Shown here piece by piece: positions 1 to 64,000 of a stretch of DNA of 64,000 nucleotides (within the stretch, counting starts at the first letter, position 1; every line of letters starts with the position of its first letter). Origin of the DNA: Euprymna scolopes (lineage: Eukaryota). The stretch lies in the NCBI GenBank assembly GCA_053919585.1, contig CM132785.1. The stretch is one strand, 5' to 3'. The position numbers and the translations under genes were made by a program. The notes under the pieces were generated by a model, which saw only the letters and a list, made by a program, of their open reading frames with translations, had not been told where the DNA came from and ran no database searches.

Positions 1-541
1 ATATGAAATCGTTATTGTCAAGGTCTGCGTGTCAGTTTCGATCCTTTCGATCGGCCCATCATTTTAGTGGCTGTCCATTCGATTATTTCGTAATTATTAT
101 TCTTGGTGTGATTTTTATATACCCGGAGTCTGTTAGCATGGCCAAACCATGTTTATACTTTTTTGAATGATAATGTTGATGCATCTTTTTGGTATCTGCA
201 TTTATTTATCTAACTCTCAAAGTTACTACTAACCCTTAAACATTTTATATCAAATACATTGAACTTCCTATATGCTCTGTCGTGTTTCATTGGCATATAT
301 AGCATGTACAATGTATCTATAATTTGGAGAAATCATGATACAATGATTGAAACAACATACTAAATATACGGTTTGTATAATTAAAATACAGAATGCTAAA
401 TAGTGCATAATACAGAACTTTAAAATATCATTGTCAACTATTGCGAGGCAAGGAAAGCTGATTTAAGTTTTGATAAATAGAATTTAATTTAGAAGCCAGA
501 TAAATTAAGCATAGTTATTTTGTATACAGAAGTAAACTAAC

Positions 542-715
542 CTCCACGACCACACCCCATTTTTTCTAGGGTATCTCTAGCCTCGGAGAGATCCCGAGAA
601 AGTTCCGGATAACCGGCTTCCTCGCATTCAAGAATGATCTTTTCCAGTTGAGCCTGGTTTTTCTGTCTCACTGCAGCCCTGAGTCGATCCCGAAGATCTT
701 TCACAGGCTTAAGGC
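542..715 (-). CDS. Exon, helical domain class A ([12 protein letters not shown]...EEAGYPELS...GRG), 3' divergent block
   Basis: 174 nt, CAG acceptor, GTTAG donor, open frame. Confidence 0.88.
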
Positions 716-1561
716 CTGGAGGGGCAATAAAATAAAAACAAAACAAGTTACTTTAATGTTCGTTGCTGAAAAGGAAATGTTTTAAGCTCTGAAAATATTT
801 ACATAATTCGTTAAAAGCAGGAGGGTTTGATAAGTTATTATACAGATGACGAATGTTGAAGCACGATGAAAATAGAATTAAACTACGTTTTTCTGTTTAA
901 AAATTAAAATAAAATTTAAATAAAAATCATCAAACTGATTTTGTATGTAAATCTATATTGAATTCCAGATTTATGTGAAATTACCTCTGCTTTTAGAAGA
1001 AATTTAAAAAAATAGAAATACATATTAAAAATAAACATCGAGTGCTTCAATTTATGTAATCATCTATTTTACATAGCTTGCAATTAGAAAGCGCACAAAA
1101 ATACTATTAATAAAATTAATAATGATAAAAATATTATTATTTAATTCACTAGTTATAACACACATTATTATCTGTGATTGCGCACTCACAATAACCAGTG
1201 TTTTTTTCCTGGAAATTATGAGTGATGACAAATCTCAGATTCCCAGTACTCTCCATCTATTTTGATTTTCTTTGTGTTATCACTGCAGTCATTAATTAAT
1301 TGCTAGTAACGACCGGTGACTTTTTATGGAATTTGAATGATAATTATTATTATTTGTACTTACACAGGCCATCATCAGAGATTACTCACTGACATCAACC
1401 GGTGGTGTTCCGTGGAGTTTCGGTGATAATAAGTCTCTCCAGATATCCAGTACCCACCACCTCTTTCGATAGCCTTTGCAGATGTCCTTGTGATATCGTA
1501 ATGGCCGTTTGTCATTGAATTCTCACTTGTTGTTGCCAGTATCAAGTCAATGGCAAACGGC

Positions 1562-1604
<43 letters not shown>

Positions 1605-3610
1605 TACACATTTAAATACGCGGAAAGTTTACAGTAGAAAATCAGAGCTAACCTCCCACACCACCCTGGATCATGTGTAAGGTATTCCTGGCATGATAAA
1701 GATCAATGTCAAGTCCTGGAAGACCGGAAGCAACAGCCTGTTTGATAGATCGCTCAAGTTTTTTCTTATCTCTTGTATTGATTGCATGCTTCATAATATT
1801 TCGATAATATTCCGGCAATGTGGTACCTGAAGACAAAAAGCTAGTATTTTATAAATTATACATTTTTGAAAGGTTGCTAAAATGCATTAAATTCAAGAAA
1901 AATAAATAAAAAGCTATAAATATACAATGATTCAGTGTTTTTAAAAATTAACGAAATGTTTAAATAAACTTGGAGTACATAGTCGTTTTCAAGTCCAAAT
2001 GTTTTTCAAGCCGCCCTCTAAAATAATCAAGTTCTCCTTAGCTTCAACCACCGCCTGCAATTCTCTCGCTGTTGTCTCACCATTCACTCGATAAACTTAT
2101 TAGTTCTTATTCTCATTATGCCTCTGAGTCTTGATTATCTGTGACTCATTATATATATATAAATGCGTTTTCAAGAATAAATATAAATTGAATGTATTAC
2201 TATAAAAAATAAATGTCTAATGGCAATAAGACAATATATCACCTTCATAATAAAATAAATATACCGCTAAAGATAGTAAGATAATACTTGATCTTCATAA
2301 TAAAATAAATATATAATTAAAGTCATTAATCCAATATCTAACCTCCATAATAAAATGAATATATGATTAAAAGCAATAAGACAATGTATGACCTCCATAA
2401 TAAAATAAATATATGATCAAAGGTAATAAGACTATACTGACATCCATACTCTAATAAATATATGATTAAAGTCATTAAGACAATATATGACCCCCATAAT
2501 AAAATCAATATATGATCAAAGGCAATAAGATCTCCATAATAATATAAACATACGAGTAAAGGCAGAAAATATCTAATGAAATAAATATAAGATTAAAGCA
2601 ATAAGACAATATCTGACCTCCATAACCACCACCTAATCGTTTAAGGTGTAATCTGGCATCTTGGATATCAAAGCCGATCTCCGGATACTCGGTTCTTTCA
2701 CATTCTTGAATTAACTTTTCCAAAGTAGGGCGGTCTTCTCGTTTGATGGCAGATTTCAGATCATCGCGAAGCGTTTCAGCAGACCTCGGTCGCACCGATG
2801 TGTCTGCGCCTAACACCAATAAAAATGATTCTATTTAACAAAATCATGTTGAGTGAAGGATTTAAATAAATTCGCGAATTAAAAGATTTGCTCCATAAGC
2901 ATTAGGTACAACTTAGGCAAGAATTAAAGCTTTAGTCACAGATTTTACACTCGGATAAATTCTTTTACTTTTACGTTTTATAAAAATGAAAATTAATTTA
3001 GCATGATTACAATTATGTTTGTTATGGAAGAGTAAAGCCTATAATATGAAATAAATTACTATTCTAGAATCTGAATCCTATTCAATGTAAAACTTCTTTC
3101 TTTCAGACCGTATGCTATGGACTGAAACTTACAAAGTATGCATTCAATTGGTATCATTATTTAACAAAGCTAATGATGCCCTACATTTTTATATACAGAT
3201 GCCTTTAAAACCTGTGAATCCTAAATTATACGTAGTAGACATCAGTTAATAAACATTCCCCAAGTGTCCGTTTCTTTTGTTTATTTAAAATAGGGTTTTA
3301 GAGGACGTGATATTGAAACAAGGTTTCATTTATAAATTCAAATATTTCAGGTTAAGATTGAATTCGATTCATAGCTATTATACAGCAATTAAGCAAGAGT
3401 CCTGGAATTCACATTTCCCTTAAGAGTTTTTCTAGAATCAAAATTATTAAAGGAGTTTTATTAAAAATTGGAACTAATGTTATAAATTGTTTATTATATC
3501 AATGTTATAATAGGGGCATATTAAGGTTAGTATTTATCATTATGTTAATCGTTATAGTAATGCAAAAACTTCGGTTTGGGAATTTATTTTTACCCTTCTG
3601 AGAGTTTCCT

Positions 3611-3670
<60 letters not shown>

Positions 3671-4152
3671 TATCCCCATTCTTTCTTTTTCTTACCTTTT
3701 CCTCTTGCTTTTCTTTTCTTTCCTCCTTTCTTTTATTGTCTATTCTTTTTAAGGATACCCCATTATTTCTTAGTGGTCCCTATCTTCTTTAAACTTACTT
3801 ATACACTACCCTTTCATTTCTTTATGTTTTTACCTTCCTGTTAACGTATTCTTAATTCCTTATCTCTAGTTGCATTATAATGTTTCATTCTTATATTTTA
3901 TACCTTCTTTAATATATCTTAATATGGTCTTGCTTCATTTCCAATCAAAATGTTCTTAAGCTAGCTTTTATCTATATTTTATATTATGTATAATGTTGAG
4001 CTTTTCCTCTTCTGATGAGAAGAATTTAGCTTCGAAATGCCATGACCTATTCTTTCATTATTAATTTGATTATATTATAAAATAATATTTAACGTTAACT
4101 CCCAGCTTTTAATTATTATATATAAATAAAAGTCATTTGTGTTTTTCATACG

Positions 4153-4216
<64 letters not shown>

Positions 4217-4944
4217 GTTTAGTTGTGGTACTATTTATTTGACATTATTGTCAATAGAATGAACTTTTCACTATATAATATTTTCAGAAAAAATAGCATG
4301 CTAGTACTTTAAAAATAATGCAAATTTTATCGCGCCAAAGACCGAAATATTTAATGTTCAAGAATCCATTACACTAATACAAATGTTTGAATATGATTAC
4401 AAATAGATACATTGTTAGGTAAGATTATAGCTTTAAAGAAATTTAATTGATTCTACCAGCAGAAGATGGAAAATGGGAGAAATATTTCATTTTGTTTAGA
4501 TTCAGACATACATTTAATTGAATTTAATTTCGTATGAACAAATGCAAATTTCGCTAACTTATATAATTTTGATATATTATGAGAAGACTGTTATAAAAAT
4601 AGGGGATTTAAAAAGTAATCGTCAGAAATCCTATAGAATTATTACAATTTATCATGAATTTCAAAGAGTTTTTTTGGTGTTAGAAAATAGATATAAATAC
4701 GATTTCACGCTAATCTAGAGAAGCGGCTTACTCAATTCTGCCAACTAGTTTTTGAGTGTCTGTTGTCAATTCGTAGAGTATTGTACTGAGAATTGTTTTG
4801 TTCATCTTATGCAACCTTAGAGACGAACGCATTGGAGGGAAAATGACATTCGGACCAATATTCCACGAACTAACACAAGAGACCGAAAAAAACCCAGATT
4901 ATATCGCAAAGTCACGAAAATAAGTAGGAAAATAACGAGAAAAG

Positions 4945-4993
<49 letters not shown>

Positions 4994-6584
4994 TCGTAAA
5001 ACAAAGCTGATAATCATAATCTAAAAGCTGACTAAAATTGTGTTCATATTAACATAAAATACGATACCATAGAGAAAAGTCTGACCTCGTGATCCTTCGA
5101 TAGATGGTTGGATATTTTCTCGGGGACGGTACATAGTTGGGGGCATTAGGTTTGGTGATAAGGTATCAGTCGGAGTTTGTCCGACATTTGGCTTCACCTG
5201 CCGCCTTACTCCGACTCTTGGTGAGCGTGGTGGTTGCGGTGAACGTGCTTGCTGCTGAGAGCAGGGTTGCTGCGGTGAGCGTGGTTGTTGGGGCGATCTG
5301 GGTGGTTGTGGTGAGCGGGGTTGCTGTGTCGAACATGGTTGTTGTTGGGAGCGGACTGGCTGTGGGGAACGTGATGGCTGCGGGGACCTGGGTGGTTGTG
5401 GTGAATGAGGTTGTTGTGGGGAATGAGGTTGTTGCGGCGACCTAGGTGGTTGAGGCGAGCGTGGTTGCTGTGGCGACCTGATTGGTTGCGGCGACCTGGG
5501 CGGTTGTGGTGACCTCGGTGGCTGCGGTGAACGGGGTTGCTGCGACATACATGGTTGTTGTTGAGAGCGAGGTTGCTGCGGCGAACGGGGTGGCTGTGGC
5601 GAACGGGGAGATTGTGAAGAACGAGGGGAGTGAGGTGAACGCTGAGATTGAGCTGTATGGGGAGAGGGGTAAGGCAAACGCGCTGAATTTGGTGAACGTG
5701 GGGATCCGGGAGACAAGAGGCCAGCTAAACAACGCGAAAAAATAGAAACAGGTGATGAGGTTATATTTTGTAGAATAAAAATTAAAAATTGTACTGACAT
5801 ACAGAGCTAAATATAGCTCTGTATGTAAGTACAATTTAAAAAAAAATACTTTGACATAAATACACAAAAACATGCAAACATATAATAAATATAGTCGTAA
5901 TGATGAGAAAGTGCTCGATACTGATAATAGATCTCATGTGGGTCGAAGTTTTCAACTCCAATGTCAAAAAATTCCTGTTGAGCCATCCTCTTAATACTCA
6001 AATTCTATCACATCATTAAAGCTTTACCTAACATCACGGTGGTTGTCTCACCGTCTATTTGATATTAACCTTTATCCTCGAATAGCATTTGGGTCTTGAT
6101 GAATGGTTACTCTTTAGTAGAAAATCTATATGGTGACTGGCAGTTCCTTGCCAGTATATTTTTTATAGAGGAACTATCAGTTAACATAAATAAAAGTAAA
6201 AATAAAATCATCGTCTACGTTTATGTACGCTCAGTTCTTAAGTGTTAACAATAATAGAGCTTATGTCATTAAAATATTGGTGAATAATAAAATGAAAAAC
6301 GGAGTTGCATAAACATATATTTTTCACAAACGCACACATATATGGCATATAGTTAGTTCTTTCTACAAGTAAATCCTGACTAAATATTCAAAATAACAGT
6401 ATTCGAAACCCAAATAAGATCCCCTTGGTATGGTTACCACAACACTCGTTTATACGAGGAATTGTGTACCGTCTCCAAGTTATATTGCCTTAAATAACAG
6501 CACTAAGCTTGATATATCACCATACTAGATAGATTCGCGTCCTGGAATCCGGTAAGATCAAGATACACCAAAAAAGATATATTA

Positions 6585-6668
<84 letters not shown>

Positions 6669-6751
6669 CTGGTCACTTGTGGAGAGGAAAAGTTAGTACT
6701 CATTATTACTTTACCCACTCAACATTTGAGACTAAAAATAGAACTTTAATG

Positions 6752-6817
<66 letters not shown>

Positions 6818-7188
6818 TAGCATGGGTGCCCGGCGTTGCCCGGGTGTTTGGAGGTGTATGCTGAGCAAAAAAAAGGGGGTAATTTTTTAAACTTTGACCC
6901 CTATTATGACCCCTGAAAATTTATTGTTTTGGGCTCAAATCAAGTTATTAAGTTAGATTCATGTCCACGGAAGCTATATCTAAAATTTAAAGTGTGTAGA
7001 CCCAAAATTGTCGGAGAAGTTTGGTAGAGTTCTCAAAGCTCAAATCGTTGAACTTTGACCCCTTAATCGCCAAATTTCTGGCTAAAAACCGATCACATAG
7101 ATTTTTCCAAATCTCAGTACCCTGTATATCAAATTTCGAGTCTGTAGACTAAAAATTGACAGAGTTATTTCGTAGGGAAATGTACACA

Positions 7189-7233
<45 letters not shown>

Positions 7234-10200
7234 TAACTTTTATAGATATATAGATTTAAAATTTGAGTCTGACAGAATGACAAAATTATATTGCAAACCG
7301 ATATATTAAACAAACGAACTTCAAAGAGACAAATGAACACATAAGTAAAAACAATTTGTATTAGAAAACATTTATTATTCCACGTCTTTTTTTACAGACC
7401 TGACGACTGAGGTTCGCTCTTAATAAAAATTGTTTTTTATAGTCTTAATTTTGACTTCCTTTTTCATAAAAAACTAAAAAAAAAATCAAGAAAGAAAAGA
7501 AATTTAATTTTATTTTTTCATTAATTTCTTTCTGTGCAAAGCAATTCTTTCAAACTTACTCTGTTTCCAAAATGTTTTTATTTTATTCCCCTCCCCCTTC
7601 ATTCATTTTCCTCCGCATCCTGGCAAGATTACTGTACACATAGATTCGAAAAAATAGTCAAAAACAAATATATAAATAAATGTTATCAAAGGCAAGATAA
7701 GTTACTTTTCTACCTAACTGGATATCTTTTTTGTGTTTTTATTCAATGTAATATATTTATTCAGCTCGAAAAACACAGTGTTTACCGATGTGTTGGAAAA
7801 TTCAAGATGGCGTCTCACACCCTCTTTAACACCGTAAGTTTGGGAAAAGGTGTTATAAATAAAAAACTATACAAAATACTATTAAAAACCCGCCGAATAT
7901 ATGTCAACCTATGTCACGGTAACATATATTGAGCGAGTTTTTAACAGTATTTAAACAGGGCACATCGTAAAAACTGACCCATTAATTTTCCTGAAGTAAA
8001 AACTATATAGTTTTTAAACTTTTAAAACTGTACATTATAAAAAGAAAACTGTTCGAGTGATTTTTTTTTTTTTTTTTACATGGGTGTCACCACTTATCAA
8101 GGCCCAGAGGCCACTCAAGGATAAGGGTTAATAGGTATACATTAGTCATTGTGATTTTAGCATAGTAAACAGTGGGAATTTTGTAACTTGGATTACTTGA
8201 AAAAGAAAACTGTTCGAATGATTGAAAATGAAAACAAAATAACAATGTAAATATATTGATAAGAAAAAAACAAAAACAAACGAAGTTTCCGTTTCAGGAA
8301 CCCGAGTTTAATTTTATGTCGTAATCATTCAACTCGTTAGCGGTTTTATTCAGCGATTAGGGATAACCATACGACATATCTAATTACCAAAGCGATTTTT
8401 TTTTTATTTTTATTTTTTTATTAAAACTAAACCTGTTTAGTTTTAATGAACCAATTTTTTTAAAGCCAACACTTTAGTTATTTTGAGAGCGTGCAACTGC
8501 ACCCGAAAGGTTGATTAGGAAACTCCAAATCCTTTTATGACTCGGAAAAAAAAGGGCTTTTTATCGGCTTAAATGATAAACTAATGTTAAATATTAGTAT
8601 TTGCCATCGATTCTGAAATAAAATGAAATCCTGACATTGTGATCATTTTTGCAGGTGTTATGTGCCAAATATTGAAATAAGAATGTTTAAATTCAATTAT
8701 TGTAATTTAAGTCTTTAATTTTAAAGTCGATTTTATTTATAAAATATCTTTTTAGAAATCAATCTCAAAAACAATCTGAACAATAAATCTCTTTTGTTAT
8801 GGCTAAGTTTTTGTCAAGGGTAGAAATTATAATAGACAAGTATTCATCCATGATGACATTTTACCGATTTCCTGGTTTACAGGTATTCTTGCTAAATTTC
8901 TTCGAAAGAATTGACATAAACAATACTTCAACTAAATACGTATATTTCATGCAATAATGACTTTTATTTCTTCTGACTTTTCCTAAACTAAACATAAAAC
9001 ATCGGTTAGGGTTAGTTTAACATTCTGTAAAAGTACCTTCCGTTTTTTTTTTTTGTTTGTTTTTTTTTTTGTACTTCTGCAGAGAAGGTAAAAAACCGAT
9101 AAAAACTGGATATATTTCTCGTGTTTTTATTCAATTTAACATGTTTATTCAGCTCGAAAAGAATACAGTGTTTACCGATGTGTTGGAAAATTCAAGATGG
9201 CGTCTCACACATTCTTTAACACCGTAAGTTTGGGAAAAGGTGTTATAAATAAAAAACTATACAAAATACTATTAAAAACCCGCCGAATATATGTCAACCT
9301 ATGTCACGGTAACATATATTGAGCGAGTTTTTAACAGTATTTTAACCGGTTTTTTATTTATTACACCTTTTTCCAAACTTACCGTGTTAAAGAGAGAATC
9401 GGCCGCCATCTTGAATTTTCCAATACATCGGTAAACACTGTATGCTTTTCGAGCTGAATAAACATGTTAAATTGAATAAAAACACGAAAAATTTGCCTTT
9501 GATAACATTTATTTGTTATATATTTGTTTTTTGGCAACTTATTCGAATCTAATTTAAGACCACGAGTGAAATGAGAAAAAGAAGTCAGCGGGTTTGGTTG
9601 CCATAACAACGTGACGGTAGTGAACGAGTGTGTGTGTGCGTGTGTGCGCGTATTTCGTGTAGTTTAGTTTCGCATAATAGTTTCGTATTTTTTTAATTTG
9701 TAAATAACAAGTTATTAAAAAATTAAACCCTTCCAAGATGGACAATAAATAAAGCCATAATATTTTATGGTAAAGGTAAGAGCGTAGAAACGATTGTTTT
9801 TTAGGAGATGTGATTATTGGATTAACCAATCAGAAATCGTCTGTGGCACACACATCTCTGTTTTTATAGATATATAGATAGAAGATAGATAGATATATCG
9901 CATACTGAGATCAAATATTAGTCCGAAGGAACTCCTTAGTTTCTAAGAAGTTTGGAATAAAATGAAAAAAACAGTTAATTTGCGTTCTTATTTTCGAGTC
10001 AAATTCAGCAAATTGTAGATGATATAAGNNNNNNNNNNNNNNNNNNNNNNNNNNNNNNNNNNNNNNNNNNNNNNNNNNNNNNNNNNNNNNNNNNNNNNNN
10101 NNNNNNNNNNNNNNNNNNNNNNNNNNNNNNNNNNNNNNNNNNNNNNNNNNNNNNNNNNNNNNNNNNNNNNNNNNNNNNNNNNNNNNNNNNNNNNNNNNNN

Positions 10201-10749
10201 NNNNNNNNNNNNNNNNNNNNNNNNNNNNNNNNNNNNNNNNNNNNNNNNNNNNNNNNNNNNNATGAACTATTATAAAGGAAATACACTAGGAAAACTGTAT
10301 AAACATGTAACCTATTTGTGTTCACAATGTAATGTTTTGTATTTTGGGTGTCAGTAAAGTAATAAAAAGTTAGACATTTTGTTTATTAACAGAATATAAA
10401 TTACCAGAATCGTATTTCTTCACTCACAACTAATAATTCCGGAACTTAAAATCCTAAAAATTCTATTTAAGTTTGTGTATTTTTACCTCAAAATTTGATT
10501 TGTAAACATCTTTTTTTATTCGTATATCAATTTATATATGTAAAACTATTGGCAAAATAAAATCAAATTCATCACAAATAACTGAAAATCATTACTGCTC
10601 TCATATTTCTAATTATGTTCGGAATTTTCTGAGAACATTATAAGCGGTAATAAATTTTTTGCTTCTTTTGTAGTTATTGATTTATTGATATATTTCGAAC
10701 AACATTTCTCCTTTTTGTTTAGTATGTAACAATAGAAATTTCCCTTCAG

Positions 10750-10798
<49 letters not shown>

Positions 10799-10890
10799 AA
10801 TACGCAATATCGCTACGTTTTTAGAAACGCATATATATATATTTAAATACGTAATATCGCTACGTTTTTACAAACGCATATATATATATG

Positions 10891-10928
<38 letters not shown>

Positions 10929-11869
10929 CGTTTCGATAAACGTAGCGATATTACGTATTTAAAGGAAGAAACTCTCAAATGCTCAGTGAGCAAAAGTACC
11001 AGCAGCCGTAGCATAGTCTTTTATAAAATAAAATTACATTTCCGGTTTATTTTTAAAAGTTTAGGTTTGAACGCAAATTGCAAATCTATTGACAAAACAT
11101 AGATATTGAAAATATAATTATATAGGTAAATGAATATTTTTTTAGAAAACATGTATTCATTGAGAGACTGACCTCCGCGCATGCCTCCAATGTTTTCTAA
11201 CAGGTTTCGTGTCTGTTGGATATCAGGTTGAAGTTGCGGATGTCCTGAAGCAATGCACTCATCCATGGCCTTCTCCAATGCTTCTTTGTCTCTTCGTTTT
11301 CTGGCGGACTCTAGTTTTTCTCGAAGACTTTCAGGAGATTCTGTTCCTAATTATTAAAATCAATTATTATTCGACATAAACTATAACCGGAAGCATCCAA
11401 CCAAAAAAGGCAAAAATGCAGACTTTAATGTTTGCGGACAGAAACATTTTTAAAGCAGCAAGAATATATTAATATTTTCCAGATAAGCTGAACACATTTA
11501 GTGTCTAAAAATGTTATTAATTATAGAATAAATTATGGATATTTGATTACAGAAACTGAACAGAGTTTGGGTTCACTGTCTAGCTAGCTTCCTCTGAGGT
11601 CTCTTTTAAAGATTTTATAAATGCTAATTAAATAAATACTAATTAAATGAGATTATTCACCAAACAGAGTAATATATGTTCATTAATACTTATTATACGT
11701 AATACATCGTCATAAATATCATAAAATATATACATATATATTTTATATATCGGATATAACAATAAACTCATATAATTATGTATATGTATATTCAAATACA
11801 AGTATATATTTTTGGCACATATCTTATATGAGTATTTAATAATACTAAACACCAGTTAGTGAAATATGC

Positions 11870-11923
<54 letters not shown>

Positions 11924-13534
11924 GTATACTTATATATATGCATATATATATCTATATANNNNNNNNNNNNNNNNNNNNNNNNNNNNNNNNNNNNNNNNNN
12001 NNNNNNNNNNNNNNNNNNNNNNNNNNNNNNNNNNNNNNNNNNNNNNNNNNNNNNNNNNNNNNNNNNNNNNNNNNNNNNNNNNNNNNNNNNNNNNNNNNNN
12101 NNNNNNNNNNNNNNTATTGTCGTAGCTTTTAATCTCGCCATGGTTAAGTATTATTACTTTTTAACCGCAATTACAGTGAAATACCTGTCTGTGGTAATTA
12201 TATATTATAAATACATATAAATCTCCTATAATAAAAAGAGGGCGACATAATGCGAGAAAATACTCTCTCAGAAATATAAAATGTGCTTCTCCGGTAAAGC
12301 AGCCGATAATACAGCTGTCGTAATCGCACAAGAACATAACAAACATATGTTTAGATATATAGATAGATAGATGGATATTTATCCGTTTGTATATACTTTG
12401 TTATATCTTGTAATAAATAAGCCCCTGTTACATGAATTTATCAAATTTCAGTAATTATTAAATTATCGTTATAAAGCTTAAAACCAAACTGCAAAAGCGA
12501 TAGCAGTAAGTATGAATCCATGTTGCTAACCTCCTTTTCCGTCTTGCGTTTTATCCAGAGCTTCTCTGGCTTGCTGAATGTCATCGTCTAATTCTGGAAA
12601 TCCCATTGCGACACATTCTTTAATGATGTCACTTAGTATCTTCTTATCGTTGTAACGGACAGCCTCCCTCAGTTGATCGCGGAAGATTTCCGGAGAACGC
12701 GAGCCTGAGAATTGAGTAGTTAATTCATGTCAGCTAATCGATGTGTTCACAATAGATAAAAACTTATTTAGGAGATCATGAATAAATATTACTAACTATA
12801 AATGATCACTTAATGATTATAATATGCTTACTTACTATGAAGTTTTACTTAGTTCATGTAAAAAAAGAAGCTTAAAGAATTATTGTATTTCTATAGATAT
12901 AAAAATGTCTATAAAATCTTTTTCTGTTCTTTTTTATAATCATAAAGGCAATGTACGAATTACTCCATTTTCAGAGATGTAAACAGCACATCAACAAAAT
13001 TTCGTTTTGATGAGAACATTTGATAAAACCATTATATTTAATAATCATAAATATATCTTACAACATATCATTACTTTTAGGTTAGTTTATTGGTATTTAT
13101 TACGAAGCAATTAATAAGTATGAGCATATTTGAAAGTGGAGGGTTATCCCTTAAATAGTTCCTTGAAACATTGGATAAACTGAGAAATCAACATATTCAT
13201 AAGTTTTATTTATTACATCCTGGCACAAATGTTAATTGAAACAAGTATTAAAATTAAAATCCCCATAATAATTTATACGTAAGAGTATCAACAGACCTCC
13301 AACTCCACCTCCTAGCTCTTTCATAACATCCCTGGCTTGGCGTAACTCAGAAGCTAGTTCCGGATTTTGGTAATTTTCACACTCGCATATTAACGTGTCC
13401 AGTTTCTGTGGATCTCTCTCTTCTTTGGCCAATCTCAATTGCTCAAGAAGCATTTCTGGAGATTGGATTTCTTGCAAAGAATCTGGATAAAGATAACGGT
13501 CGTAAGATGACAGATTACGTGATTATTATAAGTT

Positions 13535-13583
<49 letters not shown>

Positions 13584-13851
13584 ACGTGTGTGTGTGTATT
13601 TATATGCGTATGTATGTATGTGCGTATTTATATAGTCCAGATCGTTTCAAATAAGCTAGGATGAAAAATAAATAAATCTTGATTAAAGCCTGGTTATATC
13701 GGTCAATCATTTCCGGATAATTCTGAAACAAAATAACAGTTATACAAGTTTCCAGAGAAGTTATAACAGTCTGAAAAGTTAGTAATGGATTCTGACTTCT
13801 CTATGAACGTATTTTTGTTCCAAAACCATCATTAAACGATATTATATATAA

Positions 13852-13897
<46 letters not shown>

Positions 13898-15812
13898 GTC
13901 TTTATTATGCACATGTAATTGAAAACATCCATAAAGTAACCTTAATGAATATTATAAAAACATCTTTTTAATGCTTTATTTGGCGAATATTAAAACGAAA
14001 AACAAAAATGTTAAATATGAATCATTCGAACCTCTTTCGTTGGGGTCACTAGACTGGGGTCCATATTTTATCTGGAAAACGTTTGATGTAGTTTCTCGGT
14101 GTATGGTGTAACCGACACCTACACGTCCTGCGTCGGATACGTCTGGTCTTTTAATAACGGATCGCGAAGTTTCAGGAATGATTAAACCTAATAACCAAAA
14201 TAAATCGTTAATTAAAAACTATATGTCCCCTAGCAATATCAACTCATTAAAATCAAGCGTATGGTGCAAATAACAAAATGCATCGACCGTATCACGGATT
14301 TAACGATAGTTAGCAAATGTCATTATTTAAATACATGAGATTTTGGTTTTAATTTGTATAATTCAACAGTAAGCGTAATAATAATAAAAAAGTTATATGC
14401 ATAGCTTTCATATAAACCAGCTTGCTGCATATAAATGGCAATAATAATTCCAATAGTAACATTTACAAAATTAAGCAAAGCTTTGCCGACAAATTGAAAC
14501 CTAACTAACCTCCGGTTTGGTCGTATCCAACGAACTGTAAATGAGACCTAGCCTCTTGGATATCCTGCATAAGTTCAGAATGACCGGAACTGACACAGTC
14601 GTTTAACACTTTCTCAAGAATTTCGGGATCATTTTGTTTTTTGGCTTCGTCCAATTTCTCGCGAAGTATATCTGGTGTCATTTTTCCTGACAAGCAAAAC
14701 ACCAATAAAAATTGAAAAAAATACAAATCAATAATTTTACATATGTTTTATATATGTTATATGTTGAAATTCAATAAATAACCGAGATAAAAGCATTGAA
14801 AAGAGAAAGAGAAGTAGATTTTTGAAAATTTTTCATCATGAGATTACGACTGGAAAGATAGTGCAGGAACGTTTGAAATGAGTTAATCTTCCTTTAGAAC
14901 AATGGAACAGATTCGACTAAAGATCTTATTTTAATGATAAATACTTCTTAGATTTTCTAAGTTCTTATAAAAGTGTATGCTTTGAAAACCTAGTTGATAT
15001 ATGAGAAGTGCCCAAAAAAGATTATCCACAATTTTTGGTGTAGTTTCATGATCTCATTTAACCGTTCTTTATTATAACTAGTAAAGTCATCTGTAAATAA
15101 GCACATAAGTAAACATAGTAATAATAAAAAATAGCAAAAATGTGAAAATAAATATGTAGTTATATTTATTTACTTATATAGAAACCTGCATCTAAAAAAA
15201 ATCTCAGCATGAAAGAATTATCTCGTGCGAGTGAAACCCGCTTTTTCAAAGGCTATCAAAATAACTTGTTTAACCCATCATTTAAAAGAAAGATGCATTC
15301 ATAAAATTGCACAAACGCCAGGCTCGTTATTTTGACGTTGCTTTAAATAATCTATCAAGTTTTTACATATTCATGATATTCCTACTAAACAGAATTTAAA
15401 TGAAGAAATACCCATTAAAATATTCAATAAAAATCACAACGACTGTATGAAAACTAGAGCCATAAATATCGAGTATTATAAAGTTTTGCAACGAAGAAAT
15501 GATTAAAGAAAAAGATACACAAAGATAGAAAGCCGTTTTCAAAGAAATAATAATCGAACGAAGTATATATCGTTATACACTGACCTCCGCGCCCAAATCC
15601 CATACTCTCCAAAGTGTCCCTGGCCTCACGTAGATCATGCGAAAGCTCCGGATAGCCAGCTTCCTCACAGTCAAGGATAGCCTTTTCCAAATGGGGACGA
15701 CTCTTTTGTTTGATGGTGTCCCTAAGTTGCTCCGATATCTCTTTGGGAGATTTTACCGATGCTTATCAAATAAATAATGATTATATTAGAAATGAGATTA
15801 CTCCGATTATAT

Positions 15813-15863
<51 letters not shown>

Positions 15864-15900
15864 AGTAGGTAGTAGTTTGCTTGAAGTATTGTTGGTAAAG

Positions 15901-15951
<51 letters not shown>

Positions 15952-16021
15952 AGCCAAAAACAATGCGGAGGAAGACCGGAAAAGATGAAGTAAAAAAGAA
16001 AAACGAACAGATGTAGACGAG

Positions 16022-16079
<58 letters not shown>

Positions 16080-17788
16080 TACACAGACGGCCAGCAGACA
16101 AAGACAGCTAGAGAGAGAGAGAGGGAGAGAGAGAGAGAGAGGGGGGGAAAGACAGACGAGAAAAGAGGAAGAGTAGGAAAGAGTTCCACGGAAATAATGG
16201 AAACTCAACTTGCAATAAAGAATAACAACTCATCGAGTATTCCACTATCACAACATTGCTGGAAAATCAGTTACATTCCGTATCTCTTGCCCTGCAGACT
16301 GATGTTTTAGTGTTTCCATGGTTTCGATGAAAGATAAGANNNNNNNNNNNNNNNNNNNNNNNNNNNNNNNNNNNNNNNNNNNNNNNNNNNNNNNNNNNNN
16401 NNNNNNNNNNNNNNNNNNNNNNNNNNNNNNNNNNNNNNNNNNNNNNNNNNNNNNNNNNNNNNNNNNNNNNNNNNNNNNNNNNNNNNNNNNNNNNNNNNNN
16501 NACATATGTAATTTATTTTGAACATTTGTAACATATGTAATTTATCAAATATATATAGTAATGAACTACGGTCTTTATAAATTAAATTTTTACACATGAA
16601 ATGTTGATATTACGGTGTAATAAAAGCATCTAAAATGGTAGTCTCACAAATGTTCCGTGTATTTCCTCCAGAAATAATGATAATGTATCACTTGAACTAT
16701 ACACGTCAATTACCAATGTTTTACGCACATTAATTTATAACTGTTTTAAATGTGAATTTACACAGAAGTATCATCAAAACTAAATTAAAAAATAGCATAA
16801 ATAAAGCAACCCGTTAACGAACTGCTTCGAGTTTCAATCTACAACAAAGAAATACTGAATGCATAAAAAGACGCCAATCTTGTTGTCTCATGGGATTTAT
16901 ATCCCGACAAAGGTTTGCAAATCTGGCTACGGATAGTACACAACAATGATTAGATACAATATTTTGTGACGTGGTATCCATTGCTTTCATTCTCTGTCTT
17001 GTTTCACTGAATTTTTGTACCATTTCATATTCAAATCCTATCAGGGCATTGCTGCATGTTGATTGCCCTTGTTATTTTATCAGGAGCAGCTGGATCAAAA
17101 GTGAGCAAGGGAATACGTATTGCTGTAAGATTGCTCTTTAATTTAATAGATATATTTATAAGCATATGATAACAGCATATGAATGTGTGTGAGTATCATA
17201 AATAATGAATGTACAAGTATATAGGTTTAAATAGATCTATTTTGTCAATGGATATAACAGTATTTACTTATATCTCAATGTTTGCAGTTGTAAGTAAAAT
17301 TAGATGTCATGATATACTAGCATATTATATTCATGAATATAAATATATACATTCATTTATATATATAATATTTAAATAGGGATAGTTATGTGTAAAAATA
17401 ACTTATATAATAATAGATAATCAATTTCGCATATGCATACAAATTCAGTTCTAGTTAAAGGACTTCAGCTACAATAGAAAAAGCAATAGCTAGCATCAAG
17501 TATAAATCCATGTTCCTAACCTCCTTTTCCGCCTTGCATTTTATCAAGAGCTTCTCTGGCTTGCTGAATGTCATCATCTAACTCTGGAAATCCCATTGCG
17601 ACACATTCTTTAATGATGTCCCTTAGTATCTTTTTATCGTTGTAACGGACAGCCTCACTCAGTTGATCTCGGAAGGTTTCCGGAGAACGCGTGCCTGACA
17701 AACGAGTAGAGTTAATTCAAGTCAGCTATTCAATCAGAGAACAATTTATTTGCAGATAACATTATATTAATATCAATAATTATATCAA

Positions 17789-17837
<49 letters not shown>

Positions 17838-18296
17838 CTTACTTTATCGAAAGATTTATTCAGTAGTTTAAAATTATAAAAGGTTTTTTTGAATTACCGT
17901 ATTTGCCGAGATATGAGAAAGATAAAATTCACGGCGTTTAGAGCAAACGAAATGATAATTTTTACTTTCCAGGAATAATTTTTTCTTTCCTGGTCTATTT
18001 GTTGTATATCAACAACTTCACGGAAGCATTTAACATCGGGAGACAATACCTATTAACAACGACACCGGTCTCTATTTGATAAGATGCAAATTGCTATTCT
18101 ACAGATATCTAAAGGTAAAATGTTTTAGTTGATGTCAGAATCGATAGGATTACTGTGTAAGCAACCACAGAAAATGCTACATGACTTGAAGTCAGCATGT
18201 CTGATCTAATAGCCACCAGTCTTATTTGTTTTGCCTGTCTTTCTTTGTTAATGTAAACTATAGAATTTTTTTAATGTTTTCTTTGTATCATAATAA

Positions 18297-18370
<74 letters not shown>

Positions 18371-19164
18371 AAGAGAGTGAGTGTGTGCGTACGTATGCAT
18401 AACATATTAATATATCATACTTAAATAGCCACATTACGTTCTGGATAGTAATTTCATAAGGTAAACAATTTAGATACAGATAGCTCGGTCGGAAAGCGCA
18501 TGAATTTGTAAAATCTTGTTAGGAAATATATAATTCGTTTACATCTCGGCAAATAAGGCAAGACTTCCAAAATCAATCTATTATGTAATGTATATATTGT
18601 AATTAACCTTTAAAATATATTAATCCGAATAATCAATCATTTTTAATAAGATATGACTTTCTGAACGTAAGCGTTCTTAACAAAATGTTGACTAAGAATA
18701 GTTGCTTATATTATGTATTTATGAATCCAGACAAAATGACTACTAATAAAAACAAATGAAAAATAAACTTTGAAAATAAATATCTCACAAAGAAATTAAC
18801 TTATCAACAAACCTCCAAGACCACCTCCTAGTTCGTTCAAAACATCCCTGGCTTGACGTATTTCAAAACCTAGTTCTGGATATTGGGAGTTTTCACACTC
18901 ATATATTAATTTATCCAATTTCTCCGGGTCATTTTCTTCTCTGGCCAATCGTAATTGCTCAAGAAGGATTTCTGGAGATTGAATTTCTTGTGAGGAATCT
19001 GAATAAACACACCAATGGCCACGTGACAGATACACATAAAATTATTTGAAATTTGTAAAAGTGAAAGATATTTTACAACTTCTTACATTCTTTTTATTAG
19101 AATAGGAACAAATAAAGTATTGAACAGCTTAACCTCGAATAATAGACTATTATTACTACACGTT

Positions 19165-19222
<58 letters not shown>

Positions 19223-22200
19223 TCATCATCATTATCTATTGAATATAGGTGAGAATAATTTTCTTAATAACAAATAAAGACTGCAATATGGCAAAACTTT
19301 CAAGAGAATATTTTTTCTTGCAACCTAACAACTTAATGAGTACTTAAACAATTTTTTAAAAACTCATGTTATTTATTTAGAAATTGGAAGTAAATGAAAA
19401 CTACCTTTCTAATATCAAATTTATATAATGAATACATTATCTTTTTAAACGTAGATAAATAAGACGAGTGTAAAAACATGTGACCGTCCCGCTGTCATTT
19501 TATCGGATATACATGACTAATAACAATAGTTTTCAGGAACACTGAAAAACTAAATTAATATTATCAAATATCATAAATATATTATAAATTATTATCATTA
19601 TGTTATAAACTTCGAAAACCAAACAAAAAAAAACATATAAATGTTTCTAACCTGTTTGCTTGGATTCACTAGACTGGCGTGCGTATCTGCTCTGAAAGAT
19701 ATTTTCCGGTTGGATCGTGTCATCACCTACTATATGTTCAACGTTGAATGCATCTGGTTGTTCAATAACGATACGCGGAGAACCAGGTTTGATTAAACCT
19801 AATAATCAAAATGTACATTCATTATAAAATGTTGTCCTAAACGAAAATGTTCATAATGAGAGGCAGGTCTTCTGGCAGTTTGAATCACCTAACAAATTGA
19901 TAACAGTTAGAATTCAATAATAATATAATTATTTTAGAAAAGATAATACTGAACTGTCCGGCAACGTATTATCATTTAATTTAGCTTAATTCAAAAGTAA
20001 GCAAAATAAAAAAATCTTAGAGAATATAAGTAATATCAGAGCCAGCATATTGCATATAGATGATAATGATTCCAATGATAAGGTTTATATAATCAAGCAA
20101 AGCTTTGCCGACAAATTGAAACCTAACTAACCTCCAGTGCGGTCGTATCCAGCGAACTGTAAATGAGACCTAGCCTCTTGGATATCTGGCGTTAGTTCCG
20201 AATGACCGGAACTGATACATTCGTTTAACACTTTCTCGAAGAATTCGGGATCATTTTGGTTCTTGGCAGTTTCTAGTTTCTCTCGGAGTATGTCTGGTGT
20301 CATTTTTCCTGACAACAAAACACCAATGAGGGTTGAAAAGATAACAATAGTTTATACAACGATACAAATAAGGAAACGCTAGAAGATCGATAAGATTAAA
20401 TAGATTCAACAGATGAAAACAGTGAAATGGAAAGAGAAAGTTCGTTTGCACTGAAAAACTTTACATAATATGATTTCGAATCGCACATTTAAAAATATGT
20501 TAAAATAAACTAAGTGGACAGTAACAAGACGGAGCATAAAAGTCGGATTTTAACGATCGAACATAATAATTTTGCGAGAAATTGTTACCTAACCTTATGT
20601 GTGATCGGAATCAGACAACTGTAAATGAGACCTATTCTCTTGGATATCCAGCGTCAGTTGCGAATGACCGAAACAGATTCATTTGTGTAACATTTTTTGG
20701 AGGACTTCTGGATCAGTTTGTTTTTAGGCAGTTTCCAGTTTCTCTTGGAATCTGTTTTAACGACCAAATCCAATAGGGTCTAGTAATAAAATGTTACAAT
20801 AAAAAGAGCGAATTTCTTTCATGCAGCGAAAACTGACAGTCTATATTCTACTGGAACAAAGGGAATTGTAAAACCTGTCAGTCAGTAAAATCCTTCCCTA
20901 CATGGTAGAGTTCCCCAAATACTGGAGGGATTACTATTCTAATAGCTTCTTTCCTTAAACTGCTAACTTTCTCCTTTTTGTTTTCCTGATTGAAATAACA
21001 TGCAGAAGTTTGAATGTAAGTAAAACAAGCATTTAACTGTACAACTCCCCATTTAGGATGCCCCCAATTCATAGTTGCTCATTACGTCTCAGTGGCGTTG
21101 TGCTTTGTTTTGCGTAAACAAAAAAATATGAATCTGAAGATAAAAGGTCTGTTACAACCTTCCACAATCCTCCTACTCTCGTTTCTAACTATAAATACCA
21201 TACGCCCCTCTTTGCTCATGTTGGTCATATTTCCCCCGAGAACTGATTTGCTCATGTTGGTCATATTTCCCCCGGGAACTGAACCTATAATCCGAAAGTA
21301 CTATCTTTTTGCTATTGTCTTCTGACAACGCAACGTTCAAATTTTCAGTGGCAAAGGTGACTTCAAAATCATATATAATTTTCTTTATCTAAGATATGGA
21401 TTAGTAAAGTTCCGAGCATCAAATATACCCTTACCTATCAACTGGTTCATATATCAATAGTTCCAAAATGTTAAAATTGTCCGAACTCTTCAGTTTCTAT
21501 TTATTACACCAAAGATGGAATTGGTCTTGAATGATATAATATTCAATCTGCATAGAACAGAATTAAATCAAATACAAATTTATAAAACTAGTATATTAGT
21601 GGTGTTTTCAACGGCGAGATCACACACATTGTCGTGCTTCTTTATTTGGTAATGTTGACACGAGTAACTAAATAAAACATTATGAAACTTAGAAGTAATT
21701 AAGTAAAACAATAACAAGCTTCCATAATTTTATATCAACATGTTAAGAGAAAAAGTCAACACCATAAAAGAGATTCAAATAACTCGTTCAAAATGCTATT
21801 TCAAAGCAAACTAACTTTTTGTGTTACCAAACCTGTTTTCAAATAAAACTAAAAAGATAAGCTGAATACTTGTTATCAAAAATTCGTTTAAATTTTGAAA
21901 TAGCGGAAAGAATAGGTTCAGAAAAATAGTTAAGTAAAGACAGAAAGCGGTTTTGTTTCTGAATAATACATGAATATTAGGTTACTAAAATCTGATTATC
22001 GTATACTGACCTCCACGGCCAAATCCCATACTTTCCAGAGTGTCCCTGGCCCGACGTAGATCATGAGAAAGTTCCGGGTAACCAGCTTCCTCACAGTCAA
22101 GGATAGCCTTTTCCAAATGGGGACGGCTCTTTTGTTTGATGGTGTCTCTAAGTTGCTCCGATATATCTTTTGGAGATTTTTGCAATGCTAATCAAATAAA

Positions 22201-24301
22201 TATTAATTAAATTTTATTTACGTTTTTATATAATATATTATATGAAATATTCTTATCAACAAAAGTACTAACATTTTGAGTAGAAATGTATGAGATTATT
22301 TACTTAAACAATATTATATCAATGAGCAATTTATCTGATTATTGGACATTAGGTGTGGGACCCGAAATAAAATTGCATAAGCTATAGTAACAAATGCGTA
22401 ACATATCTAACCTCCTTTTCCGCCTTGAATTTTATCAAGAGCTTCTCTGGCTTGCTGAATGTCATCATCTAATTCTGGAAATCCCATCGCAACACATTCT
22501 TTGATGATGTCATTTAGTATCTTCTTATCGTTGTAACGGACAGCCTCACTCAGTTGATCACGGAAGATTTCCGGGGAGCGTGTTCCTGACAAGTGAGTAG
22601 AGTTTATTCAAGTTAGCTAATCGATACGTTCACAATGTGTTTGGAAATAACAATTATTTAGAAAAGTATCAATAAATTTCGATATGTCAGCTAATTGATC
22701 ATTTCCTGATTTACTTATCGATGAATAATTATCTAAAGAAATATTTACATGGCAATTAAAACCCAAATTCTGAAACGAATTCCATACATTGCCGTATTTT
22801 CCAGGATATAAGTTCGTCAATAATATTCATTTGTATTTGTTAGACAAGTACATTTCGGAAGATGACTTAATTTAACCAAGAATCTATTCTTAGTTTTTAT
22901 TTTTAACGGCATGTTTTATGCCAAATTACAATTATCTATTAAAAACGAGCTGCCGGATACAATTTATTGGAGATATGTACGCATTTACTCACAGGCTGAG
23001 GCAGTTTTAGGGATATTAAATATNNNNNNNNNNNNNNNNNNNNNNNNNNNNNNNNNNNNNNNNNNNNNNNNNNNNNNNNNNNNNNNNNNNNNNNNNNNNN
23101 NNNNNNNNNNNNNNNNNNNNNNNNNNNNNNNNNNNNNNNNNNNNNNNNNNNNNNNNTGTTTCCAACAATATTATAAATAAAGTATATATAGTAAAAAGTA
23201 ATATATATTATTTTGAGTATGTATTGATGTATTGTTATAATCGTACTATACAACTTCTTGGGCAAAAAGATTCCCGTAAGATTCCAACTCAATATTTTTT
23301 AATAGATTTCCACGGTATTTAAAAAACTAATGGCGAAATTTTATCCTTAGAAATTTTAATTCTATTATATGTAACACATACCGCGGTAAGTACGGTAAGA
23401 CATCGGTTATTTCAAGTAGATATTTTAAAAATAGTATGAACTTATTTTACTTAGAATAAACTAAGAGATGCTAACTATAATAATCTGAATTGAATTTCAT
23501 ATGACTTAATTATAAAGAGAACATATTCTTTATATCATTGCGAAAACGTTGTAAATTTGTTTTTAAATATATGTCGGAAAACAGAAAACATTATATTGAT
23601 ATAGAATAAGCATATTCATCTGATATTTTTTATGGCACACAGACATAATTATTAATTTTAGAAACTATTATTTACAAATAAAATGTTAAGCCAATAAGTC
23701 TTCAAAAACGTAAGTATATAAACAAACCTCCAATTCCACCACCTAGCTCGTTTAAAACATCCCTGGCTTGTCGTATTTCAATACCTAGTTCTGGATATTG
23801 GGAGTTTTCACACTCGTATATTATCTTGTCCAATTTCTCCGTGTCTCCTTCTTCTCTGGCCAATCTCAGTTGCTCAAGAAGCATATCTGGAGATTGCATT
23901 TCTTGTAGGTAATCTAAATAAACACAACAATGTCTAAATAATAGATCCACATATATTAGCAGAAAGTCTTAATATCTGCAGAAACTGAATAAATGCTAAT
24001 CGCTTATAAATTGCTACCATTGTTAGAGCAAGTTTATTATTATAATTAGTAGTAGTATTAGTTATATACATAAAACTGTACACACAGGTACACACGCACA
24101 CACACTAATATACACACACGTATACACACAGATACACACGTGCGCGCACACACATACACATACATACACACACATACACACACATATATTATAGTTATAA
24201 TACACATTTAATAACACCTTTAGCGTATTATTAATAAACGGTCAATCTTAAGGCAATGCAATATTCCGAACTCTGTCGTTAGAATATTATATACATGTGC
24301 A

Positions 24302-24337
<36 letters not shown>

Positions 24338-24490
24338 TATCTATATACGAATATATATATACTACACACGCACGCACATATGTATGTGTGTGTCTGATGC
24401 TATTTATTGTCTTTCACTTGTATGTCTCCACAATAAGAAAGTAGCAGTAAAAGTTTAAAATATAAAATATAGTCATCCGATGATATATAC

Positions 24491-24522
<32 letters not shown>

Positions 24523-24577
24523 TTTAATACTTTACATGTATATACATGCATGTATGCATGTATCCTATGTAGGTGTA

Positions 24578-24629
<52 letters not shown>

Positions 24630-27600
24630 CATTTGTTACTTTACTTATAATACAAAGGTAGAAAATATCTAATATATAAAAATAAAATATAAAACACTTA
24701 ATACAATTTTAAAAAGTGTTTGTGAAATTCTAAAAATGAAACCAAATGAAAGCATGATTTTTTCCTAACCTCTTTGATTTGGTTCACTAGACGTAGGCTT
24801 ATGTCTGCTCTTGAAGACGTTTGCGACAGTTTCCGGTTGGATTTTGTACTCATCAGTCACACGTCCAGTATGGAGCCGAGTAGAATCGGGCATGATTAAA
24901 CCTAATAACCAAAATGTATCTTCATTTTAAAACTGTACACGTGAGAATGTATTTATGAAAATTAAATCTTAATATTTACTGATTGTCCAAATCACACGAT
25001 AAATCGATAATAGTTCGAATTATATAAAATGTAATATTATCTTTTTTAAAAGCAAAATATCTTCATATAATTTGAATTATTCTAAGATAAGCAAAACAAA
25101 AAAGAATTTAAAATGCGTGTAATTTAAGCCAGCTTAATGTTTATAAATTACAATAACAAAAAATTCCTTTGTGAAATTCACATTACTAAGCAAAGCTTTG
25201 GTGGCAGCTTTAAATAAAACTAACCTCCAGTGTGGTCGTAACGAGCCAACTGCAAATGAGACCTAGCCTCTTCAATATCCGGCGTAAGTTCTGAATGACC
25301 GGAACTAACACATTCGTTTAAAATTTTCTCGAGAACTTCGGGATCATTTTGTTGTTTGGCTTTATCCAATTTTTCGCGGAGTATTTTTGGTGTCATTTTA
25401 CCTGACAAGCAAAACACCAATAAATATTAAACACATTATAGAATAACCATTTGGGCAATCTAATAAATAAGAAACGTAAAAGAACCCAGATTCAATAAAC
25501 AGCAGAGGTGAAAGCATTGGAACGGGGAGCGTGTGTTGTCAACGTTGGATTTTGTACCATTAATTTTAGACGAACTCACTGAAATATGATCAAGCATCGT
25601 TTAAAACAAGATATTCATTTTCCAAGAGAAATATTAATATTACTTATAGATTTCCTTTAAATTTTGCCCTGGACTCTTTATATTGAGATGAAACATTTTC
25701 CTTCTTTATATGTCTATTAGTGCAATAAATCACTGTATTTTCAACTTCTAATCTAACCATATGAAACATAAATTGTAACGATGTCGTTACGAAAATCCTT
25801 TATCCGGTCTATATATGCCTCTGCACACACAATGCAGACGAGAGACGTTCGCTGAGAGTTTTAAAAGGGTTTATTTAAAGACAATCTCACGCGGAAGAAA
25901 GAGACAAAGAGAGATTAAAATCTTGTTAACTAATTAAATACTACAATAAGAGACACAGAGGTGGAAACTTTTCACCTTTGACGCATTTAGATTTTTAAAC
26001 GTATTAATACAGCATATTTTTTCGTGTTTACTTCAATCGGACTCCTCACGGAACTCTTTTAAAACCTTTGTTTCTTTGTTAACCGTGATCCCATGACGTC
26101 AGGCGCCATGACAGTTGATGTCTTCTCTACTTTAACTTGCATGACATCTTTCCCTGTCTCTTTCGTGGGAACGCGTTTATTTCATAAACTTTGTTCCACT
26201 TCAATCTGCACTAACTGCGCCAATGTCTAAATTAATACGAGCTCATTTATTCGCTACTTTACATGAGATAGCGCATAATGTAACAAAATAATTTCATTAT
26301 GATAAAATATCGAAAACAAAAGAGAATAAGACAAAATGTGAGTTTTAAGTGCGAGAACAAAGATGTAGTTATATTTATTCCTAGATAAACATCCAGGCGA
26401 ATCACCATGAAAATAATACCTCCGCGATATTCCAATATTTTAAAATAAAATATAAATTGCTAAAAATACATTTTAAAAAATAATGTATTGAATAAGTTCG
26501 TTTAAAAGCCCTTTCAAAGGATATTTAAAATATTCAAGATATTATATTCAATAAAATATTGAAGATATTATAAAAATACTATCAATACGAAAACGTCTTT
26601 AAACGATTAAATGAAAATGAAAATGTGAAATAAAATAAGAACATAAAATTCTATTGGAATTATTTTAAGACAACAATACTTAGAATACAAGCGGTATTGA
26701 AAGAAAGGAATACAAGCGGTATTGAAAGAAAGGAATAGAGTCAGAATAGAGCCAAGCATAAATCAAAAGCAGGTGTGTTTCAACATGATAAATGTCATAA
26801 TGATCTAAGGAGTCTGTAATTGTCACACACTAACCTCCACGCCCAAATCCCATGCTCTCCAAAGCATCTCTGGCCTGACGGAGATCATGAGAAAGTTCCG
26901 GATAACCAGCCTCCTCGCAGTCAAGGATAGCCTTTTCCAAATGAGGACGACTCTTTTGTTTGATAGTGCTTCTAAGTTGCTCCGATATCTCTTTGGGGGA
27001 CTTTACCAATTCTAATCGAATAAATATTGATTGAATTAGATATGAGAATTATAATCGAATATATGAATATATGATATGTGTGTCTGTAATATATTTTAAA
27101 GAATCTAGCAAATATATAATGAATGCAATGGTTTTTACATGATAATGCGTAAAGGTTATATATGTCTTTGTATATCTGCATATACATAGATGTATATATT
27201 AACAATCAGTATGCCATTATTTGTAATGTTTTATGTTAAGTAAGATTCCAAATTTTCATGATATATAGGTGTGGGAGAGAAAGTATGTGTGTGTGTATCT
27301 ATGTATTTCTATGTTTATATTCACATCTTTAATAAATCTAAATAGATGATGATATATATTTACCAAGTAATACTTTATAAAGTCATATGAGTCATAAAAT
27401 TTCTTCACATATGGTTGATAGATTATAGTTGCAAAATTCAAAACGAAATCGAGAAAGCGATAGCATCAAGTATGAATCTATGTTTCTAACCTCCTTTTCC
27501 GCCTTGCATTTTATCAAGAGCTTCTCTAGCTTGCTGAATGTCATCATCTAATTCTGGAAATCCCATTGAGACACATTCTTTAATTATGTCACTTAGTATC

Positions 27601-28173
27601 TTCTTATCGTTGTAACGGATAGCCTCACTCAGTTGATCTCGGAAAATTTCAGGTGAACGTGTGCCTAACAATTGAGTAAAGTTAATTCAAGTCAAATAAT
27701 CGATCATTCAAAATTTGCTTGTAAATAACGATAATTATCAATAAATATTGATATTACTTGCATAAAATAAATATTTAAGGATTAATACAAATCGGTAAGC
27801 AAAGAAAGTAACATCAAAAGTGTCTATTGATTAGCGTATTTCCCAGATATATGAAATTTTGCTCGTAAAATACATCCAAATTTGTACACGAAACAATTTG
27901 AAAGGACATGATATTAATATTCCAGTAATCAATAATTCGCTTTTATTGTATTTCAAAACATGTGCTTTTTATACGAAGGTATATTACGTATTAAAAACAA
28001 TTTGCGGTAAACAATTAACTGGGTAGAAATTTCCCATAGGGTTTGAACTAAAACATTTTATATAGATTGCAAATATATGAGTCAAGAACATCACGAACAA
28101 TTATCGTTCTTTATAAGAAAATAGACTAGTTCTAATGCTTCCTAAGGATTTTACATAAAAATACCAATCTAAA

Positions 28174-28254
<81 letters not shown>

Positions 28255-28960
28255 ATAAATATTAATTAAGAAAATAGGATCACACTGTTTTAAAATTGAA
28301 ACAAATCATTTCTGAAAATACAATTGGACATTAATAATTAATATATTATATGAAGTATATATTACAAAGATATATGCGGTATGCGGTTGTATTATTTTTG
28401 TAAATATATGATTTCCCCTTCAAAGAAGATGCTAGGTAGTTACTTATTAATATCAAATTTTGAATGTAATAATTGTTTAAAGTAGTATTACTATCAAGGA
28501 GAAAACGCTTTAAATATGTGTCTACACACAGAAAACATTTGAAAGGTAATATGATAAACCCACCTAATTAATTCATTTATTAAATCCGAGAAAAAACTAT
28601 GGATAAAATTAACTATTTAAAAGGATGAAATTCAGAATAAAAAATCCCCGTATAAACAGACCTCCAAATCCACATCCTAGCTCGTTCAAAACATCCCTGG
28701 ATTGTCGTATTTCAAAACCTAGTTCTGGATATTGGGAATTTTCACACTCGTATATTAACTCGTCCAATTTCTCTGGGTCTCTTTCTTCTCTGGCCAATCT
28801 CAATTGGTCAATAAGCATTTCTGGAGATTGCATTTCTTGCAGGAAATCTGAATAAACATGACATTATAAACTCGTATAATGTATAGAAATTGAAGAAATA
28901 CCGGTCGTTTGTAAATTTAACAAAACCTGAAAATAAGTTTTTCCTATGTTGATGATGATG

Positions 28961-29005
<45 letters not shown>

Positions 29006-29093
29006 GAACAAGAAGAAAAAAGTGATACTAATATTTAATATATCTATATCTATCTTTACAAATATATATCTATATCTATCGAAAATATATATA

Positions 29094-29168
<75 letters not shown>

Positions 29169-29745
29169 GATCTGTTACGATTAAATAAAGACTAAAATAT
29201 GAGACGCTTCTTCACAGAGTATAAGTATTTCCTACATAAAGGATTTAAAAGAGTATCAATATGTCAATACAACAATACTTAACTATGTTTCTGAGATTAT
29301 TTTTTTAGATGAGTTTTGATAATTTTAATTATTCTGATTATGCGAACTACTGTTTCACTCATATTGTTTTGTGAGTTGTATCAAGTATTTCTGTTCGAAA
29401 TTCCACACAACTTATCGAGTTCGATAGAAAGATCATCTTGTTCGACAAGATACATGTGAATAAAGTCTGGAGTTACATAGGCCGACAGGTTCTGCGAACA
29501 AAACTGAAGACAGAAGCGTAGTTCGAATAATCCAAAGTATACAAATACTTACTTAACTAACCAATATTGGAATAATTGATATTAAATAAAAAGGAAACGC
29601 ACACGCGTACACACACACACACACACACACATATCTATATATACATATATATGTATATATATAGATAAATATATACATATAGATTGATATATAGATATAT
29701 ACAAATGTACATATATATGGTTATACATATATATATACATAGATG

Positions 29746-29777
<32 letters not shown>

Positions 29778-30018
29778 TTATACTAAAGCAGTGACATCTG
29801 TTATATAAGTTTATTATACTAAGTCAGTTACTGAAAGAATGTAACGGAAAACAGTAGGTAGAGCAATATAAATATATATATGTATGTATATATATATGTA
29901 TATATATATGTGTATATACATATATAAATATATATACATTTATATTCATTTAACGTAGATTTGCAAACACTTATGTGTATATATATTTATGCATAAATAG
30001 CTTTATATTAATAGATAC

Positions 30019-30053
<35 letters not shown>

Positions 30054-32978
30054 TGTGTGTGTGTGTGTGTGTACTATACTAAGAATATGTATAATTGATG
30101 GAAAATGACAAAACAAATGTAAGTGCACGTTACACTGTTTCAAAACAGTTTTATAAATGCTAAAAATTAAACCAAATGAAAGTGTGAGTGTGTCTAACCT
30201 TTTTGACTGTGTTCACTAGCTGTAGGTCTATATCTGCTTTGGAAGACATTTGAGACGGTTTCCGGGTGGATTATGTAATCACCAACCACATGTCCAGCAT
30301 CAGATACCCCTTCTTTTTGTGTAGGGGAGAGCGAAGAACCAAGGGTGATTAAACCTAATAACCAAAATATGTGTTTATTATAAAATATGTTCATGTAATG
30401 ATATTTTTAATGAAAATCAGATGTGTGCGTTTTGTGATTTGCTTTTACACAAAATGAGCAAAATAATACAGATTTGGAAATATGTTGAACATAAGCTAGC
30501 TTAATGTGTATAAATCTCAATAGTTAATTTATTGAACAAATTAACATAATAAAGCAAAGCTGTTTCGGCTACTTGAAACCAAACTAACCTCCGGTGTGAT
30601 CGTAACCAGCCGACTGTAAATAAGACCTAGCTTCTTCGATGTCCGGTGTCAGTTCCGAATGACCAGAACTGACACATTCGCTTAACACTTTCTCTAGAAC
30701 TTCGGGATCATTTTGGTTTTTGGCTTTATCCAATTTCTCGCGGAGTATTTCTGGTGTAATTTTTCCTGACAAGCAAAACACCAATCAATATTTAAAACAT
30801 AGCAAAACAATCCATCTAGAAAACGTCAAGAAAGAGTTCAGATCCAATGAATAGAAGATATTTCAACATTGAAACAAGAAAAGTGTGTATGATTTTAAAA
30901 AATAACTTTACATCAGTAGTTTTCGTCTTTGATCTACCTTTTTGAAAAATGGGAAAGCAACGTACAGAGGTTTTAATTTTCTAATAAAAATATATTGACA
31001 ATGGACTAAAAGTATGAAACCTCGTGTAAAAACATTGCTTTATATCTGAACTTTACTAATAAATTTAAACTTTCTTAACATTTCGTTCAGCTTAATCGAT
31101 ACGAAACTGGAAATATTCAACTATATTAAACTAGCATGTTACTCTCATATCGGAAAGTTATGCNNNNNNNNNNNNNNNNNNNNNNNNNNNNNNNNNNNNN
31201 NNNNNNNNNNNNNNNNNNNNNNNNNNNNNNNNNNNNNNNNNNNNNNNNNNNNNNNNNNNNNNNNNNNNNNNNNNNNNNNNNNNNNNNNNNNNNNNNNNNN
31301 NNNNNNNNNNNNNNNNAAATGGTATCGTCGGTTTCAAATCAATAATTTCAATTATATTTAATTTTCTTATTATTTTTTGATAATAGAATACAATGCATGG
31401 TTTTACTCCCNNNNNNNNNNNNNNNNNNNNNNNNNNNNNNNNNNNNNNNNNNNNNNNNNNNNNNNNNNNNNNNNNNNNNNNNNNNNNNNNNNNNNNNNNN
31501 NNNNNNNNNNNNNNNNNNNNNNNNNNNNNNNNNNNNNNNNNNNNNNNNNNNNNNNNNNNNNNNNNNNNNNNNNNAAGTTGTTATTGTCTAGAATATAGCT
31601 GTAAAGATAATTTTACAGCGTCTCACAGAATGAAAGCATTTCGAAAAATAAAACAGTCAATGAGGACCGCTATTATTGTCCGGTGATTTTTCTCAAGTGA
31701 CCTTTTTGAGAAAAGTATCATGTTTACGGGAACTGTCTATATGAATATATTAGCATTATGGTTATATAGTATTATTTAAATACGACTTAATTACCGATGA
31801 CTGAGATTACATGTTTATCTGTATCCGTGGTGCTTTTTATTAAGAGATGATGGTAAAATAAAAAGTTAGAATTGCATAAAATAGACGCATGAAAATAATA
31901 GAGTTATTAGAAGTGATATATTTAGAATAAGTGAATAGATTCAGAAAAAGGTGTGATAGATAAAAAGCAGAATTTTTACACTTAAATGCCAGACACTAAC
32001 CTCCACGCCCAAATCCCATACTCTCCAGAGTGTCTCTCGCTTGACGGAGATCATGAGAAAGTTCCGGATAACCAGCTTCCTCACAGTCAAGGATAGCCTT
32101 TTCCAAATGGGGCCGGCTTTTTTGTTTGATGGTGCTTCTAAGTTGCTCCGAGATCTCTTTGGGAGATTTTATTGACGCTAGTTAATAAATATTCATTTAA
32201 TGACAAATGTTATTATTTAATAAATATAAATATCTCGTGAAATACAGTTTGATATGTAATACATATCTATATGAATACATATCGCATTTATATGTATTAT
32301 TTCTATTAAGCACCTTAAAAGAATACGCGACATTAAATAATATACAATATAGTACATGTATGCTTACATATAACTATACAAGCAATCCGCATACACACAG
32401 GATTTAATAATTCCACAATGTTTGATATAGGCGAAGATTTAGAATCTTATAAAAACTGTATGTATATATACTTGATTACACTTATATGTACATATATACA
32501 TTTGACATTATTCTTAAATAACTTTCTATTATAATAACTGAATTGACAGCATATATAATTAATGGATTATAGCTTCAAAATTTGAAATATATTGCTACAA
32601 TAATAGAATGAAATTTTAATCCATGTTTCTAACCTCCTTTTCCGCCTTGCATTTTATCAAGAGCTTCTCTGGCTTGCTGAATATCATCGTCTAATTCTGG
32701 AAATCCCATTGCGACACATTCTTTAATGATGTCATTCAGTATCTTCTTATCGTTGTAACGGACAGCCTCAGTCAGTTGATCACGTAGGATTTCTGGAGAA
32801 CGCGTGCCTGGTAATCGAGTAAAGTTTATGAAAGTCAGCTATTCACAAGAGGATAAATAAATTTATGTTTATGTTTAACTATCGGAAAAATTACCAAATT
32901 AATGTATGCATTTAAGTATTTCCGGAATATAAGAAGTTCCTTTATAAAACCCGACCAATTCCGTACAAGAATAATTGC

Positions 32979-33058
<80 letters not shown>

Positions 33059-34316
33059 AGCAATAATTTGTTCTTTTGTCTGTTTGTCTAGATTACAGCA
33101 TTTCTACGTCTATTTTATTTGATATGAAAATATAGTACGATTGAAAAGCGTTATGGCATTCAATTAATTGAATAAAACGTGATATTTCCTTTACGTTTCA
33201 AGTTCATAAACTCAATCGTACTATGCAATTACTTGAATATAAAACTGTTCAGAAAATTCGGATACATCATCTTTGATCATCGAATAGACGGTCACTGTAT
33301 TTCTCAAGCTAATGACGGAGACATTTTTCTTGAATGGAAAATTTAAATTGTGTTACATGCTTCATTTTAAATCTCGGAAAATTCATCGATGTCTTATTTC
33401 AAATATGCACGAAAATATTGTCTCTCATTAATATATGAAATTCGTTATTGAAGGAAGTTATTCCTAGAAAACTCAGTTGTATATTACTTTCTGTAAAAGA
33501 CAACATTACTTAAGCAGGAGGTTAATTTTGTTTGATTTATTTTTAAATCAGTCACACTTATTACTGAAAACTAATATAAAAGAAATATAATTAAAACATA
33601 AGAATTCTACAAGCAATATATGCTAACATTGATTATATTTAACTTACTATATACTAATCAGAATAATATATAAGTATAAATTGGAAACTAGAAGATAAAG
33701 CTATACAATTTAAAGTAAAGAACATTGTGTGTTATCCTAAAATGTTCTCTGGTGATATTTATATAAGTAGAGGGATAAACTTGTCCATCTTATTTCATTA
33801 CATTATGGCACAATTATTAATTACAGAAGTTACTTAAAAATAACATTTCTAAATAAATTGCTTCGAAATAACTTAACAGTATCAACACACCTCCAAGTCC
33901 ACTTCCTAACTCGTTCAAAACATCCCTCGCTTGGCGTGTTTCAAAACCTAGTTCTGGATATTGGTAATTTTCACACTCGTATATTAAGCTGTCCAATTTC
34001 TCCGGGTCTCTTTCTTCTTTGGCCAATCTCAATTGATTAAGAAGCATTTCTGGAGATTTGACTTCTTGCAATGGATCTGTTGAAACACAACAATGACCAA
34101 GTGATAGATTCACATAAAATAATATAATACCTCAATATTCAAAGTAGCTGGTAAAAACGACCAATATATTAAGAATTTTAAGGCATTTTACTATAAATCA
34201 AATAGTGAACAATCTGATAGCAAATAAAGCCTTGAAAACTGTAAACATTGTTATCACAAGCTATAATACTACTAATAACTCTAATCATATACACACATAT
34301 ATTATTCCTAATTATA

Positions 34317-34379
<63 letters not shown>

Positions 34380-36466
34380 TTTAATGGGTGTATATACATT
34401 TCTGTATGTACAGAGTAACACATGAAAACAGAATGAAGTAAAAAATAAGATATCAATAAAATTGGATCCATACTAATATAAAAGTGTTTATCCTTTTTTG
34501 TAAAATTGAAATGACGTATTAAGAGCAAAAACAAGCAGTATAAAGCAATGTGTTTCAAACCTTTTTGAATCGGTTCATAAGACTGGGGTACGTAACTGCT
34601 CTGGAAGACGTTTGAGACGGTTTCCGGGTGGATGGTGAAATCGCTAGTCATACGTCCAGTATCGGATACTTCTGGTCTTTTAATAACGGAGCGCGCAGTA
34701 CCAAGAGTGATTAAACCTAATAACCAAAATATATCTCCATTATAAAGTTATGCCCGAGAAATATATATTAACTGATGCCACAAATTAACTAATAAGACAA
34801 TAATAGTTCGAATTGAGTAACAACTGTTAACTTTTTATAATGGTAAATAATTCCATTGCTCACAATAATATTTTCAAATAATTTGTGTTTATTCAAATAT
34901 AAGCAAATTACCAAACACTTTATGAATGTCTATTATATAAGCCAGCTCAGTGCATGTAAAGAGCAATAATAAATCTATTAAATAAATTGACATAAGCGAA
35001 GCTACTTGAAATCAAACAAACCTGCGTTACGGTTGTAATCAACCAACTGCAAATGAGACCTAGCCTCTTCGATATCTGGTGTAAGTTCTGTATGACCAGA
35101 ACTGATACATTCGTTTAAGACTTTCTCAAGGACTTCAGAATCGTTTTGTTTTTTCGCTGTGTCCAGTTTCCCGCGGAGTATGTCTGGTGTTATTTTTCCT
35201 GACAAGAAAAATATCAATGGAAATCGAAATCAAGTCAATAATTTACACTTGCCGAAAATAGAAAGAAGCTTTTTCCGATCCAATAAATGGTACAGATATA
35301 AGCATTGAAATGAATAGAGCAGAAAGGTATGCAGAGAAGAATTTGAACATCACACTTTATGACGAGCATAGTGAAAACTAACAAATCAAGGTTTAAATAA
35401 GATTTACCTTTCTCTAACAAACGATGGCGAATCAAAGATTAGATGTTCTATAAGGTTTGCCATATACAAATTCTTCAAGCTCAGTTGTTTCAATAAATTT
35501 GACTTATTACAACTTATTACGCTTACTGTTAATCATGTTAATCTATTGGTTTCTGATATATCACCAAAATTTAACAACATTGACCTTAATCAGTATTAAA
35601 ATTGGGTAATCATTTAAAAATACCAGGTGCTGTATGTATGAGGCGTCTTCATAGCCCGGCATTGTGTCTAGCCTTGAAATTGCCCTTGACACTAGCTGCA
35701 AGCAATAGCGATCCAGCAGAGATCGGATTGAATATTACCCAATCCATACTTCATAATAGACTTTTTATGCAAGCACCTTTCAGGCGGTGTCCATTGTCTC
35801 TTGTGACTTAATAGAGGCTATCTTTCTTGGGTTACCGTCAATACTTCAAAAGTATAATTCTATTGTTCTGATAAAGTTTACAATTTTTTATAATCATTTA
35901 AGCAGGACACAATTTAAAAATGAATAAAAAAACTGAGATATGAAAGTCATAATTATATTGAATTATTTATTTTACTATATTTCATGGAGATACGTATTAG
36001 AGAATTTAATATTTAACCTCTAGAAGACTGCTGCTTAAAACTGATTATCATAACACGTTTATCCGTTGCGCCATGTGCACTTATTTTTATATTCCCGAGT
36101 TCGACAAAACGTACCCGAATAAGGTAGGAAGTTACATCGGCTGAGACTATGTGAGAATAACATCCAAGATGAAAAAAATCATTAACCATGCAAACAACAT
36201 TCGGATATTGGACATGTCCGTTTCAAAACAATATACATTTTATATACATGAGAAATATTCTCTGACAATATTTCCAAAATAAATACAATTAAATAAATAA
36301 CGAGCAAGGAGAGATTTAATTGAATAACATATTTCATAAAATATTGTACATTATCTGATTTAGACAAGAATACTAAACGAGGCAAATTAAGCGTGTTAAA
36401 AAATAATCAGATTATAAAAGCTAAGCCACGATGAAAAGATGTTGATTCATCAGAATAGTAAACTAA

Positions 36467-36533
<67 letters not shown>

Positions 36534-36989
36534 CATACACTGACCTCCACGCCCAAATCCCATACTCTCCAGAGTGTCTCTCGCCTGACGGAGGTCATGA
36601 GAAAGTTCCGGATAGCCGGCTTCCTCACAGTCAAGGATAGCTTTCTCTAAATGAGGACGACTCTTTTGTTTGGCTGTGCTTCTAAGTTGTTCCGAAATCT
36701 CTTTGGGAGATTTTATCGATGCTAATCAAAAGAATACAAATTTATTAACTAATATCAGTGAATGAATATATATATTTTTGATACGTGATAATACATTAAA
36801 AGGATTATATTTAAAAGACATATATTATTATATATTTAAAACATTTTATGATATATGCAATTAATATTATTATTATTGCATCATAATCAATGAGATAGAT
36901 GTAATCAATCATATGAAGTGCAACGTTATATGAACACTTTTTAATAATACATGTATATATATATCGTTAAAGTATATAACTATACAGGT

Positions 36990-37034
<45 letters not shown>

Positions 37035-37119
37035 AAATATATATTATATATACGCATATAAGTAATTATAGATTATACACACATACATACATACATGCAT
37101 ACATCTCTCTCTATATAAG

Positions 37120-37160
<41 letters not shown>

Positions 37161-37258
37161 AGTATTAGGTCGTTATACATGAAATATCCTGTAATTCTTC
37201 ACGAGTATATTTATATGACTTCTTTTAATTTAGTTTAAACACTATTGTTCAGAATAAT

Positions 37259-37316
<58 letters not shown>

Positions 37317-37426
37317 AGTGTTCTCCTGCATTATATGTATGTTTGCATACGTTTATATTTATAATCTCTACAAGAGTATTTTTCCATCTCACAAAGATTA
37401 AAGTTGTTATTAATGTAATATCGTAT

Positions 37427-37476
<50 letters not shown>

Positions 37477-37852
37477 CATACGAATGAAATTTAAAGACAT
37501 ATAATGATGAAATTATTCATTGAATATATGTATATATCTATTTATATGTGTTTGTATTTATTAGATGTTTACAAGTATATATTAATATAGTAGCTTCTAC
37601 ATGTGAATACAAAATAATAATGAGGTATATGTATATATACATATGTCTACAATAATAATCGATATAACAGTATCTGTTTGATGTAGTTCATAAATGATGT
37701 ATTAAAACTACATCATACGTGTATATGCATATTTATGTATTATTATATCTTATATCTGTATGTAATATATGTAAGTGTATATATTGATATATCTACATTT
37801 AAACAATACTTTATTATATTAAATCATAAAATTACTTCGTATATTATTATCC

Positions 37853-37900
<48 letters not shown>

Positions 37901-39943
37901 ATACGTATAAAATTTAGATGCATATAATGATGAATTATATCTCATATGAAATTAATAATTAAATGTTTTTATTAAATTACATTTTTAAGCTTGAAACAAA
38001 ATTGCAAAAGCGATAGCATTAAGTATGAATCCATGTTCCTAACCTCCTTTTCCGCCTTGCATTTTATCAAGAGCTTCTCTGGCTTGCTGAATGTCATCAT
38101 CTAATTCTGGAAATCCCATTGCGACACATTCTTTAATGATGTCACTTAGTATCTTCTTATCGTTGTAACAGACAGCCTCACTTAGTTGATCACGTAAGAT
38201 TTCCGGGGAGCGCGTTCCTGACAAGTGAGTAGAGTTTAATCACGTCAAATAATGAATACGTTTGCAGTATATTTTGTAAATAAAAGATAATTATCTAGAA
38301 TTGAACAATAAATTATGTTCCTATTTACAATGCCTCCAAAGGGTCGTTTTTTAATGTGGAGAAAAGGGACAAAAATAAAAATTGCCTCAGTCTCTAAAAA
38401 TTTCTCCTCCACTGACAGAGAACCAGAAATTGAAGTTCAGCATCTGAAGAACAGATACTACACTTTGATCTTGATGTTAATTGACTTATTAATTGACCAT
38501 ATACAATTACTTTCTAATTAATTATCGAGAAATTAAAAAAGTTATTATGAACCATCATATTTTCTTATCATAATTTCTTAACTTTACAACCATCATGAAC
38601 GTTTTTAAGAATTTTCATGTTTACATTCAAGCAATGATGACCGCTTATACTAGTTAGGAGTCGGATAAACAAAGTCGAATAGACAGAATATGACCAACGT
38701 TCCACATTTTTCTCAACACTTTTGATGACCTTGTCCCTACTTTAATAAAATATACATTTTATATTTTTTCCGATGATTCAAAGTGTAATATATCTTCTTA
38801 TATTATACTTTATCTGTTTTCGGTTTATGAAAAAGAAATCTTTCTAAACTGGAGCAGTTTTTATTTATGTTTTTAACTCTTTTGTGTAGACTGGATTTTC
38901 ATTACATTAAAAACTTACACGATTTCTAACTCTATCCTCGTGGGAGACAAGTAAATAGAAACATACGCCATAACCTCACTTTGCATATTTTTCTATTTTA
39001 ATAAATATGTAAGGAAAAAGCGTTCATCAGATTGTACATAATAAATAATAATAAAATCTTAGTTTTTAAAATTAATGAAAGAAGTTGACGTTAACTTCAA
39101 AAAGAAATAGCTTCATACTCATTTTTATCTTTTTTGTTCTTAGTCTTTATTTTAAAATTATCAAAACCTTTTGCTTATTTAATGCCAAAATACAAGATAA
39201 ACCGATGTATTATTTCAAGTGTGTATTATAATATAACTAGCAGGAAGACCTGGTGTTGCTCGGGATTCAATAAGGACCATTACTGCATACGTTTTCACTT
39301 TGCTCATAATACGATATCATTTTCTTTCTGTTTTTTTACTACCACGTTCTCTTGTCTCACCCGCAAATATAGTAGGAAGAAACTGAAATATTGTAAAACT
39401 CTATGAATTATTATTTACGCATATGATTAAAATTTCATAAAAATTGGAAATACGCATTTGAGTTTTAATGAGGTTTTATTCCACATGGTAAGTTAGAGGT
39501 ATGCTTTATGTAAATATTCGGCACATGCAGAGTAACATAAAGATTCGGAACCACTTTCAATGATGTACGCATTATATAAAGATCGACAAAATGCGGTATG
39601 CTTGAAGATTTAAAAGTAGTCTTGTCTTCCGTTGCACACATGGTTCATGAGGATACTTTAAGATTCTAGAGCACTCCCATTGTTTTCTCCAGAAAGTTTT
39701 ATACATATGACTTTAATTTTCTGAACCTGGGAAATATTTGAAGTTTTAAGCACCTTTAAGGATTCAGAAGTACTTCCTTAAGAATTCAGAAATACTTCCT
39801 TAAGGATTCAGAAATACTTCCATTGTGTTCCATGATAAAACTTATATAAAAAATATATTTTTAGATTTTATGCAGATCTAACATTTCCTTCTATAGGAAA
39901 CATAGAAAGTTTCTAGCAAACACATACATTCATATAAACAGAT

Positions 39944-39994
<51 letters not shown>

Positions 39995-39995
39995 A

Positions 39996-40026
<31 letters not shown>

Positions 40027-41365
40027 AAACTCAACTTATAAACAATAATACGAACGTATATATATACATGTTTGTACCATTGTTTATAAAACAAAATTAT
40101 TTTATAATTAAATAGCGATAGGATTAATTAATTAATTAATTAATTAATTAATTAATAGGAAATAAGGTTGTATATTTAAATCTGAAAAACGGCTTTAGTA
40201 ATGTTTTCAATATGCGTTGAGAAAACGGAAACGTTGAATCATTTAAAAGATAGACCTATCTGATATATTCAGTATATAAATAAATTATTATTCAAAAATA
40301 TGCGTTTCACCAGAACAACATAATTGTATGAACAAACCTCCAAGACCACCTCCTAATTCATTCAAAACATCCCTGGCTTGGCGTGTTTCAAAACCTAGTT
40401 CTGGATATTGGGAGTTTTCACACTCGTATATTAATTTGTCCAATTTTTCGGGATCCTTTTCTTCTCTGGCCAATCTTAATTGCTCAATAAGCACTTCTGG
40501 AGATTTGATTTCTTGTGAGGAATCTGAATAAACACAACAATGACCAAATGATAGCTTCACACTAAGCGATATAAAGCGATAATATATGTAAAAGCTGACG
40601 ATCTAAGAATAATCATAAAATACTACATAGNNNNNNNNNNNNNNNNNNNNNNNNNNNNNNNNNNNNNNNNNNNNNNNNNNNNNNNNNNNNNNNNNNNNNN
40701 NNNNNNNNNNNNNNNNNNNNNNNNNNNNNNNNNNNNNNNNNNNNNNNNNNNNNNNNNNNNNNNNNNNNNNNNNNNNNNNNNNNNNNNNNNNNNNNNNNNN
40801 NATTAAGCAGAAAAGAAAACGAAGAACAGAAAACTAAGATTAATACCAAAGTCGTTGAGTAAAAACCAGTTCTCGACTGGGTGAATTGATACAGAAAACT
40901 CGAGGAAATTAATTGCCATCTACATTCCATAAAATCTAACGGATGTTGCTAATAATAAATTAATGAGAAAAATCTGTTGCGATAACGCAAAATGGTGTTC
41001 AACGATTATCGAAAGAGGCGGAAGCTGCTGAAAATCTTTGGATAGTTTTGTTATTTAGAATGTAATAATCATCGTGGAACAATAACTGAAAATTATGTGT
41101 CTGTAAACCCCTATTGAGTATAAAGTATAATAACCAGCCCTCCCTTAAAATCTGGCAAAGTGACAATAACTGTTTTAATTTCCTGGAGCCTGAGTAACAA
41201 AAATCTCCCCAGATTTCCACCAATTTCTCTGCTTTCGGTATTTGTTAAAAATGTTCTATGTTACTGAAAAATCAGTTCAACATTAATTGCCCTTTTGATA
41301 AACTCATTGGATTTTTCAGGAACTTGAGTGACAACGAGAGATCCAATACTCATATTTACATATGC

Positions 41366-41420
<55 letters not shown>

Positions 41421-43614
41421 AAGTAAAAGAATATATGAAGCTACTAAACAAAAATGGATGTTAAAGTTCATCATTAAACAAGCTGTTTGACAAGTATATA
41501 AAAAAAACAACAACAAAAAAACACGAAGGTTTCTAACCTCTTTGGTTGGGTTCGCTCGATTGAGGCCCGTATCTGATTTGAAAAACGCTTGTGGTTGTCT
41601 CTGGATGAACGGTGTAATCCCCAACCGTACGCCCAGCATGGAATACATCCGGTCTTTTTATAGCAGAGCGCGATGAACCAAGGGTGATTAAACCTAATAA
41701 CCAAAATGTACCTTTATTATAAACATACATCCTGCTGAAACATTTATTAATGAAAATTACACTTGTGTAGTTACGTCTAATAATTATATTTATATTGTGC
41801 CCAAGATTATTCTAATATAACAATCTTTACACATTTGGGTCAATGAGCTGATATGTGTAAAATAATATTTTAAAAAATGTGTAAAAAACAAAAAAAAACA
41901 ACAAAAAAACATTGATTTAAAATGATGGGGATAGGATATGCTTCAATAGTAAATTACAGTGATCTTCAACGGTAGTGAATATTGGGAATAGGCTTGTAGA
42001 CGAAGGAACGAAGAGAAAACTGCCACAAAAATAGAATAATTAATAAGTGATATAACTCTAAGAGTATAGTTATATGCTACTGTCACTGTCAATAGTTTTG
42101 TATAGCTGTTAGGAGAGCTGGCGAACGTAAGAATTTATACATCATAAAGATTTTCTAAAATAAAATTATCTGATTTTCATAAATAAATGTCGATAATGTG
42201 TATAGTATATTTGTTTTTGTTTTTATAGCAAAGTAACTGCGAAGTCCGCAGTTATTATTCAACCAAGCATATGTATATGTGCGCATGACTGTGTGCATGT
42301 GATGATTTTCTTATTAGTGAGTGTTTGTACTCATGGAAATACATTAATATATCAATCGATTTTCCTAAATGATAAGAGCAATAAGAATGTTATTGGGCTC
42401 ATAAAATTTGAATTATAAGAATTGAAAGTGTCCGTATGAATGTAATTATGTTGCTATGATGCAAATCCACTTCCATTTTAAAAACATATTATTTATATAC
42501 TGTAAATATATGCAATGTAAGCCAGCATATTGCATAATGATAACGATAATAAATCAATTGAACACAATCACGTAATTAAGCGAAGCTTTGCCAACTATTT
42601 GAAACCAACTAACCTCCGGTGCGGTCGTAACCAGACAACTGCAAATGAGATCTAGTCTCTTGGATATCCGGTGTAAGTTCTGAATGACCGGGACTGAGAA
42701 ATTCGTCTAACAATTTTTCGGTGACATTGGGATCCTTTTGTTTTCTGGCCTTATCCATCTTCTCGCGGAGTGTGTCTGGGCTCATTTTTCCTGACAAGCC
42801 AAACACACCAATGAAAATTGAAAAAAAAACACAACCATTTCTAGAGTCTCACACATAACAATCGTGAGGAACGAGCACATATGTTTAAAATGAAACAAAA
42901 TACATATTCACAAAATTTATTTTTACGTAAATGAAAGAAAATCTTTTTTCCTGGATTGTTTGTGTGAAAAATATTCGTCTTCATAATTTATAAAGTATGA
43001 TCATAGCCTTTTCTCCAATGTTAGCGTATGACCAAATGAATCCTTAGCGGACTACTGAATTCATACAATAAATACTGGTGAAAGAGCTCCGCTCATTCCC
43101 GTAACACCTTACTTGTAATAGTCTCAACAAACCATGTCTTTTAAAAAAAAATACGACTATATTGCATCACCAATTTCCGATTCTCATATAGAATGTTGTA
43201 TGAAATGACGGATTAAAAAGCGACAATTATTGTCCATATCAAAACGATGAGTAAATTAGATTAATATATGCACTCGTCATATACTTAAATTAAGTGTTCC
43301 AATAATTTTTATTCTTATGTTAGTCTAATTGAAACAAGCTTAATATTTTATTCATGATAGAATATGCAAATTACCAATGTACAGGAAAGTAAAGACAATT
43401 CGACAGATTCGCGCCCACATTTTATAATTATTGCTAGAGAACAAAATACTTTACTGGATTTGATCAATATTCGGATAAATATACTAACCATGAGATTTAT
43501 TATCATGTGTATGTTTATTTTAATTTTCTCAAGAGGTTATAAATTCTCTGCAAGTTCCATTCGATAAATTTATTCATGATTAATTAGTAAGATTTCCTTT
43601 TTCCAAATAAATTG

Positions 43615-43660
<46 letters not shown>

Positions 43661-43702
43661 TGTATATATATATATGTATGCATTGATATGTAAGTCTACA
43701 TA

Positions 43703-43744
<42 letters not shown>

Positions 43745-43959
43745 TATGTAGACTTACATATCAATGCNNNNNNNNNNNNNNNNNNNNNNNNNNNNNNNNN
43801 NNNNNNNNNNNNNNNNNNNNNNNNNNNNNNNNNNNNNNNNNNNNNNNNNNNNNNNNNNNNNNNNNNNNNNNNNNNNNNNNNNNNNNNNNNNNNNNNNNNN
43901 NNNNNNNNNNNNNNNNNNNNNNNNNNNNNNNNNNNNNNNTTTTTAATTATATTTTTAAA

Positions 43960-44038
<79 letters not shown>

Positions 44039-44296
44039 TTGGAGTCATCCTAATGATAAAAGAAAGAAGGAAGAAGCAGTTCACAATAATATTTTATTCA
44101 TTTATTTTATTTCGGCAAATGCCTATATTTTTCTTTCCTGTTTAACACAGGTTTCGCAACCTGTAAAAAAATAGTCTTTGATTTTATAGGCTGCGCTTTA
44201 AAGACGATTGTTTCTTAATAACAAAAGGTACACTATTCCAAACAGAACACAAAGAAAAAAAATGAACAACAAAGATAACAAGAACAGCGAGTCAAA

Positions 44297-44369
<73 letters not shown>

Positions 44370-44838
44370 TACAGAATAGAAGAATAAAAAAAATAAAATT
44401 TCAAAAATATAAATTAAATACAAATGAATATTAAAGCGCGTTCTTCTTTCGAAAGCAATTTGGCAAATATCAACAAGAAAATAATATAAAGATGAATGTT
44501 CCTAACCTCTTTGGCTGGGTTCACTAATTTGGGATGCGTATCTGCTCTGGAAGACGTGCGGGGCGGTTTCTAGATGGACGGTGTAGCCACCAACCGCGCG
44601 TCCAGCGTTGGATATATCTGGTCTTTTAATAACAGAGCGCGGGGAACCAGGGGTGATTAAACCTAGTAACCAAAATGCATCTCCATTATAACAAGCAACT
44701 TGTCTGTTGTAAATATTCATAAAAACTACACTTTTACATGTACGGTTGATCAAATAGCATGTTTTTCTTTTCATTTCTCTTAAACACTAGCCGAGCGTAG
44801 TTATATTTAACCATCTATGATAATGTTTTTACGTATAT

Positions 44839-44906
<68 letters not shown>

Positions 44907-47900
44907 ATTAAGCTACACATAATATTCCGCGTTTCATCCACACTAGGATTCGTCAAGCTAATTCTAGCGTGGATGAAACGCGGAATATTCTGTGTAGCTT
45001 AATTGCCATATATATTTTTCTAACTTACTACCTAGCTCTACCTATGTATTGAGCAGTGTTGAAGTAAATACTTAGTTTACACATAAATTATACTTCCGTA
45101 TATTAATTTATGTGATTAAATGAAGTAGTCATTTTTAATAATATATATATATACATATATATATATATTATAATTAGTTGAATTACAACAAAAAGAAAAC
45201 AGAATTCTAAAAATAATTTATTTTTAAAAGATTTAAATAGGATAAAATTTCAATGTTCCGCGATATAGAGTTTTAAATAGATAGTTAATTAGTTTTTCAA
45301 TTTTAAAGAATATTTTGATATAATATAAAAAATGACTATTGGCAATTATAAAATAGCAAATTCAACTACAACTTGAAATCATTTTAATTGTAAAAAGATG
45401 TTTATTGTAGGGTGGGGGGTCAACTTGATTTTAGCCCCTATCTTCAAAAAAATGTACGGACGTCTCTAATTAATAAAATTATCATAAACCATAACAAAAA
45501 TGAAAAAAAAAACAAAAAAACGGCTGCTTTCCCCTACTCAAAGCGTTTAATGGCTTCCGTAAAAAGCATGCACATTGTTACGGTAGACACAAAATGATGA
45601 GGTGGCAGATAATGCGTAAAATGTTGGTGACTTACACAAGAATTTGAACATCTTTAAAGTGTATGTATGGGTCTACAGATATGTATGCGTGTAAAAGTAT
45701 ATGTATGGGTCTACAGATATGTTTGCGTGTAAAAGTATATGTATGGGTCTACAGATATGTTTGCGTGTAAAAGTGTATGTATGGGTCTACAGATATGTTT
45801 GCGTGTAAAAGTGTATGTATGGGTCTACAGATATGTATGCGTGTAAAAGTATATGTATGGGTCTACAGATATGTTTGCGTTGGCAAAGAAGACATTAATT
45901 TATCAAAAGATATTTCCTAGGGCCAAAATAGTACATTTTTTCTGCTTTTTCACATGTAAATCTATCTAGACATTTGCTACAAAACTATTTCTTATAATAA
46001 TAATAAGAAATGTCAGGTAAAGCCGCTTAAATTTATTTCTATGAAGTACTATCTAAAACTTAATTTTAAAATGTCTTATTTACCTTTATTTCGGTTAATT
46101 TCACACAGAAATCTAAGCACATCAATAAAAATTATATTTACAATGTCGTCAATAGGTTCTGAAAGTTGAGAGCCACTTTGTAATAAAAATTAAGTAGAGA
46201 ATTTACAATTAATAATGAAAATTAACTAGAGAATAAAACATTATAAAATGCTTTACAAGCTCTTAATTATTATCCAGGTAAGATCTCTAATGGTCGCTTA
46301 ACACGACAGAATTAAGCATTTTATAATTAATCTCTATTAAGATATACCTTGCATTTATTTAAGCATTCAAATATCTGTCAATATTATGTAACCATTCTAA
46401 GAGAATTACATACTGAAATAAATTATAATTATTCACTTTCAACCTGTTCTGATTTCTTATCACCTGAATCAAACCTGTTCTTTGATAGCAGCGTCGGGTA
46501 TAAGGGGAAATACTCAACTTATCCGTTCGGTTCCTGTAAGCGTAAGAGTTGCTTCCCTTGGAATAAAATAAACACCGCATTGTTTTCTTTGATTATAAAA
46601 ATCAATGCTTTTTTATCCTTTAGATTAATTCATTTACAAGTAAGCAAACTAGCCCCAGACTGCGAGATTGAGTTCAACCGATTTTCACATATTTCGACAC
46701 GGCTGCCTTCTCTCTTCTCCTTAACAATGAATATAAACCTTGTTTACGTTAACTGACATCACCTCGGTCATAAACTCTTGATCACAGCTTTCTCACACAA
46801 TACGAATGTTTTTTTGTTTTTTTTTGATCGCGCTTTTTAACCCATTTTACAATAAAGACAAATTATATTTCCGCTTTGTTCATATCTTTATAATCGTATT
46901 AATTTGTTTTGACTTCAAATCCGTCTGCAGACGATCCGGGTTCAAAATCTGCGTCTTGTCTAATAATATTACACCTAACCTAGAATAGAAAACTTTTATC
47001 TTGTTGGAAGAAAATAATTATCATTATCGAAATTTTGCGCACATATTTGTATAAATTCTGCTTACCCATATAAAGCATAATAATTGATTTAACACGTGTG
47101 TTTACATATTCAAACTCTTTCTATGCTTTACAGATAGTTATGAGTGAATGGTTTATTTAGCATACAAACACCCCCTCAATAAATGCAGCATTTTTTGCAA
47201 TGGTGCCCATTAGGTATACTGTACAGAGGTAGATAGATTCAGTCTTTTAAAAATGACTTAATTTAACAAGAACATGAATAAGCAGTGTTTGAATTAAATC
47301 TAAATTTACTGAGTAAACTTTCCATTTTTATAATTATCTTCGAAGTCTTAATTTGAATGTGCTCGTATCAACAATATTACAATAAAGAGTTCTAGCTTGT
47401 TTCGTAATTTTGTTTTGAAATCAAATATAACAATAACACAGAAATATAAAAAATAACAATGTATGAGACATTTAAGCCAGCTTAATTGCATAGTGACGAC
47501 AATACTAAATCAACATTGGAATTAACATAAGTAAGCAAAGCGTTGCCAGCTATTTGAAACCAAACTAACCTCCACTGCGGTCGTAACCAACAAATTGTAA
47601 TTGAGATCTAGCCTCTTGAATATCTGGTGTAAGTTCCGAATGACCGGAACTGATACATTCGTTTAACACTTTCTCAAGAAGTTCAGGATCGTTTTGTTTT
47701 CTGGCTGTGTCCAGTTTCTCACGTAGTATGTCTGGGGTAATTTTTCCTGACAAGTAAAACACACAAACAACTTTCAGAAAAAGGGACAACTATTTTTATA
47801 ATGTTGGAATAAAACATGTAAAGCCAATCGAGATGGACAGCTCAGATGAAAGCGTTGAAACAAGACGAGCAAATGCGTTGGCAAATATTTATTTCGCATA

Positions 47901-48026
47901 CCGAGATTTCGACTCTTGTATCGCAAAATGGCGAAGCAACATTTAAATTGTGATTCACAAACATTTTCGGTTTTGGCATGATAAATACTTCAGAATAAAA
48001 TACATTGATACTTACATGTGTATCCG

Positions 48027-48114
<88 letters not shown>

Positions 48115-51100
48115 ACAGATTGGTCACCGGATATTAAAGCTAAAAGTATAAAGGTTTTTCATAGGGATGCATTATTAGTTGAATAGATATGAATAAGATT
48201 AGATGATTTTTAGAATTAATAAAAATGTATGACTGATGAAGATGGTTCATGAAAAGTATTTATTGACATTAGCCTTGAAGATTAAAATATTTTACCCTCA
48301 ATGAAAGAAACTGACGTAACATATTTACCATACATATTCTTAATCTCATCGACTGAATTTGTTGTTGTCAGAAGATGATTGATACAATTATACGACACAA
48401 AACGTTACTATTGATCCACATTATCAGGTAATCCAATTAAATTTTAATAGTAAATGTGCTGATCTACCCATGGTAGTTTACACTAGGAAAGGATATAAGC
48501 CATAATTAAAGCCTTAACTGTGAAAGTGATTGGTCTATTTATCTGTAATGTACGCTATATCTCCCACTTTCTCGGGGAGAAAAAAGATTTTTAATTAATT
48601 GTAATTTCAGCTTTGTCCTTACATCTATTTGGAATAGCACTTAACATATGGTTACCATAAATTAAATACAATTTAATCGAAACCACAATAATTTTAATTA
48701 TGCACATAACTATTATTAATGTGGTACGTATAAATCTGTTATCAAGTTTAACTTTTCTACATCTTATTAGNNNNNNNNNNNNNNNNNNNNNNNNNNNNNN
48801 NNNNNNNNNNNNNNNNNNNNNNNNNNNNNNNNNNNNNNNNNNNNNNNNNNNNNNNNNNNNNNNNNNNNNNNNNNNNNNNNNNNNNNNNNNNNNNNNNNNN
48901 NNNNNNNNNNNNNNNNNNNNNNNNNNNNTATCTAGAGATTATTTGGAGCACTATTCTAAATTAATGAAATGAATCGCATTGGTAAATTTCGATTATATGA
49001 AGTAAGATATTAGAAAAATATTGAAAATTTTCGATGTCCCATAGAAATGCTATTATTGAAAGATTATACTGGCATTACTTTTTATAATACTCATAGATAA
49101 GTTATAGACTTTGAGCAAGGAATAACACGCTACATTCTCGAAAAGCGTTTAAATAAAACTTCTTAACTTACATAAAAAATCAATCATGAATTAAAGATTC
49201 TTTATTGTGAATAATCAACGAAATGGTGCATGGTAGAAATTATCTGTCCAATGATGAAAATACAACTGAATTGATCAAATAATTCATGCTTGAAATATAT
49301 TTTTGTAAAAACAAAATACTTATATTTAATATTGCTTTTAAAAGATAAAGTATATTTTCTGTCGGAAAACTGAAAATTATTACTGCAAATAAAATAGAAA
49401 TGATGCATGCTAGATTCATCAGTTTATGATGTGAATTTGTGGCATGGATGAACAAGAGAATGTAGTTTCAAAATGGTGGATATGTTTGTGTTCTACATGA
49501 ACACACATGTAAAAAAGCACAATTTTGTGAAAAATAAAAACATAGCTGTCGATACTGTTGAAATCTTCAATCTGAGTAATTTAAAAAAGAAATTTATTGA
49601 AGAAATGTTTGGAAAGACGTAATTATGTACGTATAGATTTTAATCATTAAATTTTACCAATTTTGTATCGGATTAATATTTAGTCAATTATATTTTTTTA
49701 AATGAATTATAATTTTATTATTAATCTAAAAATTGTCATCACATCATCTTACATATTTTAAATATTATATTGCATGAAATCGAGACGAGAAAAAGGATCG
49801 TCTGATCTTAAAATTAATATACATTTTAGAAAGTTTTATCTTTTTTACGAAATGAGTCGAATCATTTTAGATGCGTTTGCCGTTGTAGAAATATTTACCA
49901 GCCTTTTTTCTCGTCAGCATTTTATAATTATATTGCACTCAATATTTATATATTACGCTACAGCATCGTATTTTATTTAGTCTTGATATTAAGTTTAGTT
50001 TTAATATTAATGTTATTCTTGCTAAGCGAAACAATGATTCTTCTGTTACAAGACAAGTTTACGAAACTGGGTACTTTGACACAACACCAACATCGCTGTT
50101 TATTGTTAGTAGAATAAGCAATCAAGTACAAATATACAGTGCGCGGTATAAGACGAATAAAAGAACGCATTTCATAACACATGATTTGAAAAAACATTTT
50201 TATTATAAAAAACAATATTGATTTTTTTGTAAAACAAGCCATATTCAACAGAAGTATAATTCATGATTATCACTTTATTTGCTGTATTTATTGACATATA
50301 AGACCCATGTGTATTCCTTAAACCCATTAGAATACGTAGAATATTTTTGTTGTATTTACAAGTAAGTATTTAGACAATGGGATTATGAATATAAAATAAA
50401 ATAAATCGAATATACTGCGACAGTTTAAATGTTTTCCGTATTACCGTTATGAATTAGTTAAATAAAATTAAAACATATTTCTTTTATATAACATCATTTT
50501 AGTGACTGATAAAAAGTCAACGATTAAAACCAAAATTAATAATAATGATAATAATGATAAAAATAATTGATTAAATAATAGTATTATGCAATTATGTTTT
50601 GTTAAAATTCTATAAAAATGATTCTACCATATCATCCAATATTTTTGCTTTTTTTTTTTGAAAACATCGGGTCTCATATGGCATCAAATATAAAATCTGT
50701 ATAGATTGTTCGAAAGGCACATATCGAAATGTTTTATATAATCAATGTTGTATTTATTATATGCTTTACTGGTTATATTTTTATATATATATATATATAA
50801 GAGATTTTTTTCTCTTCGAAAATTATTAAAAAAAAATGATTTTATGCTGAGTATTGGTACTGAGGCATGTGTTCGTCGTTTTCCTTTGACACATTCAGGT
50901 GGTTGGATAACATCCGGTCTTTAAGGACTTTTCTTCGTTTGGAAAAGACTAATGCCAGGTCCTTTCACTTCTAGGCTTGGCGCTTGCACAGTAATCGAAC
51001 CTGATAATCAAAATTAATTGCAGGTGAAGAAACAGTTTAATACAAGAGAGTCAGAAAAAAATTATCACGTATTAAGTTGAAAAGGTATAAAAAGAATAAA

Positions 51101-51306
51101 TGTTATGTATATGCATATGTTTTATAAATAATGTATTATATGTCAATATTATTTACTATCTTTTGCAATAAGTTATTGAAATTCCACTCATATGACATTA
51201 TTGAAATTATGAAGAGAAATAAATGAAAATAAGGAATTATGTGCGTAATGGAACTAAATGATTAGATGTATTTTTCAATGACGTAATTGATTTGCGTTAA
51301 AACACG

Positions 51307-51376
<70 letters not shown>

Positions 51377-54300
51377 TTGTGTGTGTTACAAATAAAATGA
51401 AATTATTCCATATCAATAAAAGAAAAGAAAAGACAGAAGATAAAAAAAGTATTTGCGAGAAAATAAAGAAGAGTAGTTTTAACTTTCAATTGTGTAGCGT
51501 TTGACAAGACATGGAAAAATATATTCTTATGGGTAAGTGTAGTACGATTTTCGGTAAGCTTGATTATGTTGTCGATTTCTGTTTCCTAGATTCTTTTCTA
51601 GAATCAAGTACTGACAGCAAGGACAACGTAAGCATTACCGACATTGGTAAAAGTGAAATTATTGCTATGTAAACGACTGCATTCGAACTTAACACAATCA
51701 AATCGCCAGTCTGTGTCGTTATCCGGTGCACCATCGTCGCCTCCCGTGCTCTAAATATTAAGCATTAATTCCAGCAATTAAAATTTATTATTTACTGTAA
51801 AGCATACCAATATTTTCATGCTGAAAGTGTTTACTTATTTAAGTATTTTAATGCTTTGTTAGTTACATGTCAATTGCAATAGAAAATTCCGAAACATATT
51901 CGAAAGAATCTTTGTATACTTCAAAAGCCTCTAAATATAGGGAATTATTGAGTATACAATATTTGCTCTGACCTACGGAAATATAGCATCCTTCAAATTT
52001 AGTTTGGAAATGTAAACAAATTGTAGTGAATCTAAATAAAGGCATAACTAGAGCAGATAATCTTTATGCAAGATTTTTAGAACCGTTTCACATCACTCTG
52101 CATTATAGTTTATAATATAGCGCATTAGTTTAAACAATGCGAATGTTTCATTTCAAGATGAAAGTGATTGTGTGAAAAGTCTACTGCAGTTAACTATAAC
52201 ATATATATATATTTTCAAAACGGCACCTTCCCTACGTGGATTGAACCGGCTTCCTCCAACGGAGGAAGTCTTAGATGTATTAAAATCACAAGCGATCACA
52301 ATCAGGGGAGATAACAACATTAGTTTTTGCAGGGAGGCGTTGAGGTAGTTTTACATGCACCGCTTACTATTCTCGAATAGTAATCCATCTGCTACTAACA
52401 AGAATTGGTGTGTCAACATGATTAGATTGATATAGTTATTAGAATGATAACATAACCAGTGCGAACTGAACGTATTGCAATCATTTTGATTAGACTAACG
52501 TTTGCAGCACTGATGTTTGCAAAGTTGGTTTTATTTGCTTATTATTTTTAATTGATTTCAATATGCTTATCCAATTCAATTTAAGATTAAACAAATCGAA
52601 TAATCATATGTTTAATGCACTTGTTATATGATGACGCTGATACAAAGAATATTGTGTTAACATAAAGTGTAGAAAAGTTCAGATTATCATGTCTATTTAA
52701 TTCCAAACTATTTGTTTCAGGTGTATTGTTATGTCATTTTTACAAAGGGAACAAGAAATTCAATACAACTGTGTAAAACAGTAATTATTCTTATTAAATA
52801 CGTTATATATTAGTGTCACAGATCTCAAACTTTTACTTAATTTAAAACGTGACAACTGTGTAAGCGCAAAGGCGAATGGGTGTATGTTCATGCCGAAGCG
52901 GAAATTGGAAAAAGAAAAAAAGAAAATGATTCAATAAGGTAATATCCTAGTGACTAACCTCCACGACCAAAGCCTAGTTTTTCCAGTGCGTCTCTGGCTA
53001 GATTAAGCTCGAGAGAAAGTTCCGGATAACCGGCTTCTTCGGACTCATCGATGGCTGTCTCCAATTCAAGTTTATTCTTGCTTTTGATCGCTGCGGTTAG
53101 TTGAGCTTGCAGTTCGTCTGGGGTTTTCAACGCTGATTAACGCAATTTGTAATTAAATGTAAGGGAGAAATAATTGTTTTTTTTTAATGAAAACTGCATT
53201 TATCGTTTATATTTAATGCGAATCTTGAGACACAAGTTTCCTTTATTTAAATATCCAGAAAATTCATTGCAAACAGTATTACGGCCATAATAAAATAAAT
53301 ATATAAACATATGAAATTAATTTTATAGGAAATTGTAAAAGGTTATTATGAATTAAAACAATGGCTTTCTTTGTGTGAAAACCACATTTATCGTGAAACG
53401 ATTTAGTTATACTTTAAATGAATCTTTAAACAAACATTGTCTTACTATTCAGACAATTTATTGCAAATAGATTTTATGACTATAATGAAATAGATGATAA
53501 ACATTTAGAATTAATGTTACTATAATTTGTAATAAAATCATTTTATAAATAAAAAAAATGAATGAAGAATATTTCGTTAATCAATTATGATGTAATCATG
53601 TATTGTCTGAGGTCATTTTGAATATTATTCATTATAAAAATAACTTGAAGCTTTGAATTTTGCGTAACCTTATGACATAAAACGTTGATGCGTATATAAA
53701 ACTTTCTTCTAACCTCCTTTGCCACCATTCAATTTATATAAGGTTTCTCTGGCTTCGTGAATGTCGGCATCAAGTCCAGGAAGGCCAGCTGATACGGCGT
53801 CTTTAATTGTTGACTCCAACACTTTCTTATCCTTTGATTTGATGGCTGTCTTCAACTGATGGCGCATGCTTTCGAGGGTTATAGACCCTGATAATTAAAT
53901 GTTAATTTTAATTGAACATTTCTATATAAAAAATACGGGACCAATAATAAAGATACTGATGTAGATAATTCTACATCAACAGGAATAATTTGATATTAAG
54001 GATTACATAGAAATTTGATTTAAAAAGAACATTCTTCTTACAATTTAAATTAGTCAAGAATTATTAAATAAAATGAATTTAATTGAAATATAAACACAAA
54101 CAATTTTAATGCAGATGATTTTTTTTGTGATTGGCTAACCTCCATATCCGCCTCCGAGTTTGTGAAGAGATTCACGAGCATCACGAAGATAGATCCCCAG
54201 TTCTGGTAATTGGATAGATTCAATATCCTGGATAAGCCTTTCCAGAACAGATCGATCTTTTTTCATTCCAGCTGAGCGCAGTTGATCACGCATATTTTTA

Positions 54301-55426
54301 GGAGAAGTTATATCAGCAGATACATCTATGTAAATAATAATTAGATATTTTATGAATAAATGAACGTATTATTTTATTCACATCCTATTTTTACACATAA
54401 AGTTACTAAAACATAAGCAAATTTGTATACAGTTTTGTATTAACTTTATTTATTACCACTAGAAATAAAATCTAGTTAATTAAGCAAGCAGTCATTCTTG
54501 ATAATCTATTTGGTAATATTAGATATAATAATAGAAAGAGAGGTGATAAATTATGATGTAATATCCCGGAAACTGACCTCCCGACTTAATTTTATACTTT
54601 CCAGCATGTCTCTGTATTACCCCAATATGAATAGCAGGCAATGTACTATTATAGCTGACAGCAGAAAATAATAAAACATGTACAACAAATAAATTATACC
54701 AAACGCAATAAAAATTAATTTTCTATCTACTTGCATAGCTTTTCAGTATCTCACTCTTTTTAAGTGTTTGCTTTTTTTTTAGGTTTTATATCGTAACATA
54801 AGAAGTTTCCAAAAATACGAATTTAAGATGGCGTCGTATTTTACGTGATGTGAAGAATTGCATGGTCCCATTATCTTGAATTTGTGGTTATAAGCTTTCT
54901 AGGAAACGATAGAAAATCTGAAAAAAAACGAACACTTACAAAAATATCAAAATGTAAAAGCTATTTAAATCGATCGAAAAGTAAATTTTCTATTGTTTAA
55001 TATATGTTATTTGTTGTAAATTTGTTTATTATTTATTTTCTGCTGTTAACTATAATGTGCCATTGCCGAACAACATTAGACGTAGACCTAAGTACTACTT
55101 TAGTTACATGGATTTTTCATAAGATTTTGACTGCGTTATTTTATTTTTTCTTTTATTTAATTTAATACCACGACAAATGCTATGTTAAAATAAATAGAAT
55201 ATTTTAAAATATTTCTACAAGTTAACAACAGAATTCGTACGAATTTATCTATCATTTGCCTTTATTAAAATTAAGTTTTACTGTTCATAAAGTATCAGAC
55301 AAATTATGCTTAGAAGCAAATCTGTTATATGTTTCAAATATGTGTATATATGTTTGTGTGTATATATAAATATATATATATATATACATTTATGCAAATA
55401 TTTATACATTTATACACTCATATATA

Positions 55427-55466
<40 letters not shown>

Positions 55467-58400
55467 TTGAAAAGTATAACAAGAGATTTCCTTCTATTTC
55501 TGCATTCACCATAATTTATGAATTAATGGATTATTACATCGAAGATCCATTACCTCTAAACAAACTTTATGTGTCACATAGACTAATATGAAACGTTTGA
55601 CTGATGAGTTGTATATTTAAATTATATACGGAAAAGCGATTATTGCACTTATTTAGACGATGATTATCAAATGAAAGATTCGAACCTCCAACGCCGGATT
55701 TTTTTCGGAACAATTGCATGCTAGGAAGTTTCACGTGCAGGCCGGGAGAAGATGTTGATCCTGATGTCCGAAATGAATAAAATTAATAGATATTTATTGT
55801 GATATTTTGAGCTGGAATGTCATTTACATAACTCCAATAAATTTGTCTTTTACAGCAATTAAACTTAGTCACAATTTTTATAAAACGTTTAGAAGTAAAT
55901 TATTTTTTTACAAATATTTAGTAAAATTAGATAAACCTCAAAATGTAATGAGATTTAAATAAACCAAATAGCATTATATTAGAAGGTTTATGTAAATTAT
56001 GAGAAAATAGGTTTACTTATAAGAAATATTTGATTTTTTTTATTTCTATTTTAAATAATATTTTATATTGTGCTTTAAATTCCATGTTTTGCATAAAAAA
56101 GTAAAATATTTTTTTAAATATTTATTTAATTCGAAAAGAAAAGCGCGTAAATACTTTATGAATCATAATTATATACAATCGGTGTTAGCGATAATTTTTA
56201 TAAAATATAAAATATTTTTTTAAATATTTATTTAATTCGAAAAGAAAAGCGCGTAAATACTTTAGGAATCATAATTATATACAATCGGTGTTAGCGATAA
56301 TTTTTATAAAGCTCTGTAAGCAATAAAAACCATAGAAACAAACCTTCACCACTTTTTTCCAGAGATTCCAGACGAATCCTGGCATCCTGGATTTCTGGCA
56401 TAAGCTCTGAATACCCAGAACTGACACATTCAGTTATGACATTCTCTAGAACTTCAGGGTCGTTTTTCTTCATAGCATTCTCTAGTTTCACGCGTAGTTT
56501 CTCTGCACTCAATTTTCCTGACAAACAAAAGTACTAATGACTAAACATAGCAACTTTATTCCCACCTCAAGACAACTAGTAAGATAGTGAAAATGACGAG
56601 TATATAAAAAGATGAAACTGGAAGTTCTCTTTTTATTACTCGTCTTGAAAGATTTAAATGAATGACATGAGAAATTCATTGAAATATGAAAGAAAGAATT
56701 GATGGAAATAAGAAAGAAAGAAAAGAAGTAAATTTTGATGAAAAAATATTCCAAGGAAAGACTTTTCTTCTATGGTAAAACATATATATATTTACAATTA
56801 TTAACCCGATGAAAAAAGGAAACGTATGATAATAATTTTGAAGAATTCTGAGCTTAATAGTGAACACATATCACTTAATAGAAATAGAAAATACTTTTCT
56901 TTGTGCCCTGAAGTAAAACACCGTAGCTCCGTATATTCATGTTTACTTTTCAGTCGCAAATATACTTATTAATTCAGAAAATAAATTGATACAAATTTGA
57001 TAGAAATTGATAGAAATGTTTGAAGAAATTTATCTCGATAGCATTTAGCGTTATTTTTTACAGACTCGATTGATCATAAAATCTAACAGATCATCAAATG
57101 TTTACTTTTTTTTTTACAGTTTTCATCAAGAAGATTAAAAGTGTTAGTTGTTTAAATATGATTACTAGAGTATTTGAAAATATAGAGAGGGTATTTGCTC
57201 GAAAAATAAACTTTAATACGATGTAGTGGAGTAAATAAAATTGTATATTGAAATATATATATTTTAACATGAATTGTATAAAAACAATGGACAACCTGTG
57301 TCGGTAAAGCGTTTTGATCAATACTCATTAATCATTAGGGTGATGAATGCAGTTTGTTAAAGCATGTATGTTATTTATTGCTCTTAGCAGGTTTTATATG
57401 ATTATGAAAATTTGCTAACTTCATAAGAACGAAAAGAGTTGTCCATTATTTTTATAGTAATTATTTATAATAATCGAAATGGTTACAGAAAAGCCGTAGA
57501 AATGTTAAATGTGGCGTTACTCGCCGAAAATAAGAAAGCAGATTATAAAGGAATTAATAATGAATGACCCATTAACTAACCTCCGCGCCCAAAGCCCATT
57601 CTCTCCAGAGTGTCTCTGGCGTGACGCAGATCGAGAGAAAGTTCCGGATAACAAGCTTGCTCACATTCCATGATGGCTTTCTCCAAATGAGATCGACTCT
57701 TTACCTCGAGTGCTGACCTCAAATGACCACGAATTGCATCCGGCGATGGGAGTCCTGATTAACGTAATTAGGAGTTTGTATTTTACACGTAAAAGTAAAC
57801 CGGCAACGTTAGCTCTTTATAAGTTTCAATTTCATAGAATAAAGAATAGTAATTTCTTAAAGTATCAGATTTATGAATTCGTGAACGATTACAATTAATA
57901 CATAATAACGAATTATATTCAAGGTGAAAATATTTTTATGTAACTCTATTTTTTAACTAAATATGATATAATATTTTTATTTAATCTATGAAAAATATTT
58001 CAGTAGTTTAATTATTTAAATATTTTTGGAATTATTTTCAATTTAAATTAGTTTTATTTCCTCTGTAAAATATAGATTTTAATCGAACCTAACCTCCTTT
58101 ACCAGACTTCAATTTATGCAAGGTTTCCCTTGCTTCTTGTATTTCTGAATGCAGACCAGGCAGGCCACTCGAGGTACTTTCTTTGATGGCTGCATCCAAG
58201 AGTTTCTTGTTCTTCGATTTTATAGCGTATTTCAATCGCTGACGTGTGTCTTCAGGGGACAATAATCCTGACAATTGAGATTCGAATTAATGTAACAGTT
58301 TCAATAAAATAAAGCGTAAATCAAATCAATAAAACGTATATTTCCAAGTGAATATCAAATGAATTTATCGTTATTTGGAAGTTTTATAAGTAAAACAATT

Positions 58401-61400
58401 TATTTCAGAGTACACATATGTTTCAATTATTTTAACAGAATTGTATATTATGATGTTTTGCTGCATCTAAAAACAGCGAAAAATGATTGATAACTGTATA
58501 TTTCGAAATATGATTTATACTATCAATACTTCACTGTATAGTTTGAAACGTAACATTATGCACCTAAATTTAAATATAATTTAACTTTTGAATTACATCA
58601 TTTAACCATATATAAGATTTTATTTAAAAAGCTGCCTGTGAATTATTAACATTAAAATATAAAGATCATTTGTAATTATCTGTAATTTTCTAACCTCCAA
58701 ATCCGCCTCCTAATTTGTGAAGAGCTTCCCGTGCCTCACGAAGGTCCAAGCCAAGTTCTGGAAATCGGGCATTTTCGGCCACCTGGATAAGTCGTTCTAA
58801 AGCCAATCGGTCGTGATGCTTTACAGCTGAACGTAACTGGTCACTCAGAGTGCTTGGTGACACAGACACGTCTGCAGAGACATCTATATGGAATAATTTA
58901 CGACAATTCGCTCAGAATCAATAATAAGTATATCTTTCAAACTGGCAATATTTGTTTGATTGAAATGTTTAAATATAGGTTTTTAGTTGGTTTACTAATT
59001 CTTAATTTTTTTCATGTAATTGTGATTCATTTAAATAGAAAAATGTAACTTATTACACAAATAGATGAAAAATCTCAAGCATTTTTTGTCAATTCGTACG
59101 AATTTTTAATAATTCAAAATGTGTTTTATTTAGCTAATTACTTCCGAGATAAATCACCTAAACGATTAATGTATCTCGATTAATGTATCTCGAAAATTAC
59201 AGAGTCCTTACACTTAAGTTAAAAAAGATATAAAATACCCTTCCATTGTTGAGGGTGATTGAAGTACGAATGGTTGATCAAGGAATATAATAGTGTAGTT
59301 AAAGAGATATATTAAACTAAGAATGCTCCTAAGAGCTTGGAACAAAGTACCAGGAATTGATCTTATAGGATTTACAAGCTGATACCAAGAATTCTGAAAT
59401 CGAGAGGGTCTCAACAATATAGTAAGGATTTGAATATTGCATGAGGCCTCAATAGCGGAATCGCCTTGCAATCAGGTATCAGAATTGCCCCCTTTCAGAA
59501 TTTCCCCGAAGAATTTCGTAACAGTGTACTTGAATCTCTAGAGACTACCCCGGAAATTCTGCACTGCTCGGAATCACAGAAAGTAGAACTGTCAATATTT
59601 ATTTAACATATATCGTTTCAGCTGGCATCGTCAAAGCATAAATCAAAAAATTCATTCACCATGATTCCCGTATTAAGACATTATCAAAATTCATTTTTAA
59701 CATGCTTTATAATAAATACATTTGACGACATTTGTTTAAATACTTAAATGCTTTATAATAAATAAAGTTATAGTTCTATTTTTTAAATAAAATTATAAAG
59801 AGTTAAGAAAAATAATCGAAAGCGGGGTAAATGTTTCGAACCTTCTTCTCCTGGTTTCTCCTGGTATATTCGTAGGCTAGGAAGTTTCACATGGTAGCCA
59901 GGAATTGTCAGAGATCCTGATGACCAAAAATGTTTAAGAAAAAGAGTTTAAAAATACTCTGATATTAGACATTAAATCATGTTTATTTTTATTTCGTAAT
60001 GTGATGATTTGGAAGCAATTTATTCAGCAGAGATGAATCGTTTTTCAGTTACTTTAAAGGAATACTCCATTAAGAAATAATATATAAATAAGTAAGGAAA
60101 TTTGTTACAGTAGAACCCCGGGATACGGCACTAAAATTAGTAACAAAGTATAGCATATATTAGACATGTATATAATCAAATCCGTAACCAGGGGCCGGAA
60201 AAAAAAACATCGTATTCCACATGGTAACCTGAAAAAATTGTATCCTAGGGCCACCGTATCCTAGGGTTCTACTGTATATGATTTTTTGTGAAGCTTTCTG
60301 TTTATATAATAATATCTATCGCTGCAATATATGAATAATATATCAAGTATTAAAATAGCCTAACGATGAATAAACTATAAAGCATTTTTATATTTTACAA
60401 CGATAGAATCTCAGTTGTAATGAAGAAATGCGTTTTAATAGATTCTCTATCTATCTTCTAAATATTTAATAAAACTATAAATTTATTATCTTTAAAACAG
60501 AAATGTGCTTCTTAAGCAGGATAAATTATTACAGATAAAAATGATACAATTCAGATGATGTTAATTCAGTGAATCGTTTAAAATCTTAAATTCGATATAA
60601 GAGATGGAAACAAACCTCGATCACTTTCTTCCAAGGATTCCAGATGGAGTCTGGCGTCCTCGATATCGGGTAAAAGTTCCGTGTGTCCGGAACAGATACA
60701 TTCAGTTATCACTTTCTCTAAAACTTCTGGATCATTTTTCTTCATAGCATCTTCTAGTTTCTGACGGAGTTTATCTACACTCAATTTTCCTGACAAGCAA
60801 AAACGTTCCAATAAAAACATTAACTCCATCCCCATGTACAACATAAGTAGCAGTAAAGAAAAAGAAGAGAAGACTGCGTGACTAAAGTGAGTTGTGCAGT
60901 TTAGATACTACAGCATATGTGCAACCAGAAATGAAAGAATTCGTGATAGAATGAGCCAAGAAGTTATTGACCTCTGATAAAGCAAATATTTAAAATGTAC
61001 GATAGTTATTTCCCAGGTTATCGATGCAATAGAAGTGTACGTACGTGTGTCCAGCCTGCTTCAATAATCACATTTGCAAATATATTTTATGAGCAAGGAA
61101 GGAAAGGCTTAATATTAAACATTATAAATTTTAATAAGTGATAATAATCCAAGAAAGGAAAAGTTAATAACGTATGAAAATTTCATTTTATGGGCTAAAG
61201 AATGAAAGTTTAACTTTGAGAACTAATAATAAAAAATAAAGGAAATAATTTATTTGACTTTTTGGTTACCAAAATAGTATTTGTTTATAGGAAAAGAGGT
61301 GTTTTATTTACATTTTCTGTAGAGATAGACAGTTTATTTGTTTAATGTATAATTTCACCCGCGTATTTATTGTTTCCGTAAAAGTTAACTCGTATATATA

Positions 61401-63289
61401 TTTTTTAGTTGTAAGTTTCACTTCGATTAGTTGTTTCGTTATTTTACAGTAAAATGTACATCGAACGTGATAAGAGTAATGTTCATGTTCTTTTATAACA
61501 TGTGTTACACGATCATTTTTGTTTCGTAGTTTTATAAAGATGATAAATAAACTCCATTATAGAAAGAAAAGCATATAACTAATGATCATATTCATGATGT
61601 ATTGGTTCGTATGAATGTATATTATAAATAAGAAGGGGAAAGATATTGATGCTGTATACCTTGAATCAACAGAAGAAATGCTAGAACACTAGATTCGATA
61701 CGACCAGAAAATAATAGAAAATAAAAAGAAAGTTAAAATGCATTGTTACAACCCACTCCAGTGATAATAAAGAAAAAGGTAGAGTAAAAAAGTGAATGTC
61801 GATATGTGTTGATAAATAAAGTCTATAAAAATTATATATAAATTATAAAAAATTGTCATTTTATTGCTAAAATAAGAATAGGTCGACGTCATGAATAAAA
61901 TAGTATTTGTATTGCTGTAAATCATTTATATTAAATGTTTTAATCGGAAATAAATGTCATAGATATATATACTCAAATTGACATGTCTTTACAATCCGTT
62001 CGACAAAGATGGCGACCACTGGATATTCGTTTATACAATAAATACAAATATATATATATCAACACATTAACAACTGAAGTGCATTAGTAGTCTTTAGAGG
62101 TGGTGCAAAAGCCGATTAAAGTGAGAAACACTACGGAAAGAGTTAACAAATTAATACCCCATACACTGACCTCCACGTCCAAATCCCATACTCTCCAGAG
62201 TGTCTCTGGCCAAACAAAGATCATGAGAAAGTTCCGGATAACCGGCTTCCTCGCCTTCAATGATGGCATTCTCCAATTCAACTTTATTTCTAGTTTTGAT
62301 TGCGGCCACCAGTCGGCCACGGAGAACATCCGGGTATTTCAGATCTGATTAACGTAATTGGTAAGTAAATACCATGTTATATTAAATCATAAAGACATAA
62401 TTGCCTCATTACTGCATTAAAAGTATATGAAAATATTTCGCTGAATTCATTTTATTTAATAAAACATTGTAATGTAATTCTCAAGAAAGTTTGATAACAA
62501 TTTAACAAATGAAAGTGGACGAAATATAGAGCTTACTTTGAATTTAACAGAAAAAAAATTAATGGAGTTTAATTCAAGGGGTTTAAATGTTATAATTTTG
62601 TAGGCAATGTTGCTTTACAAACATGTTTTAGTAAGTAAACATATTTGATAAAGGTCGATATAAATCTGTTTACTCTAACCTCCTTTGCCGCTGTCCAATT
62701 TGTGAAGGGTTTTCCTGGCTTTATGGATGTCATCATCTAAATCAGTAAAGCCGGCTGTCACACAATCTTTAATGGCTTCATCCAACTTCTTCATGTCATT
62801 TGATTCGAAGGCCGCATTCAGTCTTTCATGTAGATTTTCCAGGGAGAGACTTCCTGATAATCGAAAATCAATTTTACTCATATTTTTTCTTAATAAACAA
62901 TAACAGACATAGGTTTTTTTGTTTTGTAAATCAAATGGAATAATTCCTTTATACAATGACTCTACATGCATGGCTTTCATGTTGCCATATTAACTGTATG
63001 AAATGAAACCAATTCTTTTGAATTGTTATGCGTATCATGGTGTGTTATTATTAATATTGGGACTATTAATCAGAATCGAAATCGAAAAAAATCGGAACTC
63101 TCTGAGATATCGGAATCAGAAAAATAATAGATTAATTTCCGATCCAAATGCGATTTTTACTTACTTATTTGTTATTTTGTTCAAATTAAAACGTAATTTT
63201 ATATTTCTCGCACAAATGAATAATATTCATAAATATTTTACAATGAGTTGTAATCTTGGATACGATACATAAAAGGAAAACATTAAGAA

Positions 63290-63356
<67 letters not shown>

Positions 63357-63775
63357 CTAAGATTTTAATGTAAATGAAGACTCTCTGCAAAATTACACAA
63401 TCAGAAAAAAACAATGGAAACCATACTTTTAAGTTGATTTTAAAATGTAGATCGGTAATTGGATCGGAATAAGTAAACATATTGGAATCGTCCCATCACT
63501 AGTTATTATATATAAACATTTTGGTTATAATGGATACCCATTTTATAAGATTAAAATAGATATAAATTATTATGTCGAATATTTCTAACCTCCGAATCCG
63601 CCTCCCATTTTCTTCAGTGCGTCCCGTGCACTACGAAGATCAAACGAAATTTCTGGGTACTTGGCTTCTTCAGCAATGTGGATCAGTTTCTCCAATCTTG
63701 CTCGGTCTTTGTGTTTCACAGCTGACTGCAACTGAGCTCGCAGTCTCGCTGGTGGCAGGTCTTCCAGAGAGATAT
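542..63775 (-). CDS. Partial giant multi-exon gene: tandem array of 39 ~60-aa helical domains plus 10 Pro/Ser linkers in a C-B-A-E-D five-exon super-repeat; both ends outside the window or not visible
   Basis: 49 exons with AG acceptors and GT donors, all phase 1-1, lengths 75-639 nt, all multiples of 3. Shared motif: (S/T)P(E/D)xLRxxLxxAxxxxDxxxLExxIxECxxxG(Y/F/H)PELxxD(I/L)xxARxxLxxxGxGxG. Joining into one transcript is inferred, not observed. Confidence 0.85.
1653..1826 (-). CDS. Exon, class B ([13 protein letters not shown]...SGLPGLD...GGVG), 3' divergent block
   Basis: 174 nt, CAG acceptor, GTTAG donor. Confidence 0.87.
2200..2626. repeat. Imperfect ~50-bp minisatellite, about 7-8 copies, overlapping an exon donor
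   Basis: Unit like acctccataataaaataaatatatgattaaaggcaataagacaatatatg at about 2241, 2291, 2341, 2391, 2440, 2490 and 2616. Confidence 0.85.
2618..2809 (-). CDS. Exon, class C ([18 protein letters not shown]...EYPEIG...GGYG), 3' divergent block
   Basis: 192 nt, TAG acceptor (an in-frame CAG 6 nt downstream would give 186 nt), GTCAG donor. Confidence 0.85.
5086..5724 (-). CDS. Exon, expanded class D linker: 213 aa Ser/Pro/Gln/Arg-rich with RSPQ[P/Q]P hexapeptide repeats
   Basis: 639 nt, pyrimidine tract plus TAG acceptor, GTCAG donor, GC-rich island; begins [11 protein letters not shown] like other D exons ([10 protein letters not shown]). Confidence 0.85.
6817..7254 (-). mobile_element. Non-autonomous Helitron-like element with internal (CA)n
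   Basis: Minus strand starts TCTATATATCTATAAAAG and ends with hairpin CCCGGGCAACGCCGGG followed by CTAG; inserted between A and T with no TSD. Confidence 0.75.
7641..9551. mobile_element. Composite foldback/MITE-like element
   Basis: 7641-7695 is inverted relative to ~9495-9551; ~230-bp direct repeat at ~7720-7953 and ~9108-9343; long imperfect palindrome ~9118-9487 with AATTCAAGATGGCG in both arms. Confidence 0.65.
10795..10963. repeat. ~37-bp unit, two direct copies and one inverted copy, interleaved with (TA)n
   Basis: tttaaatacg(c/t)aatatcgctacgtttttasaaacgca and its reverse complement. Confidence 0.7.
11173..11346 (-). CDS. Exon, divergent class E ([17 protein letters not shown]...[11 protein letters not shown]...GGMRG)
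   Basis: 174 nt, TAG acceptor, GTCAG donor. Confidence 0.86.
11580..11623 (-). pseudogene. Truncated class A pseudo-exon (acceptor plus [14 protein letters not shown] then stop)
   Basis: About 43 nt align without gaps to the acceptor and 5' end of class A exons; sits where A is expected between B and E; in-frame TAG, remainder absent. Confidence 0.65.
12531..12704 (-). CDS. Exon, class B (central expansion)
   Basis: 174 nt, CAG/GTTAG; [12 protein letters not shown]...[18 protein letters not shown]; not in the ORF track. Confidence 0.88.
13297..13482 (-). CDS. Exon, class C
   Basis: 186 nt, CAG/GTCTG; [22 protein letters not shown]... Confidence 0.87.
14032..14187 (-). CDS. Exon, class D linker
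   Basis: 156 nt, TAG/GTTCG; [22 protein letters not shown]...SSDPNER. Confidence 0.82.
14510..14686 (-). CDS. Exon, class E
   Basis: 177 nt, CAG/GTTAG; [12 protein letters not shown]...SSGHSEL. Confidence 0.88.
15585..15761 (-). CDS. Exon, class A (AAG acceptor)
   Basis: 177 nt, AAG/GTCAG; [44 protein letters not shown]. Confidence 0.83.
17521..17694 (-). CDS. Exon, class B
   Basis: 174 nt, CAG/GTTAG. Confidence 0.88.
18813..18998 (-). CDS. Exon, class C
   Basis: 186 nt, CAG/GTTTG. Confidence 0.87.
19652..19798 (-). CDS. Exon, class D linker (9 nt shorter)
   Basis: 147 nt, TAG/GTTAG, open; [18 protein letters not shown]...SSESKQT. Confidence 0.8.
20132..20308 (-). CDS. Exon, class E
   Basis: 177 nt, CAG/GTTAG. 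Confidence 0.88.
20594..20755 (-). pseudogene. Decayed extra class E exon copy
   Basis: Gap-free alignment to the adjacent E exon; acceptor region deleted; terminal GGA codon changed to TAA; GTTAG donor retained. Confidence 0.8.
21211..21282. repeat. 36-bp tandem duplication
   Basis: tttgctcatgttggtcatatttcccccg(a/g)gaactga x2. Confidence 0.8.
22011..22187 (-). CDS. Exon, class A
   Basis: 177 nt, TAG/GTCAG. Confidence 0.88.
22412..22585 (-). CDS. Exon, class B
   Basis: 174 nt, CAG/GTTAG. Confidence 0.88.
23728..23913 (-). CDS. Exon, class C
   Basis: 186 nt, TAG/GTTTG. Confidence 0.87.
24770..24901 (-). CDS. Exon, class D linker (24 nt shorter)
   Basis: 132 nt, TAG/GTTAG, open; [15 protein letters not shown]...SSEPNQR. 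Confidence 0.8.
25225..25401 (-). CDS. Exon, class E
   Basis: 177 nt, CAG/GTTAG. Confidence 0.88.
26835..27011 (-). CDS. Exon, class A
   Basis: 177 nt, TAG/GTTAG. Confidence 0.87.
27491..27664 (-). CDS. Exon, class B
   Basis: 174 nt, TAG/GTTAG. Confidence 0.88.
28662..28847 (-). CDS. Exon, class C
   Basis: 186 nt, CAG/GTCTG. Confidence 0.87.
30199..30354 (-). CDS. Exon, class D linker
   Basis: 156 nt, TAG/GTTAG. Confidence 0.82.
30589..30765 (-). CDS. Exon, class E
   Basis: 177 nt, CAG/GTTAG. Confidence 0.88.
32001..32177 (-). CDS. Exon, class A
   Basis: 177 nt, TAG/GTTAG; not in the ORF track. Confidence 0.87.
32634..32807 (-). CDS. Exon, class B
   Basis: 174 nt, CAG/GTTAG; not in the ORF track. 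Confidence 0.87.
33891..34076 (-). CDS. Exon, class C
   Basis: 186 nt, CAG/GTGTG. Confidence 0.86.
34561..34716 (-). CDS. Exon, class D linker
   Basis: 156 nt, TAG/GTTTG. Confidence 0.82.
35022..35198 (-). CDS. Exon, class E
   Basis: 177 nt, CAG/GTTTG. Confidence 0.86.
36545..36721 (-). CDS. Exon, class A
   Basis: 177 nt, TAG/GTCAG. Confidence 0.87.
38044..38217 (-). CDS. Exon, class B
   Basis: 174 nt, CAG/GTTAG. Confidence 0.88.
39756..39821. repeat. 22-bp tandem repeat x3
   Basis: ttaag(g/a)attcagaa(g/a)tacttcc. Confidence 0.85.
40338..40523 (-). CDS. Exon, class C
   Basis: 186 nt, CAG/GTTTG. Confidence 0.87.
41538..41693 (-). CDS. Exon, class D linker
   Basis: 156 nt, TAG/GTTAG. Confidence 0.82.
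42614..42790 (-). CDS. Exon, class E (somewhat degenerate core, ECISSG to EFLSPG)
   Basis: 177 nt, CAG/GTTAG. Confidence 0.82.
44507..44662 (-). CDS. Exon, class D linker
   Basis: 156 nt, TAG/GTTAG. Confidence 0.82.
44902..45008. mobile_element. ~107-bp near-perfect hairpin, probable MITE, at the edge of a (TA)n tract
   Basis: ~46-50 bp arms (ggcaattaagctacaca...ctag) with 2-3 mismatches, short loop, TA flanks. Confidence 0.65.
45659..45879. repeat. 38-bp minisatellite, ~5.8 copies
   Basis: gt(a/g)tatgtatgggtctacagatatgt(t/a)tgcgtgtaaaa. Confidence 0.92.
47570..47746 (-). CDS. Exon, class E (first exon of the central expansion)
   Basis: 177 nt, CAG/GTTAG. Confidence 0.87.
50921..51000 (-). 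CDS. Candidate terminal exon: short-D-like peptide [26 protein letters not shown] then stop
   Basis: TTTTGATTATCAG acceptor resembling other D acceptors; phase-1 frame similar to the 75-nt D exons; ends in TAA; AATAAA on the minus strand about 165 nt downstream (weak evidence in AT-rich DNA). Confidence 0.6.
51675..51744 (-). mobile_element. Possible decayed tRNA-derived SINE head
   Basis: Minus strand GGAGGCG...TGGTGCACCGG (A-box-like)...GTTCGAATGC (B-box-like); no cloverleaf. Confidence 0.3.
52959..53132 (-). CDS. Exon, class A (5' divergent block)
   Basis: 174 nt, CAG/GTTAG; [43 protein letters not shown]. Confidence 0.87.
53714..53887 (-). CDS. Exon, class B (5' block)
   Basis: 174 nt, CAG/GTTAG; [22 protein letters not shown]...[14 protein letters not shown]. 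Confidence 0.87.
54140..54325 (-). CDS. Exon, class C (5' block)
   Basis: 186 nt, TAG/GTTAG; [20 protein letters not shown]...[12 protein letters not shown]. Confidence 0.86.
54578..54615 (-). pseudogene. Short remnant of a domain exon 3' end (RDMLES... plus GTCAG donor) next to a foldback element
   Basis: ctgacctcc...atactttccagcatgtctctg resembles the class A 3' end ctgacctcc...atactctccagagtgtctctg, with a 1-nt deletion. Confidence 0.4.
54637..55067. mobile_element. Degenerate foldback/MITE with long imperfect terminal inverted repeats
   Basis: ggcaatgtactattatagctgacagcagaaaata matches the reverse complement of tattttctgctgttaactataatgtgccattgcc; internal aatttaagatggcg / ccattatcttgaattt pair. 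Confidence 0.6.
55686..55760 (-). CDS. Exon, short class D linker ([25 protein letters not shown])
   Basis: 75 nt, CAG/GTTCG; paralogous to 59,842-59,916. Confidence 0.78.
56103..56310. repeat. ~105-bp tandem duplication just downstream of an E-exon donor
   Basis: aaaatattttttttaaatatttatttaattcgaaaagaaaagcgcg...gttagcgataatttttataaa x2. Confidence 0.85.
56344..56517 (-). CDS. Exon, class E (5' block)
   Basis: 174 nt, CAG/GTTTG. Confidence 0.86.
57581..57754 (-). CDS. Exon, class A (5' block)
   Basis: 174 nt, CAG/GTTAG; [16 protein letters not shown]...[10 protein letters not shown]. Confidence 0.87.
58094..58267 (-). CDS. Exon, class B (5' block)
   Basis: 174 nt, CAG/GTTAG. Confidence 0.87.
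58695..58883 (-). CDS. Exon, class C (5' block)
   Basis: 189 nt, TAG/GTTAG; [26 protein letters not shown]...RFPELGLDL. Confidence 0.86.
59842..59916 (-). CDS. Exon, short class D linker ([25 protein letters not shown])
   Basis: 75 nt, CAG/GTTCG. Confidence 0.78.
60108..60274. mobile_element. Tc1/mariner (pogo-like) MITE, 167 bp
   Basis: 21-bp TIRs CAGTAGAACCC(CG/TA)GGATACGG with TA target-site duplication. Confidence 0.8.
60616..60789 (-). CDS. Exon, class E (5' block)
   Basis: 174 nt, CAG/GTTTG. Confidence 0.86.
62171..62344 (-). CDS. Exon, class A (5' block)
   Basis: 174 nt, CAG/GTCAG. Confidence 0.87.
62680..62853 (-). CDS. Exon, class B (5' block)
   Basis: 174 nt, CAG/GTTAG. Confidence 0.87.
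63590..63775 (-). CDS. Exon, class C (5'-most exon visible)
   Basis: 186 nt, TAG/GTTAG; [25 protein letters not shown]...KYPEISFDL. Confidence 0.86.
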
Positions 63776-64000
63776 CTAAGTGGAACCATATTATAGTTTT
63801 TTTATTGCATGAAAAGGACTGATAATTTTCATGTATAGAGATTTTTCAAGTGCATTTTTATGCTATATAAAGAGGGATTGATGAATCCCAATTGCTCTGG
63901 CAATATTTATGTTTACTTCTTAATATTTAATGAAAATTTGAATCAAAATATTTCATCATATGAGATGAATAATGATTAATTAGATAAAGTGGGATAGGCT

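Follow-up and report, generated by a model that had tools for sequence, protein, structure and literature searches.

Repeat exons of the window

A domain of ~59 amino acids, encoded one copy to an exon, recurs throughout the window (i.e. the whole 64,000-nucleotide stretch of Euprymna scolopes DNA that was analysed). A profile search with the window's own copies yielded 40 domain matches, all on the minus strand. Thirty-nine copies were intact, with exons of 174, 177 or 186 nt that each followed an AG acceptor in phase and ended at the conserved donor GAG|GT(T/C)(A/T)G; the remaining copy (20595-20774) contained four stops and lacked a donor. Ten linker exons of 75 to 639 nt were present in the same phase as the domain exons, and all 49 exons were phase 1-1 with lengths divisible by 3. 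In silico splicing of the 49 exons in order generated 8,781 nt encoding 2,926 amino acids, with no stops and no Ns; the outer limits of the exon set (542 and 63775) were adopted from an initial sequence-only reading. That reading had proposed 39 one-domain exons and ten linker exons, which profile search and splice-site inspection matched exactly, and a beads-on-a-string protein of >2,900 amino acids, a layout and size borne out by one-domain exons in the single open frame of the window alone. The features are listed in gene direction.

63590..63775 (-): domain exon 1, L, alternative acceptor 63760; profile and splice sites
62680..62853 (-): domain exon 2, K; profile and splice sites
62171..62344 (-): domain exon 3, R; profile and splice sites
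60616..60789 (-): domain exon 4, T; profile and splice sites
59842..59916 (-): short linker exon, 25 aa; same phase
58695..58871 (-): domain exon 5, L; profile and splice sites
58094..58267 (-): domain exon 6, K; splice sites, donor used in RNA contig L001
57581..57754 (-): domain exon 7, R; splice sites, acceptor used in RNA contig L001
56344..56517 (-): domain exon 8, T; profile and splice sites
55686..55760 (-): short linker exon, 25 aa; same phase
54140..54325 (-): domain exon 9, L; profile and splice sites
53714..53887 (-): domain exon 10, K; profile and splice sites
52959..53132 (-): domain exon 11, R; profile and splice sites
50921..51003 (-): short-linker paralogue with stop; left out of spliced frame
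47570..47746 (-): domain exon 12, T; profile and splice sites
44507..44662 (-): long linker exon, 52 aa; same phase
42614..42790 (-): domain exon 13, T (block without L, K, R); profile and splice sites
41538..41693 (-): long linker exon; same phase
40338..40523 (-): domain exon 14, L; profile and splice sites
38044..38217 (-): domain exon 15, K; profile and splice sites
36545..36721 (-): domain exon 16, R; profile and splice sites
35022..35198 (-): domain exon 17, T; profile and splice sites
34561..34716 (-): long linker exon; same phase
33891..34076 (-): domain exon 18, L; profile and splice sites
32634..32807 (-): domain exon 19, K; profile and splice sites
32001..32177 (-): domain exon 20, R; profile and splice sites
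30589..30765 (-): domain exon 21, T; profile and splice sites
30199..30354 (-): long linker exon; same phase
28662..28847 (-): domain exon 22, L; profile and splice sites
27491..27664 (-): domain exon 23, K; profile and splice sites
26835..27011 (-): domain exon 24, R; profile and splice sites
25225..25401 (-): domain exon 25, T; profile and splice sites
24770..24901 (-): long linker exon, 44 aa; same phase
23728..23913 (-): domain exon 26, L; profile and splice sites
22412..22585 (-): domain exon 27, K; profile and splice sites
22011..22187 (-): domain exon 28, R; profile and splice sites, one RNA read
20595..20774 (-): decayed T-type pseudo-exon; 4 stops, no donor, 0 reads
20132..20308 (-): domain exon 29, T; splice sites, RNA reads
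19652..19798 (-): long linker exon, 49 aa; same phase, RNA reads
18813..18998 (-): domain exon 30, L; splice sites
17521..17694 (-): domain exon 31, K; splice sites
15585..15761 (-): domain exon 32, R; splice sites
14510..14686 (-): domain exon 33, T; splice sites
14032..14187 (-): long linker exon; same phase
13297..13482 (-): domain exon 34, L; splice sites
12531..12704 (-): domain exon 35, K; splice sites
11173..11346 (-): domain exon 36, R-like; splice sites
5086..5724 (-): giant linker exon, 213 aa; linker ends and internal RSPQ(P/Q)P array
2618..2803 (-): domain exon 37, L; profile and splice sites
1653..1826 (-): domain exon 38, K; profile and splice sites
542..715 (-): domain exon 39, R; profile and splice sites

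The domain subtypes (i.e. L, K, R and T) were arranged as LKRT-LKRT-LKR(no T)-T-T-LKRT-LKRT-LKRT-LKRT-LKRT-LKR-(giant linker)-LKR. A fixed order of four subtypes plus a linker, as first perceived in the sequence-only reading, was confirmed as L-K-R-T plus linker and recurred across the window and the inspected 200 kb. Linker motifs were either short (GSWSFPxFHxKxPKFSLFRKKHG) or long (52 aa), and one was expanded into an RSPQPP array, the giant linker retaining the usual linker start and end around its internal repeats. The short-linker paralogue ends in a stop and is either a pseudo-exon or an alternative last exon; some transcripts could end early at this position.

Older and younger blocks, as had been suggested previously, were apparent from nucleotide identities between same-subtype exons of 62-78% and 82-92%, respectively. 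In a comparison of the young blocks of the window, exons were 83-92% identical and their flanking introns 54-69%, so that conservation was far higher in exons. The copies were under purifying selection, with pN/pS of 0.11 to 0.23 despite divergence of 25-35% or more in silent sites and introns; Ka/Ks within subtypes was ~0.2. Thirteen blocks located just upstream exhibited pN/pS of 0.11-0.15 and pS of 0.26-0.35, with whole units being 74-88% identical, and there were also upstream zones of near-identical units (about 31 of 1.29 kb and 7 of 3.08 kb).

The 59-residue domain and its relatives

An S/T-P motif opens each repeat unit, and a Gly-rich hinge closes it (GGGxGG, GFGRGG or GGKGG). The single domain was predicted to fold into three helices (pLDDT 82), and modelling of two domains (pTM 0.44) suggests that neighbours have no fixed packing against each other. 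No match to the domain was obtained in a Pfam search and no sequence match was found among solved structures. Fold searches with the domain model produced generic helical matches only. The structural neighbours included MIT domains (i.e. Vta1, Vps4, ULK3 and calpain-7) with Z scores of 6.9-7.3, a range that is common among helical bundles and within noise; the MIT domain is, like the repeat, a small three-helix module but gave no sequence match in Pfam or among solved structures. The spectrin repeat (PF00435, ~106 aa) resembles this domain in forming chains of three-helix bundles. It was rejected as there was no Pfam match, the module here is 59 aa and neighbours are separated by Gly-rich hinges, whereas in spectrin continuous helices join repeats about twice as long.

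Profile matches identify the domain as the helical repeat found at the C-terminus of molluscan proteins of the KY-like (KY, kyphoscoliosis peptidase), hillarin-like and ltd-1-like types. The window profile detected 16-17 copies in Octopus KY-like proteins and 2-6 in hillarin-like and ltd-1-like proteins of Haliotis, confirming the loose likeness to hillarin/KY C-terminal repeats that the sequence-only reading had suggested. One such protein, O. vulgaris CAI9725887 (2,069 aa), combines a Transglut_core domain and three Ig-like_KY domains with 16-17 tandem copies of the 59-aa domain. Vertebrate KY, at about 600 aa, is not known to contain such a repeat array, and no KY/hillarin/LTD-1 family member of comparable size is known to have been described. 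The KY/hillarin family is linked to Z-disc maintenance and cytokinesis. Members of the KY/hillarin/LTD-1 family act together with filamin C at the Z-disc (PMC6078408), and others act at actin-like structures or the cleavage furrow (PMC3718969).

Extent of the locus and comparison with Octopus

Both flanks were examined for N-terminal domains and a gene end, as the sequence-only reading had advised; KY exons were found upstream and a conserved C-terminal tail downstream, 40 to 44 kb from the window. The KY N-terminal exons share the strand of the window exons at a distance of 470 to 530 kb upstream and include three Ig-like_KY (PF23265) matches above the curated cut-off (79.6, 73.2 and 48.1 bits; C3:154976177-154977244, minus strand, 5' of the array). 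Transglut_core (PF01841) gave no match at the Euprymna locus in an exon-wise Pfam search. Exons at C3:154979295-154991745 were nevertheless 77-85% identical to octopus residues 79-292, themselves a weak Transglut_core match (25.8 bits), and the region is divided between two exons. KY/hillarin/LTD-1 proteins, transglutaminase-like adaptors of the cytoskeleton, carry N-terminal Ig-like_KY domains and a transglutaminase-like region; the Euprymna locus contains the former and, as a candidate for the latter, the exons resembling octopus residues 79-292. A coiled-coil stretch is encoded after the KY module and before the repeat array.

At least 407 domain exons were located over about 567 kb between the KY N-terminal exons and the C-terminal tail. 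This count comprises 169 domain matches in the 200 kb inspected, where every match was on the minus strand and the plus strand yielded none, and at least 238 further distinct upstream exon matches counted from match coordinates. Nine N stretches were all intronic and touched no exon; they are masks rather than gaps of uncertain length, as a genome copy with identical coordinates lacks the Ns, and the 169 matches were recovered with or without masking of these positions. The N-terminus of O. vulgaris CAI9725887 (56-85% identity) maps around the array together with its coiled coil, its first repeat and its C-terminal tail, with order and strand kept. From this order and strand and the octopus gene model, we infer a single gene of the KY/hillarin family, ~637 kb in length on the minus strand (roughly C3:154,398,000 to 155,035,300), of which the window is an internal slice of about one tenth.

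The octopus KY-like giant proteins, for which a literature search found no published description, have an N-terminus orthologous to that of the Euprymna gene (56-85% identity over residues 1-743; ~84% in the largest exon) and have in common with it the 59-aa repeat, one-domain exons, C-terminal tail and L-K-R-T order. The O. sinensis orthologue has one domain per exon, an annotated product of 6,596 aa with Ig-like_KY and, within the stretch inspected, one cassette (classed L-K-R-T-T). The octopus entries are automatic annotations that divide the locus among several gene models. Repeat exons number at least 407 in Euprymna as compared to 16-17 in the O. vulgaris model and ~90 in O. sinensis (an estimate from the 6,596 aa), and the L-K-R-T cassette, single in the inspected O. 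sinensis stretch, is present in dozens of copies in Euprymna. The single Octopus cassette is likely to be the progenitor of the super-repeat, and the array probably grew as a cassette of five exons (L, K, R, T and linker) was duplicated in tandem.

Transcripts, alternative readings and the proposed product

The predicted joining of consecutive exons was observed in RNA for one exon pair. Logan contig L001 contained the exact predicted junction 58094|57754 (exon 6 to exon 7) with the GT..AG intron removed, and kept both flanking introns unspliced. Only four polyA reads mapped to the window in about 4.7 Gb sampled; their orientation was consistent with minus-strand RNA and their coverage was almost entirely of linker, T and R exons, with ~30 intronic bases at 20900-20985. 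Neither these reads nor the Logan contig linked window exons to the KY N-terminus or the tail. Overall, we consider it likely that one giant KY/hillarin/LTD-1 gene, with an array grown by cassettes, encodes a bead-chain product.

It is possible, though less likely, that the array acts mainly as an alternative-splicing reservoir from which each transcript takes a subset of exons, with cassettes or whole blocks being skipped in the manner of the titin I-band, usual products falling far below the exon sum and exon choice setting length or binding specificity. The phase 1-1 symmetry of all exons and the very low coverage in polyA libraries are in keeping with such a role, as is the stop-bearing linker paralogue, which could yield a short isoform. 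The O. vulgaris model also skips the L-K-R-T-T cassette that is annotated separately in O. sinensis, but the octopus models may simply be incomplete. Moreover, the sole junction seen connects neighbouring exons, and purifying selection on each individual copy indicates that each is translated with a frequency that is of consequence.

Division of the array into several separate genes, or inflation of a shorter repeat during assembly, is improbable. The near-identical upstream units are of a type that assemblers can inflate, and the octopus annotations do split the locus into multiple models; however, the blocks in the window and inspected 200 kb differ from one another (units 74-88% identical) and so do not repeat a single unit. 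In addition, none of the repeat exons shows a start-codon context, every one is phase 1-1, and orthologous N- and C-termini bracket the entire array. The least probable reading, in which a tandem duplication in decay has left the window with mostly unused pseudo-exons beside a much smaller functional KY-like gene, could draw on the one clear pseudo-exon, the stop-bearing linker copy and low expression in the sampled runs, but is at odds with the retention of an open reading frame and of acceptor and donor sites in 39 of 40 domain copies, the low pN/pS between such diverged copies and the exact spliced junction in RNA.

As the product of a single giant gene, the protein would be a chain anchored to the cytoskeleton, its helical beads folding independently and connected by flexible hinges, in which periodic linker motifs may act as evenly spaced binding or regulatory sites. 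The four domains of a cassette might, as the sequence-only reading proposed, form one functional unit. Its role could be that of a long spacer, spring or scaffold, like titin, nebulin or spectrin. Given the symmetry of all exons, different subsets can be used with the frame kept intact, and product size may be tuned by splicing in this manner. More tentatively, most of the 400-plus exons might be joined in one mRNA encoding >25,000 aa (about 3 MDa), such that an undescribed three-helix domain on a KY/hillarin anchor forms a giant elastic or ruler filament of the cephalopod lineage with a length set by exon amplification and splicing.

Proteins of megadalton size are very few, and those known (titin, nebulin, obscurin and dumpy) have been instructive on molecular rulers and springs. 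If most of the exons are used, the Euprymna protein would belong to the titin size class and be among the largest in any animal. The 59-aa repeat merits definition as a family, being absent from Pfam, and automatic annotation breaks such loci into uncharacterised fragments. With old and young blocks adjoining and a single-copy cassette in a related genome, the growth of a giant gene may be traced stepwise. Titin and nebulin likewise have single modules on symmetric exons, a super-repeat and duplication blocks of differing age, and the product here may, like them, be in the megadalton range. The likeness is architectural only, as the modules of titin and nebulin are Ig, Fn3 and nebulin repeats in contrast to the 59-aa three-helix bundle; kinship by module was rejected on the lack of any sequence or Pfam relation and on the predicted fold. 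A different anchor family with a different, undescribed module has here reached a titin-like design of one-domain symmetric exons and a super-repeat independently.

Exon anatomy of the window and selection on the copies

The window is AT-rich (G+C of ~29%) and eukaryotic in layout, with kilobases of TA and CA microsatellites between short open frames. A 60-column domain profile, seeded on a few obvious copies and iterated over the six-frame translation, matched 40 times, always on the minus strand, and 39 of these copies are intact. All 39 have an acceptor AG, with the exon opening at the second position of a codon, and a conserved donor, GAG/GT(T/C)(A/T)G, that splits a Gly codon behind its first base. 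Domain exons are 174, 177 or 186 nt in size, and ten linker exons in the same phase comprise two short copies of 75 nt, seven long copies of 132-156 nt and a giant one of 639 nt. Lengths are divisible by three in 49/49 exons. Splicing in genomic order, with outer boundaries (i.e. 542 and 63775) taken from the sequence-only reading, gave 8,781 nt that read as a single frame of 2,926 aa with neither stops nor N, bearing out the claims of 39 one-domain exons, ten linkers and a product of >2,900 aa. All nine N stretches lie between exons and no reported frame crosses one; they are masks and not gaps of unknown length, as the genome copy has identical coordinates and no N. These stretches were overwritten with N for the analyses, and the count of 169 domains in the 200 kb read (see below) is the same with or without masking. 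No Pfam match was obtained for single domains or linkers, including the giant linker.

Identity between the four domain subtypes (i.e. L, K, R and T) is 30-40%. Along the gene they are arranged as L, K, R and T, with a linker after the T, and this order recurs through the window as previously described, with the three exceptions that head the following list.

Exceptions to the super-repeat and atypical exons of the window
42614-44662, minus strand: block of only T and linker
Before the stop-bearing linker copy near 50921-51003, minus strand: T absent
Before the giant linker, minus strand: T absent
20595-20774, minus strand: decayed T-type extra exon within an intron flanked by R and T exons, the sole copy not intact; four stops, no donor, no reads on it
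50921-51003, minus strand: paralogue of the short linkers (26 protein letters) with a stop where other linkers have G/gt
5086-5724, minus strand: giant linker exon with the usual start (10 protein letters), ~30 internal RSPQ(P/Q)P copies and the usual end EGSRG/gt

The stop-bearing linker is located at the switch from old blocks with short linkers to young blocks with long linkers, and could be dead or serve as an alternative last exon. The proposed distinction between old and young blocks was upheld, with same-subtype exons exhibiting 62-78% nucleotide identity among the three 5' blocks as compared to 82-92% among the six or seven younger ones.

Within subtypes, Ka/Ks was ~0.2. Thirteen blocks just upstream of the window, whose whole units are 74-88% identical, exhibited silent-site differences of 0.26-0.35 and replacement differences of 0.03-0.05 (pN/pS of 0.11-0.15). 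In the young blocks of the window, exons were 83-92% identical as compared to 54-69% for 200 nt of flanking intron. The low ratios and the greater conservation of exons than introns therefore show that each copy is kept by protein-level selection, indicating that the repeats are real coding exons. Decay of the array is disfavoured, as these selection tests argue against it.

Transcription of the array

Spliced RNA joining consecutive exons was looked for and one exact junction was found. A 119-aa protein in a public collection (P0002) corresponds to K exon 58094-58267 spliced to R exon 57581-57754. Its source is a Logan contig from SRR24189495 that carries the exact predicted 60-nt junction, a 339-nt GT..AG intron having been spliced out; this contig is a partly processed transcript, as its sequence continues into introns on both sides. 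Four reads from three polyA libraries were placed at 19610-22188, too few for a table of splice joints. Their coverage falls almost wholly on linker, T and R exons; ~30 read bases (20900-20985) lie in the intron between the pseudo-exon 20595-20774, itself without coverage, and the R exon. First mates map to the plus strand, which fits minus-strand RNA given the usual stranded libraries. Expression of the array is low in the three polyA libraries sampled, and RNA support is thin though real. Separately, five runs labelled as RNA (i.e. X1-X4 and X6) contained 62-83% of the words from a 6-kb stretch in which introns make up three quarters of the length, which points to abundant unspliced transcript or DNA in these libraries.

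Family identity, extent and origin of the gene

A profile search of 1.8 billion representatives produced 219 matches, most being single-exon fragments. Named matches were Octopus 'kyphoscoliosis peptidase-like' and 'transglutaminase-like domain-containing' proteins and Haliotis 'hillarin-like' and 'ltd-1-like' proteins. The loose resemblance to hillarin/KY-like proteins noted in the sequence-only reading was hence correct, as the Octopus KY-like and both kinds of Haliotis protein share the domain. The abalone proteins have 2-6 copies. In the 2,069-aa O. vulgaris protein CAI9725887, a Transglut_core and three Ig-like_KY domains are accompanied by a charged coiled-coil stretch, and the 59-aa domain is repeated 16-17 times in tandem. 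A homologue search with the spliced two-domain product found no protein but the query, and the ESM Atlas nothing but unnamed protist clusters. A protist myosin and a Rhodelphis protein matched the repeat weakly, which may reflect shared helical periodicity, not homology.

The window corresponds to C3:154,442,001-154,506,000 in the 5.9-Gb genome, C3 being the sequence that holds the whole array. Examination of the flanks for N-terminal domains and the end of the gene placed exons matching the octopus N-terminus and three Ig-like_KY matches 5' of the array and the tail match 3' of it.

Matches of CAI9725887 on C3
155,035,338 to 154,975,883, minus strand: residues 1-743 (four exon matches), 56-85% identity
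154,974,698-154,975,060, minus strand: coiled coil, 60% identity
154,968,382, minus strand: first repeat, 73% identity
154,401,344-154,401,643, minus strand: C-terminal tail, part 1, 46% identity
154,398,026-154,398,220, minus strand: C-terminal tail, part 2, 66% identity

The three Pfam Ig-like_KY matches, all above cut-off, span C3 154,976,177-154,977,244; no Transglut_core match was obtained in the exon-wise Pfam search near these exons. Repeat matches between the N- and C-terminal exons are on the minus strand throughout. In the 200 kb read as sequence, 169 domain matches were found, 164 being intact at a score of >=40, and the L-K-R-T order was unchanged. The 200 kb contain 32 near-invariant copies of the short linker GSWSFPxFHxKxPKFSLFRKKHG (L013-L021, i.e. 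handles of the stretch C3:154497761-154593778), a candidate periodic binding motif.

Upstream of the 200 kb there are at least 238 further distinct exon positions among the matches listed, with 150 candidates scored per search, for a total of at least 407 domain exons over ~567 kb, a lower bound that combines the sequence read with matches elsewhere known by coordinates only. Use of all these exons would give a protein of >25,000 aa. The choice of exons may outweigh total length: all exons are symmetric, octopus models differ in the exons included and a stop terminates one linker copy. The alternative of several genes or an assembly artefact is disfavoured for the part read. For the window, an artefact was rejected because the blocks differ from one another. 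Two zones outside the window, known by coordinates only and counted among the upstream positions, hold near-identical units, namely ~31 units of 1,283-1,290 bp (~1.29 kb) with three domain exons each (C3:154817250-154858580) and seven 3,084-bp units of five exons (C3 154868843-154889927). Such units were either amplified very recently or stem from the assembly.

The Octopus sinensis orthologue has one domain per exon in a 27.7-kb stretch, as in the window, and this stretch falls within a called gene whose 6,596-aa product has Ig-like_KY. Two 'core' repeats that adjoin each other in the O. vulgaris model are separated in this stretch by five exons, which were classed with the window subtype profiles as L, K, R, T and T by margins of 1, 11, 20, 12 and 15 bits, respectively. 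The same scoring found no T-type repeat in the O. vulgaris model. The last ~6 repeats before the tail in Euprymna resemble the last octopus core repeats. The sequence data fit a single ancestral L-K-R-T cassette that was tandemly amplified in the Euprymna lineage. At least eight further loci of the Euprymna genome have Ig-like_KY, some with stops (C21:47.96-49.26 Mb, C27:96.02-96.13 Mb, C2:24.9 and 37.6 Mb, C17:2.4 Mb and C75); all 59-aa repeat matches among the candidates scored were on C3, and the amplified array appears confined to this paralogue.

Domain structure and proposed action

AlphaFold2 modelling of 79 aligned copies predicted a three-helix bundle (helices 6-19, 22-35 and 38-54; pLDDT of 82), in which the near-invariant residues L13, A16, L25, I29, A47, R48 and L51 fit a hydrophobic core. 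A two-domain model gave two such bundles with no confident mutual orientation (pTM of 0.44), consistent with a Gly-rich hinge at each exon junction, where 31 of 48 junction codons encode Gly. Foldseek found no significant match for the two-domain model. For the single domain, VIA-align and AFDB clusters returned generic helical neighbours and uncharacterised proteins at 53% and 32% identity, which look like homologues. No sequence relatives were found among solved structures, only designed helical proteins at E >0.001. MIT domains were recurrent structural neighbours at Z ~7, within noise.

Candidate phosphorylation sites are the S/T-P with which almost all domains begin and the RSPQPP array of the giant linker, and the RGG-like hinges are candidate methylation sites. 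The K-x-P-K-F pattern of the short linker is reminiscent of AHNAK repeats. The product would be a chain of flexible helical beads anchored to the cytoskeleton, with linker motifs spaced regularly along it, and may act as a spacer, spring or scaffold. This role is inferred from the known biology of the family: KY acts together with filamin C at the Z-disc (PMC6078408), whereas hillarin localises to the cleavage furrow and LTD-1 shows an actin-like distribution (PMC3718969). No paper on the gene, its repeat and super-repeat, or a giant KY-like protein turned up in literature searches. The KY-like family itself is already known, and its 6,596-aa octopus member is already present in automatic annotation; the scale of the Euprymna array is several times larger.
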